Below, in pieces: positions 1 through 64,000 of a stretch of 64,000 nt of DNA. The notes beneath the pieces are model-generated. The model was not told where the DNA came from, made no database searches, and saw nothing but the letters and a program-made list of their open reading frames with translations. Made by a program: the position numbers and the translations under genes. The DNA is taken from positions 41,240 to 105,239 of the forward strand of contig CAZDLY010000003.1 in the NCBI GenBank assembly GCA_964506575.1, in the 5' to 3' direction. The stretch is from an uncultured Akkermansia sp. (GTDB lineage: Bacteria; Verrucomicrobiota; Kiritimatiellia; RFP12; JAAYNR01). Position 1 is the first letter of the stretch; each line of letters opens with the position of its first letter.

Positions 1-1309
1 GATTGTTCAGGTCCACCGGCGCCAGGCTGTTGTAGCCGCCGTCGGTCAGGCTGAGGTTCTTCCACTTCACCAGCCAGTCCGGATGCTTCCGCACGAGGGG
101 GGAATTCACCGAGAGGTGACAGGCGAACCAGTACCAGAGCTCGATCTTCGCCGCGTCGGCGCTGCGTTTCACCTCGCGCAGCGGCTCCGGCCCGCCGCGG
201 AAGTCGCTCGGCTCCCAGTCCCAGGTGTCGCACTTCCCCGACAGCCCGTGCGTCTTGCCGACCAGGTCCAGGCGTTCCATCTGCTCGCGGTCGGACGACC
301 AGATCGAGTCGTGGACCAGGAGCCGCGCGAACCCGAGCTTGGCCACGATTTCGGGGATCGGCGTGTAGTCCTCGAACCGATAGAACTCCCAGAAGACGTG
401 GTAGATCGTCGGCACCGGCTTGCGCGGCTGGATGCCCGTCGCGGCGCACCACCCGGCCTGGCTGTGCCGCTGCCACTCCAGCCAGCGGTTGGCGCGCGCG
501 TGCGGCTCGGCCACGGCCCCGGGCGCGTAGAGAATCCAGCAGGGCGCCCCGGCCGCCGTCTCCCCCAGCTCGAAGAGGTGCAGATCCAGGTGCTTGCAGA
601 CATCGTCGCCCGTGGCCTTGGAGAGGGAACTGCGGACCAGCGGCGCCGGCGGGTAGTACCTGACCAACGTGCCGTCCTGCCCGCACTGCAGGTCGAAGAC
701 CGCGTGCAGGCTGCCCCGGGCCCAGAGCTGTCCCGGCATCCCCGGCACCATCGGCCCGTAACTTGTGTAGGCGGCCGGCCGCGTCAGCTCCGTCACCGGC
801 GGCGAGGTCAGGGTGCGCGCCAGCAGGTAGTTGCCCCGGTCCATGGTCCCGCCCAGCTCCCAGGTGCCCCGCTCCAGCCCCCAGTGCACCGCCGCGCCGG
901 GACAGGCAAAGTCCCACTGCATGGAGAAGCCGGCGTAGCTCGTCCCTTCCACGGTTACCTCGCGGAAGGTCAATCGCAGGACGATGCCGGCCTCGGGGGA
1001 CGGGCCGGACCAGTCGGACTCGTTGATCATCCAGTCCTTCGAACAGTCAAACCACTCCTGGAAGGGCAACTGGACGCGGCCGCGGGCGCGGAACCGGATC
1101 TCCTGTCCGTCCGCGGTTTCCGCGGCCCCCTGCCACGTCAACCGGTCGAACAGCAGCCCGCCCGGGGTCGCCCACACCGGCTGGACCGGCAGGCGCGGAT
1201 TGCGCAGCGGCACGCCGTCCACCGTCACCTCGTGCAGCCCGCAACGGCCGTCCTCCGTCTCGCGGAACACCAGCCGGCAACGGCCCTTCAGGTCAATCGT
1301 ATGGTTCAT
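1..1309 (-). CDS. Hypothetical protein, 5' part only (gene runs off the window start); possibly a glycoside hydrolase co-operonic with the GH38 gene
   Basis: Minus-strand reading frame is open from the ATG at 1309-1307 (MNHTIDLKGRCRLVFRETEDGRCGLHEV...) to position 1 without a stop. It is missing from the ORF track only because it has no stop inside the window. A GAAGGG RBS-like motif lies upstream, and the gene starts 14 nt after the GH38 stop. The +strand ORF 83..1456 is the R/P/G-rich wrong frame of this gene. Confidence 0.55.
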   Translation of the reverse strand, partial: MNHTIDLKGRCRLVFRETEDGRCGLHEVTVDGVPLRNPRLPVQPVWATPGGLLFDRLTWQGAAETADGQEIRFRARGRVQLPFQEWFDCSKDWMINESDWSGPSPEAGIVLRLTFREVTVEGTSYAGFSMQWDFACPGAAVHWGLERGTWELGGTMDRGNYLLARTLTSPPVTELTRPAAYTSYGPMVPGMPGQLWARGSLHAVFDLQCGQDGTLVRYYPPAPLVRSSLSKATGDDVCKHLDLHLFELGETAAGAPCWILYAPGAVAEPHARANRWLEWQRHSQAGWCAATGIQPRKPVPTIYHVFWEFYRFEDYTPIPEIVAKLGFARLLVHDSIWSSDREQMERLDLVGKTHGLSGKCDTWDWEPSDFRGGPEPLREVKRSADAAKIELWYWFACHLSVNSPLVRKHPDWLVKWKNLSLTDGGYNSLAPVDLNN

Positions 1310-1322
1310 GATCTGCCGCCCT

Positions 1323-4300
1323 TCACGTGCCGCGAAAGGCGGCGATCTTTAACGTTCGGATTTCGTACGGTTTCAGTTCCAGCGGGATCGCATCGCCGGA
1401 GGTCTCCACGGCTTCGTCTTCGCGCTCCAGCAGGTTGCAGCGGCGCACATTCGTGACCGGCTGCGCGAAGCGGAGCCGGGCCTTCGAGCCGGCGCCGTGA
1501 CGTTCGACGAGGCGCACGATGATCTCGTCGCTCCGTTCGGCGCGTTTGACCGCTTCCAGCGTCACGGCGGGGTTGTCCACCTGCAGGAAGCGGTGGCCGG
1601 TGCGCAGCGCGCCGTCATGGCGCGGTTCGGCGATCACATCCACGGGATCGTTGAGGCAGGCGGCCTGCTGGATCGTGCCCGCCTCGCGCCAGACGCCGGC
1701 GTGCGGGTAGAGGGCGTAGGTGAACCGGTGCTCCTCCTGGTCGGAGCGCGGATCCGGGTTCCGCGGGCCGCGCAGCAGCGTCAGGGCCATCATGCCGTCG
1801 AAGGCCTCGTGCCCGTACTTGCAGTCGTTGAGCAGGCTGAGGCCGTTGTCCGGCTGGGAGAGGTCCATCCACTGGTGGGCGGGCACCTCGAACTTGGCGG
1901 CATCGAACGAATTGTTGCGGTAGGCGCTGCGCTCGATGTTGCCGTAGGCGATGTCGTAGGTTGCCGTGCGGGTGACGAAGGGGGTGTGGAAACGGACCTT
2001 GAGCAGCTTCTGCTGCTCGTGCCAGTCCACCCAGGTCTGGAAGACCAGGCAGCGCGCGCTCGCGCCGAGCAGGATGCGCTGGCGCCAGCGCGAAGCCCCG
2101 AAGCGGCGCGTCACCTCGAGGGCGGCGCACACCGGGCCCCGCGCCACGAGCCGGACCTCGGCGTCGGGAAGCGGGAACTCGACCTGGGTGTAGGTGGGCG
2201 CGATGTCCCATGCCTCGTACTTGCCGGGCACATCCTCGTAGAGCTTCAGCACATTGCCGCGGCGTCGGGGCGCGAAGATCTCGCACCCGGTCTGCTTGTT
2301 GAGCAGGCGGGTGAGCTCGCCGTTGCCGTCGAATTCGGCGCGGAGGAACTGGTTTTCCAGGACATTCACGCCAGCGGCGAGGGGGGCGGCGGCAACCGCG
2401 CCGCGTCCCTCCCGCACGTAATAGACCGCCGCCCCGGCGGGAGGCAGGGTGGCCTCGAACACGCGACGCGGCTCGCCGGTGGTGAAATCCTCGATGAGCT
2501 GGGACGGGACTTCCACGCCCTGCGCGTCCACGACATGCCCCGGTCGGCCGGTGCCGGGCAGCATGACCAGGTCGGTCCTGGCCTGCGGCAGGGCGTTGAA
2601 CAGCACATGGGGGGCACCATTCCCCGCGGTGTTGAATTTCCCCGCCAGCGCCCGCAGGGCTTCGGCGAGCACCGCCTCGCCGGTGGCGGTCGCCTCCGCA
2701 TAAGCATCCTGCAAATCCAGGTAAACCGGCGGAATGTGGCTACCCGGCAGGGAATCATGGAACTGGTTGGTCAGGACGTGCTTCCAGCCGGCATCCAGCC
2801 TTTCCCGCGGATACTCCACCCCGGCAAAGACCGACCACATCTCAGCCTTGCGATAGAGCATCTCGCAGTAGCGGTTCAGCTTCTTCAGTCGGGCCTTGGT
2901 GGTGTGCACGCCGCGGTGCTCTTCGAGATACAGTTCATCGTTGACGACGGGCAGGCCGGCCCGGCCGGCCTTCGCCTCGATCGACGCCAGCGCCCCCTCG
3001 ATGGTGATCGGTTTGGCCGGGGTGATGCCGGGAAACGCCTGGTAGCGCTTCATGTACTCGAGCATCTCCGGGTCGGGGCCGCCGCCGCCGTCGCCCCAGC
3101 CGTAGTTGTAGAGGCTCTCGCCGATGGTCTGCTTGTCGCTGAACGCGTTCCAGTGGGCCGTCATGTGGTCGGGCTCGACCGTGCCGATGAAGTGGGTGGG
3201 CGGCACCAGCGACAGGATCCGCGAACCGTCCGGCCCCTGCCACCAGAACGTGTGCTTGGTCCACGGATTGGTGTCGTTCCAGACCACCATCTTGTGGGTC
3301 ACAAAGTACTTCAAGCCGCACCGGGCCAGGATCTGCGGCATCGTCCACGTGTTGCCGAAGACGTCGGGACACCAGCAGGTCTTCGGGGTGATGCCGAATT
3401 CCTTTTCGATGAAGAGGATGCCGTGGAGGAACTGGCGCACAAAGGATTCGCCGCTGATCAGATTGCAGTCCGGCTCCACCCACGACGCCCCGATGACTTC
3501 CCAGCGCCCCTCCCGGACCCGCTGCTTGACCTCCTCATACATCGCCGGGTAGTTCGCCTTCATTTCCTCGTACATCAGGGGCTGGCTCTGGGAAAACACG
3601 TAGTCGGGATACTGTTCCATCAGGCGCAGGGTGGAGGCATGCGTCCGCGCGAGTTTGCGGACGAATTCGGCGTGGGTCCAGAGGAAGACCACGTCGAGAT
3701 GCGAATTGCCGCACAGATGCAGGAGCCCCTCCTTCTGGAAGCGATCGCTCTGGTAGATCTCGCGCCGGAGCACGTCGCGCGCGGCCCGGGCGCTGGCCCT
3801 GACCCGCGCCGGATCCGTTTCGTTCTGGTCGATCAGCCAGATGGCCTTCTGGAATCCGGCCTCGATGAAGGCCGCCAGGCCGGGTTCGAGCCCGTTCATC
3901 ACCAGCACATTGTAGGCGGCGCGGAAATCCCAGTAGATCTCCCACATCTCCGGGTCGAGAACCGCGAAGTGCGAACACTCGAACGTCTTGATCTCGCTCT
4001 CGCCGAAATGCCAGAAGATGTAGCTCTCGGCGCTCAGCGCATAGACCTCGTCGCCGGCGGCGCAGGCCGTCAGGGGCACGGTATCGCGGAACGGATCCAG
4101 GCCGTGGTAGGGCTTCCCGTTGACGGAGAGCAGGCCGTCACCGCTGAAATAGAGCTTCAGGACCACGTTCTTCCCGGCAAAAGCGGCGGGCATGCGGGCG
4201 GTGCAGCGGAACTCGGCGCTGCGGTCCGGCCCGCCCCACGCCCCGCCGACCGCGATGGGCGCCCAGTCGGTGTGGTACCGCCGGTCCCGCTTGCGCCCGT

Positions 4301-4481
4301 AGGTGAACTCGCGGCACTCCCAGCCGCCCAGCGGCGCGGTCTCCGGGTAGATCCACGGCTTGAGCGACTTGATCTTGATCTCGGCGGTTTCCTCGAACGA
4401 GATGATCCGGCGCTGCTTGGCCTTGATCTCCTGCCGCCACCGCCCCAGAATTTCGTCGATCCCGCTGACTGGATTGCTCAT
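1323..4481 (-). CDS. Glycoside hydrolase family 38 alpha-mannosidase
   Basis: 1052 aa from the internal ATG at 4481, which has a GGAGAAACAATCG RBS. The ORF track start at 4559 adds 26 unlikely residues. Long GH38-like architecture (WTMPQILARCGLKYFVTHKMVVWND...), recognised by family similarity from memory. Confidence 0.8.
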   Translation of the reverse strand: MSNPVSGIDEILGRWRQEIKAKQRRIISFEETAEIKIKSLKPWIYPETAPLGGWECREFTYGRKRDRRYHTDWAPIAVGGAWGGPDRSAEFRCTARMPAAFAGKNVVLKLYFSGDGLLSVNGKPYHGLDPFRDTVPLTACAAGDEVYALSAESYIFWHFGESEIKTFECSHFAVLDPEMWEIYWDFRAAYNVLVMNGLEPGLAAFIEAGFQKAIWLIDQNETDPARVRASARAARDVLRREIYQSDRFQKEGLLHLCGNSHLDVVFLWTHAEFVRKLARTHASTLRLMEQYPDYVFSQSQPLMYEEMKANYPAMYEEVKQRVREGRWEVIGASWVEPDCNLISGESFVRQFLHGILFIEKEFGITPKTCWCPDVFGNTWTMPQILARCGLKYFVTHKMVVWNDTNPWTKHTFWWQGPDGSRILSLVPPTHFIGTVEPDHMTAHWNAFSDKQTIGESLYNYGWGDGGGGPDPEMLEYMKRYQAFPGITPAKPITIEGALASIEAKAGRAGLPVVNDELYLEEHRGVHTTKARLKKLNRYCEMLYRKAEMWSVFAGVEYPRERLDAGWKHVLTNQFHDSLPGSHIPPVYLDLQDAYAEATATGEAVLAEALRALAGKFNTAGNGAPHVLFNALPQARTDLVMLPGTGRPGHVVDAQGVEVPSQLIEDFTTGEPRRVFEATLPPAGAAVYYVREGRGAVAAAPLAAGVNVLENQFLRAEFDGNGELTRLLNKQTGCEIFAPRRRGNVLKLYEDVPGKYEAWDIAPTYTQVEFPLPDAEVRLVARGPVCAALEVTRRFGASRWRQRILLGASARCLVFQTWVDWHEQQKLLKVRFHTPFVTRTATYDIAYGNIERSAYRNNSFDAAKFEVPAHQWMDLSQPDNGLSLLNDCKYGHEAFDGMMALTLLRGPRNPDPRSDQEEHRFTYALYPHAGVWREAGTIQQAACLNDPVDVIAEPRHDGALRTGHRFLQVDNPAVTLEAVKRAERSDEIIVRLVERHGAGSKARLRFAQPVTNVRRCNLLEREDEAVETSGDAIPLELKPYEIRTLKIAAFRGT

Positions 4482-4580
4482 CGATTGTTTCTCCAGGCCT
4501 CGATACGTAGCGCGCCCCCGCCAGCCCCAAAACGCGCGAAGGCGGCCCAGGCCCGTCATGGCAGCCTGGGTTCACATGCG

Positions 4581-4646
4581 AGGCGCTTGCAAAACGCCAC
4601 GCAAAACCGCGCCTGACGGCCTGTTTTGCGTGGCGTCTTGCAAACT
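4581..4646. repeat. REP-like palindromic element GGCGCTTGCAAAACGCCACGCAAAAC-15 nt-GTTTTGCGTGGCGTCTTGCAAAC
   Basis: Near-perfect 23-bp inverted repeat between gyrA and the GH38 gene. It shares the GCGCTTGCAA core with the elements at 34947 and 35859-35990 and is a likely terminator/insulator hairpin. Confidence 0.55.
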
Positions 4647-4839
4647 GAAAGCCCTGCCGCCCGGCCCCCCCACGGGCACGCGCGACGTTCCCATTGACGC
4701 GCCGCGCCGTGCTCACGGCGCCTGCCGAACCCCATGCGAACGCGGTGAGGATGGCACTTTTTGCCGACCTTGTCAATCCCCCGCAAAAACGAAAACACGG
4801 CCGGCCATTCTCAGGCTGCCAGCGCCTCCATCCCGGGGC

Positions 4840-7335
<2,496 letters not shown>

Positions 7336-7343
7336 GGCGTCCC

Positions 7344-10058
<2,715 letters not shown>

Positions 10059-10065
10059 CGACGCC

Positions 10066-10308
10066 ATGAAAGAGATTACCACGCACTATGCCAAGACCCA
10101 CTTGTCTGGGATCCTCAGGGAGGTTCGGGACGGCGAAACCGTCATCATTCTCCAAGGTCGCACGCCCGTGGGAAAACTGATCGCCGCCTCCACCACCCGG
10201 CCACCGCGCGGCCCGAAGGTTGGCCGTCCGACCTCCGCGCCCGTCCAACTCGCGCCAGACGCGTTTGCGCCGCTTTCCGTGGCGGAACTGAAAGCCTGGG
10301 GACTATGA
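10066..10308 (+). CDS. Type II antitoxin, Phd/YefM family
   Basis: 80 aa (MKEITTHYAKTHLSGILREVRDGETVIILQGRTPVGKLI...) with typical Phd/YefM length and N-terminal pattern. Its stop overlaps the toxin start (ATGA). Confidence 0.8.
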   Translation: MKEITTHYAKTHLSGILREVRDGETVIILQGRTPVGKLIAASTTRPPRGPKVGRPTSAPVQLAPDAFAPLSVAELKAWGL

Positions 10309-10691
10309 GAGTACTCCTCGACACCTGCACCTTCATCTGGTTGTGCGCGGAGCCCTCCCGCCTGTCGGCCAGCGTCACGCAGATCCTCGGCCGCCGGGAC
10401 ACGCAGCCGGTTCTCAGTCATGTGTCGATCTTGGAGATCACGCTCAAATGGACCGCAGGCAAGATCATCCTGCCCACGCCGCCCCGCCAGTGGATCGGCG
10501 AACAGGCCGCCATCTGGCAGATGGCGCTGCTGCCGATCACGCCCGACGATATCTACCGCGCCAGTGAACTTCCAACGTTGCACGCCGACCCTTTTGATCG
10601 CCTCCTCGTGGCGACCGCCATCGGCCGCCGCCTCAGCCTGCTGACGCCTGACGAGTGGATGAAACGCTACCCGGTGAGTTGCCTCTGGTAA
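10305..10691 (+). CDS. vapC: Type II toxin VapC (PIN domain ribonuclease)
   Basis: 128 aa with PIN-domain hallmarks (LLDTCTFIWL near the N-terminus; HADPFDRLLVATA near the C-terminus). There is a 4-nt overlap with the upstream antitoxin. Confidence 0.85.
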   Translation: MRVLLDTCTFIWLCAEPSRLSASVTQILGRRDTQPVLSHVSILEITLKWTAGKIILPTPPRQWIGEQAAIWQMALLPITPDDIYRASELPTLHADPFDRLLVATAIGRRLSLLTPDEWMKRYPVSCLW

Positions 10692-10709
10692 CCACCGTTC
10701 AGCGGCGGA

Positions 10710-12413
10710 CTACAGGTCGCCGACGTTGACGACGATGTCGTCATTCGGGCCTTTGGCGCTGGTCGCGCCGCCCGTGGTGATGCCGAACTCATCCAGGATC
10801 GCGGCGGCCTGGGTGGTCGGCAGGTTGCGGTAATAGACCATCAGTTGCAGCGCGGCGAGGCAGGTGTCCATCACCGGGCGGTCTCCATGCAGATCATCGT
10901 TCACCCAGTGTCCGATATCCTGGGCCTGGCCGAGGTGGTTGGTGTAGACACCCTTCTCGATCATCAGCGCCTTCAGATAGTTGGGTTTCATCTTGGCGTT
11001 CCAGGTCTCCCACAGCTTGCCGCCTTCGTGAAATTTGGCCTGCGTGGCGTAATAATAATAATACTGGGTGCAGCTGCTGATGACGACGCCCGCCTTGGCG
11101 GTCCCCTCGGGTACGCGAACATCCTGGTTGTTGGCGCCCGGCTTGACGATGACCCCCCCCTTGACCAGATCTTCATCCTTGGCGGTGATCACCGGAATCC
11201 ACGGCTCCATCACGGCCAGCGTGGCGCGAACCTCGGTTCCCTTGCCCGCCCCGAGAAGCTGGAGGCAGAGCGTACCGACCGCCGATAGCCCGCTGGCGCC
11301 TGGCTTGTCATAGTTGAACCCGCCGCCGCTCATGTAGTTGCACTGGAACCCCTTGATCGCCTTCTTGAGCGCCGTTTCGAGGGCCGGTTTGTTGGTGTAG
11401 GCATTGGACAAGGAGGCGGCCTTGAGCGCCTGCGCGCACCATCCCATGTAGGAGACGTCATTGCGTCCGGTGGGCTTGGCTTTATAGTCCCAGCCGCCCG
11501 ACGGGTTCTGGCCTTTAATCAGCGCGTCGATCGCCTTCCCGGCCGCCTCCTTGACATCCGGGTTCATGGTCATGCCATAGGCCTCGCACAGCGCGTAGGC
11601 GGCCATCGGCAGCGAATATTCGTTGCCATCGCTATTGACGAAGTGACCGTCGGGCCTCTGCGTGCTGATGAGATAGTCGATGGCTTTCTTGACCGTCTCG
11701 CCGAATTCGGGGCTGCTGGCGCCGGGTTTCTCGCCATGCGCCAGGAACGAAAGGAGGGCCAGCGCCGTCATGGCGGGCTTGACCTTGTTCCATGAACCGT
11801 CGGCATTCTGGTTCTTCTTGAGCCAGCGGAGGGCGGCCATCACCGCCGCCTCGGTCTTGGGGTCGCCGCCGAACTTGGTCATCAACTTGCCTCGCATGCC
11901 TGGATCCCGCGTCGTGCCGAAGATGCCCTGCATGATCACGGGGCTTTTGATCTGCAGAACCGCATCCACTGAGGCCGGCTGCTGGGTGATGGGCGCCGCG
12001 TGGGTGGTGGTGGTCGGCGTGTCGACCGGCACCGCCACATCGGTTTCGATCCGGATGTCGGTTTCGATGGGTTCCTGTTCGATCGGAGGTTCCTTTTCCT
12101 TCTCCAACTCCTGGAGCTCCTTGGTCTCCAGAATCTCGACCTTGACCTCGTAGGTGCTGCTGCCCGTGCCGGTGGCCAGAACGGCCATGAGGACAATCGA
12201 GACGAGCGGGATCAGCACCGCGCAGGCCGGCGCGGCGAGGCGCTGCGCCTCGATGCGGGCCGACTTGAACTCGCGGCTGTCGCGGGGGCAGGCAAACCCG
12301 CTGATCATCTTCCTGATCCGGGTGAGGTAGCCGTCCTCATGGAACAGGTTGTTGATCTCCTGAAGCGCCTGATCCTCCTTGGCGAGAATCGCATCTGCGA
12401 TGGGATCGTTCAT
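10710..12413 (-). CDS. Paralog A: membrane-anchored protein (about 60-aa cytoplasmic N-term, one TM helix, acidic/Thr-rich linker) with a C-terminal prenyltransferase/squalene-cyclase-repeat-like alpha/alpha-toroid domain
   Basis: 567 aa from the ATG at 12413 (strong GGAGGTGG RBS). The ORF track start at 12581 adds 56 aa that read through a relic exbD fragment. QW-type repeats are present (KNQNADGSW, TQRPDGHF, KGQNPSGGWDY, NYMSGGGFNY). The C-terminal 1.35 kb is nucleotide-identical to paralog C. Confidence 0.8.
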   Translation of the reverse strand: MNDPIADAILAKEDQALQEINNLFHEDGYLTRIRKMISGFACPRDSREFKSARIEAQRLAAPACAVLIPLVSIVLMAVLATGTGSSTYEVKVEILETKELQELEKEKEPPIEQEPIETDIRIETDVAVPVDTPTTTTHAAPITQQPASVDAVLQIKSPVIMQGIFGTTRDPGMRGKLMTKFGGDPKTEAAVMAALRWLKKNQNADGSWNKVKPAMTALALLSFLAHGEKPGASSPEFGETVKKAIDYLISTQRPDGHFVNSDGNEYSLPMAAYALCEAYGMTMNPDVKEAAGKAIDALIKGQNPSGGWDYKAKPTGRNDVSYMGWCAQALKAASLSNAYTNKPALETALKKAIKGFQCNYMSGGGFNYDKPGASGLSAVGTLCLQLLGAGKGTEVRATLAVMEPWIPVITAKDEDLVKGGVIVKPGANNQDVRVPEGTAKAGVVISSCTQYYYYYATQAKFHEGGKLWETWNAKMKPNYLKALMIEKGVYTNHLGQAQDIGHWVNDDLHGDRPVMDTCLAALQLMVYYRNLPTTQAAAILDEFGITTGGATSAKGPNDDIVVNVGDL

Positions 12414-12451
12414 AGCCACCTCCTCTGGACCCGGTCGGGGGGCGTCCACGT

Positions 12452-12527
12452 TCACGTGCCGAAGATCGCCAGATTCATCGTGTCCAGTGTATGACAAATA
12501 TCCAACGTTTGCACTAAATATTTGTGT
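12452..12527 (-). pseudogene. Relic 3' end of an exbD gene carried along with the duplication that created paralog A
   Basis: The minus strand encodes ..KYLVQTLDICHTLDTMNLAIFGT-stop, versus the genuine ExbD C-terminus KYLVQTLDICHKLQLTNLAIFSM-stop at 16137-16210. It sits at the same spacing (about 40 nt) from the downstream gene start, and no upstream ExbD body is present. Confidence 0.55.
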
Positions 12528-12737
12528 TCTCTCACCCGCGGGGGCGCATCCCCGTTTCACTGACTTGCGCATGAAAAGCAAGGTAGGGCGGGGCCGCCGG
12601 ACCCGCCGCTGGCTTGCGGCGCTGCGACGAGCACGCTCGCCGCAGAAGACGGCGGGTCCGGCGGCCCCGCCCTATCTTCGCCGCTGTGATCCATTGGTCG
12701 CAAGGTCAGTGAAACGGGGATGCGCCCCACCCGCGGC
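12528..12737. repeat. Nested palindrome at the duplication junction (30-bp arms CCGCGGGGGCGCATCCCCGTTTCACTGAC/reverse complement, with an inner GGCCGCCGGACCCGCCG/CGGCGGGTCCGGCGGCC pair)
   Basis: Outer arms at about 12531-12560 and 12700-12733, inner arms at about 12592-12608 and 12650-12666. It lies between the paralog B stop and the exbD relic and is a likely strong hairpin/terminator. Confidence 0.5.
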
Positions 12738-14369
12738 CTAGAGGTTTTCAATGTTGACCGGGATGTCGTCGTTCCGGGTCGCCGCGGCGGGACCGGCCTC
12801 GGCGGCGTCCGGCTTCACCGCGAGTGCGCGGGTGGTCGGCAGATTGCGGTAAGGGACCATGAGCTGGATCGCGGCGAGGCAGGTGTCCATCACCGGGCGG
12901 TCGGTGTTGGCGTCGGTGTTCACCCACCAGCCGATCTCCTGGGGCCGGCCCTGCGGGTCGGTGTAGGCGCCCTTCTCGATCTTCTGGGCCCGGACATAGA
13001 GCCGCCACAGCTTGTCCCACCACGAGGTCCATCGCTTGCCGCGGATGCCGGTGTGGCACTTCGCCTGGGTGGCGTAGTAGTAATAGTACTGGATGTTGCC
13101 GCCAAGCCCCTGGACGTCGCCCGTCAGGAAGGCGGGCGTCCACGCGTCCATCAGGGCGAGCGTCGCGCGCGTCTCGGATTCGCCGCCCGCGCCCAGAAGC
13201 TGCAGGCAGAGCACCCCTGCGGCTGAGAGGCCGCCGGCGCCGGGCTTGTCATAGCCGAACCCCCCGCCGGACTGGTAGTTCTGGCGGAACCCACGCACCG
13301 CCTTCTTCATGGCGGCGGCGAGGGCCGGCTTGTCGCGGTAGGCGTTGGCCAGATGCGCGGCCTTGAGCGCCTGGGCGCACCAGCTCATGACCGAGGTGTC
13401 GTTGCGTTCCGACCCCTTCATGTTGTAATCCCAGCCGCCCGAGGAGTTCTGCCCCGTGACCAGCACGTGGATCGCCCGGTCGGCGGCATCCTTGATGTCG
13501 GGGTTCTGAATCATGCAGTATGCCTCGCTCAGCGCATAGGCAGCGATCGGCAGCGAGTACTCATGGGCGTCGCTGTATTTGAAGCGGCCGTCGGCCTCCT
13601 GCGCGCTCATCAGGAATTGAATCCCTCGCTGAACCGTCTCGCCGAATTCGGGGCTGGTTGCGGGCGTCTCGCTGTGCGACAGGAAGGTGAGCACGGCCAG
13701 ACCCGTCATGGCCACCTTGTTCTGCGGCCAGGAGCCGTCGGCCTGCTGGTTCTTCTTGAGCCAGCGTAGGGCGCGCATCACCGCCCGTTCGGATTCCGTG
13801 ACGTCGATCGGCCCGTTGGTTGTGGATGGCGGAGGATCGTGGATCCAAGGTTTGTTGGTCGGAATATACACCCATATGTTGGTCTTGGGTCCCGGATTTT
13901 TGGGAGGCGGCGGCGGGGGATCGCCATGCGACGGCCCTTCCGGCGGCGGGATCGGTATCGGCGGCTCATCAGAAGGCCCGATGATCGGGCCGACATCCTT
14001 CGGCGTCGGCTGGAGGGGCTGGGGCGGCGTCGGCACAGGATCCAGAATGGGCTGTTCGGGAGGCGTGGGCTCCAGCGTGACCGTCAGCCCCGTGGGTTGA
14101 GGCGCGATCACATCGGCGGCCAGCAGGACGATCAGGACGATGGCGATCAGCGGAATGAGGACCGCGCAGAGGGGCGCGGCGAGGCGTTGCGCCTCGAGGC
14201 GCGCCTCCTTGAACTCCCGCGAGTCCCGCGGGCAGCCAAACCCCCGGATCATCTTCCTGATCCGGGTGTAATAGCCATCCTCGCGGAAGCGCTCGTCGAT
14301 CTCGGCGAGCGCCTGATCCTCCCTGGCGCGGATCGCGTCGGGGTCGTTGTCGCCCGCAGGGTCAGGCAT
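12738..14369 (-). CDS. Paralog B: membrane-anchored protein with a Pro-rich periplasmic linker and a prenyltransferase/squalene-cyclase-repeat-like toroid domain
   Basis: 543 aa, ATG at 14369 with a GGAGGA RBS. Same N-terminal module (REDGYYTRIRKMIRGFGCPRDSREFKEARLEAQRLAAP + TM), then a PTPPEQPILDPVPTPPQPLQPTPK...PPPPPPKNPGPK linker, then a divergent copy of the QW-repeat domain. Only 23 nt separate it from paralog C. Confidence 0.8.
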   Translation of the reverse strand: MPDPAGDNDPDAIRAREDQALAEIDERFREDGYYTRIRKMIRGFGCPRDSREFKEARLEAQRLAAPLCAVLIPLIAIVLIVLLAADVIAPQPTGLTVTLEPTPPEQPILDPVPTPPQPLQPTPKDVGPIIGPSDEPPIPIPPPEGPSHGDPPPPPPKNPGPKTNIWVYIPTNKPWIHDPPPSTTNGPIDVTESERAVMRALRWLKKNQQADGSWPQNKVAMTGLAVLTFLSHSETPATSPEFGETVQRGIQFLMSAQEADGRFKYSDAHEYSLPIAAYALSEAYCMIQNPDIKDAADRAIHVLVTGQNSSGGWDYNMKGSERNDTSVMSWCAQALKAAHLANAYRDKPALAAAMKKAVRGFRQNYQSGGGFGYDKPGAGGLSAAGVLCLQLLGAGGESETRATLALMDAWTPAFLTGDVQGLGGNIQYYYYYATQAKCHTGIRGKRWTSWWDKLWRLYVRAQKIEKGAYTDPQGRPQEIGWWVNTDANTDRPVMDTCLAAIQLMVPYRNLPTTRALAVKPDAAEAGPAAATRNDDIPVNIENL

Positions 14370-14392
14370 CGCGTCCTCCGTTCAGCCGGGGA

Positions 14393-16096
14393 CTACAGGT
14401 CGCCGACGTTGACGACGATGTCGTCATTCGGGCCTTTGGCGCTGGTCGCGCCGCCCGTGGTGATGCCGAACTCATCCAGGATCGCGGCGGCCTGGGTGGT
14501 CGGCAGGTTGCGGTAATAGACCATCAGTTGCAGCGCGGCGAGGCAGGTGTCCATCACCGGGCGGTCTCCATGCAGATCATCGTTCACCCAGTGTCCGATA
14601 TCCTGGGCCTGGCCGAGGTGGTTGGTGTAGACACCCTTCTCGATCATCAGCGCCTTCAGATAGTTGGGTTTCATCTTGGCGTTCCAGGTCTCCCACAGCT
14701 TGCCGCCTTCGTGAAATTTGGCCTGCGTGGCGTAATAATAATAATACTGGGTGCAGCTGCTGATGACGACGCCCGCCTTGGCGGTCCCCTCGGGTACGCG
14801 AACATCCTGGTTGTTGGCGCCCGGCTTGACGATGACCCCCCCCTTGACCAGATCTTCATCCTTGGCGGTGATCACCGGAATCCACGGCTCCATCACGGCC
14901 AGCGTGGCGCGAACCTCGGTTCCCTTGCCCGCCCCGAGAAGCTGGAGGCAGAGCGTACCGACCGCCGATAGCCCGCTGGCGCCTGGCTTGTCATAGTTGA
15001 ACCCGCCGCCGCTCATGTAGTTGCACTGGAACCCCTTGATCGCCTTCTTGAGCGCCGTTTCGAGGGCCGGTTTGTTGGTGTAGGCATTGGACAAGGAGGC
15101 GGCCTTGAGCGCCTGCGCGCACCATCCCATGTAGGAGACGTCATTGCGTCCGGTGGGCTTGGCTTTATAGTCCCAGCCGCCCGACGGGTTCTGGCCTTTA
15201 ATCAGCGCGTCGATCGCCTTCCCGGCCGCCTCCTTGACATCCGGGTTCATGGTCATGCCATAGGCCTCGCACAGCGCGTAGGCGGCCATCGGCAGCGAAT
15301 ATTCGTTGCCATCGCTATTGACGAAGTGACCGTCGGGCCTCTGCGTGCTGATGAGATAGTCGATGGCTTTCTTGACCGTCTCGCCGAATTCGGGGCTGCT
15401 GGCGCCGGGTTTCTCGCCATGCGCCAGGAACGAAAGGAGGGCCAGCGCCGTCATGGCGGGCTTGACCTTGTTCCATGAACCGTCGGCATTCTGGTTCTTC
15501 TTGAGCCAGCGGAGGGCGGCCATCACCGCCGCCTCGGTCTTGGGGTCGCCGCCGAACTTATCCCTCAACTTGCCTCGCATGCCCGGATCCCGCGTCGAGC
15601 CGAAGATGTTGCGCATGATCACGGGGCTTTTGACCTGCAGCACCGTATCCACGGAGGCCGGCTGCTGGGTGATGGGCGCTGCGGTGGTGGTGGTGATCGG
15701 CGTGTCAATTGGCACGGTCACATCGGTTTCGATCTGAATGTCGGTCTCGATGGGGTCCGTTTCGATCAGCTTTTCCTCTTCCTGTTCCAGCTCCTTGACC
15801 TCCTTGGTCTCCAGAATCTTGACCTCGACCTCGTAGGTGTTGCTGATCTTGCCGGTGGCCAGAACGGCCATGAGCACAATCGAAACCAGCGGGATCATCA
15901 CCGCACAGGCCGGTGCCGCGAGGCGTTGAACCTCGATGCGGGCCGACTTGAACTCACGGCTGTCGCGCGGGCAGCCAAACCCGCTGATCATTTTCCTGAT
16001 CCGGGTGAAGTAGCTGTCCTCGTTGAACAGATCGTTGATCTCTTTAAGCGCTTGATCCTCTTTGGCGAGGATTTCGTCTTTGATCGGATCGTTCAT
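14393..16096 (-). CDS. Paralog C: membrane-anchored toroid-domain protein, first gene after exbD in the ExbB-ExbD-ExbD operon
   Basis: 567 aa, ATG at 16096 with a GAAGGAGG RBS, 40 nt downstream of the exbD stop. The N-terminal 210 aa are about 85% identical to paralog A and the rest is 100% identical. Confidence 0.85.
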   Translation of the reverse strand: MNDPIKDEILAKEDQALKEINDLFNEDSYFTRIRKMISGFGCPRDSREFKSARIEVQRLAAPACAVMIPLVSIVLMAVLATGKISNTYEVEVKILETKEVKELEQEEEKLIETDPIETDIQIETDVTVPIDTPITTTTAAPITQQPASVDTVLQVKSPVIMRNIFGSTRDPGMRGKLRDKFGGDPKTEAAVMAALRWLKKNQNADGSWNKVKPAMTALALLSFLAHGEKPGASSPEFGETVKKAIDYLISTQRPDGHFVNSDGNEYSLPMAAYALCEAYGMTMNPDVKEAAGKAIDALIKGQNPSGGWDYKAKPTGRNDVSYMGWCAQALKAASLSNAYTNKPALETALKKAIKGFQCNYMSGGGFNYDKPGASGLSAVGTLCLQLLGAGKGTEVRATLAVMEPWIPVITAKDEDLVKGGVIVKPGANNQDVRVPEGTAKAGVVISSCTQYYYYYATQAKFHEGGKLWETWNAKMKPNYLKALMIEKGVYTNHLGQAQDIGHWVNDDLHGDRPVMDTCLAALQLMVYYRNLPTTQAAAILDEFGITTGGATSAKGPNDDIVVNVGDL

Positions 16097-16136
16097 GGTG
16101 ACCTCCTTCGAACCCGAACAGAGGACCTGTTTGGGC

Positions 16137-16544
16137 TCACATACTGAAGATTGCCAGATTCGTTAGTTGTAGTTTATGACAAATATCCAAAGTTTGCACT
16201 AAATATTTGTGGGGCGAGTCTCCGGTGCAGCGGAGCACCACGCTGACCTTCTTGTCATATTCAGCGATGCTGGTCAGTCGTCGCTCCAAAAGCGCCTTGG
16301 AGACCGGGGCGCCGCGGAAGATAAAGCCCGTTTTGTTGATCTCGATGTTCAACACATTGGGTTGCACCGTGGGCGAGGCGTTGGGATCCGCCGCTGGCGC
16401 GGAAGCGGAGAGCATGGAGTAGATGTCCTCCTGCTTGATGGTGACGATGAAGAAGATCAACAACTGGAACACGACGTCGATCATCGGCGTCATTTCAAGC
16501 TGGGGCTGGTCGTTGGTGATGCGTCGCTGTCTTTTGGCTTTCAT
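16137..16544 (-). CDS. exbD: Biopolymer transport protein ExbD/TolR
   Basis: 135 aa with an MTPMIDVVFQLLIFF N-terminal TM motif typical of the ExbD/TolR family, and an AAGGAGG RBS. Confidence 0.9.
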   Translation of the reverse strand: MKAKRQRRITNDQPQLEMTPMIDVVFQLLIFFIVTIKQEDIYSMLSASAPAADPNASPTVQPNVLNIEINKTGFIFRGAPVSKALLERRLTSIAEYDKKVSVVLRCTGDSPHKYLVQTLDICHKLQLTNLAIFSM

Positions 16545-16547
16545 GCA

Positions 16548-17006
16548 TCAGCCTCCTTTCTTCTTCCCCGTGTGATCAAAGATCGCCATAAACGACAGCT
16601 TCCAGATGCCGGCCTCGGTGCAGATCGACATGACGCGCCTGACTTCCCGGTGCGGCACCCGGTGATCGGCCCGGATGAGGACAGGGAAGTTGGTGTTGCG
16701 GTTTTTGTTGACGCGCCTCGCCAGAATGTCCCGCAATATCGACTCGCTCACCACTGCGTTGTTGATGGAGATGCGGTAGCCGCCAGCGAAGGGTAATCTG
16801 CGCCCCAGCTCGATGATCAGCGTTTGCGGGGGCATCTCCTTGACGATCGCGCCGTGCCGGCCATCCTCCAAGACGATGTCCTCGTACACGTTGTCGGTCA
16901 TCTTCATCGTGACGACGAAAAAGATGATCAACTGGAACACGACGTCGATCATCGGCGTCATGTTCAGATCGCAGCCGGCGGATCGGACTTTTCTAACTTT
17001 TCCCAT
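16548..17006 (-). CDS. exbD: Biopolymer transport protein ExbD/TolR
   Basis: 152 aa with the MTPMIDVVFQLIIFF motif and a GAGGTG RBS, 7 nt after the exbB stop. Confidence 0.9.
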   Translation of the reverse strand: MGKVRKVRSAGCDLNMTPMIDVVFQLIIFFVVTMKMTDNVYEDIVLEDGRHGAIVKEMPPQTLIIELGRRLPFAGGYRISINNAVVSESILRDILARRVNKNRNTNFPVLIRADHRVPHREVRRVMSICTEAGIWKLSFMAIFDHTGKKKGG

Positions 17007-17015
17007 CTCCGCACC

Positions 17016-17870
17016 TCAATCGTTCACGACCTCGACGTTGCGCAGATCCTTGATCAGCTCCATGGTCATGGCCTCCATGCGGAGGACGAGCTTGTTGGCA
17101 TTGTTGCGGATGCCATAGTAGAAGGTGATGGCCGGGATGGCGACGACCAAGCCGCCGGCGGTCGTCCACAGCGCCTGGGCAATGGCGAGGGCCAGCGCGC
17201 CGACGTCGGGGGCCGCCGTGGCGATGTTTCCGAAGGCCATGATCATGCCCTGCACCGTGCCGAGCAGCCCGAGCATCGGCGCGAGATTGGCGCAGACCGA
17301 GATCCAGGTGAGGCGCTGCATCAGCCGTTCCGTCTCGAGATCGGCCGCCGTGCCGACGCTCTCCTGGATGATGTCGTAGCCCTCCTCCACGTGCGAGAAA
17401 CCGGCCGACAGGATGTTGGCCATCGCGCCGGGCTCGCTCTCGCAGGCTTTCAGGGCCTTGAGGACATCCCCCTCGGCCATGGCGCTCTTGACCTGGTCGA
17501 TCAACGTGCCGGGCAGCATCTTATGGGGGCGCACGAGAATCGAGCAGTCCACGATGAAGTAGATGGCCGCCGCGCCGCTTCCGAACAAAGCAACCCACAG
17601 CAGGAAGCCCAGGATTCCCGATCCCATCATGATGTCGTAGAAATTGGTGGCGCTCCGCTTTCTTGCTGCGGTGACCGGTGCGCCGCTCGAGGCATCGACG
17701 ATCGGCGCGCTTTCCAGCGCCGGGCCGGCCGCCGGGGCCGGCGCCGGGGCAACCGCCGGGGCCGCCGCTGGGGCAGCCGCCGGGGCCGCCGCCGCGCCAT
17801 CCTGGGCCAGAAGCGCCGGAGCGCCCAGCAGCGTCGCAAGCATCACCGCATTCATCACTAGTTTCTTCAT
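17016..17870 (-). CDS. exbB: MotA/TolQ/ExbB proton-channel family protein with an N-terminal signal peptide and an Ala/Pro-rich periplasmic extension
   Basis: 284 aa. The C-terminal half matches the ExbB/TolQ core (LGLLGTVQGMIMAFGNIA....ALWTTAGGLVVAIPAITFYY). The N-terminus is MKKLVMNAVMLATLLGAPALLAQ followed by AAAPAAAPAVAPAPAPAAG. AGAGGA RBS. Confidence 0.9.
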   Translation of the reverse strand: MKKLVMNAVMLATLLGAPALLAQDGAAAAPAAAPAAAPAVAPAPAPAAGPALESAPIVDASSGAPVTAARKRSATNFYDIMMGSGILGFLLWVALFGSGAAAIYFIVDCSILVRPHKMLPGTLIDQVKSAMAEGDVLKALKACESEPGAMANILSAGFSHVEEGYDIIQESVGTAADLETERLMQRLTWISVCANLAPMLGLLGTVQGMIMAFGNIATAAPDVGALALAIAQALWTTAGGLVVAIPAITFYYGIRNNANKLVLRMEAMTMELIKDLRNVEVVND

Positions 17871-18016
17871 GGTATCCTCTCGCCTTTCGTCGTTCGGCCG
17901 TGTGCCGACTTCGCGTTGTTACCCCTGCGTCGTGCGCCGGGCGCCCCGCCCGGCTTCTCCAAACGTGTCTCTCCGCCACGGCCGATCGCCAGACCGGCCG
18001 CCGGTCGCTTTTCCGT

Positions 18017-18823
18017 TCAGGGCTTGTTGGCCCATTCGCTGCCCGGGAATTCCTTGCGGATCGTCTCGCGGCGCTCCTGCGCGCGGGCTGTCATGCCCAG
18101 CTTCTCCAGGCTTTTGGCGGCCTTGTAGTTCGCTTCGGGCTGGACCTCCTTGACGCTGCGGTAGAGCGTGACCACCCGCAGGTAGCCGTCCTTCAGCGCC
18201 CGGGTGTGGTACTCCTGCGTGTCGCCGCCCTTCAGAATCAGGTCGCCGCGGAGGATGAGCGCGGTCGCCGAGGCCAGGCGATTGCCGCTTTTCACGGCCT
18301 GCCCCAGCAGATCGTCGAGTTTCGAGGTGCGGTTCTCGCGGAGCAGAATGCGCCAGTACACCGTGGCCAGATCGCCGATATAGGCGGCATCGGGACGGGC
18401 GGCGGTGATGCGCTCGATCGCCCGGATCGCCTCGCCGCCGTTGTTCGCCTGCAGATAGGCCTCCGCCAGCCAGCGGGCCGCCTCCTCGTCGTGCTGCAGC
18501 ATGAAATAGTCGGTGACGATCTTGTTCAGCGGCCCGATGGCCTCCGCGCCCTTGTTCTCGCGGACGGCCTTGATCGCCGGATCCAGCTCCCGGGGCCTGA
18601 CCACCGACAATTTCACCACATCGGCCAGCGCGATGGTGAGGTCAAACCCCTTGTCGGTGAGCACGTAGGACTTGCTGCTGCTCATCCAGCGCAACATCCC
18701 GGACCGCGGGCCGCTTTTCAGCGTGATGGTCCCCTGAACCTGCGCCCGGGACTCCGGGGCCGTCGACAACACGGCGAGCGCGGCGATGATCAGCGCGCAG
18801 CCACGCAATTGCATCTGTTTCAT
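18017..18823 (-). CDS. Secreted TPR-like protein (signal peptide)
   Basis: 268 aa from the ATG at 18823 (AAGGAG RBS 9 nt upstream), N-terminus MKQMQLRGCALIIAALAVLSTAPESRAQ. It lies 26 nt after the upstream TPR gene and 146 nt before exbB. Confidence 0.6.
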   Translation of the reverse strand: MKQMQLRGCALIIAALAVLSTAPESRAQVQGTITLKSGPRSGMLRWMSSSKSYVLTDKGFDLTIALADVVKLSVVRPRELDPAIKAVRENKGAEAIGPLNKIVTDYFMLQHDEEAARWLAEAYLQANNGGEAIRAIERITAARPDAAYIGDLATVYWRILLRENRTSKLDDLLGQAVKSGNRLASATALILRGDLILKGGDTQEYHTRALKDGYLRVVTLYRSVKEVQPEANYKAAKSLEKLGMTARAQERRETIRKEFPGSEWANKP

Positions 18824-18849
18824 GTTGGGCACTCCTTAAATCCTATCCC

Positions 18850-21800
18850 TTATTTATTGGACGCCAGCTCGATGTTCGCCTGATTCAGCCACGTTCGAAC
18901 CTGAGGCGCGTTGGGGCTGCTGGCAAAAGCGGCCAGATACTTCGCGCACGCATCGGCGGCTCCCTGGAACTTCTTGTGCTCCAGCTCAAGCGGGATGCTC
19001 AGCAGATAGGCCTGTTCGAGCACGGGGTCGGAAACGGCGCTCCCGGGAGGAGTCGCATAGATGAGCTGCTTGAAGGCCACGATCGCCTGGCCGCGGGTGA
19101 TGCCGGCCTGCTCATTGAGGCCCAAGGCTTTTTCGGCATTCAGCTTGCGGATCATCGTCCGGCCGACCTGAATATCGAGCGCCATCATGTCCTTGTTTTC
19201 TTTGCGGTAGGCGCGGACGAACTTGAACGCCTCCACGGCGCGGGTGAACAGTTTCTGCCGCCGGCCGTTGTCCTTCTCGGTCTCACCCTCGGCGCTGGCC
19301 GCGTCGGCGAGCATCAGGTAGGCATCGACCACGAGCGCCGAATTGGTGTAGGTCGCGACAAACGTGTCGAGTTCCGCGCGCGCCTCGGCGTATTTCTTCA
19401 TGCCCACGAGCGCCTGGGTCCGGCCCAGGCGCGCCTGCGCCTGCATCGCGGGATCCCGGGTCGCGGCGAGCACCCGGGCGAACCCCTGCAGCGCGCTGTC
19501 GCTTTCGCCCGCATCCACCAGCGCGCGCGCCGCCGCGAGGAGCTGGTAATCGGGGTAGACGTCGGCGCCCGGGCCCGCGAACATCTCCTTGTATTTGGCG
19601 ACCGCCTCGCTGCGCAGCCCCATCTCCATCAGGCTGGCGGCGAGCATCGGCACCGAGCTGCGGGCCTCCTCGGAAGCGGGGTAGTCCTGGCGCAACCGGG
19701 CAAAAGCCCCCTGCGCCTTTTCGCTCTCCTGGAGGACGGTGTAAATCGTGCCGACCCGGATCAGGGCATGGGGCGCATACGGCGACTGGGGAAACTCCTT
19801 CACAAAGGCCAGATAGGTCTCGATCACCTGGGGCCGGAGCTTGGCCACCGTCTCGGCGGGCGCAACGACCTGGGACAGGCAGGCGGCCCTCTGCAGGATG
19901 GCCTGCTGGCGGATCAGCACCGCCTGATTCGTGTCGATGGCGACGGTGGCTGGTATGGCGGCGAGGTCTTTCAACACCTGGCTGAACGCGAGGGCGGCCT
20001 GGATCAACTGCTCCGACCCCGCGATGCGCTCGACGTCGTTCGTGGCGGCATGCACGCGCGCCAGCGCAATCGTGCGGCTGGCCTGCGCGATGCGGGAGCG
20101 GGCCGACGTAATAGCCAGGCCGGGCTTCCCGGCCTGGAGCAGATGGGCCATGTAGGTGGCGAGGGTGGCGAGCTCGTTGGTGTAGTTTTGCCGCTGGCTG
20201 TGGAGGGCGGCGATCCGGCTCAGCGTCTCGCCATAGTAGGCCGACGCGGGATAGGCCTCGACCAGGCGGTTGTAATAGGCGAGCGCCCCGGCGGCGTCTC
20301 CGCCTTCGGCGGCCTGCGCGCCGAAGATCATCAGCTTCAGCGGCGCATCGGGATGACCGGGGAAATGGAGGAAGAAGAGGTCATAGGCCTGCTTGCGCTT
20401 GTCGGCCATCTGTTTTTCGCCCATCAGATCGGCCAGCCGCTCCACCTCGCTGCCCGCCTCCAGGGCCTGGGGCGACAGGGAGAACCGCTCGGCGAGATGC
20501 GCGGTGATCGTGACGGCGAGCAGGTCCTCGTAGCCGTCCTCGCCCCGCGACTCGAGGCAGGCCCTGGCCAGCTCGCCCAGGGCGGGCACGGACTCGGCCG
20601 TCTCCGGGAAGTGATTCAGAACCACGAGATACACCGGAATGCTCGCCGCAAACTGATTGTTGGCGAAGAGCTGGCGGGCCTCCTGAAACTGCTTGCGCCG
20701 CATCCGGTCATAATCCTCGGGCGTGAACTCGGGCTTGAGCTCCACCTTGAAGCGATCCTGGATGAAGGCGCGTATCCGCTGCTCGCGTTCGCCCGCTTCC
20801 ATCGCCCATTGGCAGTCGGGGAATTTGCCGATGACGTTGACCAGGTGCTGGTAGGCGCCGTTGGGCTTGCGCTTGCCGTCGGTGCCGCGCTCGCCGAGCA
20901 GCAGGGTCTTGATCAGTTCGTTGTCGCCGGCGGGGTCCTTGGCGATCTTCATCGCCTCGTCCTCGAGCATGACGGCGATGAGGAAGCGGCACTGGGCCAT
21001 GGGGCTCAGCCGGACGAGGCCGGTGGCCCCCTCGTCCCGCTCCTGGGCGACCAGCGCATCGTGGATCTGCTGCAGCACGTCCCGGTGCTCATCGATGAGC
21101 GACTGCGCCTTCGCGGTCTCGCCCCTCAAGACCAGACTGTGCGCCCGGGTGACGATCGCCTTGCCGAACCACATGTCCTGATCCCACAGCAGCTGGCTCG
21201 CCAGCTTGTCGGCCTCGGCGAGGAGCGCGACCTTCGCGGCCTTGACGGTCTCGGCTTCGGCCACCTTGACGCACAATTCGGCCGTGTCGGACTGCACCTG
21301 GCGCAACGCCTCGCCCGGCAGCTTCACCTGCAACAGCCGCCGGTAGGCGTCGAGCGCCCGTTTCTCCTGCCGCACGGCCAGCAGCATTTGCGGATATTTG
21401 TAGGCGCTGTCGAGATAGAACGACTCCACCTCGGGCGTGGGCTGCGGAAACCGCTTGAAGAACCCATCGTACAGTCCGAACGCCTCTTCGCTGCGGCCGA
21501 AGGCGTAGAAGCCATCGGCCAGCGCCAGCTTCATCACCCACGCCTCGGCGCCGTCGGGAGTGGGGTGGCGGGCGATCAGATCCCGGACTTTTTCGAACTC
21601 GCCCTGCGAGAGCATGCCGCGCAATTCCAGGATTTTCAGCGTGATCGCGGCGTCGGGATACCGCTTCTTGAGATCCTCGATCACCTTCGCCGCAAAATCG
21701 GGCATCCGCAGATCATCCTGCAACTGCCGGATATACTGCGTCTCCTGGGCGATGAACGCCTCTTTCTCTTTTGCGGGGTCGCCGGTCTGCGCCGACGCCG

Positions 21801-21873
21801 AAAAAGCCAGTAACGCCGCCGTGCCGGCCAGCGCCCCCCAGCCACCCACCGATGTGCGCAGGAATGCATTCAT
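18850..21873 (-). CDS. Secreted tetratricopeptide-repeat protein (about 1007 aa)
   Basis: Start taken at the ATG at 21873 (MNAFLRTSVGGWGALAGTAALLAFSASAQ signal peptide, AAAGGGGGG RBS). Helical-repeat composition throughout. The antisense ORF 18976..21813 is an artifact. Confidence 0.75.
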   Translation of the reverse strand: MNAFLRTSVGGWGALAGTAALLAFSASAQTGDPAKEKEAFIAQETQYIRQLQDDLRMPDFAAKVIEDLKKRYPDAAITLKILELRGMLSQGEFEKVRDLIARHPTPDGAEAWVMKLALADGFYAFGRSEEAFGLYDGFFKRFPQPTPEVESFYLDSAYKYPQMLLAVRQEKRALDAYRRLLQVKLPGEALRQVQSDTAELCVKVAEAETVKAAKVALLAEADKLASQLLWDQDMWFGKAIVTRAHSLVLRGETAKAQSLIDEHRDVLQQIHDALVAQERDEGATGLVRLSPMAQCRFLIAVMLEDEAMKIAKDPAGDNELIKTLLLGERGTDGKRKPNGAYQHLVNVIGKFPDCQWAMEAGEREQRIRAFIQDRFKVELKPEFTPEDYDRMRRKQFQEARQLFANNQFAASIPVYLVVLNHFPETAESVPALGELARACLESRGEDGYEDLLAVTITAHLAERFSLSPQALEAGSEVERLADLMGEKQMADKRKQAYDLFFLHFPGHPDAPLKLMIFGAQAAEGGDAAGALAYYNRLVEAYPASAYYGETLSRIAALHSQRQNYTNELATLATYMAHLLQAGKPGLAITSARSRIAQASRTIALARVHAATNDVERIAGSEQLIQAALAFSQVLKDLAAIPATVAIDTNQAVLIRQQAILQRAACLSQVVAPAETVAKLRPQVIETYLAFVKEFPQSPYAPHALIRVGTIYTVLQESEKAQGAFARLRQDYPASEEARSSVPMLAASLMEMGLRSEAVAKYKEMFAGPGADVYPDYQLLAAARALVDAGESDSALQGFARVLAATRDPAMQAQARLGRTQALVGMKKYAEARAELDTFVATYTNSALVVDAYLMLADAASAEGETEKDNGRRQKLFTRAVEAFKFVRAYRKENKDMMALDIQVGRTMIRKLNAEKALGLNEQAGITRGQAIVAFKQLIYATPPGSAVSDPVLEQAYLLSIPLELEHKKFQGAADACAKYLAAFASSPNAPQVRTWLNQANIELASNK

Positions 21874-22038
21874 AAGCGCCCCCCTTTTACACCAAATCAT
21901 CCGCGAGGGTCAATCTGATTTATTGCCGTTGCCGGAATTTTTTGAAGGGCCCTCTTTTTCTTGTTGCATGATCCGATGGTTTTGCGCTACCTTTAAAACC
22001 GACTCGACGTGTTTTGATTACAGAAACGTGAGGAAGCT

Positions 22039-23199
22039 ATGGGTAAAGTCCTGAGAGTGTTGATTGTCCTGATTCTGGTTATTGGCGCCGGAGCTCTCTT
22101 CTTGGAGTTTCAAATCAGCGGCATGCGCGAGGCGCTCGTGGGCCGGGCGCACAAGTTCGAGGACGGCATCAAGCGTGTCGCCGGCACCATCGAGGCGCAG
22201 CCGCCGGTCGAGATGCCCGCGCGCACCCTTCCCGAACGCGACATCTCCCCGGTGACCGCCGTCGAGAACCCCAACCCGGACAGGAAGACGTTCTGGAACG
22301 GCTATCCCTTCCAACTGGAACAGGACAACCTGACACCGCTCGATTACAACACCGACGCGATGGCCAAACAGTTGCGCCAGTACTATTTCGAGGAGTTCGA
22401 TGCGGCGAAGAACAAGCCGGTGCGCGCGCGCGACCCGCGCGACCCGCGCAAATACGCAACCAGCGGCAAGGGTACCCTGCAGGAGGCACTGGATAATCTC
22501 TTCACCCGCGCCAAGGCGCAAAATGAGACGCTCAACACGACCCGCGCGCAGTTGAAGAAGACGGCGGAAGAGCTGGTCGACCTGATCAACGAGTTCAACC
22601 GCCTCAAGCAGAGCAGCCGCGCCGACAAGAAGTCGCTCGAAGAACGGCTGGCGGAAATCACCCGGCTCGCGGGCGAGGTGGCCGACCGCGAGGCCAAGAT
22701 CACCAAGTTGGATGCGAAGATTCTGGATCTGGAGACGGAAGAGGCCCGATTCAAGGCCGAGTTTGCAAAAATGCAAGACACGATCACCTCCCAGGAGTCG
22801 TCCCTCACGGCCCAGGCGAAGCAGATCGAAAAGCTGGAGCGGGAGTGCGGCCAGGGATCGGGACCGAGACCCGGAAAACCCGGCGTCCCCGAAAACCTCG
22901 AAAATATGCTGACCCCCGGCGACAAGGGCAAGGTCGTCGCCCACGACGACACGCTCAAGTTCGCAGTGGTCGAGTTGTCGCCCGCGTTTATGAAGGAGCT
23001 GCTCGGCACGAATCTGGACCAGGCGCTGCCCCCGATCGAGATGATGGTCCGGCGGCCTGCCTTGAAGTCCGCCACGGGCGATTTCGTCACCCGCATCCGC
23101 CTCCGTCAGGTCGTCCGCGGCCAGGGGCTTGTCGTCGCCGATGTCCTCATCGACTGGCAGCAGCACCCGCTGGAGAAGGGCGATGTGGTTTACTTCTAA
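22039..23199 (+). CDS. Membrane-anchored coiled-coil protein, hypothetical
   Basis: 386 aa with a GAGGAAG RBS. N-terminal TM (VLRVLIVLILVIGAGALFL), then a K/E/Q/L-rich coiled-coil segment (TRAQLKKTAEELVDLINEFNRLKQ...LDAKILDLETEEARFKAEFAKMQD). The antisense ORF 22018..23346 is R/G-rich junk. Confidence 0.65.
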   Translation: MGKVLRVLIVLILVIGAGALFLEFQISGMREALVGRAHKFEDGIKRVAGTIEAQPPVEMPARTLPERDISPVTAVENPNPDRKTFWNGYPFQLEQDNLTPLDYNTDAMAKQLRQYYFEEFDAAKNKPVRARDPRDPRKYATSGKGTLQEALDNLFTRAKAQNETLNTTRAQLKKTAEELVDLINEFNRLKQSSRADKKSLEERLAEITRLAGEVADREAKITKLDAKILDLETEEARFKAEFAKMQDTITSQESSLTAQAKQIEKLERECGQGSGPRPGKPGVPENLENMLTPGDKGKVVAHDDTLKFAVVELSPAFMKELLGTNLDQALPPIEMMVRRPALKSATGDFVTRIRLRQVVRGQGLVVADVLIDWQQHPLEKGDVVYF

Positions 23200-23359
23200 G
23201 GCCGCGCCTGCGAGCCTCTGGGCGGGCATCGCCCTGCTGGCCCTGTCGGCCCTCCTGTCGGGGTGCATGAGCGACCCGCACGAGGGCGACCTCCCGTGGT
23301 CGCCCACCGCGACGTGGGAGGGAACCCCCGCCCTTCCCGGCGGCATGATGAAGCCGTAG
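23183..23359 (+). CDS. Small lipoprotein, hypothetical
   Basis: 58 aa from the ATG at 23183 (GAGAAGGG RBS). It has a lipobox (MWFTSKAAPASLWAGIALLALSALLSGC | MSDPHEG...) and overlaps the upstream gene by 17 nt. Confidence 0.35.
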   Translation: MWFTSKAAPASLWAGIALLALSALLSGCMSDPHEGDLPWSPTATWEGTPALPGGMMKP

Positions 23360-23434
23360 GGGAGGGTTCGGGCCGGCCTGTTTTATCTTGAACCCGGAAC
23401 CTTTTCCAGTCGGGCCGCCGGCCGGCCCCGGCGC

Positions 23435-25120
23435 CTAATCGGCCGCCGGATAGTGCCGGACCAGGCGGCAGACATAGCCGTAGTCGCGCAGCACCTGCCA
23501 GGGGGAAAGCGTCGGGAAGCCGCGTTTGACGTTCAGCGCGCCGACCTCGTACAGGTGCCGGTGCTGCCACAACACCGCCTCGTAGGCGCCGCGCAGGGTC
23601 ATCTTTCCGTCCCACATGTGGATCGGCTCGGCGCCGGCGCCATTGACTTCGATGATGGTGAAGGCCTCGCCCCGGCGCAACTGGTCCAGCGAATCGTAGC
23701 GGATGTCGAAACGGCCGTAGTAAAACTCGCCCAGCGACCGGGCGATGCCGTCAAACACATCGGACATCCCGGGTGTGATCGCGTGGTTGCCGTTGATGAA
23801 GACGGTCCCCTGCGCATGGTTGCCGGCGAAGTTGAGCTGGCGCACCTCCCCCGCGGGCAGCACGTCGTCCAGCACCCCCTGCTGCTTGGCGAAATAGACA
23901 CGCGCCAGCTTGCGGCAGCGGTTGTCGGCCAGGATCAGTTGCCGCAGCGTGTGGATGCCGTCGCCGGTCACGCTCGGAAACGCCTTGAGCCCCAGCGACA
24001 CGACCCGGCCGCGCGCCTCGCCGGGCTTGCGCGCATAGAGCACGCCCGCCTCGTTCGGGCGGGTGATGAGCGTTTGCAGGATCACAGCCTGGTCCTTGGG
24101 GAACTGCCGGAAATAGGCGAGCAGATCCGCCTCGCACCCCATCCGCTTGACGCCCACGCCGCGCTGGCCGATGTCGGGCTTGGCCACCAGCGGGAAGCCG
24201 ACCCCCCGGGCCGCGAGCGCCTCGCGCGCCTGCGCCAGCCGTTCCTCGGCGCTCTGATGCCGGGCGATCGGCGGCGAGACCGCCACCCGGCCCAGCCAGC
24301 GCGCCGCGACCTCCGGCGGGAAAAGCGCGTAAATCTGCTGCTTCGACTCCCGCACCAGCCCCGAGGCGTACATGCACGGGTTGCTGGCCATGGTCACGCG
24401 CAAGCCGCGGAAGCGGATCGCCAGATAGACGATGTAGAAGAGCACGGGAAAGTAAAACACCCAGATCGGCCAGAACTCGAAGAAGGTTGTGGGCGTCTCG
24501 TGTTCGGGCAGCGCCTCGACATCCGGAACCGCCGCCTCCTCCTTCAGCCGGTGGCGCCGGGCGATCACGATGTTCAGCAGCACCACGCCCGCCAGCACCG
24601 CGCTCACCACCCCGAGCCGCAGCCAGAGGTTGTGCAGATAGGGCAGCATGGCCGAGCCGACCGTCAGCGCCAGTCCCAGATAGATGGCGGTCTGCAGGAA
24701 CGACGCCAGCACGGCCAGCACGAGGAACCGCCAGAACGGCGCGCCGAGCATCCCCGCCGCCACGAAGGTGACCGTCCGCGTCCCCGGCAGAAACCGGGCC
24801 ATGAAAATGGCCTTGGCCATGTGGCCGCTGAAATACTGCTCGGCCCACAGCAGCCGGCGGCGGCTGATCCAGTTGCGCTTGAAGACCTGCTTCGAGGCGA
24901 AACGGCCCGTCAGATACAGCGCGAAGTCGCCCGAGGCGATGCCGAGCGTCAGCGCCACCAGCACCACCTGCCAGCGCATGTCGCGGGAGGCCGCCAGCAT
25001 GGCGCAACCGATGCTGACGCCATCCTCGAAGATCCACGTTCCGGCGCCCGCCACCAGCCCCTGCAGGCCGGCGTTGTTCTGCAGCGTGTCCAGGAAGGTC
25101 CAGAACCACTCGGTCAGCAC
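23435..25120 (-). CDS. Fusion protein: N-terminal DedA/VTT-family membrane domain plus C-terminal ATP-grasp-like ligase domain
   Basis: 561 aa with a GTG start preceded by GAAGGGGGGG, 20 nt after the ileS stop. The N-terminal half is multi-TM DedA-like. The C-terminal half carries ATP-grasp signatures (FPLVAKPDIGQRGVGV, IIEVNGAGAEP). Confidence 0.75.
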   Translation of the reverse strand: MLTEWFWTFLDTLQNNAGLQGLVAGAGTWIFEDGVSIGCAMLAASRDMRWQVVLVALTLGIASGDFALYLTGRFASKQVFKRNWISRRRLLWAEQYFSGHMAKAIFMARFLPGTRTVTFVAAGMLGAPFWRFLVLAVLASFLQTAIYLGLALTVGSAMLPYLHNLWLRLGVVSAVLAGVVLLNIVIARRHRLKEEAAVPDVEALPEHETPTTFFEFWPIWVFYFPVLFYIVYLAIRFRGLRVTMASNPCMYASGLVRESKQQIYALFPPEVAARWLGRVAVSPPIARHQSAEERLAQAREALAARGVGFPLVAKPDIGQRGVGVKRMGCEADLLAYFRQFPKDQAVILQTLITRPNEAGVLYARKPGEARGRVVSLGLKAFPSVTGDGIHTLRQLILADNRCRKLARVYFAKQQGVLDDVLPAGEVRQLNFAGNHAQGTVFINGNHAITPGMSDVFDGIARSLGEFYYGRFDIRYDSLDQLRRGEAFTIIEVNGAGAEPIHMWDGKMTLRGAYEAVLWQHRHLYEVGALNVKRGFPTLSPWQVLRDYGYVCRLVRHYPAAD

Positions 25121-25139
25121 GCGCGCCCCCCCTTCGCCA

Positions 25140-28289
<3,150 letters not shown>

Positions 28290-28585
28290 GTGAACCTCGT
28301 TAAAATGAAGGCACAGCATAACGAAAGCTGCGGCGGAAAACAAGCGCCGCGTGGACCCGGTCAGGGCAAACGCATCTAAATTCAGCTTCTTTTTCATTTG
28401 CATAGGTTAGTTGTTAACAGCGTCTAAAAGGCAATCGGGGTCAGCGCGCGGCGGGTAGGGCTTCGCGCTTTTCCTTTGACATTCGCCCTTATCCTTCGGC
28501 GCGGCGGGACGCCGCCGCCCCCGCTTTCGCGCTTTCCCTGTCGCCAGCTACTGGCGATTTTCTCTGACACCCCCAATATCTTGAT

Positions 28586-28633
28586 CGTCGTCGTCCTCGT
28601 CCTCGATTTCACGATTCGAGGACGAGGACGATG
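28586..28633. repeat. Hairpin built from GTCCTC hexamer repeats (tcgtcctcgtcctcg-loop-cgaggacgaggacga)
   Basis: Perfect 15-bp inverted repeat with an 11-nt loop, upstream of the hypothetical gene at 29221. Confidence 0.7.
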
Positions 28634-28742
28634 TCTCAATCCTGCTTCCCATCCGGACGCAAGCCGGCGGTCCGACTGAACGCTGAACCCTTCTCTTCCC
28701 GTTTTCTACCACACCCCAATTATTGACCCATTGAGGAGGCGT

Positions 28743-28850
28743 ATGGCAGTTCTGATGAGGGTCGTTGATCCGTAATCTTAATCGTAATCGTAATCCGTTT
28801 TCCAACAGGAGATTAAGATCAGGATTAGGATTAAGATGGCAATAGCCCTT
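28743..28850 (+). repeat. Structured repeat element copy 1 (CGTAAT hexamer arrays in inverted orientation) beginning with a mini-ORF MAVLMRVVDP
   Basis: A GAGGAGG RBS sits 4 nt upstream of the ATG at 28743, encoding a 10-codon ORF. This is followed by cgtaatcttaatcgtaatcgtaatcc ... ggagattaagatcaggattaggattaag. It is related to the element at 30303-30443 and shares the ATGGCnGTTCTGATGAGG start. Confidence 0.6.
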
Positions 28851-28959
28851 TAACTTGGCGCCATTCAGACCCGTCTCTTGCCGATCTTCGTTCGAATGGT
28901 CTCCATGCTGGTCGGATTGTTGGCGGAAGAGAATGAGAAAGAACGAGCACTGTAAAATC

Positions 28960-29115
28960 GGGGTCGGGGTCGGTATCGGTATCGGGGTCGAAAGGGAACG
29001 GCGTCGTAGCGATGCTCACAAAACTCGGGCAACGGGGATATGCGGTTCACGAGGAAAACGGAAGCGTACCGGACGAATCAAGTCGACCCCGATACCGATA
29101 CCGACCCCGACCCCG
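28960..29115. repeat. Perfect 30-bp inverted repeat of hexamer units (GGGGTC GGGGTC GGTATC GGTATC GGGGTC ... GACCCC GATACC GATACC GACCCC GACCCC) separated by about 93 nt
   Basis: The arms at 28960-28989 and 29084-29113 are exact reverse complements, immediately upstream of the GGAGGCGGGC RBS of the gene at 29221. Confidence 0.7.
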
Positions 29116-29220
29116 ATGGTCCCATCTCCAAAATTAGAATGGCTGCGGACTCTTCTTCTCTTCTTGAGGCCGTCCTCCTGTTGGGGTATACTATTACCGT
29201 CGAACCAGCGGGAGGCGGGC

Positions 29221-30279
29221 ATGGAAAAGAAGACCACAGACAGAGGACGCATCGCGGGGGCGCCGGTCTCCGCGTGGCGGCGGCTGTACGATGTGGCCGC
29301 CCGCATCCGGGCCCTGGATCCGTGGCCGTGGATGAACCTCGGACACGTGTTCGGCGTCCAGCCGCACGGGTCGGCCGGACCGGGATTCGTGCTGTTCTCG
29401 GAGCAGGGCGATCCCCCGCGGCGCGCCGTCTCGGTCTATCCGGGCTGGGCGCCCTTCCGCGACGCGATCATGAGCCATGCCCACCCGGACGGACGGGCGC
29501 CGCTCGAGCGGACGGTCGAGGAGTCGTGGCTGCGGCTGATGTTCCTGCCCCAGGCCGGCCTGGGCCGGGGCGACCGCGCCGTGCTGGTCCGGCTCGGATG
29601 GGATCTGACGGGGGCGGACGAGTTTCCGGCGTTCTGCAGTCAGAAGGTGGGCTATTTCCCGGACCGGCTCGGGCCCTCCGAAGTGGTCTGGCTCCACGCC
29701 GTCCTCTATCAGGCCTATGGCATGGCCCTGCGGGTCGAGACGGCGCCCGACCTCACTCAGGAGCGGATGCCGCGAACCTTCCTGGTGCGGATGCAGGACG
29801 CCGCGGGCGGCTGGCGCGACGCCTGGGTGGACGAGCCGGCCGCGCGCACCGACGTGGACGTGAGCATCGACCTCGACCGCGTGCGGCGGGTCCGGTGCCA
29901 CCCGGCCGGCGCCGCCGTGCTGCAGGCCGATCTGGTGCTTTCGCCGCTCAAGATGAAGAGTGCCGAAGACCACCGCTCCGAGGCGGTCTTCACCCTGCTC
30001 CTGGTCAATGGCGAAACCCGCGTGATCATCCGCTGCGACGCGATGCAGGCGACCGAAGGGATCGAGACGATGTGGGCGCAGGTGCCCGGCGCGGTGCTCC
30101 GGGGCCTGGAGCAGCTCGACGCGCTCCCCGCCGTGATCGAGGTGCGCAGCGAACGGATGCTGAATGTGCTGCGCCCGCTCACCGAGCTGCTCCCCTTCAA
30201 GCTGACGCGGCGCGAGAACCTCGACGCCCTGGCCGTCGCTCGGGATTCGCTGAACGATCTGCTGCGCGTCAAGACCTGA
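29221..30279 (+). CDS. Hypothetical protein (352 aa) bracketed by hexamer-repeat hairpin elements
   Basis: ATG at 29221 with a strong GGAGGCGGGC RBS. The upstream in-frame extension of ORF 28855..30279 only translates the repeat DNA (GVGVGIGIGV, IPIPTPTP). No recognisable domain. Confidence 0.65.
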   Translation: MEKKTTDRGRIAGAPVSAWRRLYDVAARIRALDPWPWMNLGHVFGVQPHGSAGPGFVLFSEQGDPPRRAVSVYPGWAPFRDAIMSHAHPDGRAPLERTVEESWLRLMFLPQAGLGRGDRAVLVRLGWDLTGADEFPAFCSQKVGYFPDRLGPSEVVWLHAVLYQAYGMALRVETAPDLTQERMPRTFLVRMQDAAGGWRDAWVDEPAARTDVDVSIDLDRVRRVRCHPAGAAVLQADLVLSPLKMKSAEDHRSEAVFTLLLVNGETRVIIRCDAMQATEGIETMWAQVPGAVLRGLEQLDALPAVIEVRSERMLNVLRPLTELLPFKLTRRENLDALAVARDSLNDLLRVKT

Positions 30280-30302
30280 GGGCGCGTGCAGAACCTCCGG
30301 GC

Positions 30303-30443
30303 GCATGGCCGTTCTGATGAGGTCGTTGATTCGTAATCATAATCGTAATCATAATCGTAATCCATTCTCCGCCAGGAGATTAAGATCAAGATTACGATTA
30401 CGATTACGATTACGATTAAGGAGTAACCCTCATCAGAACTGCC
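30303..30443. repeat. Structured repeat element copy 2: long imperfect hairpin (GTTCTGATGAGG..CGTAAT/CATAAT arrays..loop..ATTACG x5..CCTCATCAGAAC)
   Basis: Outer 12-bp stem GTTCTGATGAGG/CCTCATCAGAAC plus about 40-bp inner stems of hexamer repeats. It lies between the convergent genes at 29221 (+) and 30448 (-). ORF 30305..30649 merely reads through it. Confidence 0.65.
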
Positions 30444-30447
30444 CGCG

Positions 30448-30789
30448 TCAATCCGGGTGCCGCGCACAGGCGACGGCGGGTTCGCCCACGGTGCCCGCGA
30501 TGGTGTACGCAGTGTTGCCCGCCTTGCAGAGGGGGATCTGGCCTGTCTTCGCGTATTCACCCAGGGCTGCCGGGTCAATCGCGTCGCCGGGCCCCTTGCT
30601 CGCAACCAGCGCCCACTGGCTGATCATGTCTTGGATCAGACGACGATGATAGAGGCACAGAGTGCGCTGGGTGTTTTCGCGCGCGCGGAGCAGGTTGGGG
30701 GCCACGATCATCGACAACAGGAACAACAGCGCGACCACGATCATGATCTCGATGAGCGTGAAACCGCCTCTGGCCATCAACCGTTTCAT
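30448..30789 (-). CDS. Prepilin-type N-terminal cleavage/methylation domain protein (pseudopilin-like)
   Basis: 113 aa from the ATG at 30789 (AGAGGGG RBS). N-terminus MKRLMARGGFTLIEIMIVVALLFLLSMIVAPNL with a GFTLIE prepilin motif. Confidence 0.75.
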   Translation of the reverse strand: MKRLMARGGFTLIEIMIVVALLFLLSMIVAPNLLRARENTQRTLCLYHRRLIQDMISQWALVASKGPGDAIDPAALGEYAKTGQIPLCKAGNTAYTIAGTVGEPAVACARHPD

Positions 30790-30920
30790 GGCGCCCCTCT
30801 GATCATCACGTGTACCCTCGTGACCAGGCGCGGCCGCTCCTCCGGCGGTCCGCCCACCCCATGACAACGGCGTGAGTATAGCACCTCGCTGGATAATCGT
30901 CAAGGCAAGGAAAACATAAA

Positions 30921-30943
30921 AGCAGGGCCGCGCCAGAGGCGCG
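30921..30943 (-). terminator. Intrinsic terminator after pilin copy 1 (GGGCCGCGCC-tctg-GGCGCGGCCC followed by TGCTTTTATGTTTTCC on the minus strand)
   Basis: Perfect GC-rich hairpin plus a U-rich tail, 40 nt downstream of the pilin stop at 30983. Confidence 0.6.
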
Positions 30944-30982
30944 GCCCTGTCTTCGCATGCACACCATCAAAGCCGATCTTCT

Positions 30983-31384
30983 TCAGGGCATGGGGAGGCC
31001 GCCTGAATTGGTGACGGTCCCGGTATTATGATCGGTAGCGCTCGACGTGCACAAGACCCAGGGGCCCTGGACTGTTCCACCCAAGGTGTAGTCCTTGTTG
31101 CCCGTCTTGCACGTGGGCATTGCACCGCCCTTGATGTAGGCGGCGATTGCATTCGTGTTGGTATCTCCATTTCCCTTGACGTCTGCCGTCGCATCCTTGT
31201 TATCGGCCAGCGCCCACTGGTCAATGGCGTCGTAGATCAGACGCTTGTTGTTATTGCAGGTGCTCTTCTGCGTCGATGTGCGAGCCTTGATCAGGTTCGG
31301 CACGGCAATGACCGCCAGCAACGCAATGATCGCGACAACGATCATGATTTCGACAAGCGTGAAACCTTTTCTGTTGATCTTCAT
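30983..31384 (-). CDS. Type IV pilin-like / pseudopilin protein (copy 1)
   Basis: 133 aa from the ATG at 31384 (GAAGGA RBS). MKINRKGFTLVEIMIVVAIIALLAVIAVPNLIKAR prepilin N-terminus. Identical to the protein at 31638..32039. Confidence 0.8.
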   Translation of the reverse strand: MKINRKGFTLVEIMIVVAIIALLAVIAVPNLIKARTSTQKSTCNNNKRLIYDAIDQWALADNKDATADVKGNGDTNTNAIAAYIKGGAMPTCKTGNKDYTLGGTVQGPWVLCTSSATDHNTGTVTNSGGLPMP

Positions 31385-31576
31385 GATGTGAATCCTTCTT
31401 TTTTTGCTCCCGTTCAACCCAGCACGTAGTGCCGTGTGCGCAACCACGCGCTCTCCTTTTACGCCCGACTGTCAACTAACCGCCCCGGAATGAGACGATC
31501 CAATCGAGCCTTCGGGTATGATTGTAAGCCGAACTCACGCCAAACACAAGAAAATAGTTATCCGGAAAAAATAATA

Positions 31577-31599
31577 ACAGGGCCGCGCCAGAGGCGCGG
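31577..31599 (-). terminator. Intrinsic terminator after pilin copy 2 (same hairpin, followed by TGTTATTATTTTTTCC)
   Basis: Duplicate of the hairpin at 30921-30943 with a T-rich tail. Confidence 0.6.
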
Positions 31600-31637
31600 C
31601 CCTGTCTTCGCATGCACACCATCAAAGCCGATCTTCT

Positions 31638-32039
31638 TCAGGGCATGGGGAGGCCGCCTGAATTGGTGACGGTCCCGGTATTATGATCGGTAGCGCTCGA
31701 CGTGCACAAGACCCAGGGGCCCTGGACTGTTCCACCCAAGGTGTAGTCCTTGTTGCCCGTCTTGCACGTGGGCATTGCACCGCCCTTGATGTAGGCGGCG
31801 ATTGCATTCGTGTTGGTATCTCCATTTCCCTTGACGTCTGCCGTCGCATCCTTGTTATCGGCCAGCGCCCACTGGTCAATGGCGTCGTAGATCAGACGCT
31901 TGTTGTTATTGCAGGTGCTCTTCTGCGTCGATGTGCGAGCCTTGATCAGGTTCGGCACGGCAATGACCGCCAGCAACGCAATGATCGCGACAACGATCAT
32001 GATTTCGACAAGCGTGAAACCTTTTCTGTTGATCTTCAT
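31638..32039 (-). CDS. Type IV pilin-like / pseudopilin protein (copy 2, 100% identical to copy 1)
   Basis: 133 aa identical in sequence. It is part of a roughly 478-bp exact tandem repeat (30923-31400 and 31579-32056) with a 656-bp period. Confidence 0.8.
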   Translation of the reverse strand: MKINRKGFTLVEIMIVVAIIALLAVIAVPNLIKARTSTQKSTCNNNKRLIYDAIDQWALADNKDATADVKGNGDTNTNAIAAYIKGGAMPTCKTGNKDYTLGGTVQGPWVLCTSSATDHNTGTVTNSGGLPMP

Positions 32040-32419
32040 GATGTGAATCCTTCTCTTTTTTGTTGTGTCTTATTGACCCAGCCACGCGCTGCCCTGTGCA
32101 GCCACGCGCCGTCTTTCCGCGTCCGATTGCTTCTTGACCGATGCCTCGTGCACCGGCCCAATCGGACATTTGCGGGTGATATAATGCAACACCCGTGCCA
32201 AAGGCAAAAATTATGCGTTTTGTCCGCGTTTGCATGAATTCACGCTCTTTTGTGCCGGGTTTTTATCTCCGGAAGAGAAAATTCTGTGAGAATGGCGTGT
32301 TTTCTTGCAAACGTGAGAATGGGCCGCGTCAGAAACGAAAACGGATGGCCTCAGAATTCTGCTTGTATTCGCGCAATCGAGATTCTACCATGGCGACGCG
32401 TTTACGGAAGTCACGTCCT

Positions 32420-33274
32420 ATGTTTAAGAGCATCCAGAAAGAGGTTTGGGCATTCGATTGCGAATGGGTTCCCGACCCGCACGCGGGGATCGTCCTCCAC
32501 GACCTGCCGCCCGCGACCCCGCCACAGCGGGTGCTGGAGGCGATGTGGGCGCACGGGGGCGCCACGGCCGAAGACCCGACCCCGTTCTTGAAGACCGTTC
32601 TCTGCCGCGTCGTCTCGATCGCCGCGGTGCGCCGCCGCGTCGTGAACAACGCGCGCAAGCTCGACCTCCTCTGGCTGCCGCGCAAACCCGAAGACCCCGG
32701 GGAGCAGACGGAGGCCGCCATCCTCTCCAAGTTCCTCGGCGCCGTGGGCAAGGGCAAGCCCCAGCTCGTGGGCTTCAACTCCCGATCGTCCGATCTCAAG
32801 ATCCTCGTCCAGCGGGCGGTGGTCAACGGCCTCGCCGTCCCCGACTTCTGCCGCCGCCCCGACAAGCCGTGGGAGGGGTGCGATTACTTCGCGCGGGACA
32901 ACGAGTGGCACATCGACATGATGGAGATCCTCGGGAGCTGGGGCGGCAAGAGCACCGTCTCGCTCAACGAGATCGCCCGGCTCTCCGGCATTCCGGGCAA
33001 GTTCGGCACCTGCGGCGACGATGTCGCCGGGCTCTGGCTGGCGGGCCGGTGGCGCGAGATCGTCGAATACAACTGCTTCGACGCCCTCACCACCTACCTC
33101 GTCTGGCTGCGCCTCGCCCATTTCGGCGGCCTCTTCACACCCGAACAGTACGCTGAGGAGGAGCAGGAGGTGCGCGACCTGATCTTCGAGCTGGCGGCCC
33201 AGCCGGAAACCGCATTTCTCGAACGCTATCTGGAGGAATGGGATCGGCTGCAGGAGTTGCTGCCGGGGAAATAA
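32420..33274 (+). CDS. Predicted 3'-5' exonuclease, PolB-exonuclease-domain-like (RNase H fold)
   Basis: 284 aa from the ATG at 32420 (GGAAG RBS). Motifs FDCEWVPD (Exo I-like), GFNSRSSDLKIL and YNCFDALTTYLVWLRL (Exo III-like YxxxD). The upstream in-frame extension of ORF 32195..33274 is an R/K/C-rich leader. A TATAAT box sits at 32181-32186. Confidence 0.65.
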   Translation: MFKSIQKEVWAFDCEWVPDPHAGIVLHDLPPATPPQRVLEAMWAHGGATAEDPTPFLKTVLCRVVSIAAVRRRVVNNARKLDLLWLPRKPEDPGEQTEAAILSKFLGAVGKGKPQLVGFNSRSSDLKILVQRAVVNGLAVPDFCRRPDKPWEGCDYFARDNEWHIDMMEILGSWGGKSTVSLNEIARLSGIPGKFGTCGDDVAGLWLAGRWREIVEYNCFDALTTYLVWLRLAHFGGLFTPEQYAEEEQEVRDLIFELAAQPETAFLERYLEEWDRLQELLPGK

Positions 33275-33283
33275 GGAGCGCCC

Positions 33284-33961
33284 ATGGAAGACCCCGCCGC
33301 AATCGCCCGCCTGATCGACCACGCCCTGCTGCAACCCAATCTGACGGACGCCGAGCTGGAGGCCGGCTGCCGCGAGGCGGCCGTGTGGCGCGTGGCCAGC
33401 GTCTGCATCCTCCCGCACGCCGTCGCCCGCTGCGCCGCGATCCTCCGCGGCAGCGGCGTCGCCACGAGCACGGTCATCGGATTCCCGCACGGAGCCCACA
33501 TGACCGTAATCAAGGCCGCCGAAGCCCGCCGCGCGTTGGACGACGGCGCGCAGGAGCTCGACATGGTGGTGAACATCTCCCGGGTGGTCTCCGGCGCCTG
33601 GCGCGACGTCCAAGCCGACATCCACGCCGTGCTCGCCGAAGTCCGCGAGCAGGGAGCCCGGCTCAAGGTGATCTTCGAGACCTGCTACCTCGACGAGACG
33701 CAGAAGATCCGCCTCTGCGAGATCTGTTCGGAACTCGGCGTCGACTGGGTCAAGACCTCGACCGGCTTCGGACCGGCCGGCGCGACCGAGGCCGACGTCC
33801 GCCTCATGCGCCGGCACAGCGCGCCGCAGGTGCAGATCAAGGCCTCGGGCGGCATCCGCGACCTCGCCGCCGTCCTCCGCTTCCGCGACCTCGGCTGCTC
33901 CCGCATCGGCTGCTCCCGCACCGGCGCGATCCTGCGAGCCTGCGGGGCGGGAGCCGGTTGA
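33284..33961 (+). CDS. deoC: Deoxyribose-phosphate aldolase
   Basis: 225 aa with IDHALLQP, VCILP, KVIFETCYL, VKTSTGF and KASGGIR motifs (class I aldolase DeoC). Confidence 0.9.
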   Translation: MEDPAAIARLIDHALLQPNLTDAELEAGCREAAVWRVASVCILPHAVARCAAILRGSGVATSTVIGFPHGAHMTVIKAAEARRALDDGAQELDMVVNISRVVSGAWRDVQADIHAVLAEVREQGARLKVIFETCYLDETQKIRLCEICSELGVDWVKTSTGFGPAGATEADVRLMRRHSAPQVQIKASGGIRDLAAVLRFRDLGCSRIGCSRTGAILRACGAGAG

Positions 33962-33993
33962 GTCTGCCGCGGTCCGTCATCATCGCTCGCTCT

Positions 33994-34758
33994 ATGGACA
34001 CCTCCACCCTCACATCCGCCACCTGGGCGCTTCTGTTTGCGGCGGCCTTCCTCCAGGGCCTCTCCAAGGGCGGCATGCCGGGGGTCTCGATCCTCGCCAT
34101 CCCGCTGGTCGCCATGGTCATCCCGGGCAAGGCCGCGAGCGGGCTGATCCTGCCCATGCTGATCCTGGGCGACCTGTTCGCGCTGGCCCACTGGCACCGC
34201 TCGGCGAGCTGGCGCGACCTGCGGCGCTCCCTGCCGTGGGCGGTGGCCGGCATTGTCGCGGGAACCGCGCTCATCGGACGCATCGACGACGGCCTCATGC
34301 GCCCGATCATCGGCTGGATCGTCCTCCTGATCCTTCTGGTGCACGTCTACCGGCTCTACCTAGCGCCCGGAAATCCCGGCGCCGATCCGACCGAACACCC
34401 GCTGCGGCGGCGGGCGATCGCCGCCTGCATGGGGACGCTGGGAGGCTTCACCACCATGCTGGCCAACGCCGCCGGACCCGTGATGGCCCTGCACTTCCTC
34501 GCACGGCGCCTGCCCAAGGAGACCTTCCTGGGCACCAGCGCCTGGTTCTTCTTCCTCGTCAACTGGATCAAGGTGCCGTTCATGCTCCACCTCCACATGA
34601 TCACCCTCCCCAGCCTGAAGGTGAACCTGCTCATGGTTCCCGCCCTCCTGGTCGGCGTCGCGGCAGGTGTCTTCATCGTGCGCCGGATCAATCAGCAGTC
34701 CTTCGACCTCGCCGTCATACTCCTCACCGCCCTCGCCTGCGTGCGATTGCTGTTGTAA
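33994..34758 (+). CDS. TauE/SafE (DUF81) family membrane exporter
   Basis: 254 aa from the ATG at 33994. Multi-TM protein with a duplicated 4-TM architecture and GxxxG-like motifs. The upstream part of ORF 33238..34758 is an alternate frame of deoC. Confidence 0.75.
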   Translation: MDTSTLTSATWALLFAAAFLQGLSKGGMPGVSILAIPLVAMVIPGKAASGLILPMLILGDLFALAHWHRSASWRDLRRSLPWAVAGIVAGTALIGRIDDGLMRPIIGWIVLLILLVHVYRLYLAPGNPGADPTEHPLRRRAIAACMGTLGGFTTMLANAAGPVMALHFLARRLPKETFLGTSAWFFFLVNWIKVPFMLHLHMITLPSLKVNLLMVPALLVGVAAGVFIVRRINQQSFDLAVILLTALACVRLLL

Positions 34759-34795
34759 GCCCGAGCCGCCTGCATAACCCTGTTTTACAGGCGGA

Positions 34796-34972
34796 GTGTT
34801 CAGGTTTCAGGTTTCAGGTTTCGGGTTTCAGGTTTCGGGTTTCAGGTTTCGGGTTTCGGGTTTCGGGTTTCAGGTTTCAGGTAGTAGCTCGCTCAACCAC
34901 AGTGAGTTGCGCGTTTTCTGAAACCTGAACACTGAAACCTGAAACCGGCGCTTGCAAGGGTTTGCAAGCGCC
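34796..34972. repeat. Heptamer tandem array (GTTTCAG/GTTTCGG x about 12) followed by the partial inverted complement (TGAAACC x4) and a GGCGCTTGCAA-GGG-TTTGCAAGCGCC hairpin
   Basis: Direct repeats at 34796-34882, complementary units at 34918-34946, and the REP-like palindrome at 34947-34972, immediately after the TauE stop. Confidence 0.75.
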
Positions 34973-34977
34973 TCAGC

Positions 34978-35120
34978 CCTTGTTATCAAGCACTTATCAA
35001 CAGTTGATAACAAGTTATTCATAACTATATAAACTATTGCATTGCAGATACTTAAGATGTTATAAATTTGTTCGTAACCTGTCAGTTCGCGGGTTGTTGA
35101 TAACGTGATGATAACTCGTT
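34978..35120. promoter_or_regulatory. AT-rich island (about 30% GC) with multiple TTATCAACA / GTTGATAA palindromic motifs; candidate operator cluster for the downstream XRE regulator, or a DnaA-box/DUE-like element
   Basis: cttgttatcaagcacTTATCAACAGTTGATAAcaagttattcataactatataaactattgcattgcagatacttaagatgttataaatttgttcgtaacc...ggTTGTTGATAAcgtgatgataactcg. There are two exact TTATCAACA motifs and two near-matches flanking an AT-rich stretch. Confidence 0.45.
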
Positions 35121-35318
35121 CTTGATTTGCAGGCCCGATATCGGCGATAGTGTGCGCAACCGGCGCCTCCCTGTTTCGTTGATTTACGCATTCTTGATGG
35201 AAGCGCGGGCGTCCCGCCCGCTTTGGGAAGCACGCGTAACTGCCAACGGTGTGGGCGGGACGCCCGCGCTCCCAGGAAAGCACCGAGACGGGGATGCGCC
35301 CGTGCACGCACGAAATCC

Positions 35319-35858
35319 ATGGAACGTTTATCTCCAGAACTGGCGGGGCGGCTGCGTGACGCGCGGCGTGTGAAGGGGCTGTCGCAGCATGCGCTGGCTC
35401 GTGAGGCCGGGTGCACGCAGTCGGCCGTGAGCATGATGGAGCTGGGGCGGCCGGATGCCGTGTCGCGCGAGACGTTGCGCAAAATCGGCGCGTTGCTGGA
35501 TGTCGAGGTGGGGGAGGCGGACGGCGCGCGGCCTGCGGGAGGGGAATGCCCGGCGGCGGGCGGGCGCGTCTGCTGTCCGCAGGCCGAGTGTCCCTCGAAC
35601 GTCCCGTTTGCGGTAGCCGGCTCGGTTGTTTTCCAGCCGCGGCCGCAGCCTGCGGGCCGCGCGGGGGTCTACTGCGGCTTTTGCGGCGAAGTGCTGCTGA
35701 CGGCCTGTCCTGTCTGCGCGCGGCCGCTGGGCGAAGGCGGCCATTGTCGCGAGTGCGGCGCGGCCTATGTGAATCCGCCCGCCGCTCCCGTCCTGACGCC
35801 CGCCGCCTGGGCCGCCGAACGGCGCAGGCAGATCGCCGAATGGCGCGCGTTGCTGTAA
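35319..35858 (+). CDS. XRE-family helix-turn-helix transcriptional regulator with a C-terminal Cys-rich (zinc-ribbon-like) region
   Basis: 179 aa from the ATG at 35319. HTH region LAGRLRDARRVKGLSQHALAREAGCTQSAVSMMELG, then CxxC..CP..C and CPVC..CREC clusters. Confidence 0.7.
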   Translation: MERLSPELAGRLRDARRVKGLSQHALAREAGCTQSAVSMMELGRPDAVSRETLRKIGALLDVEVGEADGARPAGGECPAAGGRVCCPQAECPSNVPFAVAGSVVFQPRPQPAGRAGVYCGFCGEVLLTACPVCARPLGEGGHCRECGAAYVNPPAAPVLTPAAWAAERRRQIAEWRALL

Positions 35859-35990
35859 GAGGCGCTTGCAAGAGAGGAGTCAGGAGTCAGAATACAGGAG
35901 TCAGAATAATCGAACACCCATTCTGAATACTGAATACTGGCTTCTGAATACTGCGCTTGCAAAACCGACGAAGGAGGTTTTGCAAGCGCC
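35859..35990. repeat. REP-like element: GGCGCTTGCAA, then heptamer repeats (GAGTCAG/AATACAG), their inverted complement (ATTCTGA/ATACTGA), then the GCGCTTGCAAAAC-12 nt-GTTTTGCAAGCGCC hairpin
   Basis: Sits exactly between the convergent XRE gene (stop 35858) and the 637-aa membrane protein gene (stop 35991) and is a probable bidirectional terminator. Confidence 0.7.
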
Positions 35991-37904
35991 TTATGGACCA
36001 CGCTGCCAGGTGAGGATGGACAGGTTGCCCTCTTCCGCCAGCTGGGCGAGGCGCGTCTGGAGGGCGGCATCGAGCGCTTCGTCGCGGTCCCAGACGATGA
36101 GGAGCGTCCGCTTTGAGACGGCGCCCGACTGGCGGCGCTCGCTCATGATAACGGCCATATCCTCGAGCATCGCGCGGCAGGGGGCGTCACCGCTGATGAC
36201 CGGAACGTAGCGGCCGAACCACGCGGCGTCGAAGGCGAACTCGCTGCCCGTCGGCAGCCTCGCCGCGCCATAGCGGAGGATCGGCACGCGCCACAGCGGA
36301 ATTTCGGCGAACGTGATTTTTCGCTCGCCGCGGCGGAGCAGGCGGACATAGCGGACCAGTTGCGGCGGCCAGGTGATCACTCCCTTGCCCAGCCACAGGC
36401 CCCCCGCGCCAAGCCCGCGCAGCCGCGCGCGGGTCCATCGGCCCAGGCGCGCCAGCGCGCGGGGCAGCCCGCGAAGCAGGACGGCTTCCCGGTCATCGAG
36501 CCACCGCGCGACGCGGGCCAGCCCCCGAGCCACGGCGCCCCGATGCTGCCACAGCCGCGGACCCAGACGCGCCAGCGCCAACGCCAGGGCCGCCGTTCCC
36601 ATCCAGAGGCTCCGTCCGGCGCCAGCCAGCCGCCGCGGGAGGGGCTGGCCGGCCGCCGCCCCTGCGGTTGCCCGGCTCAGACCGTCGTCCGGCCGCTTGG
36701 ACTGCCGCCCCAGGAACCGGGACAACTCGCCCAGTATCCGCTGCACATGATCATCCATCCGCTCCAGGAAGCGGGTTGTGACCTCCACACGCCGATGCCA
36801 CGACGGCGCGATCCGGCTCCACAGACCCGTCGCGAACCGGGCGCTCCGCGCGAGCCTCTCGCCCAGGGCCTGCCAGCGCCGCCGCAGATAAGCCCCGGCC
36901 TGGGGCCACACCGTGTCGGCATGGTCTCCGAACCACGGAATGAACAGGGAGAGCCGTGACACGGCGGACTTCGACGCCCAGAGCGGGCGCCGGCCGAAAT
37001 AGATCACGTTCTCGCCCTTGCGGATCGCGCGTCCGAGGAAGGCTTCGGGAGGCGCATACGGCTCGTCGCCCGGCCGCAGCGTCTGCGTGGGTCGCTTGGG
37101 CGAGAACGCATCGATCGACCCGCCCGACAGCGGCAGCGGCCACCACGTGTTCCACGGTGCGTTAAACGTCACGACGTAATTCCACAGGAGCGTCATCACT
37201 GCGGCGATCAACACCAGATTGATCAGCATCCGGGAGAGGCGATGGATCTGGCGGACGACGCGAAGCTGGGCCTCTTTCATGTAAACCACTTTTTTCTCGT
37301 GAGCCAGCCCCTCAGCCTCCGCGTCTGACCCCCCATTCTCGTCGAGCGACACCGGAGCGCCGGCGCCGTCCACCTGATTCGTCCCCCGGACCTTGGCCAC
37401 CTGATTCGTCCCCCGGACCTTGGCGCCCGGCTGGGTCGCGCCCGGAACGGTGCGGCTCTTTTTGCCTCTCTCGCGCCAGGTTGGCGTCGTCCCGGAATAG
37501 CCGCCCTGCACGAGATCCTCGGGAGTATCCTCCGCGAAGGTCACTCCGGCGGCGAGATCTTTCGTTTTTTTGGGGGTTGCGGCCGCCTCATCGCCGGTTT
37601 CGGCGTTCGGGGTCTGTTCCGCGGCGGCGGCCTCATCCGCCTTCTCTTCGGCTTCCAGCGCTTTCTCCGCCGCCATCTGTTTCCGCATCTCTTCGGCCCG
37701 GTCGAGTTTGATCCCCGAGAACCAGTAATCGTTCTTCAGTCCATAGAGCATCGAGGCGAGCAGCGCCAGCCCCACGGCGAGCAGGTAGACGCGCGGCCGC
37801 GAGGCCTGGCGCATCACCCGCACGAGGACATAGAGAGACCCCGCCCAGGCGATGAGCGCCAAGGCCCCCAGCAGACCCGTGTAGGGGAAGAGTTTGTCGA
37901 TCAT
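35991..37904 (-). CDS. Hypothetical membrane protein (637 aa)
   Basis: ATG at 37904 overlaps the upstream stop (ATGA). N-terminal TM helices, a central Lys/Ala/Glu-rich charged segment and a hydrophobic middle region. Last gene of cluster 2. Confidence 0.65.
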   Translation of the reverse strand: MIDKLFPYTGLLGALALIAWAGSLYVLVRVMRQASRPRVYLLAVGLALLASMLYGLKNDYWFSGIKLDRAEEMRKQMAAEKALEAEEKADEAAAAEQTPNAETGDEAAATPKKTKDLAAGVTFAEDTPEDLVQGGYSGTTPTWRERGKKSRTVPGATQPGAKVRGTNQVAKVRGTNQVDGAGAPVSLDENGGSDAEAEGLAHEKKVVYMKEAQLRVVRQIHRLSRMLINLVLIAAVMTLLWNYVVTFNAPWNTWWPLPLSGGSIDAFSPKRPTQTLRPGDEPYAPPEAFLGRAIRKGENVIYFGRRPLWASKSAVSRLSLFIPWFGDHADTVWPQAGAYLRRRWQALGERLARSARFATGLWSRIAPSWHRRVEVTTRFLERMDDHVQRILGELSRFLGRQSKRPDDGLSRATAGAAAGQPLPRRLAGAGRSLWMGTAALALALARLGPRLWQHRGAVARGLARVARWLDDREAVLLRGLPRALARLGRWTRARLRGLGAGGLWLGKGVITWPPQLVRYVRLLRRGERKITFAEIPLWRVPILRYGAARLPTGSEFAFDAAWFGRYVPVISGDAPCRAMLEDMAVIMSERRQSGAVSKRTLLIVWDRDEALDAALQTRLAQLAEEGNLSILTWQRGP

Positions 37905-39490
37905 TGTTTACGGAGCTTCCGCGTGAGTTCAAGGTAATTGGTGAACGAGTAATAGATGATGTTCACACCCATCTCCAGCGCGCCTTCGGCCTTCTGGGCG
38001 GAGAGGCCGCCGCGGTTGTTCTTCCAGGCGTCGTTGATATCGCCCGGATGGTAGAAGACCCCCCAGCGTCCCTTGTACTTGATGCCCAGGGCCCGCGTGC
38101 CGCCATGATGCCACAGAGGCGGGGCGCCGTTTCGGAACGCGAACGGAAGCTGGAAGATCACGTCATCGTCGGCGATATTCAGCAACGGCTCGCCGGGGAA
38201 GACCCGACGGATGAATCCCCGGAAATGCTGGTCCCATTGCGGACTCCCGCAATCGGCAAACAGCATGCCGCCGCCCTGGATGTACTCACGCAGGATTCTG
38301 ACATCCCGGTCCGAAACCCCGATGCCGCCATCCCCGGTCATGTAGACGAACGGCGGCGCAAACCCCTTGGGATAGCGGGCGAGCAGCGCGATGCTGTGGG
38401 CCTCGGTCTTGGTCGAGGTCTTGAACTGGGTCAGTTGACGGAAGTAGTCCAGGAAGTTCAGGTCTGCGCGCGTCGCGGTCTCCATCCCGTCATCCCAGCC
38501 GGAGCCGTCGTATTTTAACCGGATGAAGCGCACGAGACCCTCGTCCATGCCATCCGGCCAGCCGCCCGTGTTGCCGCCGCCCACACCCATCTTGCCCCCT
38601 TTTGAATGCACGCGGCTGGTATTGGTCTCGTAGGTCGAGCGGGACACTTTCTCGACCTCCTCCGAAACCGGGGAATCGTCCAGCTTCGGAAAGTTGAACG
38701 TGATCGGGGAGTATTTGTTGATGATCGGGCGTTTTTTGGGTTTCTTGACCTTGACCACCTGAATTTTTGTGGCAACGGCGAGATTCCCGCTCCCTTTCTT
38801 GATGCGGTAGGGGTTGACGCAACCGGGAACGAGCGTCAGAAGCCAGGGCAGGATGAAGATGATGAAAAAATGGAGGTGGCTGCTGGCCCACAGACTCTTG
38901 CGATAGCGCGGGTCGCCGCCGTGGGTTCGGATATTTTCGAGAAACCGGTCTCCCGTGGCCGGCTCGGTCTCGTCATTGCCGAGCCACTGGCGGATCGCCG
39001 CGCGCCGCCACGCGAGGAGGTACAGAGCGGCGATCACCGCGCTCGCGAGCAGGACCGGCCAGAGGAGCTCCCACCGCCACATGAACACGTCATACGCGGC
39101 GGCCTTCTTCCCGTCCAGGCTCAGCCCCTTCTTCATGATGACGCCGGTCGCCTGATGCGCGACCACCCCGCACATCAGCGCCAGGGCGTAGAAGAGCAGA
39201 CAGGCCTTGCGGTAGAGGCTGAGCGTGATCCGGTTCCGGAGGAAGACGCTGATGCCCGCCGTGGCCAGCAGCAGGGTCGCGGTCAGGCACGCGACCAGCG
39301 AGGTGAACAGGATCAGGCGGTCCACGCCCTCATAACCCAACATCTCCGCGACATCGGCATGGCGGAGGCTCCACAGAAAATAGCGATCCGGCAACTCCAG
39401 CGAAAAAGTCCCGCACACCCACGCTGCCAGACTCATCAAGAGACACAGCAGCGGCGGCCAGGTGAACAACTTATGTCGTCTGTTGGGCAT
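37901..39490 (-). CDS. DUF4159 domain-containing membrane protein
   Basis: 529 aa with a multi-TM N-terminal half and a C-terminal domain (RFIRLKYDGSGWDDG...MLFADCGSPQWDQHFRGFI...VNIIYYSFTNY) that matches my recollection of the DUF4159 family, which is common in PVC bacteria and Bacteroidetes. Confidence 0.75.
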   Translation of the reverse strand: MPNRRHKLFTWPPLLCLLMSLAAWVCGTFSLELPDRYFLWSLRHADVAEMLGYEGVDRLILFTSLVACLTATLLLATAGISVFLRNRITLSLYRKACLLFYALALMCGVVAHQATGVIMKKGLSLDGKKAAAYDVFMWRWELLWPVLLASAVIAALYLLAWRRAAIRQWLGNDETEPATGDRFLENIRTHGGDPRYRKSLWASSHLHFFIIFILPWLLTLVPGCVNPYRIKKGSGNLAVATKIQVVKVKKPKKRPIINKYSPITFNFPKLDDSPVSEEVEKVSRSTYETNTSRVHSKGGKMGVGGGNTGGWPDGMDEGLVRFIRLKYDGSGWDDGMETATRADLNFLDYFRQLTQFKTSTKTEAHSIALLARYPKGFAPPFVYMTGDGGIGVSDRDVRILREYIQGGGMLFADCGSPQWDQHFRGFIRRVFPGEPLLNIADDDVIFQLPFAFRNGAPPLWHHGGTRALGIKYKGRWGVFYHPGDINDAWKNNRGGLSAQKAEGALEMGVNIIYYSFTNYLELTRKLRKQ

Positions 39491-39540
39491 GTGGTATCAG
39501 CGTCCGTCGTTCGGAAACCATGCGGGTGGGGCGGGGTGCT

Positions 39541-40029
39541 TCACTTGCCGCCGAGATTGGGTTCGTCCAAAACCGTGCTCAGCTCGCTGCCCATCGTGGG
39601 CATATCCTCGGGGGCGGCGACGTCGGTCATCCGCCTGGCCACGGCCGAGTTGGTGGCGCCCGCGGGAAAACCCTCCAGATAGCGCGACTGGGCCGTGTTC
39701 GTGTTGGCGGGGGGTGCATTGGTGGTGGTGGCCGCGGCCGGCACGGTGTTGGTGGCGCCGGCCACGCCATTCGTGCCGATCACCGCCGCGGCGGCCGCGG
39801 CAGCCTGCGCCTTGGCCTGGCGCTTCTTTTCGGCCTCTGCCGCAGCCTTGCGCTCCACCGCCCCCTCCGGGTCGACATAGGTGTCGCGGATGTACGTGAG
39901 CGATGTCATGCCGACGACCACCACGTGGATGGCGATGGCGACAATCGTCCAGAAGGCGATGCGCTTGCCCGCGAAGTTGGAAAGCAGGCGGTCCAGGTTC
40001 TGCGTCGATTGCTCGGTTGTCTCATTCAT
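39541..40029 (-). CDS. TolA/TonB-like membrane anchor protein (short cytoplasmic N-term, one TM helix containing a His, Ala/Lys/Glu-rich periplasmic segment)
   Basis: 162 aa from the ATG at 40029 (AAGGAGAA RBS). The ORF track's GTG start at 40071 is less likely. TM helix FWTIVAIAIHVVVVGMTSL, then AAEAEKKRQAKAQAAAAAAA and a T/N/P-rich tail. It directly follows exbD-exbD. Confidence 0.55.
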   Translation of the reverse strand: MNETTEQSTQNLDRLLSNFAGKRIAFWTIVAIAIHVVVVGMTSLTYIRDTYVDPEGAVERKAAAEAEKKRQAKAQAAAAAAAVIGTNGVAGATNTVPAAATTTNAPPANTNTAQSRYLEGFPAGATNSAVARRMTDVAAPEDMPTMGSELSTVLDEPNLGGK

Positions 40030-40067
40030 GGCGGTCCTATTCTCCTTGTCCCGGTCAGTGATCCCTG

Positions 40068-40484
40068 TCACTCGTTCTTGCGTTTCTCGCCGATGGCTAC
40101 GATGACGCCCCCGGCGCTGGCGATGGCATCGAGCACCGGCTCGAAGACCCGTTTTGAGGCGAAGCGGTCACACTTGAACAGCACCATCCGCGCTTTCGGC
40201 GTGGTCTTGTTCTCGAGCGCCTTCTCGATCAGCAGCTTGACGGTCTGCACGTCATTGACCAGCTCCCCGTCCAGGAAGATGGCGCCCGCCTCATCGATCA
40301 CCACCGAGATTTTGGCATTCTCCACGGCCTTGAGGTCCACCGCATCGGCGGGCTTGTATTTGATCTTGCCCTCCTGGGCGAAGTTGCTGCACACCATGAA
40401 GAAGATGTTCAGCAGAAAGGCGATGTCGCCCATGCTGGTGGTCGGCACCGAGATGCCCATCTTCTTTCTGCGGCGCAGTTTCAC
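40068..40484 (-). CDS. exbD: Biopolymer transport protein ExbD/TolR
   Basis: 138 aa with an ExbD-like N-terminal TM (GDIAFLLNIFFMV) and periplasmic domain. GTG start 2 nt after the upstream stop; an alternative ATG lies at 40460. Confidence 0.8.
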   Translation of the reverse strand: MKLRRRKKMGISVPTTSMGDIAFLLNIFFMVCSNFAQEGKIKYKPADAVDLKAVENAKISVVIDEAGAIFLDGELVNDVQTVKLLIEKALENKTTPKARMVLFKCDRFASKRVFEPVLDAIASAGGVIVAIGEKRKNE

Positions 40485-40486
40485 GG

Positions 40487-40897
40487 CTATTTCGTCTCCG
40501 TCATGATGCCGACCACGCCGCCGGCTGCGGAAATGGCCGCCATGACCTCGTAATAGTTCTGATAATCGGTCTCCGGCGTGGCGTCCATCAAGATGACCTT
40601 GGCCGCATCCTTCCGGTCGGCCAGTTTCATTTCGGCCAGCTTGGCCTTGAACGCCTCCATCGAGACATCCGCTTCCAGGAACTTGATCTGGTTCGCCTTC
40701 AGCGTGACCGTCGGCGTCTTCTCCTCGGTTTTCTTCTCTTCTTCCTTGCTGGCGGGCAGCTCGGTCTCGAACCCGACGATGTTCTTGAGCGATGTCGTGA
40801 TGATAAAGAAGATGATGAGCAGGAAGGCGATGTCCGAGAACGAATCGGTCGGAACACCGCCGTCCGGCCGCCGCTTGATGAATGGCTTGAACGACAT
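40487..40897 (-). CDS. exbD: Biopolymer transport protein ExbD/TolR
   Basis: 136 aa with the SDIAFLLIIFFIIT TM motif and a GAGAGGGGAGGG RBS. Confidence 0.85.
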   Translation of the reverse strand: MSFKPFIKRRPDGGVPTDSFSDIAFLLIIFFIITTSLKNIVGFETELPASKEEEKKTEEKTPTVTLKANQIKFLEADVSMEAFKAKLAEMKLADRKDAAKVILMDATPETDYQNYYEVMAAISAAGGVVGIMTETK

Positions 40898-40917
40898 CGC
40901 GCCCTCCCCTCTCCGGC

Positions 40918-41577
40918 CTACGCCTTGGCCGGCGCCACGTGGTGCGTCAGGGAGACATGATCGAGAATCTCGGAACCGGCCTCAGCGGCCTCGATCTCGA
41001 TGGACTCCGAGCACCCCATGAAATAATGGTGCGGGATCACGGCCATCATGGCGATCAGCAGGCCGGCGGCCGTGGTGATGAGCGCCTCCGAAATACCGGA
41101 GGCCACGATCGCGGCGTCGACGTCGCCCGCGGCGGCGATGGCGCCGAACGACCGGATCATGCCGGTCACGGTGCCGGTCATCCCGAAGAGCGGCGCCGAC
41201 GTGCCGATGAACGAGAGGATGTTCATCCGTTTCTCGACGATGTTCATGGCCATCCGGGCGTAATCGGCCATCGCGTCCTGCATGATGGCGCGGAGCGTCT
41301 CGCCGTTGGAGGTGACCACCCGGTGCCGGATGTAGGATTGCAGCCCCGCGGCCATCACGGCCGACACCGGGCCCGGCGTCGTGAGGCAGATGGCCAGCGC
41401 GTCGGCATACTTGCCCGCGATCATCTGGTTCTGCACCTTGGCCCGGAGCGTCCGGACGTCCACGCGGCTGTTGGCGCGGAAGGCCATCCACCGATCCAGC
41501 GCCACGGCAACCGCCAGGACGCTTTCGGCCATCAGGATAATCATCAGGGGTCCGCCATCAATCAGTGTCTTTAACAT
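40918..41577 (-). CDS. exbB: MotA/TolQ/ExbB proton-channel family protein
   Basis: 219 aa with 3 TM helices and a conserved C-terminal core (FGMTGTVTGMIRSFGAIAAAG...EALITTAAGLLIAMMAVIPHHYF). AAGAGGA RBS. Confidence 0.9.
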   Translation of the reverse strand: MLKTLIDGGPLMIILMAESVLAVAVALDRWMAFRANSRVDVRTLRAKVQNQMIAGKYADALAICLTTPGPVSAVMAAGLQSYIRHRVVTSNGETLRAIMQDAMADYARMAMNIVEKRMNILSFIGTSAPLFGMTGTVTGMIRSFGAIAAAGDVDAAIVASGISEALITTAAGLLIAMMAVIPHHYFMGCSESIEIEAAEAGSEILDHVSLTHHVAPAKA

Positions 41578-41580
41578 AAC

Positions 41581-41991
41581 CTATCCTCTTCTCATTTGCG
41601 CCAGCGCCTGCGCCGCCTCCACAGGCGGCACGGCGACGGTCTGCACCGGCAATTCGGCCGGCACGAAAACCAGTTCCCCGGTTACGGTGTTATACTGCGT
41701 CTTCCTCAGTTCCGCCAGCGGGATCCGGCGGCAGAGCGGCCGGGGGCCCTGGGCCAGGATCACCAGGGCCGTCGGGGTGAACGCCAGCCAGATGCGCCCC
41801 TTGCCGAACCAACTGCCGGTGTCTATGGCGGTGGCGGTCCGGACAACCGCCAGCACCGCCTCCCCGCCGAGGTGGCGGAGGAGCAGCTCGAGCCGCCCCG
41901 GACCGAGGGCGCGCAACTCCGCGCCGGCGGGGTCCAGCGGCTGTGCGGCTGCGGGCGGCAGCGCGTCCGGTATGCGGCGGTTCGCTCTCAT
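41581..41991 (-). CDS. Hypothetical small protein (136 aa) between the giant gene and exbB
   Basis: ATG at 41991, 15 nt after the giant-protein stop and 3 nt before the exbB start. No recognised domain. Confidence 0.5.
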   Translation of the reverse strand: MRANRRIPDALPPAAAQPLDPAGAELRALGPGRLELLLRHLGGEAVLAVVRTATAIDTGSWFGKGRIWLAFTPTALVILAQGPRPLCRRIPLAELRKTQYNTVTGELVFVPAELPVQTVAVPPVEAAQALAQMRRG

Positions 41992-42006
41992 GGTCGTTGC
42001 GCGTTC

Positions 42007-45000
42007 CTATTCCATTTGCTTGAAAGCCCCGTCCGTCAGGCGGCCGCGGGCATAGCGGGCCCACTTGGATTCGGGATAGTCCCAGGTGCAGAGCCTGAAC
42101 ATGCGGTAGGCGCCGACCGGATTCATCGCCTGCATATAGGCGTCGCCGCACCAGTACATGGACTGCGCGATCAGGTCGGGCGCGCCCTTCTTTTCCGCGA
42201 TCACCGCCTCATAGGTGGTGATCGCCTTGTCGAACTCCTTGGCCCGGAGCCAGTTCTCGGCCGACAGCACCTTGGTGCTGGCCGCGAGCCTGTGATCGGG
42301 GAACCGCACCGACAACCGGCCGAACACCTGCGCCGCCGTACGGAAGAATTCCCGGGCCTGCAGCTTGCGCTTTCCAGCCGCAACGAGATCCGTCTCCTGG
42401 GCCGCCTCCGTCTCGAGGAGCCGGCCCTTGTTAAAGAAGAAGAGGCCGAGCCGGGAGATGGTCTCCGCGATCAGCTCGTGGTTGGGGTAGCGGTACGAGA
42501 GCTTGACGTACTCGTCGCAGGCCGTGTCGATCTCCCCCATCCGCTCGTAGACCAGCGCCTTCTTGAACTGCGCTTTCGGGGCGTACGCGCTGTCGGGGTA
42601 GCCGCTGATCACGTCGGCGAAGCGGTTGGCCGCATCCCGATAGAGCTGGTTGCGCTTCTCGGGTTGCGTGGTCTGCTCGCCCTCCTCGAACGCGAGGTTG
42701 GCCAGCAGGTAGTCGGCCTGGACGCGGAACTCGTTCTTCGGGAAGTCCCGAATCGCCTCCTCCAGCAGCTTCTTGCCTTGCGCGATCGTCCGGCGGGCGA
42801 CCTCATCCTCTTTGAGCCCGCGATATTTCTTGGCCATCTCGAAGTAGGACTCGGCCATCGTGAACTGGGTCTGGACCGCGATTTCGGCATCGTTGAAGCG
42901 CTTGCTGAACGGCGTGACGGTGGCATCGGCGCCCTTGAACACCGAGAGTGCGCGATCCAGCGTGCGCCCGTCCTGGGCCGTGTACCGGAGCACGACCGTG
43001 GCGCCGTAGGGAACGGCGATCTGGTCGGCCAGCCGCGTTTCGTTCGTCATGCCCTCGTAGACGAGCTGGAGGTTGCCCTTGAACACCCCGGAGTTCTCGA
43101 ACGTCTCGATCAGCGGAACCGTCTTGGCGGTCTGCGCGGCGCCATTGACGACAACCGACAGGGAGACCGTGTCCTTCTCCATCGTGAGATTGGACATCAG
43201 ATCGACGACGCGCAGATACAGCCGGTCCCCCACATAAAGCGCCGAGAGCGGCTCCCTGTACCGCTGGTCCATGACGTCAAAGATCGGATCGCCGAACAGG
43301 CTGACATCCCACACCTCCCACTTCGGCTCGGCCTCGGCAGGCGAGCTGTTCATCGCCACGCGCAGCCGGTCGCTGGGCCGCACCCGCAGCGTGGGCCACG
43401 GGAACGTGCGATTGATCGACGCCGACTGGCCATCCTCCGTGAGGCAGGCGACGTCAAACACGCCCATCTCCACGCCTTCTTCCTCCTTCTCCTGATACGT
43501 CGGCATCTTCATCTGCTCGAGCGAGCCGGGCGCGGTCGCGATGCTGAACACGTAGCGGCCGTCGTCCGCCACCGAGCCGGCGAACTTGTCGCCGACGAGC
43601 GTGGTCGAACCGTACGTCACCGGCATTTCGCCGGCGGCGCCGCCGCCCCGCAGCGCCCGGTAACGGATCGTTCCGGGCAGTTTCGGGTCGAAAGGCGCGC
43701 CATTGGTGACCACGGGCTTCATGCCCGCCGGCAGGATCTGAACGAATATCTCGGCCTCGCTGAGCGCGGAGAACGCGAGGGAGGGGTTGAGCAGCTCGGC
43801 CACCAAGAATCCGCCGTACGGAATTTTCACCGGCCCCTTCGGAACCGCGCTTTCCGGGCGCACGCCCGTCAGCGCGTATGCAGGCGCAATCGCCTCGAGG
43901 CTTTCGGCCGTCTTCTTGGACGCCGGGGCGCTCACGGCCACCGCCCGCCCGTCCGCGTTCAGGGGCCTCGACGTGAAATCATACACGCGCAACTGGGACT
44001 TCATCGGGCCCAGTGGCGGCTCGAGCTGCACCACCCGGTCCCAGGGCACGCCGAAATCGACGTTTTCCTTGTCGCGGTAGGTGATCACGAGATCGTCTTC
44101 CTGGGTCACGGTGATTTCCGCCGGCCGCTTGGCCTCGCCCAGGATCGGGAAGAACCGGCTGACGAACAAGCCGCTGGCCGGCTTGTTCTCCAGCATCACC
44201 AGGTCGGTCTTGCTGCCCGTGACCGTCGCGCGCACATGCACGGGGACCTTGTCCGGATTCGCGGTCTCGTCGGCGTCGGGGTCGTTGACCACGATGGCCA
44301 TCGGTTCGTCCGGCCGGAACCGGTTGTTCGGCAGCAACAACGCCCGGCGCTCGCCCGCCGGCGTCACATCGCTTTCGATCAGATAGGCCTTGAGCGACGC
44401 ATTGTAGAAGGTGGTGGACAGAAACGCCTCCAGTGTCTTGCGCGCCGGCGTGATCACGGTCCGGTCTTCGTAGGTGATCGTGATCTTGTCGCCCGGGACG
44501 ATCTCGAGGATATCGTTGCCGCGCATGGTGATGAGATCCTCCTTGGCGGGGAGGACCTGCTTGCCGGCCGCGTCGGTCAGCGCGATCTTCCGGATTTCAG
44601 GGGCGCCGGACTCGAAATCAAAGATCTTGAGACGCAGCACCCGGCCGCGGGTTTCGGGGGCGAACGCGACATCAAACACGGTCCCGTCCGGGTTGGCCTT
44701 GATTTCCGTGGGCTTGAACCCGGGCGGCGCCTGGTGCTCCGGCCACCCGGCGGGGGTGAAGACCGCCTCCGGCACGGGCGCGGTATAGGGGGCCGTCTCA
44801 ACGTCCCAGAGGAGCTGATAGCCCCCCTCCGCGCCGCTGGGAATCACCGCATACAGGTCGAGCGTGTGGTACCCGCGGGTCAGCGTGACGGTGTTGTTAC
44901 GGTCATTGCTGCCGGGGGGCGCCCCCTGTTGCGCGGCCCCCAGGGCTCCGTCAATGGCGAGGTAATAGGTCGGTTCGACCCGCTTCGCCGGATCCGACTT

Positions 45001-48000
45001 GGCATCCGCCTGGGGCTGGACGGTAAACGTGCGCTTCTGTCGTTTCTGAATGTAAAACGTCCCCTGCAGATGGGCCAGCGTCAGGCCGCTGGCGCTCTTC
45101 CCGCCCAACTTCGCCTCGGCCGCGCGGACCGCCTGGCTCAGATCGCCGGACACATGGCCGGGCGCGATCTCGATCGGATTATCGAACTGCAGCCGGCCGA
45201 CATCAAAGAACTCCTTCACCTGCGCCTGTCTATCGGTCGGCGTGAGCAGGCCGGCCGCAAGCGTCGACGCGGGCGGGCCATAATTGACCAGGCGCAGACG
45301 GAGGGAGCCGTCCCAGGCCGCCGTGGCGCCCGGCCACGAACCGACCATCGCGAACTCGGAGCCATTCATGGACGTTTGCAGCGCGAACCGCTTGAGCTTG
45401 CGGCCGGCCACGTCCGCCGTCATCGTGAGCTTGCCGAAGGCGACGCTGTCTTTCAAGTCAATGGAGAACGTCTTGTTCCGATTATCATCGGCCGACCCGG
45501 CCCACGGCAGCAGCTTCGGGTCGGCGACGATCACCGCCGTGGGGTCGCGCCCCTCCGCCGTATCGGAGGCGAATGCGGTGGCCGGCGCCGACAGCGTCGC
45601 CAGCTTGCCCTCGAACACGCCCGTGTGGGTGTCCGTTTCGGTCAGAACCACCCGTTTGACCGTGTCCCCGCTCGTCGCCGCGGCCCGGACGGTGAGCGTG
45701 TCTTTCTGGTGCGTCGTGTTGCCGTCCGGATCGATCACGCGGATATAGATGGGGTTGCCGGGTTTGATTTCGGTGCTGGAACGGACCGCGCTGAGCTTGA
45801 CCTCGGCGCCCTCTTTGGGCGCGTTCAGCAGTTGCAGGAGCTGCGCGCCTTCGGCCGATTGGGCGCCGGATCTCGCCAATTCGCGGCGCAGGCTCGCCTC
45901 CATCGCCATCCGTTCCTGATCCTCGCGCGTCGGTATGCTCCCGGAGGCCGCATACAGCTCGCCGTCGGTGATCACGCCCAGGGTGCCGATATCGTCACGG
46001 GTGATGTTGGCGACCTTGCGAAAGCGCTCGGACAGTCCAAAGTGAACCTTGTCCCCGCCGAGCACCTGCAGCAGATGGTCACCCTTGACCAGGGGCGCCA
46101 TCGTCGTGGGGATCTCCCCGCGGAAACGCGTCTTGGAGTCGCCGAAGGGGAACAGCTGGAAGAACTCTTCGTCGCCGGAGTCGGTCCAGGCGCGAATCTC
46201 GATATCCGCGGCCTTGCGCACGATCGACAGATTGCGATCTTCGAGATTCACCCGGAACGGCCGTCCGGGAATGATGGTCTGCTGATCGGCCGGAACGCCG
46301 ATCCGGATATCCGTGGCCTCGATCAGCTTGGCGGTCTTGAAGTTCACCTTGCCTTCGAGCAGGCCCGCCTCGCTGTGGTTCGGCGCGATGGCGAACACGC
46401 GCGCGACTTGTTCGCGCGCGCTGGCGTAATCCTCTTGGTCGAATTTGAGCAACGCGATCTGATAGCGCGCCTCGGCCTGGATGGAGGTGTCGCGGAGACG
46501 GTCGAGCTTCTCGAGCCGTTCGAGCGCGGCGTCGTACGAGCGCATCAACCGGTCCACTTCGGCGATCTTCAGTTCGGCGCGATAGCCGCCCGGGGTGTCG
46601 GCAAAGTCCTTCGACGAAACGATCCGGTCATACTGGGCCTTGGCCTGGGGATACTGCTGACGGGCGAAGGCGATGTCGGCGTAGGCGATCTGCACCTGGG
46701 CCCGGGTCCCCGTGTCGAAGCCCTGCGGGGCCGCCTCGATCCACTGGAGCAGCGTCTGCGCGAGTTTTTCGGCTTCCTCAAACCGGTCGAGCGCCGTGAG
46801 GCGCTGGACGATCCAGATGACGAAGCCCAGGTCCAGATCCTTGAATTCCGTGAGCGCCAGACCCGGATTCTGGGTGTACAGGTCCCACGCGCTGTCCGTC
46901 CGTCCGGCGTGGAAGAGCGCCTGGGCGGCCAGGATCGTGTACCGCCGGTCGCTCCGGCCGACCGTCAGGGATTCGCCCACCCGCGACTGCATCTTGGTGC
47001 GGATCGCGGTCAGCGCGTTGCGGATGTCATCCGGAAGCCGGGAACCCGCGACGGCCAGGCCGATCGTGCTGTGCGCCGCCGCCGGCACGGTCCGGTCCTC
47101 CTCGATCAGCTTGCCCGCGATGCCGCCGAGCAGCGCCATCGTTTCACCCCGGCCCAGGGCGATGCGCCACATCTCGGGGATCAGGGGCAGCAGCTCGGTG
47201 ATCTGGTCGCGCGCCAGCAGACCGTCGTTGACGAGCTGGATCAGCCGATAATCGGTCGGACTGTAGACGGCCCACCGGGTGTAACGCAGACACCCGGCCA
47301 GGGCCAGCACTTCGTCCTCCGTCAGCGGCGCGGTCCCCCCCAGTTGCAGGCTGTTGACCTGCTGCAGGGCGGGCATCGGGAACGGATACGGGGCGTTTTT
47401 GGCGAGCGCGGTGTAGGCGCGCAGCCGGTCGAAGAAGGCCTTGCGCTCGTCGGGCGTCTTGACCGGCATCACGGCGAGCGACCACAGGCCGGCCGCCGGC
47501 GGGTCAAACCGGGTCTTGCCGAATTCGGCCTCGATCTTCTTCTGATAGTCGCCGAACGCCGCGCCGGAGGCCGACCGGATCCGCTCCGCGGCCGCGAAGT
47601 AATCGTCGCGCGAAACCTGCGCCGGCTTGCCGGGCGCGCCCAGGAAAACCGCATACGACGTGTCGGCCGCATACTTCTCGGCGATCGCGTTGGCCACTTT
47701 CTTCTCGCCGTCGCCGGCGTAGTTCCAGTACGACTGATCGACCTTTCCCGTCCGCTTGATCTCGGCCGCCATGCGGTCATCAAACCACGACTGCTGCGGG
47801 TACTTGGCCTGCAGCGCGGGGAATTCGCGCACCATCGCCAGATAGCCGCAGACCGGGCTGGGGGCGTAATGGCCGCCGTTATTCTTGGTGAAGATGTCGC
47901 GGTCGATGATCTCCCCGAGGACCGCCTGCGCCTGTGCGCCCTCCGGCCGCGCCACCCCGCGGTACCAATTGAACACGTCTCCGTCCCACTGGTCTTTGGC

Positions 48001-50265
48001 GGAGCGCGCCTGGATCGCCTTGGCCAGCACCTCCGCGAGCTTGTCGCGCAGCGCATTGTCTTCCGCCCGCGGGCGGAGCACCACACCCCAGTCGAGCCGC
48101 CAGCCGTTGCGGGTCGCGAGCATCTGCGCACAGACCGCCGCGCCGCGGCGCTGCGCCGGGTCTTCCTGCCGCAGCGCGAGCTGGTCGGCGAACAGGCCGA
48201 TCTGGTGGTCCAGACAGGCCAGCGCGTCCGCGCGCGGCGTCATGAGGAGCGCGAGCAGCTTCTCGCCGAAGGGGGTCTTGTTCTTCTGGTACTCGCGAAC
48301 GGACGCATACAGGGACTTGGCCGCCGTCGCATACGCGGCGGCGTCGCCGGCCTCCACGGCCTTGAGCAGCGAGGCGACGTCCCGGCACTGCTGATTCGGC
48401 GCCTTCGCCGGGTCGGCCTTGGCCGCGATGGCCTGCTTGAAGGCCTCTTCGATCTTGGCGATCTGGGTCACGACGGCTTCCAGTTCCGCGCGGCGCCTGA
48501 CCTCCGCCTCGCCCGTCTTGCCGGCCAGGCTGTCGGCCTGCTTGCGCATCGTCTGGCTCCACGCGCGGAAGGCGGTCTGCGCGGCCTCGAACACCCGGTC
48601 GCGGCTCTCAACCCCCGCGTAGGGCACGAGGGGCGCCCAGTCCAGCTTGCCCAGCAGGACGATGAAGCGGTCCCGGCGCGCCGCGTCGGTGCTGCAATAA
48701 TTCCAGGCGTTGAGCAGCGCGTGGCGGATATGCTGGGGGGAGAAGGGCGTCATCACGCTGTTCAGGAGGGGGCCTTCCAGGAAGGCCAGATACGCCTCCT
48801 GGGCATAGGCGTCGCGATCGGCCGGCTGGGGCAACCCCTTCAGGTTGACCCAGGCGGGGATGATCTGGTTAAAGACCAGATACGGGAATACTTCGACGTC
48901 GCCCTGCGGGATGGGCCTCTGCACGGCTGCATCCCGGAAGGGCATGTACCACGACTCCTGCGCGAGCAGGTGCTGGATCGAACCGATGGGGTCGTTGGCG
49001 GCCGCCAGGGCGTTGATCACCGCGGCGATGTAAAACGTCTGGCCGGCCAGGAACGGAGCCTGGGCCTTGTAAACCGCCGGGTTGGTGGCCTGCGTGATCC
49101 ACGGCAACTGTCCCGTCGCCGCGGCCTTCTGGAACGCCTGCGGATGCTTGCCGCCGAGCGCGATCCACTGGTCGGGCGTGGCCAGCCCGGCGGGCAGCCC
49201 GGCCCACGACCAGTTGATGAAGGCGATCTGCTCGGCTTCGGGGAGCTTGCTGAAGGCGTAGGTGGCGAGGAACTCGCTCTTCTGCGCGGCGGCCGCGCTC
49301 CAGAGGCCCGAATCCGGCTGCCCGGCGCCGCGGCCGGGCGCGGCCGGCAGGTCGGGTCCGCCGGCGAAGGCCGCCATGATCTGGATCAGCGTCTGCGCCG
49401 TCGGCGCGGCGTCCAGGTAGGCCCGCGCGGCGGCGAGGACCGGGTCCAGGGCGCGGGCGAGCGCGGGGGCATCCCGCCCGACGCGGGTCTCATGAAACGC
49501 GATGTTCTCGATCAGGAAGGCGAGGCGCGCCTGGCGAATCGGATCCTCGCGGATGAGCGGGATCAGGGCGCGCGCCGGAATGATCGCCTCGGCGTTTCCG
49601 GGATAGACGGTCTCCAGCCGGTTGATCAGCCGGTCCAGATGGTGCCAGTAGATGAAACGCTCCTGCTCCAGCGGCAGTTTCTCGGAGAAGGCCGTCAGCA
49701 GCCGCTTGGCCATGGCGCCGGTGGCGCGGTTCTGGAAGCCGGTATCGAGATACCACCCGTCGTATTGCCTGGGCAGGGCCGCCAGACGGAATTTGTCGCC
49801 GAAGTCGTTGTTCGCGGCCCACGCCTCGACGCCCTTCCCGGCGTAGTCCGCCAGGACTTGGAAGCACTCGCCCGCCGCCTGGGATGAATCGGCGTCCACC
49901 GGCGCAATCTGGAGGAACTGCCGGTAGCGCGCGGCCGCGGCCTGATAATCGCCCGCCAGCTTCGCATTCTCCGCCGCCAGGCGCAGGATCCGGGGACCCG
50001 GATCGGCGCGCCGGGACAGGTAGCTGCGCACGACACTGGAGACCCGCTGGGGCTGGCCGAGGTCACGCCCCTCCTGCAGCAGGGCGATCAGCTCATCCGG
50101 CTGCAGGCCTTCCACCGAGCTTTGCGCGCGGCCCAGCAGCTCGTCAAATTTAGCCGTCCGCGGGTTTGCGGCCGCCGGGGCGGCTGCCGGGGCGGCTGCC
50201 GGGGTTTGCGCCACCGCCGTCCAGACCGACCCGAGAACGCACGTGACAAGCATGAATCGTTTCAT
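42007..50265 (-). CDS. Giant secreted protein (2752 aa) with a signal peptide and a C-terminal TPR-like region
   Basis: ATG at 50265 with an AGGAGAAA RBS (MKRFMLVTCVLGSVWTAVAQTP signal peptide). Ordinary amino-acid composition across 8.2 kb. The C-terminal roughly 350 aa are TPR-like (YFEMAKKY...YLLANLAFEEGE...ALVYERMGEIDTACDEY...). The antisense ORF 41596..49887 (2763 aa, R/G/L/P-rich) is rejected. Confidence 0.8.
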   Translation of the reverse strand: MKRFMLVTCVLGSVWTAVAQTPAAAPAAAPAAANPRTAKFDELLGRAQSSVEGLQPDELIALLQEGRDLGQPQRVSSVVRSYLSRRADPGPRILRLAAENAKLAGDYQAAAARYRQFLQIAPVDADSSQAAGECFQVLADYAGKGVEAWAANNDFGDKFRLAALPRQYDGWYLDTGFQNRATGAMAKRLLTAFSEKLPLEQERFIYWHHLDRLINRLETVYPGNAEAIIPARALIPLIREDPIRQARLAFLIENIAFHETRVGRDAPALARALDPVLAAARAYLDAAPTAQTLIQIMAAFAGGPDLPAAPGRGAGQPDSGLWSAAAAQKSEFLATYAFSKLPEAEQIAFINWSWAGLPAGLATPDQWIALGGKHPQAFQKAAATGQLPWITQATNPAVYKAQAPFLAGQTFYIAAVINALAAANDPIGSIQHLLAQESWYMPFRDAAVQRPIPQGDVEVFPYLVFNQIIPAWVNLKGLPQPADRDAYAQEAYLAFLEGPLLNSVMTPFSPQHIRHALLNAWNYCSTDAARRDRFIVLLGKLDWAPLVPYAGVESRDRVFEAAQTAFRAWSQTMRKQADSLAGKTGEAEVRRRAELEAVVTQIAKIEEAFKQAIAAKADPAKAPNQQCRDVASLLKAVEAGDAAAYATAAKSLYASVREYQKNKTPFGEKLLALLMTPRADALACLDHQIGLFADQLALRQEDPAQRRGAAVCAQMLATRNGWRLDWGVVLRPRAEDNALRDKLAEVLAKAIQARSAKDQWDGDVFNWYRGVARPEGAQAQAVLGEIIDRDIFTKNNGGHYAPSPVCGYLAMVREFPALQAKYPQQSWFDDRMAAEIKRTGKVDQSYWNYAGDGEKKVANAIAEKYAADTSYAVFLGAPGKPAQVSRDDYFAAAERIRSASGAAFGDYQKKIEAEFGKTRFDPPAAGLWSLAVMPVKTPDERKAFFDRLRAYTALAKNAPYPFPMPALQQVNSLQLGGTAPLTEDEVLALAGCLRYTRWAVYSPTDYRLIQLVNDGLLARDQITELLPLIPEMWRIALGRGETMALLGGIAGKLIEEDRTVPAAAHSTIGLAVAGSRLPDDIRNALTAIRTKMQSRVGESLTVGRSDRRYTILAAQALFHAGRTDSAWDLYTQNPGLALTEFKDLDLGFVIWIVQRLTALDRFEEAEKLAQTLLQWIEAAPQGFDTGTRAQVQIAYADIAFARQQYPQAKAQYDRIVSSKDFADTPGGYRAELKIAEVDRLMRSYDAALERLEKLDRLRDTSIQAEARYQIALLKFDQEDYASAREQVARVFAIAPNHSEAGLLEGKVNFKTAKLIEATDIRIGVPADQQTIIPGRPFRVNLEDRNLSIVRKAADIEIRAWTDSGDEEFFQLFPFGDSKTRFRGEIPTTMAPLVKGDHLLQVLGGDKVHFGLSERFRKVANITRDDIGTLGVITDGELYAASGSIPTREDQERMAMEASLRRELARSGAQSAEGAQLLQLLNAPKEGAEVKLSAVRSSTEIKPGNPIYIRVIDPDGNTTHQKDTLTVRAAATSGDTVKRVVLTETDTHTGVFEGKLATLSAPATAFASDTAEGRDPTAVIVADPKLLPWAGSADDNRNKTFSIDLKDSVAFGKLTMTADVAGRKLKRFALQTSMNGSEFAMVGSWPGATAAWDGSLRLRLVNYGPPASTLAAGLLTPTDRQAQVKEFFDVGRLQFDNPIEIAPGHVSGDLSQAVRAAEAKLGGKSASGLTLAHLQGTFYIQKRQKRTFTVQPQADAKSDPAKRVEPTYYLAIDGALGAAQQGAPPGSNDRNNTVTLTRGYHTLDLYAVIPSGAEGGYQLLWDVETAPYTAPVPEAVFTPAGWPEHQAPPGFKPTEIKANPDGTVFDVAFAPETRGRVLRLKIFDFESGAPEIRKIALTDAAGKQVLPAKEDLITMRGNDILEIVPGDKITITYEDRTVITPARKTLEAFLSTTFYNASLKAYLIESDVTPAGERRALLLPNNRFRPDEPMAIVVNDPDADETANPDKVPVHVRATVTGSKTDLVMLENKPASGLFVSRFFPILGEAKRPAEITVTQEDDLVITYRDKENVDFGVPWDRVVQLEPPLGPMKSQLRVYDFTSRPLNADGRAVAVSAPASKKTAESLEAIAPAYALTGVRPESAVPKGPVKIPYGGFLVAELLNPSLAFSALSEAEIFVQILPAGMKPVVTNGAPFDPKLPGTIRYRALRGGGAAGEMPVTYGSTTLVGDKFAGSVADDGRYVFSIATAPGSLEQMKMPTYQEKEEEGVEMGVFDVACLTEDGQSASINRTFPWPTLRVRPSDRLRVAMNSSPAEAEPKWEVWDVSLFGDPIFDVMDQRYREPLSALYVGDRLYLRVVDLMSNLTMEKDTVSLSVVVNGAAQTAKTVPLIETFENSGVFKGNLQLVYEGMTNETRLADQIAVPYGATVVLRYTAQDGRTLDRALSVFKGADATVTPFSKRFNDAEIAVQTQFTMAESYFEMAKKYRGLKEDEVARRTIAQGKKLLEEAIRDFPKNEFRVQADYLLANLAFEEGEQTTQPEKRNQLYRDAANRFADVISGYPDSAYAPKAQFKKALVYERMGEIDTACDEYVKLSYRYPNHELIAETISRLGLFFFNKGRLLETEAAQETDLVAAGKRKLQAREFFRTAAQVFGRLSVRFPDHRLAASTKVLSAENWLRAKEFDKAITTYEAVIAEKKGAPDLIAQSMYWCGDAYMQAMNPVGAYRMFRLCTWDYPESKWARYARGRLTDGAFKQME

Positions 50266-50298
50266 AAAATGTTTCTCCTGTTTCGTTCCGTACAACGG

Positions 50299-52584
50299 TT
50301 ACATCACCCGCGCCTCGATCTTGGGCAGAAGCTGTCGCGCGGTCTCGGCATGCGGACTGTCGGGGTATTCCAGCAGGAGCTTCTTGCACTTCTCCTGAGC
50401 TTTGGCAAAATCGCCCGTCTGGAAGGCGACCTTCACCCACTTGATCAGCATGGTGTCGAGGAAGGTGGCGTCGGGATAATCCTGGAACGTCTGTTCCAGC
50501 AGCGAATTGGCCTGCGCCAAATCGTTCTGGGCGATGTTGTAGTCGATCACCTTGCCCAGCGCGGGGCCGGCAAAGATGCTTTTGGGATACCGCTGCACGC
50601 ACGTCATGTACGACTGGATCGAGACGCTGTCGCCGGCTTTGAACATCGCCTCGCGAGCCTCGCCGCTCGCCTTGGCCAGCTTCGCCTGATAGCTGGCTTC
50701 CTGGGTCTTGGCGATCTCGAATTGGGCCTCGGCCTTGGCGTCCATGGCGGCGCTCGGCAATTGCGTGATCTGCTGAAACACCGCGATCGCCTCGCCATAC
50801 TGTTTTTCCTCCAGCCGGATCTTGCCCACGCCGAGCAGCGCGTCCCCGACCAGCGGCGAGTCGGGATAGAACCGGCTGAACGTCGCGCAGGTCGCCAGAG
50901 CCTCCGCAAGCTGGCCGGCCTCGATGTGCAGCTCCCACTTGACCTTGAAGGCATCCTGCTTGAGCGCTTCGCCAACGTCGCGGTTGTCGCTGCGGATGAC
51001 CGACTCGACACGCGTGATGCCTTCGGCGGCCCGGGCGACGGTGCCGTTCACCAGCCCCATGCTTTTGAAGATGCGGGCCAGCTCGAGATAGGCCGTGGCC
51101 TCGACCAGATTCTTTTTCGCCCGCAGCACGGGATCAAACACCACGTCCGTGGTCGATTTGACGGTGCTGTCGACCTCGCCCGCCACGGTCACGACGGCAT
51201 CGACGACGCGCGGCGCGTCGCCCTGAATGTGCTGATTGTCGGTGTAGGCGACGTACACGTCGTCTTCGACGCAGCAGGCGAGCTGGTTGTCCGACTGATC
51301 GGCCGGCAGGGACTCATCCGCGCGCACGATGTCGACCTTGCCCGCGAACCGTCCGCTGCGGAAGACCGTGTTGGTGCTCTGCTCGACGAGTTTCACGTCG
51401 ACGCGGTCGCGCGTCTGGTAGCGCGTGGCGCCGGCATCGGCAAACGCCGACTGGGCCTCGTCCTCCGCGCGGACCTTGTAGCGGGAGATCACGCTCAGGG
51501 TGACCGTTTCGGCCTTGTCGCTCGTGTCCAGATCGGCGTCAACCACCTGGATGAAGAGCGGCAGGGCGAGAAACGCGGCGGGCGCGCGCGTCTCGAGGTC
51601 GCCCATCATGAAGTCGATCGATCCGGTGGAGACCATGCGCACCGAGGCCGTGCGCGGGACATTGCCCGCGCCGTCCTTCGTGCTTTCATCGACGAACGTG
51701 GCGGTCACCTTCTGGCCGCCCACCACCTGAAGCACGCGGTCGCCCGGCACGGGAACGCCGATCGCCGTCGGCAGCGAGCCGATCAGGATTTGCGCATCGG
51801 GCGTCAGGAGCGCGCAGTCGACGGTCTCCTTGTCGCCCGCATCCGTCTCCAGCCTCAGCGTGATCTTCTTCCCCATCTTCAGCATGATGGGGAAGTCGGC
51901 GTCCTCGACCTTGACGTAGAAGCGCCGGCCGGCTTCGGCAAAGGCGATGGTCGGGCTGTCGGGGTCCAGAAAGGTGCCGACCAGGCTCAGCGCTTCGATC
52001 GCCTTGGTCCAGTTTTCCTGGGCGAAGTGGCACATGCCGATGTAATAATAGGCCTGGTTGGCCCACAGGGTGTTGGGATACTTGGTCGTGATATGGCGGA
52101 GCACGGGGAACGCCCGGGCGTACTGCCGGGTCTGAAAATAGGCGGTCCCCATGAGGTACATCGCCTCCAGAAACCACTCGCGATCCTCGCCCACGGCGAG
52201 TTTGTTTTCCGGTTCGAGTACCCGCAGCCGGTTCAGATAGCCGATCGCCTCCGGAATCTTTTCGTTGGCCTTGATGTAGTGCCGACCCAAGGCCAGGCAC
52301 GCGGGGAAGACCGAGCGGGAGCGCGGGAACTGCGCAAGCACCGTCTCGATCATCTTGATGCCGCGGTCGCGTTCGCCCGCATCGAGCAACTCCTTGCCGA
52401 GACCCAGCAACCGCCGCGCGTCGAGTTCGCCCGAAGCCGCCGCCGCCGTCCGGTCCGTGGCCGCCGTGCGCGACGCTTCGGGTTCGCCCGCCGCGGGCGC
52501 CGCGTTCGGCCACAGCCACACGCCCGCCCCCGCCATCAGGGTGACGACGGCCAAACGGGTGATTCGCTTGCTCTTAGGGTGCAT
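50299..52584 (-). CDS. Secreted tetratricopeptide-repeat protein (761 aa)
   Basis: ATG at 52584 with an AGGAGGAA RBS. N-terminal hydrophobic/signal region, then TPR-like repeats (AYFQTRQYARAFPVLRHITTKYPNTLWANQAYYYIGMCHFAQENWTKAIEAL...). Confidence 0.75.
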   Translation of the reverse strand: MHPKSKRITRLAVVTLMAGAGVWLWPNAAPAAGEPEASRTAATDRTAAAASGELDARRLLGLGKELLDAGERDRGIKMIETVLAQFPRSRSVFPACLALGRHYIKANEKIPEAIGYLNRLRVLEPENKLAVGEDREWFLEAMYLMGTAYFQTRQYARAFPVLRHITTKYPNTLWANQAYYYIGMCHFAQENWTKAIEALSLVGTFLDPDSPTIAFAEAGRRFYVKVEDADFPIMLKMGKKITLRLETDAGDKETVDCALLTPDAQILIGSLPTAIGVPVPGDRVLQVVGGQKVTATFVDESTKDGAGNVPRTASVRMVSTGSIDFMMGDLETRAPAAFLALPLFIQVVDADLDTSDKAETVTLSVISRYKVRAEDEAQSAFADAGATRYQTRDRVDVKLVEQSTNTVFRSGRFAGKVDIVRADESLPADQSDNQLACCVEDDVYVAYTDNQHIQGDAPRVVDAVVTVAGEVDSTVKSTTDVVFDPVLRAKKNLVEATAYLELARIFKSMGLVNGTVARAAEGITRVESVIRSDNRDVGEALKQDAFKVKWELHIEAGQLAEALATCATFSRFYPDSPLVGDALLGVGKIRLEEKQYGEAIAVFQQITQLPSAAMDAKAEAQFEIAKTQEASYQAKLAKASGEAREAMFKAGDSVSIQSYMTCVQRYPKSIFAGPALGKVIDYNIAQNDLAQANSLLEQTFQDYPDATFLDTMLIKWVKVAFQTGDFAKAQEKCKKLLLEYPDSPHAETARQLLPKIEARVM

Positions 52585-54325
52585 CTGTTGTTCCTCCTGA
52601 CGCTATTCCCAGGCGCTCCAGTTCGATATGCGCCGTGTTGGACTCCCCAGACTCTGGGTATTTCTTCATGACATCCCGCAACGCGCCAATGAAATTGGCC
52701 TGCTCGTTCGCGCCCCGATAGACATACGCAATTCGCAACGCCGCCCGTGAAGCCGATCCCGGAAAGAACTTCTCGATCCCGCGCAATTCCGCCAGCGCCG
52801 GATCCTTCTGCTTCAGGCGCAGCAGATTCTCGGCGATCCGGAAGTATTTCTCCGGCTCGTTGGATGAGATCTTGTAGCACTCGTTCGCTTCCGCGAATTT
52901 GCCGGACACCTCGAAAAGTTCAGCCCGCTGCCACTGAGCCCGGTCCGCGTACACGGGCATCTTGATCACCTCTTCGGAGACCTTCAGCCCCTTTTCGGTG
53001 AAACGTCTGGCATGGTAAGCCCAAAGCAGCGTGGCGCGTCCAAGATCGTGGTCCTTCATGCTCTGGCAGGCGCTGACGAACAGTTCTTCATCAACCCCGA
53101 TGGCCCAGCCGACGAATGCGGCGCGGTCCTGGTCGGTCCACTGGTCCTGCTTGATGTTGCCGTAGGCGTTCTTCGCCATCGAAATGTCTTTGAGCGAGTT
53201 CACCATGACCTTCATCAGCCGGAAAACCCCCGCATTGTCCATCTGGCCGAAGTTGATCTTGCCGTAGTATTCCTTGATCTTCGCTTTCTGGTCTTTCTTG
53301 CCGAACTCCTCCATGAAACGGAACACGAGATCGAAGAGGCCGGGCTTGTAGGTCGCCGCAAACTGCCGGTCCAGGCGCGCCACCCACTTGTCGATGTCGC
53401 CCTCCTCGCGATAGCGAAACTCGGCCCAGACCAGGCGGAACTCGTTGTCGGCGAGGAAACGGCCCTCCATGGCGTCGGCCCAGTACCGGTAGTACGCGAT
53501 GCGCTGGGCGTCTTCCTCCTTCGCAAAGGCGCCGAACCGGTCGATCAGGCGGCACATGTCCTGCCAGTACTTGGTCTCGTCCGGCGCTTCCGGGTTCTGC
53601 CGCGTGGTCTTGGCGCGGGTGTAGAAGTCGCTCATCTTCTGGTTGTCGGGCAGCAGCCGGATGTAGATGTAAGCCACCCGCTCGATCGCCTGCCGCGCCG
53701 ATTCGGGGTGGAGCGAGCGAAAATCAACGGCGGCCTGGTCGTAATATTTGAGCGCATCGGCATACTTCTCCTCGCGATACAGCTCGTTCGCAATGCCGAC
53801 GCGCGCCGGTCCGGCAAGTGCCTGCTTCGCATAGCCGGGGTCCTCCACCATCTTCCTCCACGCGGTCACGGCGTACCTCTTGTTGCCGTTCTCGAAATGA
53901 CACGCCCCCTGATAGTACAGCGCGGCCGCGGCATACGGCACGTCATCCGGGAAATAATCGACCACTTCCTTGAACGTCTGCACCGCCTCGTTCCGCTTGT
54001 TGTCCAACATCTGGCTGCGCCCTTTGCGCAGCAGCGCGTAGGCCACCGCGGGCGAGCGGGGGTTCGCCACGACAAAGGCATTGTACTCGACGACGGCCGT
54101 CCGATATTCCTTCGCGAGGAACACCTTGTCGGCCTTGCTCAACGTGGTCGCCTCAAAGGTGTCCAGCTTCTTGAAATCAGCCTCGGAAATGGTGACCTCG
54201 TCCCGGGGGGATTGGGCGCGGACGAGGCCGACGGCCAACACCCCGACGCACAACAGCCACACGCCCAGACGGCCTGCGCGCCGCCCGTCCCGTTGATCCG
54301 CAAATGGCCTTTCGATCCCCCGCAT
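52574..54325 (-). CDS. Secreted tetratricopeptide-repeat protein (about 583 aa)
   Basis: Start taken at the ATG at 54325 (MRGIERPF..GVWLLCVGVLAVGLVRAQSP signal-like). TPR-like helical repeats. Overlaps the next gene start by 11 nt. Confidence 0.65.
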   Translation of the reverse strand: MRGIERPFADQRDGRRAGRLGVWLLCVGVLAVGLVRAQSPRDEVTISEADFKKLDTFEATTLSKADKVFLAKEYRTAVVEYNAFVVANPRSPAVAYALLRKGRSQMLDNKRNEAVQTFKEVVDYFPDDVPYAAAALYYQGACHFENGNKRYAVTAWRKMVEDPGYAKQALAGPARVGIANELYREEKYADALKYYDQAAVDFRSLHPESARQAIERVAYIYIRLLPDNQKMSDFYTRAKTTRQNPEAPDETKYWQDMCRLIDRFGAFAKEEDAQRIAYYRYWADAMEGRFLADNEFRLVWAEFRYREEGDIDKWVARLDRQFAATYKPGLFDLVFRFMEEFGKKDQKAKIKEYYGKINFGQMDNAGVFRLMKVMVNSLKDISMAKNAYGNIKQDQWTDQDRAAFVGWAIGVDEELFVSACQSMKDHDLGRATLLWAYHARRFTEKGLKVSEEVIKMPVYADRAQWQRAELFEVSGKFAEANECYKISSNEPEKYFRIAENLLRLKQKDPALAELRGIEKFFPGSASRAALRIAYVYRGANEQANFIGALRDVMKKYPESGESNTAHIELERLGIASGGTTDAP

Positions 54326-54539
54326 AACCCACCGCCCCTGATGCTCACCGCGCACACCCAATATGCGCCGGCCGGGTAAAAGCAACAAACATGCCAGATC
54401 CGAAACATCCGCCGGGCCGCACGGAAGCCCCATTCAGACAATCAAGCCGGTGATCATACTGCATTTCCGCCCCGGCGGTCAACGATTCCTTCGGGGCGTG
54501 TCGTAATCGGCAAGGTTCCTCCCGCGCCGGAAGCGCTGG

Positions 54540-54600
54540 CAAAAAACCGCCATCCCCCCCGGGGCCGTTCCCGGCCCGGCGATGAATGGCGGTTCCTGCA
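54540..54600 (-). terminator. Putative intrinsic terminator after kamA (AACCGCCAT...ATGGCGGTT stem followed by TTTTTTG on the minus strand)
   Basis: Minus strand reads ggaaccgccattcatcgccgggccgggaacggccccgggggggatggcggttttttg. Confidence 0.4.
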
Positions 54601-54622
54601 TACTCGATGATGCAGCCCCCGA

Positions 54623-55756
<1,134 letters not shown>

Positions 55757-56130
55757 CACCCGCTTCGCAACCGGCGCGGTGGCCGGTGCGGATATCCACT
55801 CATTCGCCGCCCCGAAGAACGACGAAATACAACTCGGAGGCTCATCGTCTTGGTCAATCAAGACGAATGGAGCCGCTCCCTCGTGCTGTGAAACTGTGTT
55901 CACTGCACCTCTCCTGCCTGTTGGGGTCTGTACCGGACCGGCGTCGACCCTGAATACGCCAACGGCCGGGCGCATCGCGCCACGGCCCTAGTGCCTGCCT
56001 CCGAAGCAGAACATGCCTTGAAACCACTGTGTCGTGTTTCCCCGCATGGTCGCTGCATGCTTCGCCCAGCCAGCCCTTGCCAACCGCCACACTCGGACGG
56101 TCGAAACCAAGGGGTCCTTTGTTAAGTACG

Positions 56131-56158
56131 CGTATAGAGGGTCGCGCGGACACTGTCA
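56131..56158 (-). promoter_or_regulatory. Sigma70-like promoter (TTGACA-17-TATACG on the minus strand) downstream of mnmG, possibly driving kamA with a long 5' UTR
   Basis: Minus strand reads TTGACAgtgtccgcgcgaccctcTATACG, about 370 nt upstream of the kamA ATG. Confidence 0.3.
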
Positions 56159-56195
56159 AGCGGAAATTTTTAAAAATGTTAAGTCGCATAATTAA

Positions 56196-58313
56196 TCATA
56201 AGAAACCTCGCTTGAGAACCACGCTCAACACTGCCAGATCGGCCGGCGTCACGCCGGGAACACGGCCGGCCTGGCCCAAATTGACCGGACGCACCCGGCT
56301 GAGCTTCTCCCGGCACTCATACCCCAGCGCCGGGATCTTCCCATAGTCCACCCACGACGGGATCACATCGGCCTCCATCCGCAACGCCCGCTCCGCCTGC
56401 CGCCGCTCCTGCTCGATGTACCCGCGATACGCGATTTCCAACTCCACCTGTTCGACAACGACCGCGGGAAGCGCGGGATCGGCACACGGCAGATCCGCAT
56501 ACCGCGCCCCGGGGCGGGCCAGATGCCGCGACGCCGCGGCGCCATCGGCGAGATGACGTGCATCGAGCCGCGCACATTCAGCCGCGATCAACCGGGCATA
56601 CCGCTCCGTCTCATCCCGAAACACCGGATCGGCCAGCCCCAACCGCTGCGCATGGGCAAGCATCCGAAACCGCGCATTGTCCTGCCGCAGCAACAGCCGC
56701 CGCTCCGCCCGCGACGTGAACATGCGATACGGCTCGTTCGTCCCCTTCGTCACCAGATCGTCAATCATCACGCCGATGTACGACTCCTGGCGGCCGAGCA
56801 GCAGCGGATTCTCATCCCGGACACGCATCGCCGCATTGACTCCGGCAACAAAACCCTGGGCCGCCGCCTCCTCATAACCGGTCGTGCCGTTAATCTGCCC
56901 CGCAAAGAACAAGCCCGCATGCCGTTTGGACTCCAGCCCGTGCGTCAGCTCGCGGGCGTCGATAGCGTCGTACTCGATCGCGTAGGCGTACGCCAGAAAC
57001 CGGGCCTGCTCCAAACCGGGTATCAGCCGGACCAGACGCTCCTGAACCTCGCGAGGCAGGCTGTTGGATATCCCGTTCGGGTAAATCCAGGCTGAGTCGC
57101 CCCGCCCCTCAGGCTCCAAAAAGACATGATGGCTCTCCTTGTCGCCAAATTTGACGATCTTGTCCTCCAGCGAGGGGCAATACCGCACCCCCGTCCCGCT
57201 GATCCCGCCGCCATACAACGCGCTGCGCGCGAGGTTTTCCCGAATCACCTGATGACAGGCGGACGTCGTGTGGGTCAGCCAGCAGGAGACCTGCCGGGCG
57301 CCCCCCAGGACGCTATCGTGTGGCGGGCTGATGCCAGCCGCGCGATGATCCGCCGCTGGCGACTCCGGATACGCCCTGTTCCACGTGGAACATTCATTCG
57401 GCGCTCCGCCGCGGCTCGTCTCCGAGCCCGGGCACACATCCGCCGCTGGTGACGACGGGAACGCCGTGTTCCACGTGGAACATTCACCCGGCGCCCCGCC
57501 GGGGTCCGTCTCCGAGCACACATCCGCCGCTGGCGTCGCCGGGAACGCCCTGCTCCGCGTGTAACCATCGGCCCGCGCTGCCCGCACACGCGCGCCACGC
57601 CACGAAAAGAGCGGCGGCGGCTCGTCGCCCGCCTGCTCCTGGGTCTGGCAAAAATCAATGGAGGCCGGGTCGAGGCGCGGGGGTGTTCCGGTTTTCAACC
57701 GAAGCCTTTCATATCCGGCGTCGCGCAGGCTATCGGAGAGGGCCTGGGCGGCGGCGCGCCCGTCGCCTCCGCCCGGCGAGACCTCATGCCCGACATGAAT
57801 CGCCCCCCCCAGCGCCGTCCCGGTTGTCAGCACGACGCAACGACCGGCGATGCGCCCGTGTCCGGCTGTCTCGACGCCGGCCAGCCGCCGCTGCGGTCCG
57901 GTGTCCGCAAAGGCCAGCGCGATGACCTCATCCTCCATCACCCAAAGATTCGGCGTGGATTCGACGACCGCCCGCAGGCGCGCCGTGTAGGCGGCCTTGT
58001 CGCATTGCACCCGCGTGGCCCGCACGGCGGGGCCGCGGCTTACATTGAGCACCCGGAACTGGATGCCGGTGCAATCCGCGTTGAAACCCATCTCGCCGCC
58101 CAGTGCATCCAGTTCATAGACCAAGTGGGATTTAGCCAGGCCGCCGATGGCCGGGTTGCAGGGCATTCGACCGATCGCGTCTCGGTGAGCGGTGATCAGC
58201 AGGGTTTTGCAGGTCATCCGGGCGGCGGCAAGCGCCGCCTCGGACCCGGCATGTCCGCCGCCGACGACAATCACATCCCACCCGTCCCCGCTGGTCCGAC
58301 CGATGCTTTTCAT
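56196..58313 (-). CDS. mnmG: tRNA uridine 5-carboxymethylaminomethyl modification enzyme MnmG (GidA), carrying an internal minisatellite-encoded insertion of about 90 aa
   Basis: GidA signatures ([38 protein letters not shown]-terminal [14 protein letters not shown]). Start at the ATG at 58313. Residues encoded at about 57348-57567 are 2.5 tandem copies of an 87-nt unit. Confidence 0.92.
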
Positions 58314-58448
58314 GGCCGATAGGATAACGCGTCTTCCGCCGTTCGTCCAGCCCCGTATGATCCTCGATCCGGGGGAGTTATGCACAACACGACCCAACCG
58401 CTCCGGAAACCAGATTCACTCCTTAACTATCGATAGCGCCGCGTGTTT

Positions 58449-58491
58449 ATGTATTCATAAACTGTTGTAGTCGTTGTATTTATGAATACAT
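58449..58491. promoter_or_regulatory. Perfect 13-bp inverted repeat ATGTATTCATAAA-17 nt-TTTATGAATACAT in the AT-rich mnmE-mnmG intergenic region
   Basis: Lies in the 285-nt intergenic region, which is AT-rich by eye, and a TTATCAACA motif sits at about 58544. Candidate regulator-binding site or hairpin. Confidence 0.4.
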
Positions 58492-58598
58492 CAAATGGGG
58501 AGCCCCGTCACGCCGATGCGTTCATGGGGGGTTGATGTCGACCGGATATTGACTACTTATCAACAAGTTATGATTGGAGTCTAAGTGCTGATTCACAA

Positions 58599-59981
58599 TT
58601 ACTTACCGACACAGAAGCGCGCGAACACCGTATCCAGCAGGTCGTCGCTGTAAATGGTTCCGGTAATCCGCCCCAGCGCTTCCGCCGCTTCGCGCAGGGG
58701 AATCGCGGCGAGGACCAGTTCGTCCGGGTGTGCGAGGAGGCCGGTCGCCCGCCGGATCGCGGCATTCGCGGTTGTCAGCTCCACGGCGTGCCGCTGGCTG
58801 ATCGCCACCGCCTCGTGTGTTCCCGCGCAGGCCTCCAGTTTGGCCTGCAGCGCCTCCGCAACGGGCCTCGCCCCGTCAGGCGTGAGGGCCGAACAGCGGA
58901 CCCTGGCGACGGCGGCGGGGAGGTTCCAGGCGGCGGCCAGCGCCGCATTCCCGGCACAGTCGGGGCGGTCGGCTTTGTTGACTGCCACAATCGTCCGTTC
59001 AACCGGGAGCGCGGCGATCGCCTCCCGGTCCGCCGCGTCGGGAGGCGCCGTCCCGTCCACGACATAGATGACCCAGTCGGCCGCCTCTGTCAGTTGGCGG
59101 GCCCGGGCGATTCCTTCGCGTTCCACGGCGCACGCGGCGTCGCGCAGGCCGGCGGTGTCGGCCAGCCGCAACGGAATGCCGTTGAGGGTGTAACCCTCCT
59201 CGATCGTGTCGCGCGTGGTGCCGGGGGATTCGGAGACGATGGCGCGCGGATGCCCCAGCAGCGCATTCAGGAGCGACGACTTGCCGGCATTGACCCGGCC
59301 CGCGATCACCGTCAGCGCCCCGTCGCGCAGCAGTTGCCCTTCGCCCCAGGTCGCGAGCAGCGCCTGAATCCCGGTGACGACCGCGCCCAGCTCGGTTCGC
59401 GCGGTCTCCAGGAACGGAGGGGGAATCTCCCCCTCCTCGAAGTCGAGCAGGGTCTCGATGTCGGCGCACACGGCGGTCAGGCGCCCGTAAAGCGCCTCCA
59501 CGCGCCGCCGCAGCCCGCCCGCCGCCTGTTCCCTCGCCGCCCGCGCCGCCCGCGCCGTCTGGGCCTGGATCACATCGAGCACCGCCTCGGCCTGCGTCAG
59601 GTCGAGGCGTCCATTGAGGAAGGCCCTCCGCGTGAACTCGCCGGGCCCCGCCGGCTCCGCGCCGGCGTGAAACACGGCCTGCAGCACCTGGCGCGCGACG
59701 ACCGCACCGCCATGGCCCTGCAGCTCGACCGTGTCCTCGCCGGTATAGCTGCGGGGGGCCCGGAAAATCAGCACGATTCCGTCGTCCAGCGCCGCCCCCG
59801 CCGCGCCGTCCGCAAACGTGGCGTGAAAAAACGTCCCGGCCGGCCGCTGCGACGGCGGCCGGCCCGCGCACCGCGCCACGCGGTCGGCCACGGCCAGCGC
59901 CTCCGGCCCGGAGATCCGCACGACGGCCACACCCGCCGGCCCCGCCGCCGTCGCCAGAGCTGCAATGGTTGATCCGGGCAT
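58599..59981 (-). CDS. mnmE: tRNA modification GTPase MnmE (TrmE)
   Basis: G-domain motifs (GRVNAGKSSLLNAL, DTAGLR, NKAD) and a C-terminal FCVGK (CxGK) motif. AGGGGGA RBS. Confidence 0.93.
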   Translation of the reverse strand: MPGSTIAALATAAGPAGVAVVRISGPEALAVADRVARCAGRPPSQRPAGTFFHATFADGAAGAALDDGIVLIFRAPRSYTGEDTVELQGHGGAVVARQVLQAVFHAGAEPAGPGEFTRRAFLNGRLDLTQAEAVLDVIQAQTARAARAAREQAAGGLRRRVEALYGRLTAVCADIETLLDFEEGEIPPPFLETARTELGAVVTGIQALLATWGEGQLLRDGALTVIAGRVNAGKSSLLNALLGHPRAIVSESPGTTRDTIEEGYTLNGIPLRLADTAGLRDAACAVEREGIARARQLTEAADWVIYVVDGTAPPDAADREAIAALPVERTIVAVNKADRPDCAGNAALAAAWNLPAAVARVRCSALTPDGARPVAEALQAKLEACAGTHEAVAISQRHAVELTTANAAIRRATGLLAHPDELVLAAIPLREAAEALGRITGTIYSDDLLDTVFARFCVGK

Positions 59982-59990
59982 GCCGTCCCC

Positions 59991-61988
59991 CTAGTCGAAA
60001 TAAACCGGCCGATCGGTCAGCCGCAGCCGCGGCGCGGGGAGCAGCGGCGCCGTGCGGCCCAGCAGGTCGCAGGCCCGCGCGGCGGCGACCGCGGCCGTCA
60101 CGATCTGCGGGCCGCCGTCGTTCCAGCCCAGCCACACCGGCCTCCCGGCGGCGTCCTCGAACCGCAAGAGCCAGGCCGATCCGCCGCCCGCAGCCGGCTC
60201 CCGCCGGACAAACCGGCCGCCGGCGCCCAGGCGACCCATGAAGAGCCGCCAGGCCTCCTGCCGCGCGGCCTGTTGCGGCCCGTCGCCGGAAAGGGCCGGC
60301 TGCATCAGGACGACCTGCTCGATCAGCCCCGAACAGACGGCCAGCACCGTCCGTCTCACGAAACGCGCGAGCCGCCCTTCGGCCGCCTCGGAGGATTCGG
60401 CGCCGCCCGTCCGATCCTTCCCGCCGTCCGGGGCCGCCTCCACGATCAGAATCGGCCGTGCCTGCGCCTGCGCCCCGCCCCGCGCCGCGCGGCAGAACCG
60501 GGCCAGCCGCCCCAGCCACGCCGCGTCGCTGACCGCGGCCGATTCCAGCCATGCCGCGTGCGTCCGGCAGACACAGGACTCCCATCCGCCGACACGGGCC
60601 AGCGCATGGGTCGTGCGCGACAGAAACCGGTGATTGCCCTCCGCGCACGCCGGCCCGGAAAACACGACCCCCGGAAAGGCGTCGCGCACCTTCTGCAGCG
60701 GCTCCAGGAACCGCCGGTACTCCGCCGCCGACCGGAATCCCCACGCCGCCTCATCCGGGGCAAACCCGTACACCGCCCGCCGCACCTGCCAGCCGACCGG
60801 CTCCAGGGCGCGCGTGACAAAGGTCACCCACCGCTCCGGATCCCGGACCGCCCGCCGGTCTTGAACCAGCAGCACCGACACGCACGACCCGTCCTTCACC
60901 AGATGCTGCACGGCGGTCAGCGCCGCCGCCCGCTGTTCGTCCGAGTCGTGGCAGCACAGACGCACCCAGACATCGCGGATGCCCGCCTCGCCCGGGGCCG
61001 CGAGGTCCCGCGCCTGCGTCTCCGAAACGGCGCGCACCCCAACCGCCAGCCGATGCGGCAGCGGCACCGGCCCGGCAAACAACCCGTCGCCCGAAAACCA
61101 ACCGGGCCGCAGCGGGAGCCCGCCGGCCGGAGGCGTCACGCGCCGCCCGCCCGCGCGTTCGAGGTCCACCGCCTCCTCGCGCGCCGCATCCCAGAGAAAC
61201 GCCGCGGCGGTGTCGGCCGGCGGCGGCGCCGCCGCCCCGCACAGGCGCCGCCACGCGCGGAGGCCGCGCTGATGCGCCCGCAGGAAACGCATCGCCGGCG
61301 AATCGGGCGCCTCTCCCTGACCCGCCGCCCGCGCCTCCGCCAGCAGCCGGGGCGGCAGATCGAGCGCGGCCCAGTCGCGCATCCGCGCCCAGGGCCCCGG
61401 CGCCGCCCCGATCACACACCGCTCCAGTCCGGTGAAGCAAATGCCCCCGCGGGGCGCGCGCCGGGTGTCGACCCACACGCTCCAGCCGTCGAGGGCGCCA
61501 TGAAACACGCCCGCCTCGTGCAGGTCGCGGATCGCCGCGCCGACCGCGCGCACCCACTCGCGGACGAGGCCGAAATCGTTCTGCTCCGCCAGCAGATGCG
61601 CGAGCCACTCCTGCAACGGGCAGAGGCCGGGGTGCATCTGAAACACCGCCAGTCCCTCCCAGCGCCGCGGCCCCGCGGGGCGCACCAGGCACGCAATCGG
61701 CCCGGGCGTCTGAACGGCGCGCCCCAGCAGCCGCCGGGCCGACTCCACCGCGCGCACGGCCTGGGCGCCACCGCCGGCGGCGGGAAACCCCTGGATCAGA
61801 AAGTGGGGGCCGCGCCCCCCCGGCTGCCCCGCCGCCCGAAACGTGAACAGACGCCCGCGGCGCACCCAGTCCGCATCCCCGCCCTCCGCCAGCTCGGCCA
61901 GCGACCGCCGCATCTCATCGGTGCGGAACGCCTCCTCCAGACGCGCGCGATAGGCGCCAACCGGCTCCCATCCTTCTGTAAAATCCAT
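59991..61988 (-). CDS. Hypothetical protein with an N-terminal lipopolysaccharide-kinase-like (Kdo/WaaP-type) fold, possibly a pseudokinase
   Basis: 665 aa from the ATG at 61988 (AGGA RBS, TATAAT box just upstream). The segment LHEAGVFHGALDGWSVWVD resembles the HxxGxxHGDL catalytic loop with Asp replaced by Ala. It lies 9 nt upstream of mnmE. Confidence 0.55.
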   Translation of the reverse strand: MDFTEGWEPVGAYRARLEEAFRTDEMRRSLAELAEGGDADWVRRGRLFTFRAAGQPGGRGPHFLIQGFPAAGGGAQAVRAVESARRLLGRAVQTPGPIACLVRPAGPRRWEGLAVFQMHPGLCPLQEWLAHLLAEQNDFGLVREWVRAVGAAIRDLHEAGVFHGALDGWSVWVDTRRAPRGGICFTGLERCVIGAAPGPWARMRDWAALDLPPRLLAEARAAGQGEAPDSPAMRFLRAHQRGLRAWRRLCGAAAPPPADTAAAFLWDAAREEAVDLERAGGRRVTPPAGGLPLRPGWFSGDGLFAGPVPLPHRLAVGVRAVSETQARDLAAPGEAGIRDVWVRLCCHDSDEQRAAALTAVQHLVKDGSCVSVLLVQDRRAVRDPERWVTFVTRALEPVGWQVRRAVYGFAPDEAAWGFRSAAEYRRFLEPLQKVRDAFPGVVFSGPACAEGNHRFLSRTTHALARVGGWESCVCRTHAAWLESAAVSDAAWLGRLARFCRAARGGAQAQARPILIVEAAPDGGKDRTGGAESSEAAEGRLARFVRRTVLAVCSGLIEQVVLMQPALSGDGPQQAARQEAWRLFMGRLGAGGRFVRREPAAGGGSAWLLRFEDAAGRPVWLGWNDGGPQIVTAAVAAARACDLLGRTAPLLPAPRLRLTDRPVYFD

Positions 61989-62079
61989 TCCTGTCTTGCG
62001 ATTCATAAGTTTGTCATTATAGCGCATTCTGCCGCCGCCTGAGGTCAAAAATAAATCTGAATTTTGACCGAATTTTGAA

Positions 62080-62107
62080 TTGACTAATTTTTTACCCCCG
62101 CTACACT
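62080..62107 (+). promoter_or_regulatory. Sigma70-like promoter TTGACT-16-TACACT in a divergent AT-rich intergenic region, with GGTCAAAA/TTTTGACC inverted repeats
   Basis: ggtcaaaaataaatctgaattttgaccgaattttgaaTTGACTaattttttacccccgcTACACT, upstream of the GTG at 62212. Confidence 0.35.
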
Positions 62108-62211
62108 GGCGCTCATCCATGTGAGCCGGTCCCGCACTTTTCTCACGCAGATGGAGAAGGTCCGGGTTTTCGATGCCGGGAGAGCGGCCGAGCAATCGGA
62201 CCTCTTAAGAT

Positions 62212-62694
62212 GTGTCTGATGATGGGGTATTCTATAACGCCGTGACTCATACAGGTAAAAGGATTGGACGGGCACCCAAAGGATTGCGCCGCGTGCGTCA
62301 AGCGTGCGTGTGTGCGCTTGTGCTGCTCGTAACGTGCGCGGCGTTGGTTGTGTTGCGGCGCGCACCCACGCCACAGGCACAGGATCTGCCTGCTTCGTCT
62401 GTCATGCCCAGCCCCACCACCACCAACCAACCCCCGGTAGGGTGGCGCTCACCGCAACGCCGCGCACAAGATTCAACAAGAGGATTGCTGTCTGCGGCTT
62501 CGCTGTCGCAGCCCACGAATGCAAATCCCGGCCAGGTGCTCTATCTTCGCCAAATGGATGCGCTGCGGGCCTTGCCGGCGCAGCTTGATCCGACTCAAAT
62601 AGAGGCGTTGCGGGATCTGTTGGCCCTGCCGTTCGACGGCGCGTTCGGGCTCGAACCGCTGGCTTTTATACGGCATCAAAAACGGGGCCGCTGA
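62212..62694 (+). CDS. Hypothetical membrane protein (one TM helix), possibly the 5' part of a frameshifted longer gene
   Basis: 160 aa with a GTG start and TM helix ACVCALVLLVTCAALVVL. It ends 4 nt before the next ORF, which lies in another frame and lacks an ATG. Confidence 0.4.
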   Translation: MSDDGVFYNAVTHTGKRIGRAPKGLRRVRQACVCALVLLVTCAALVVLRRAPTPQAQDLPASSVMPSPTTTNQPPVGWRSPQRRAQDSTRGLLSAASLSQPTNANPGQVLYLRQMDALRALPAQLDPTQIEALRDLLALPFDGAFGLEPLAFIRHQKRGR

Positions 62695-62698
62695 CCTG

Positions 62699-63298
62699 TT
62701 GCTGCGTCAGGAGCTTTTCCCGCCCGACTTGGCTTACGACTTCGCCGCGATGTTCGACGATTCGGCCTATGACGAGGTGTGGCGCGATTATTGCCTCCAG
62801 ATGCTGGCCGATTGTCATCAAAAACTCGCGCATCGAGAGGGCCCCGAATCCCTGGCTGCGCGCGCGGTGGCGCTGGACACGCTGCGCGGGGCCGCGCGCC
62901 TGCATATCCATACCTGGCCGGGCACGGCGCTGTTGGGCCTCGATGCCATCGCCCGATCCAAAACGGGCGATGTGACCGACACGGAGGTCGACGAAATCGC
63001 GTCGGCGCTGGCGCTGGACCCTGGGGCTTCGGAAGCGGGGCGGATCACGGCACTGCGCATCGCGGGCGAACGGCAATTGCCCGGCGTCGCCGAAATCGCG
63101 CGCGATCTCGCCCAAACCGCTCGGACCGAGACGCTGCGCGCAGCGGCCATCGCGACCCTCGGCGAACTGGGCGTTGCGTCCGATGCCGAATTGCTCGAAA
63201 GCCTTTCTGCCGAGCGTGACCCGTTTTTGGCTCAGATCGCCCATGCTGCCAGCAGAAAACTCGCCGAACGTCACCCAGAAGCGGGAGGGGCGTTATGA
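62699..63298 (+). CDS. Hypothetical HEAT/armadillo-like helical repeat protein
   Basis: 199 aa with a TTG start and helical-repeat composition (..ALRIAGERQLPGVAEIARDLAQTARTETLRAAAIATLGELGVASDAELLESL..). Overlaps the next gene by 4 nt (ATGA). Confidence 0.45.
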   Translation: MLRQELFPPDLAYDFAAMFDDSAYDEVWRDYCLQMLADCHQKLAHREGPESLAARAVALDTLRGAARLHIHTWPGTALLGLDAIARSKTGDVTDTEVDEIASALALDPGASEAGRITALRIAGERQLPGVAEIARDLAQTARTETLRAAAIATLGELGVASDAELLESLSAERDPFLAQIAHAASRKLAERHPEAGGAL

Positions 63299-64000
63299 AT
63301 GAGGCGCTTCGCTTCGTGGCGATCCTGTCTGCCGCCGTCGTCACCGCGCACGCGGCTCCGACCGTCCGCTGTGTGAGCCCGCAATTTGATTTCGGCACAC
63401 AGACGCCGGGTGCTACGGTCGTCCATCGCTTCCCGGTCACGAATGCAGGGGATGCGCCGCTGACACTCACGGTCGCGCATGCGTGTTGTGGCGCGTCAAT
63501 GGAGATCGCCCGCTCGCCGGTGCCTCCGGGTGAAACCACGGAGATCATGATCCTCCTGACCCTGACGCATCAACCGGGCTCGGTGCTTCGCGCGCTCTAT
63601 GTCAAAACCAACGACCCTGCCGTCCCTTTTCTGCGCCTGGCGCTCAACGGAAAGGTCGCCAATCGTGACCCGGCATCAGCCCCGATGGCGCACGAAGAGC
63701 CAGCCGTGATGGCGTATCCGTCAGAAATCGTGCTGGCTGATTCGTCGAGCACCACCGGGGTGGATCGCGTCGTGGATGTGCACCCAATCAACGGACGCGC
63801 CTTCTCCGTGCGCGCGGTCAAATTCAATGGGGTCACCGGACGCGTGAGTATGAACCGCGCACCCGATGGGGTGTGGCGGCTGACGCTCAAGGCCCTGCTG
63901 CCGGTAACCGCTTCGCAGGTTGTCCCCAGTGTGGTGGTGGAAACCGATCTTCCGGGTCACCCCAAAGTCGTGATCCCGATCCGTATAATCTCAGAAAAAA
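63295..64000 (+). CDS. DUF1573 domain-containing secreted protein (3' end outside the window)
   Basis: ATG at 63295 with a GGGAGGGG RBS. Signal peptide MNEALRFVAILSAAVVTAHA, then FDFGTQTPGATVVHRFPVTNAGDAPLTLTVAHACCGAS, the DUF1573 hallmark. Open to the window end. Confidence 0.7.
   Translation, partial: MNEALRFVAILSAAVVTAHAAPTVRCVSPQFDFGTQTPGATVVHRFPVTNAGDAPLTLTVAHACCGASMEIARSPVPPGETTEIMILLTLTHQPGSVLRALYVKTNDPAVPFLRLALNGKVANRDPASAPMAHEEPAVMAYPSEIVLADSSSTTGVDRVVDVHPINGRAFSVRAVKFNGVTGRVSMNRAPDGVWRLTLKALLPVTASQVVPSVVVETDLPGHPKVVIPIRIISEK

Follow-up and report, generated by a model that had tools for sequence, protein, structure and literature searches.

A DnaA-box-like cluster, probably distinct from the chromosome origin, upstream of a conserved XRE/double-zinc-ribbon regulator gene of Kiritimatiellota and Lentisphaerota

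A 143-bp AT-rich island, found at positions 34978 to 35120 of the window (the whole stretch of DNA that was analysed, 64 kb in length), is considered here, with moderate confidence, to be a non-origin cluster of DnaA boxes located in the upstream promoter region of a conserved gene coding for an XRE regulator with a double zinc ribbon. DnaA, in a lineage-specific variant form, is most likely the protein that binds these boxes, and the cluster would probably couple the XRE regulator to the replication state. The island itself is probably not the chromosome origin.

In terms of composition, the island sequence was confirmed at these coordinates, and so was the drop in GC that the original prediction had estimated by eye at about 30%: the GC content amounts to 32-38% per 100-bp window, against a mean of 65% for the 64-kb window, and falls to a minimum of 23.7% in 80-bp windows, a depth and width that no other AT trough of the 64 kb attains, the next ones reaching 34-39%. 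The heptamer GTTATCA occurs five times in the whole window, and four of these copies fall inside positions 34982-35115. Besides, the nonamer TTATCAACA, which is identical to the universal DnaA box at eight of nine positions, carries an A instead of a C at position 6 and is asymmetric, occurs with at most one mismatch four times in the 143-bp island and nine times in the whole window. The mean number expected in the island is 0.09 according to mononucleotide shuffles and 0.12 according to first-order Markov simulations, and none of these composition-matched controls (0/20,000 of each kind) reached four boxes.

The island contains six boxes (four with at most one mismatch and two weak ones) within 135 bp, arranged as two converging arrays with a start-to-start spacing of 11 bp, i.e. 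the 9-mer plus 2 bp, in each flanking pair. On the distal side, the weak box 1 (TTATCAAGC, 34983-34991, plus strand, two mismatches to TTATCAACA), whose ATCAAG core is unchanged in an alignment of five orthologous islands, lies 11 bp upstream of box 2 and in the same orientation. Box 2 (34994-35002, plus strand) is a perfect lineage-type TTATCAACA, invariant in the orthologue alignment, and stands head to head with box 3 (TTATCAACT, 35002-35010, minus strand), the two forming the 17-bp palindrome TTATCAACAGTTGATAA, i.e. TTATCAAC-A-GTTGATAA; the palindrome noticed in the original prediction is thus real and corresponds to these two boxes. Then comes an AT-rich core without boxes (35011-35068, 58 bp, about 20-25% GC), whose sequence differs among orthologues while its length is kept, the distance between the distal and proximal hexamers being 93 bp in the window as well as in the orthologous loci L007, L002, and L003. 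On the proximal side, a weak box (TTACGAACA, 35069-35077, minus strand, two mismatches) has a conserved position, as read from the invariant TGTT..AA columns of the alignment, and appears in orthologues as TTGTGAACA, TTACAAACA, TTGTAAACA, or TTATTAACA. It is followed by box 4, again a perfect TTATCAACA (35095-35103, minus strand), and by box 5 (TTATCATCA, 35106-35114, minus strand, one mismatch), which keeps the 11-bp distance to box 4 and leaves 7 bp between its end and the -35 hexamer of the XRE promoter. The sole other perfect TTATCAACA of the window is a solo box at 58557-58565 (plus strand), 160 bp upstream of mnmG, and boxes upstream of mnmG are found again in L088 and L090. Regarding DnaA-trios, no clear CTA/TAG-type run follows either box pair, and the published criterion of (NAN)≥3 within 16 bp (PMC8287927) is too permissive in AT-rich DNA.

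Just downstream of the island, at 35122-35151 on the plus strand, lies a sequence composed of TTGATT (35122-35127), an 18-nt spacer, and GATAGT (35146-35151), from whose conservation we infer the -35 and -10 elements of a σ70-type promoter driving the XRE gene. CTTGAT and ATAGT are invariant in the alignment of five orthologues and, more broadly, CTTG(T/C/A)(C/T)-N17-18-(C/G)ATA(C/G)T is present just 3' of the island in nearly all of 80 related loci, including the island-free ones. In relatives, this -10 is located about 20 nt before the ATG. In the window, the XRE gene starts 200 bp downstream of the island because a GC-rich, near-perfect long hairpin of about 150 nt (35156-35305, plus strand; RNA fold of -94.3 kcal/mol, z = -6.4), missing from the orthologues L007, L002, L003, and L010, has been inserted in its 5' leader. 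The original prediction, which had placed the XRE regulator beside the island, was therefore right about the linkage of the gene and imprecise about its being directly adjacent.

The gene itself (35319-35858, plus strand) codes for a protein of 179 amino acids with an XRE-family HTH domain, a C-terminal double zinc ribbon with eight cysteines, and a terminal helix. The HTH domain is recognized by Pfam (HTH_31, 5e-10; HTH_3, 6e-9), while NCBIfam gave only sub-threshold generic HTH matches for this protein. Its AF2 model (pLDDT 82) displays the five-helix HTH_3/HTH_31 fold, and Foldseek matched it to HipB, C.BclI, and SinR over the N-terminal 55-70 residues only, the C-terminal eight-cysteine region having no structural match in that search. 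The eight cysteines and the recognition helix are invariant across the family. As for the neighborhood, a PolB-exo-like gene, deoC, and a TauE exporter gene precede the island on the plus strand. Of the origin-proximal genes put forward in the original prediction, gyrB-gyrA (4840-10001, minus strand) and mnmE-mnmG (56196-59981, minus strand) do lie in the window, but dnaA and dnaN are both absent from its 64 kb. A prophage immunity region was ruled out in view of these housekeeping neighbors and of the fact that the XRE gene is a conserved chromosomal gene, lying in many genomes directly after dnaA-dnaN-rlmL.

Homologues of the XRE protein are found throughout the MAGs of Kiritimatiellia and Lentisphaerota (86 protein clusters, 244 places in species-representative genomes), and their upstream regions very often carry the boxes. 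In OW818680.1, with a length of 6.1 Mb, the homologue lies at 0.72 Mb. Indeed, TATCAACA is present in 71 of the 80 distinct regions upstream of XRE/zinc-ribbon homologues sharing 37-88% identity, with 176 occurrences versus 1.6 expected from flanking DNA (113-fold), and 71 of 79 upstream regions have at least three matches, with at most two mismatches, to the 10-mer TTATCAACAG. The genes flanking the pair formed by the XRE gene and the island vary between loci. These data support the earlier proposal of a discrete regulatory island tied to the XRE gene. Among orthologues at 88, 77, 71, and 59% identity, the boxes are invariant while the spacer drifts in sequence and keeps its length, the 93-bp distance from distal to proximal sites holding in the first three of them. 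With 20-35% GC, nearly all the upstream islands stand out as local AT troughs, the genomes themselves having 50-70% GC. Relative to the -35 and -10 elements, plus-strand boxes occupy positions -200 to -150 and minus-strand boxes positions -140 to -50 across the family, the polarity of the arrays with respect to the promoter is conserved, and many lineages have an extra plus-strand box between the -10 and the ATG. The boxes are arranged for the most part as direct repeats, the distance between neighbors of the same orientation peaking at 10-12 bp (9-mer plus 1-3 bp), while convergent pairs occur at 8, 9, 11, and 23 bp; in addition, a 17-bp pseudo-palindrome, TTAT[C/A]AACAG[T/G]TGATAA, recurs in roughly a third to half of the islands as judged by eye. 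In 740 kb of related DNA, clusters of at least three boxes were observed 62 times upstream of an XRE gene (within 420 bp) and five times elsewhere. Four of these five are at dnaA-dnaN or upstream of dnaN, and the fifth, in L012, is 538 bp upstream of an XRE gene, where an insertion has probably pushed an island away from its usual place. Not every homologue shows the coupling: one subfamily of XRE homologues has kept the promoter and has the same recognition helix, and its boxes are absent.

The original prediction had pointed to the surroundings of dnaA as the place where a DnaA-box-like motif ought to recur, and in relatives the motif is present upstream of dnaA, in the dnaA-dnaN spacer, and upstream of dnaN. 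Clustering of the neighbors shows that, in 17-19 loci, the genes just upstream of the island are dnaA, dnaN, and an RlmL-like methyltransferase gene, the longer loci giving the order mnmG-nhaP-dnaA-dnaN-rlmL-island-XRE. An inverted pair of TTATCAACA is located upstream of dnaA in L088 (5614/5628) and in L090 (9892/9906), and all 17 dnaA-dnaN spacers carry arrays of T[TG][AT]T[CG]AACA boxes, usually with a tandem pair at the end followed by an AT-rich stretch. In the same line, L019, which belongs to a different XRE subfamily, has an array of six boxes, five of them in one orientation, directly upstream of dnaN, followed by an AT-rich stretch with CTA repeats, while its XRE island is separate from this array and lies beyond a tRNA-Gln gene. 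The canonical TTATCCACA was seen at none of the dnaA-upstream, dnaA-dnaN, and dnaN-upstream sites examined.

The DnaA protein of related lineages differs as well at the positions that contact the box. The base-contacting residues of DnaA are 399, 423, 432-435, and 438-439 (PMC5043019), and in Epsilonproteobacteria changes at such positions go along with a changed box (Jaworski et al. 2016, PMC5043019). In the related lineages, alignment to the domain IV structures of E. coli, B. subtilis, and M. tuberculosis reveals KTHATV instead of RDHTTV in helix 5, corresponding to R432K, D433T, and T435A, residue 423 being variable too. Among the 120 close DnaA homologues in which the motif is at least partly readable, all are non-canonical and none has RDHTTV: the 43 that are readable in full have K(T/S)HATV, and the rest have K(T/S/K/N)H or, once, RRH. 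Besides, x(T/S/N)HAT(V/I) is common among the nearest representatives at 50% identity, whereas more distant ones revert to (R/K)DH(T/S)TV. The altered motif is documented for lineages of the clade other than that of the window, a rumen-type DnaA used as query having given only proteins at least 60% identical to it, and it is by extrapolation that the DnaA of the window genome is presumed to share the motif. Because the boxes cluster at dnaA and dnaN, because TTATCCACA was not seen there, and because the DnaA contact residues are changed, TTATCAACA(G) is most likely the form taken by the DnaA box in Kiritimatiellota and Lentisphaerota. The DnaA-box-like character of the motif is thereby better supported than the original prediction had expected.

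Under the preferred reading of a DnaA-regulated promoter, DnaA monomers would nucleate on the two perfect boxes (34994 and 35095) and oligomerize over the weaker neighbors, while the AT-rich, bendable core of about 58 bp, flanked by the converging arrays, would allow bending. The resulting nucleoprotein complex, ending 7 bp from the -35 hexamer, would thus set the activity of the XRE promoter, by either activation or repression, and expression of the XRE regulator would report the DnaA level and the replication status, as for sda, ywlC, and yydA in B. subtilis. Sequestration or titration of DnaA is a plausible side effect. What is expected of such a promoter is found here in terms of box density (at least four per ~100 bp), of boxes abutting the inferred promoter, and of a conserved association between cluster and gene. 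Furthermore, the asymmetry and variable spacing of the boxes seem more in keeping with a monomeric DnaA domain IV than with an operator for a fixed dimer, and the sites as a whole appear to behave as expected of DnaA oligomer arrays and less so of a dimeric HTH operator. Two observations nevertheless go against DnaA as the binder: with an invariant XRE recognition helix, the conservation of the boxes does not discriminate between the two proteins, and the recurring 17-bp pseudo-palindrome is what a dimeric HTH operator would give.

These two observations bring up the explanation that the original prediction had called the simpler one, and that is still a live rival, although we judge it rather unlikely and although it explains less. 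In this case, the island would be an autoregulatory operator array for the XRE protein, which would recognize the TTATCAACAG boxes, occupying the palindrome as a dimer and the repeats on its flanks cooperatively. Looping between the distal and proximal sites, with the AT-rich spacer in the loop, would repress or activate the promoter of the XRE gene, and through the boxes near dnaA and dnaN the XRE protein would be a regulator of replication genes as well. The co-occurrence of site cluster and gene in about 70 of 80 loci despite changing contexts, the 17-bp palindrome, which is perfect, lies ~150 bp upstream of the inferred start, and has the length usual for the sites of HTH dimers, the invariant recognition helix, the resemblance of the HTH domain to those of the autoregulators HipB, C-proteins, and SinR, and the 93-bp spacing maintained over a diverging spacer sequence are all in its favor. 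However, the repeated unit is an asymmetric 9-10-mer found mostly as direct repeats with 10-12-bp phasing, and the convergent pairs have variable offsets (8, 9, 11, and 23 bp). In addition, the box is not specific to the XRE locus, the same one forming arrays at dnaA-dnaN and upstream of dnaN and a pair upstream of dnaA, and these dnaA/dnaN sites would otherwise be devoid of any DnaA boxes. Identity with the universal DnaA box at eight of nine positions would arise by coincidence in about 1 in 10^4 cases, the contact residues of DnaA in relatives are changed as an altered box would require, and boxes are missing upstream of one XRE subfamily in which the recognition helix is unchanged. XRE autoregulation might also co-exist with DnaA binding at the same sites. 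A cluster of the datA/DARS type, which would mainly titrate DnaA or alter its nucleotide state, a nucleoid protein bending the AT-rich core so as to bring the two arrays together and the coupling with the XRE promoter being secondary, seems improbable. It would account for two sets of boxes that face opposite ways across an AT-rich spacer whose length is conserved, for the high box density, and for the origin-proximal location in many lineages, but in the 740 kb of related DNA the island cluster was never seen apart from the XRE promoter, and its conserved register with the -35, together with the box downstream of the -10 in many lineages, points to transcriptional control.

That the island is the chromosome origin, its boxes flanking an AT-rich unwinding element and the origin having been parted from dnaA, as in E. 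coli, and kept beside the XRE gene, is considered very improbable. The adjacency of oriC to dnaA and dnaN is usual and not obligatory, and converging arrays with 11-bp phasing resemble those of the E. coli oriC. No other place in the 64 kb is as dense in DnaA-type boxes or as deep an AT trough, the window includes the origin-proximal genes gyrBA and mnmEG, and 19 related loci have the island at a distance of 0.5-2.7 kb on the downstream side of dnaA-dnaN or dnaN, inside the local skew minimum. On the other hand, the window contains neither dnaA nor dnaN and displays no origin-like GC-skew change point at 35 kb, the best score being at the window edge, and the GC skew, over the 64 kb of the replicon that are covered, is more negative to the right of the island. 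According to GC3-based gene calls, the minus strand carries ~85-90% of the coding sequence to the left as well as to the right of the island, so that there is no orientation switch and an origin at the island would leave ~28 kb to its right head-on to replication. Where the island is not linked to dnaA (41 loci), the right-minus-left skew averages -0.009, which is not significant, and plus-strand coding amounts to 54% on the left versus 57% on the right, without any divergence of gene orientation. The 16 loci linked to dnaA or dnaN, by contrast, show a right-minus-left skew of +0.085 (Wilcoxon p = 6e-5), although these loci are not mutually independent, their left flank always being the same three genes. 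In this comparison of loci, which is the strongest of the tests, the origin signal thus follows dnaA-dnaN and not the island, and the oriC reading of the original prediction is not supported for this genome. Besides, relatives of the dnaA-linked kind hold a separate, classically placed box array with an AT-rich stretch directly upstream of dnaN, and the island is only about 135 bp long and stands in a fixed register with the promoter. In the dnaA-linked genomes themselves, the local cumulative-skew minimum includes the island (change point at 14450 in L091, minimum at 7.4-10 kb in L088), and the island may there be part of the origin.

The kind of element to which the island would belong is already known, both as non-origin DnaA-box clusters and as DnaA-regulated promoters. 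In B. subtilis, stable DnaA complexes form at non-origin clusters of 4-8 boxes (45-100 bp), mostly near the origin (Ishikawa et al. 2007, PMC2533591), and DnaA acts there as an activator of sda, which codes for a small checkpoint regulator and carries five DnaA boxes upstream in its promoter, and as a repressor of ywlC and yydA (PMC2533591). Like the B. subtilis clusters at sda, ywlC, yydA, and thdF-jag, the island has its boxes in an intergenic promoter region, has an association with its gene that is conserved among related species, is mostly origin-proximal, and its adjacent gene is proposed, here from sequence alone, to be DnaA-regulated. It differs from them by the TTATCAACA variant of the box, by its target (an XRE HTH protein with a double zinc ribbon), and by a conservation that extends over a phylum and not a genus; converging arrays around an AT-rich core are likewise a feature of the island that is not described for sda. 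The boxes in both orientations, their 11-bp phasing, and their position beside the most AT-rich DNA of the region are shared with bacterial oriC, as is the adjacency to dnaA-dnaN in some lineages, whereas the island is promoter-locked, has no switch in skew or gene orientation, and has no dnaA or dnaN in the window.

The datA and DARS loci of E. coli, too, are DnaA-box clusters outside the origin in which boxes of opposite orientation surround an AT-rich, bendable segment. Unlike the island, they have no coupling to a promoter, and they need IHF/Fis and a defined box geometry in order to function. As compared to the operators of XRE/Cro-cI regulators (SinR, HipB, C-proteins, lambda cI), the island has in common repeated sites, including a 17-bp palindrome, before a regulator gene of the same HTH fold, and it departs from them by sites that are asymmetric, variably spaced, shared with the dnaA and dnaN regions, and near-identical to the DnaA box. 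Finally, as in Epsilonproteobacteria (TCATTCACN; PMC5043019), a change in the contact motif of DnaA domain IV goes together with a clade-wide change of the box, except that here the changes are C to A at box position 6, deduced only from sequence, and D433 to T/S/N with T435 to A in the protein.

To our knowledge, replication control in the PVC superphylum is almost unstudied, and a literature search found no paper on DnaA boxes or oriC of Kiritimatiellota and Lentisphaerota. What appears to be new is the box variant, the accompanying DnaA substitutions, and the phylum-wide coupling to an uncharacterized XRE/zinc-ribbon regulator. If the reading is right, TTATCAACA could serve as a working DnaA-box consensus for Kiritimatiellota and Lentisphaerota, with matching substitutions in the protein, and origin-prediction tools assuming TTATCCACA would need it. 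The XRE gene would then be a conserved single-gene candidate for a DnaA output, with a logic similar to that of the Bacillus sda checkpoint, and an origin-like box count and AT content need not mean an origin, which is of relevance for the automated oriC annotation of MAGs. A more far-reaching view, tentative and rather doubtful at present, is that the clade has re-tuned its initiator-DNA code, helix 5 with x(T/S/N)HAT(V/I) recognizing TTATCAACA, and has built a replication-coupled circuit on it, in which the strongest non-origin cluster would drive the XRE/double-zinc-ribbon regulator; this regulator might in turn recognize those boxes and so act back on dnaA, dnaN, and initiation. Such a circuit would, if true, be a previously unrecognized checkpoint or origin-regulator module of the PVC superphylum.

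A few further observations concern the island and its borders. Rfam (gathering thresholds) and ARAGORN found no known RNA or tRNA over the whole window, and a generic σ70 scan returned only one weak match inside the island, on the minus strand. An internal promoter spotted by eye (TTGCAT-18-TGtTATAAA, 35037-35066) was dropped, as it is not conserved in orthologues. The same holds for a mobile cassette bounded by GCGCTTGCAA inverted repeats, the palindromes being present in the window, in L007, and partly in L002, and absent from L003 and L010. A metagenome scan for the 17-mer palindrome gave at least 120 contigs, unrelated and mostly AT-rich, and among the matches listed none has the XRE/zinc-ribbon gene and none has five boxes or more. 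Upstream of the island, a 150-bp hairpin made up of GGTTTCR heptamers comes after the TauE gene and precedes the GC-rich palindrome GGCGCTTGCAAGGGTTTGCAAGCGCC (34946-34973), which forms the upstream border of the island and is probably a terminator or a REP-like element.

The AT-rich cluster of putative DnaA boxes (the island, window 34978-35120) and the downstream gene coding for the XRE-family regulator with a double zinc ribbon (XRE-ZnR; 35319-35858, plus strand) form a unit flanked on both sides by a palindrome with the core GCGCTTGCAA / TTGCAAGCGC. This core is found at 34948-34971, 35862-35871 and 35953-35989, as well as at 4583, and the flanking palindromes include a perfect 13-nt inverted repeat whose copies lie 884 bp apart. 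While such a bracketing arrangement could be read as a pair of transposon ends, the palindrome is restricted to the closest relatives, namely the related locus L007 and, in part, L002; it is therefore probably not a transposon end but a terminator or REP element confined to this lineage. Within the bracketed unit, the XRE 5' leader carries an inserted, GC-rich and near-perfect hairpin of 150 nt (35156-35305), with a predicted RNA fold of -94 kcal/mol (z = -6.4), which is missing in the XRE orthologues of 59-88% identity. Similar insertions separate the island from the ATG in the related loci L014 and L082, and probably also in L012.

Besides, several intergenic regions harbor hairpins in which one arm consists of tandem 6-7-mers and the opposite arm of their complements, as illustrated by 12 copies of GGTTTCR facing four copies of CTGAAAC (DNA fold z = -7.3). 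These repeat-built hairpins are located at 34795-34946, 35875-35952, 28771-28795 and 30331-30418 in the window, and, among the related loci, at 480-780 of L088, at 14100-14330 of L091 and in the upstream regions of L082 and L085. Since hairpins of identical design, built from different unit sequences, occur in distant Kiritimatiellia relatives, a clade-wide class of terminator or REP-like elements is suggested by these sequence comparisons.

The only perfect TTATCAACA box, the inferred DnaA box of the clade, that the window contains outside the island is found at 58557, in the mnmE-mnmG spacer (58398-58598), which also holds an AT-rich inverted repeat of 14 bp at about 58447-58490. Perfect boxes are likewise present upstream of mnmG in L088 and L090, a placement reminiscent of B. 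subtilis, where a DnaA-box cluster precedes thdF-gidA. The mnmG coding region itself contains 2.5 copies of a 90-bp unit with 81% identity (57348-57565), and the encoded protein, with 733 aa, is unusually long compared to typical MnmG. Regarding DnaA, comparison of the L088 protein (5722-7152) with 120 homologues (P0087-P0206) and with representatives (P0213-P0362) revealed that helix-5 reads K(T/S/N)HAT(V/I) in a whole clade of DnaA proteins, in place of the near-universal (R/K)DH(T/S)TV; this altered signature may matter to origin-prediction tools that assume the canonical box TTATCCACA.

In terms of gene neighborhood, 27 related loci, about a third of the total, have an ELM1-like gene (PF06258) in the same orientation as XRE and about 1 kb downstream of it (for example at 4544-5695 of L021); this possible functional partner is absent from the 64-kb window. 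The CAMORM01 bin contains two different XRE-ZnR paralogues, on contigs L064 and L065, which match queries from different subfamilies at 53% and 76% identity. Each is accompanied by a box cluster of its own, and the pair reflects either a genuine duplication or contamination of the bin.

Elsewhere in the window, two adjoining and almost identical N_methyl (type IV pilin-like) genes (30983-31447 and 31638-32039), whose shadow ORFs are identical as well, are, judging from their sequences, the product of a stretch of about 655 bp that was recently duplicated in tandem. Finally, the minus strand carries a giant ORF (42010-50298; about 2763 aa), GC3 marking this frame as the real one and an equally long plus-strand ORF as its shadow.

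Follow-up and report, generated by a model that had tools for sequence, protein, structure and literature searches.

A conserved gene cassette of an ExbB-ExbD-ExbD motor, a DUF4159 membrane protein and a giant exported TPR protein in PVC genomes

A ten-gene string on the minus strand

The window (the whole 64,000-nucleotide stretch of DNA analysed here) carries a string of ten open reading frames running on the minus strand from 54325 to 35991, hereafter the cassette. An earlier note on this DNA had described this string, and its description agrees with the ORF list of the window, in which all ten lie where it had placed them, with the Pfam matches, and with the genes that JGI called independently on the source contig (583, 761, 2752, 136, 219, 136, 130, 162, 522 and 637 aa). 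In gene order, the cassette and its flanking features are as follows.

54541..54592, minus strand: hairpin and trailing UUUUUU, downstream of the radical-SAM (KamA-like) gene that precedes the cassette
54453..54482, minus strand: promoter-like site (TTGACC, 18-nt spacer, TATGAT) that agrees with the consensus at 10 of 12 positions, within the 297 nt separating TPR583 from the gene upstream
52574..54325, minus strand: TPR583, 583-aa exported protein whose CpoB/YbgF-like TPR module covers aa ~97-196 (TPR_6, 2.9e-16)
50299..52584, minus strand: TPR761, 761-aa exported protein with TPR_6/YfiO-type repeats, three stretches of which resemble CpoB/YbgF
42007..50265, minus strand: giant exported protein, 2752 aa (signal peptide, TPR hits, ortholog alignment)
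41581..41991, minus strand: small soluble protein, 136 aa, no TM segment by hydropathy, directly before exbB
40918..41577, minus strand: ExbB/TolQ-type proton channel subunit, 219 aa (MotA_ExbB, PF01618, 6e-26)
40487..40897, minus strand: ExbD/TolR paralog 1, 136 aa (ExbD, PF02472, 1.8e-18), TM Asp D22 conserved at no less than 95% in 69 orthologs
40068..40484, minus strand: ExbD/TolR paralog 2, 138 aa (130 aa in the JGI call; ExbD, PF02472, 4.4e-14), TM Asp D20 conserved at no less than 95% in 71 orthologs
39541..40029, minus strand: single-pass anchor, 162 aa, one TM segment (alignments of 71 and 66 sequences; hydropathy)
37901..39490, minus strand: 5-TM membrane protein, 529 aa (JGI 522), with a C-terminal, glutamine-amidotransferase-like DUF4159 domain (PF13709, aa 321-516, 2.5e-30)
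35991..37904, minus strand: p637, 3-TM membrane protein, 637 aa (alignment of 54 orthologs)
35953..35989, minus strand: perfect 14-bp hairpin read from the sequence, directly after the p637 stop codon and facing a convergent HTH gene

As a maximal ORF, TPR583 extends to 54433; the start that fits a signal peptide is 54325, from which a hydrophobic signal-like segment is read. Successive genes are spaced by -11, 33, 15, 3, 20, 2 (or 26), 38, 50 (or 71) and -4 nt, the last being an ATGA overlap between the DUF4159 and p637 genes. The junctions are tight, at -11 to +50 (or 71) nt. The hairpin at 54541..54592 (RNA fold -35.6 kcal/mol, z -2.3, U6 directly after the stem) is the likely upstream boundary of the cassette, and the 14-bp hairpin at 35953..35989 its likely downstream boundary. 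The site at 54453..54482 is a weak promoter candidate, and the promoter scan overall found 4 sites versus 2.7 expected in shuffles, which is no enrichment. Downstream of the cassette, a 333-aa ORF (34870-35871) is unlikely to be a real gene, since the JGI annotation has a convergent HTH_3 gene in its place. The tight junctions, the flanking hairpins and the lack of any convincing terminator inside the string support the prediction that the ten genes act as one conserved unit. PADLOC models, including ZorA/ZorB and other anti-phage defence systems, gave no match for nine of the cassette proteins.

The ExbB-ExbD-ExbD motor and its anchor

The top NCBIfam match of ExbB is TolQ, under its cut-off, and its top PDB matches are TolQ chains; T136, T169 and E164 are each conserved at 95% or more. 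The two ExbD paralogs keep the same relative order across loci. Both the domains and the conserved TM Thr and TM Asp residues are those of a MotA/TolQ/ExbB - ExbD/TolR 5:2 motor, and at the sequence level ExbB and its two distinct ExbD paralogs have the hallmarks of a functional TolQR/ExbBD-type inner-membrane stator. Neither the Ton equivalogs of NCBIfam (exbB, 59 vs a cut-off of 206; ExbD, 33 vs 153-216) nor the Tol equivalogs (TolQ, 91.8 vs 221; TolR, 36.3 vs 127.3) were reached.

The gene that follows occupies the position of tonB/tolA, and the anchor strings FWTIVAIAIHVVVVG and AAEAEKKRQAKAQAAAAAAA are both present in its product. H35 and S43 of the TM helix are invariant in alignments of 66-71 orthologs, which also conserve the post-TM motif YIRDT(W/Y)(I/V)DPEGA. 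An A/K/E-rich and then P/A/T-rich linker leads to a conserved acidic C-terminal peptide of ~35 aa, with no globular head. The anchor Ser lies at H+8 and the upstream Ser of the SHLS motif is not conserved, whereas in the SHLS of E. coli TonB and TolA the Ser lies at about H+11 from the His. A TonB_C (PF03544, PF13103) or TolA domain was found in none of 66 anchor orthologs nor in the window anchor, a VWA domain in none of the 66, and comparison of the anchor with the PDB gave no meaningful match. The term "TolA/TonB-like" in the earlier note therefore holds for topology and the invariant TM His, not for family membership: judged by its sequence, the anchor is TonB/TolA-like by topology, and because 0/66 orthologs carry a TonB_C or TolA domain it is no member of the TonB/TolA family.

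Ton loci usually have exbB-exbD-exbD and then a gene for a single-pass protein whose TM helix contains a His; in this layout and in its conserved motor residues the cassette resembles ExbB-ExbD-TonB. The cassette might then be an ordinary energiser of TonB-dependent uptake, with a TonB too divergent for recognition. This is very unlikely, since the ~35 conserved C-terminal residues of the anchor leave no room for a TonB head, the TonB_C domain is missing throughout, no TonB-dependent receptor occurs among the window genes or those listed for related loci, and the fixed partners are instead the DUF4159 protein, p637 and the giant.

Exported proteins and membrane partners

CpoB/YbgF-like TPR modules are common to all three exported proteins. 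Against TIGR02795 (tol_pal_ybgF; cut-off 90.1 bits), TPR761 scores 91.1 bits as a 761-aa protein with three such stretches, and TPR583 scores 61 bits, under the cut-off. TPR761 has 389 homologs, commonly 45-50% identical and named "TolA-binding protein" by JGI; its gene adjoins the giant directly upstream in two loci (L001 and L087). A TPR gene stands in the upstream position of TPR583 in L087 (609 aa) and L086 (434 aa).

The giant begins with MKRFMLVTCVLGSVWTAVA, a signal peptide followed by Q, and runs to 2752 aa. Its N-terminal part (~1-1330) is helix-rich by composition and has TPR hits, the middle (~1335-2440) is free of TPR, and a CpoB/YbgF-like TPR lies at the C-terminus. Pfam places TPR_6/YfiO-type repeats at aa 1167-1313 and 2505-2606, and aa 2538-2629 match YbgF 2xev (5e-4) and CpoB 6g5s. 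Giant orthologs from 61 loci can be aligned across their entire visible length. The signal peptide is kept in the L087 and L058 orthologs, and export signals occur on the giant and TPR proteins in three divergent lineages. These signal peptides bear out part of the earlier wording "secreted"; they allow a prediction of export to the periplasm, and nothing beyond it is supported.

Since CpoB-like modules accompany a TolQ-like channel, TolR-like proteins with a TM Asp, and an anchor with a TM His and a TolA-like A/K/E-rich segment, the cassette could be the PVC counterpart of Tol-Pal, i.e., a TolQ-TolR-TolA-CpoB-type system that stabilises or constricts the outer membrane at division, with lineage-specific parts for TolB and Pal. 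ExbB scores highest against TolQ, TPR761 exceeds the TIGR02795 cut-off, and the JGI label on its homologs points the same way. Tichowtungia is classified in Kiritimatiellota. It is reported to have no discernible TolA or TonB by Williams-Jones et al. (2025, Mol Biol Evol, PMC12204202), which also favours this reading. However, we regard a Tol-Pal counterpart as unlikely, given that the TolQ and TolR cut-offs are widely missed, the anchor has no TolA C-terminal domain, TolB and Pal are absent from the cassette and the listed neighbourhoods, and two ExbD paralogs and four further conserved components are foreign to Tol-Pal.

The earlier note had also drawn analogies to gliding motors. Full Pfam scans of all cassette proteins found no GldL or GldM family domain, leaving the comparison with GldLM/PorLM (T9SS/gliding motor) without sequence support. 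The Myxococcus Agl-Glt analogy proved weak. A surface motility or adhesion machine of this kind would share with the cassette its motor gene ratio (one ExbB/TolQ-like and two ExbD/TolR-like genes), its TPR proteins and its giant TPR protein. It would lack here the TonB_C-type GltG/GltJ equivalents, and neither an outer-membrane barrel nor other outer-membrane parts nor a small GTPase module were recognised. The Myxococcus giant TPR protein is cytoplasmic, whereas that of the cassette bears a signal peptide, and we give this reading very little credence.

In 13/26 giant orthologs, F5/8 type C (galactose-binding-like) matches fall at the same central position, one only being above the Pfam cut-off. 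They raise the idea that the giant binds glycans and that the motor powers their capture or translocation, i.e., pmf-driven uptake of macromolecules or polysaccharides into the periplasm in place of TonB-dependent SusC-type import in PVC bacteria. The absence of a TonB_C protein is compatible with this, as is the report that labelled glycans enter the Verrucomicrobiota periplasm or cell by mechanisms not fully known (PMC13174399). Nevertheless, with a single match above the cut-off, no outer-membrane pore, CAZyme or sulfatase conserved in the cassette, and flanking genes that differ between lineages, such uptake seems distinctly unlikely.

Three cassette proteins (the small protein, the anchor and p637) have no Pfam match. 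The small protein, probably cytoplasmic, is a new family always found directly before exbB; its 56 orthologs have no Pfam match and it has no PDB match. G59 and W61 are invariant in it, and D57, Y100, N101, T104 and G105 are conserved at 90% or more. The 529-aa protein has both the domain and the fold of DUF4159 (PF13709). The topology of this domain is ambiguous, as a K-rich segment after TM5 (net charge +9.5) conflicts with a periplasmic placement. p637, with neither a Pfam nor a PDB match, is a new family with a conserved C-terminal domain of ~220 aa and, in the window copy, a lineage-specific insertion of ~210 aa.

Conservation and the proposed machine

The cassette was compared across 80 species-level genomes reached via the DUF4159 protein, all of them MAGs, of which 74 have PVC labels (taken as given). 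Because loci were picked through this DUF4159 subfamily, the co-occurrence figures hold for that subfamily only: neighbours of the DUF4159 gene are each found in 92-97% of loci with enough flank (giant, 56/60; small protein, 59/62; ExbB, 63/65; the ExbDs, 65/67 and 71/73; anchor, 70/75; p637, 66/72). Among loci with at least five of these genes, the order giant, small protein, ExbB, ExbD1, ExbD2, anchor, DUF4159, p637 is collinear in 68/68, under Planctomycetota, Verrucomicrobiota, Lentisphaerae and Kiritimatiellia labels. By the earlier note's own account its interpretation would fall if giant and DUF4159 homologs never accompanied exbBD in related genomes; instead, almost all of these genomes have the DUF4159 gene, the giant gene and exbB-exbD-exbD together in one common order. 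The giant is missing beside the core in 4/60 loci, and the minimal conserved core is the small protein, ExbB, ExbD, ExbD, anchor and DUF4159; L002 and L040 have the core module alone, with the anchor peptide kept. Two DUF4159 paralogs are unlinked (L049 and L076).

These genes could in principle be neighbours with no shared function. This is extremely improbable, because an order conserved in 68/68 loci under four PVC group labels places the arrangement beyond chance, and protein identity is low, at just 20-50% in the families of the small protein, the anchor and p637 and ~45-50% in that of the DUF4159 protein.

Cluster 1 of the window (TPR, 18850-21900; TPR, 18017-18832; ExbB, 17016-17870; two ExbDs; three TM-linker-prenyltransferase-like proteins) shares the coarse logic of the cassette, as had been proposed: it starts with exported TPR proteins, continues with ExbB-ExbD-ExbD and ends in membrane-anchored proteins that have a linker. 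The two ExbBs are 32% identical over an aligned 142-residue segment. Unlike the cassette anchor, those of cluster 1 start with a long cytoplasmic N-terminus, lack the TM His and carry a toroid head that is prenyltransferase-like, and cluster 1 has no DUF4159 protein, giant or small soluble protein. The earlier note took this resemblance to suggest a family of pmf-driven envelope machines with swappable cargo or effectors; the swappable cargo or effectors are an inference.

The same coarse order fits a pattern described by Williams-Jones et al. (PMC12204202), in which PVC loci encode "TPR, tolQ-like, two tolR-like, TMH-linker-vWA" force transducers, with a TMH His and a non-TonB head and with a function not known. 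These loci and the cassette come from the same phyla. Each has a TPR gene upstream of a single TolQ/ExbB-like gene and two TolR/ExbD-like genes that differ from each other, and where TonB/TolA would be expected each encodes a single-pass protein whose TM His is conserved. Their transducer is vWA-headed, whereas the cassette anchor has neither a vWA nor another globular head. The cassette adds the 5-TM DUF4159 protein always, and the 3-TM, small soluble and ~2700-aa exported proteins usually; none of these four components was found in the available text of PMC12204202. We found no description of a DUF4159/giant cassette in the literature. The cassette is best read as a variant of the TolQR/ExbBD-transducer theme, and three of its protein families have no assigned function.

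Our main reading, to which we assign a probability of about 0.5, is that the cassette encodes a trans-envelope machine specific to the PVC superphylum and powered by proton-motive force. The anchor would act in the manner of TonB/TolA: its TM helix, which bears the invariant His, would dock beside the ExbB pentamer, and its segment just outside the membrane may touch the ExbD periplasmic domains by analogy with the TonB/TolA "motor box". A helical and then Pro/Ala/Thr-rich linker would cross the periplasm, and the acidic C-terminal peptide, replacing the TonB/TolA globular head, would dock on a partner. First candidates are the CpoB/YbgF-like TPR modules of the three exported proteins, given that in Tol-Pal it is CpoB that binds TolA; the DUF4159 protein is an alternative. 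Motor strokes could then tug at or reshape a very large TPR/beta scaffold in the periplasm, with the 5-TM DUF4159 protein and 3-TM p637 as fixed inner-membrane partners and the 136-aa protein working at the cytoplasmic face of ExbB. As to the role of such a machine, our guess is that it maintains or tethers the envelope, and perhaps binds glycans, in lineages from which recognisable TolA and TonB are reported to be missing. Weighing against this reading are the H+8 spacing of the anchor Ser, the K-rich segment after TM5 of the DUF4159 protein, the loci that have no giant beside the core, and the cassette's lack of any recognised outer-membrane component, peptidoglycan-binding domain, TolB or Pal.

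A bolder version, which we consider rather unlikely, is that the cassette is the missing energy coupler of PVC envelopes, a headless TolA/TonB-like adaptor with ExbB-ExbD1-ExbD2 that pulls a 2700-aa periplasmic TPR/discoidin scaffold and either replaces Tol-Pal or powers receptor-free uptake. As a side feature of this version, an invariant internal Gly-Cys may be a site of cleavage and lipidation in the DUF4159 protein. If true, bacteria in which TolA and TonB go unrecognised would have a stand-in for Tol-Pal, or a means of taking macromolecules into the periplasm without TonB-dependent receptors.

Gene content and conservation of the cassette

The window has a G+C content of about 65%, and on its minus strand ten open reading frames run head to tail from 54325 to 35991. 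Independent JGI gene calls give the same order and sizes as these ORFs. The source is a JGI metagenome contig of freshwater type, and two of the window proteins recur unchanged on JGI 3300044991 and a 111-kb NCBI contig.

Table. Genes of the cassette, in order along the minus strand (family assignments from Pfam/NCBIfam)
52574-54325, minus: TPR583, TPR_6/YfiO-type repeats
50299-52584, minus: TPR761, TPR_6/YfiO-type repeats
42007-50265, minus: giant, 2752 aa; recognisable TPRs only at aa 1167-1313 and 2505-2606
41581-41991, minus: small protein, 136 aa; no family match
40918-41577, minus: ExbB/TolQ
40487-40897, minus: first ExbD/TolR (ExbD1)
40068-40484, minus: second ExbD/TolR (ExbD2)
39541-40029, minus: anchor, 162 aa; no family match
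37901-39490, minus: DUF4159 protein, 529 aa; DUF4159 at aa 321-516
35991-37904, minus: p637, 637 aa; no family match

Neighbouring genes of the cassette overlap by up to 11 nt or are separated by at most 50 nt, and the last two (those for the DUF4159 protein and p637) share an ATGA. At the upstream edge, a KamA-like radical-SAM gene ends with a strong hairpin and U6, followed by a -35/-10-like site; at the downstream edge, a perfect 14-bp hairpin comes after the p637 stop codon, with a convergent HTH gene opposite it. The boundaries of a ten-gene unit are plausible. Together with the ORFs, the JGI calls and the tight junctions, they indicate that the gene string described in the earlier note was correctly observed, requiring only adjusted start codons and removal of a spurious 333-aa ORF. 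This minus-strand ORF (34870-35871), considered as a member of the unit, has no family match, overlaps a JGI-called plus-strand HTH_3 regulator (35223-35858) and is probably not a gene. A 2763-aa plus-strand ORF antisense to the giant gene (41596-49887) was also rejected, as one of the shadow ORFs that high-GC DNA is expected to contain. No Rfam family matches were found between 34000 and 56500. Short direct repeats (GTATTCAG in three copies, TTCTGACTCCTG in two) are present at 35860-35950, where a gap separates the p637 hairpin from the convergent HTH_3 gene, and may be operator sites.

Over 1000 homologs of the DUF4159 protein were found, and the first three neighbourhoods compared, which carry different phylum labels, share the same gene order. 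For a species-level set, one genome per species (GTDB representatives) was scanned with the DUF4159-protein alignment, giving 80 loci, all from MAGs, in which cassette genes were located by phmmer using the window proteins against six-frame ORFs. By record title, 74 of the 80 are labelled Kiritimatiellia, Lentisphaerae/Victivallales, Verrucomicrobiota, Planctomycetota (including Pirellulales and Phycisphaerae) or PVC group. The association of DUF4159, giant and exbBD genes advanced in the earlier note is borne out: the order giant-small-ExbB-ExbD1-ExbD2-anchor-DUF4159-p637 is collinear in 68 of the 68 loci showing at least five of the genes. Among loci with a long enough flank, the giant is present in 56/60, the small protein in 59/62, ExbB in 63/65, ExbD1 in 65/67, ExbD2 in 71/73, the anchor in 70/75 and p637 in 66/72, co-occurrence here referring to loci chosen through the DUF4159 subfamily. 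Only L049 and L076 lack all partners; each is an additional DUF4159 copy, and the MAG it comes from has a complete cassette as well.

The giant could be aligned over its entire visible length in 61 loci. A TPR-TPR pair lies upstream of it on a 7.7-Mb contig (L087), and a TPR761 homolog lies directly 5' of it in a Verrucomicrobiia MAG. Two loci labelled Planctomycetota (L002 and L040) hold the core alone (small protein, ExbB, ExbD, ExbD, anchor and DUF4159 protein), and a 6-Mb contig (L086) carries the TPR-TPR pair by itself, with no giant adjoining. A search with the first 310 residues of the DUF4159 protein matched just 130 of 1.84 billion cluster representatives, which points to a narrow, specialised family. 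The cassette is real and strongly conserved.

Properties of the encoded proteins

ExbB is TolQ-sized, with TolQ chains as its best PDB matches. Conservation reaches at least 95% at its residues T136, T169 and E164 and at the TM Asp of each ExbD paralog (D22 and D20). Both paralogs keep a fixed order across all loci, so their duplication is an old one. The cassette encodes a sequence-competent ExbB/ExbD-type stator whose partners are fixed over long evolutionary distances.

Alignments of 66-71 orthologs define the anchor, a single-pass protein. A short cytoplasmic stretch (..PDxLLxxF..) leads into a single TM helix with an invariant His and, eight residues after it, an invariant Ser; the conserved motif YIRDTWIDPEGA follows immediately outside the membrane. 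Next come an A/K/E-rich segment, a Pro/Ala/Thr-rich linker of variable length and a conserved acidic C-terminal peptide (..PVVKxITExAxPxEIPxxPDDLGISIxDTN), and there is no globular head. The net charge of this peptide is -3. By position, YIRDTWIDPEGA matches the "motor box" that PMC12204202 describes in TolA and TonB. The anchor has a TolA/TonB-like topology. None of 66 members matches a TonB_C, TolA or vWA model.

N-terminal signal-like segments are found on the giant, TPR761 and TPR583, on their orthologs in L087 and on the giant ortholog of a further locus, L058. TPR761 scores narrowly above the cut-off of the Tol-Pal YbgF/CpoB model (91.1 versus 90.1 bits), and the last ~300 residues of the giant resemble YbgF/CpoB (2xev, 5e-4; 6g5s). 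The central ~1100 residues have no TPR matches; the giant showed no internal repeats when compared with itself by BLAST, and a PDB-sequence profile search with its centre gave chance-level matches only. F5/8 type C (discoidin, galactose-binding-like) matches occur in 13 of 26 giant orthologs at one fixed central position (~aa 1550-1635 in window numbering; window ~45360-45620), with a single ortholog match above the Pfam threshold and the window giant below the reporting threshold. Just upstream of this position, two orthologs have weak MG2 matches.

For the DUF4159 protein, AF2 predicts a confident four-helix TM bundle, then a fifth helix, a disordered Lys-rich segment (aa 222-309) and an alpha/beta domain. 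Across 77 orthologs, a Gly-Cys pair (aa 223-224, "LLxxxGC") at the outer end of TM5 shows at least 95% conservation. This motif is lipobox-like but internal, and could mark cleavage and lipidation that free a lipoprotein DUF4159 domain from the 4-TM bundle. The following segment (aa 224-262) is extremely Lys/Arg-rich, with a mean net charge of +9.5 across orthologs, which is at odds with the positive-inside rule for a DUF4159 domain in the periplasm. This segment and the acidic anchor peptide could be electrostatic partners.

In the p637 family, two N-terminal TM helices are followed by a ~150-aa charged loop and a third TM helix; the conserved C-terminal domain of ~220 aa is, by charge balance, probably cytoplasmic. 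The window protein contains an Arg/Leu/Ala-rich helical insertion of ~210 aa (aa ~322-535; window ~36300-36941), which is lineage-specific, found only there and in close relatives; most orthologs are 329-450 aa. A homolog search gave only eight close relatives, and the AF2 model built from them has a mean pLDDT of 37.6, too low for the model to be used. The small protein, which lacks TM segments, has a conserved core (DxGxW ... YNHVTGEL) and matched nothing known among families or in the PDB. A reading as a PilZ / c-di-GMP protein was dropped because its N-terminal RxxxR is not conserved. Profile searches of PDB sequences with the small protein, the anchor and p637 gave chance-level matches only.

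Comparison with known systems

Unlike Ton, the cassette has no TonB_C and no TonB-dependent receptor; unlike Tol-Pal, it lacks a TolA head, TolB and Pal, although CpoB-like modules are present. For both systems, scores fall under the equivalog cut-offs. Neither GldL/GldM domains nor PADLOC matches were found in the cassette. The PVC transducer loci of PMC12204202 were found starting from Tichowtungia, a genus without discernible TolA or TonB; as presented there, they share a grammar with the cassette, whose transducer is headless and whose fixed partners are different and more numerous. Cluster 1, the other ExbB-ExbD-ExbD gene cluster of the window, adds a third variant and encodes three TM-linker-prenyltransferase-like proteins. 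The published loci and cluster 1 make a family of motors with exchangeable distal parts reasonable, an idea close to that of the earlier note and one that already has support in print. Two Akkermansia mucin utilisation loci were rejected as matches: in PMC13174399, MUL1 is described as Sus-like and as not syntenic across aquatic Akkermansiaceae, and MUL2 is described as pilus genes.

The three prenyltransferase-like paralogs of cluster 1 are in tandem, and the first and third (10692-12395 and 14375-16078) share stretches of 99-100% identical DNA, which could reflect recent duplication, gene conversion or an assembly artefact. Elsewhere, 60001-62000, inside a Kdo-kinase-like ORF (59991-62195), is unusual for the window, with G+C up to 75.5% and an AT skew of +0.24. 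Two small genes (30983-31447 and 31638-32039) have prepilin-type N-terminal methylation motifs; such genes are abundant in PVC genomes, so their presence is consistent with the taxonomic placement.

Possible mechanism and significance

For the mechanism and role of the cassette we infer a motor-adaptor-scaffold arrangement, to which we give a probability of about 0.5. The anchor would act as force transducer, docking via its His-bearing helix as TonB and TolA do, and its C-terminal peptide would make the distal contact instead of a head domain. Since CpoB is the TolA-binding protein of Tol-Pal, CpoB-like TPR modules would be the most attractive target of this peptide. Core-only loci keep the peptide without an adjoining giant, which makes the DUF4159 protein, or a TPR protein from another locus, an equally possible target. 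Under the motor-adaptor-scaffold reading, candidate physiological outputs would be envelope tethering or maintenance, or glycan capture.

No description of this specific cassette was found in the searchable literature, where "DUF4159" appears only in the Pfam database paper, and its genes are not mentioned in Kamneva 2012 or in the V. spinosum essential-genome paper. The cassette is apparently undescribed so far and belongs, as a new variant, to the TolQR/ExbBD-transducer kind. PVC envelopes are unusual: periplasms are enlarged, glycan is stored in the periplasm, some groups divide without FtsZ, and at least one PVC bacterium reportedly has no recognisable TolA or TonB. The cassette is a concrete, widely conserved candidate for coupling inner-membrane energy to the outer envelope in these bacteria. 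Its parts are defined: a motor; an adaptor lacking a head, in which a His and the C-terminal peptide can both be tested; the giant and two further CpoB-like TPR proteins; and three or four families without known function. As gene order is the same under Planctomycetota, Verrucomicrobiota, Lentisphaerae and Kiritimatiellia labels, a result from one tractable species would probably be transferable. The cassette also provides the first firm functional context for DUF4159.
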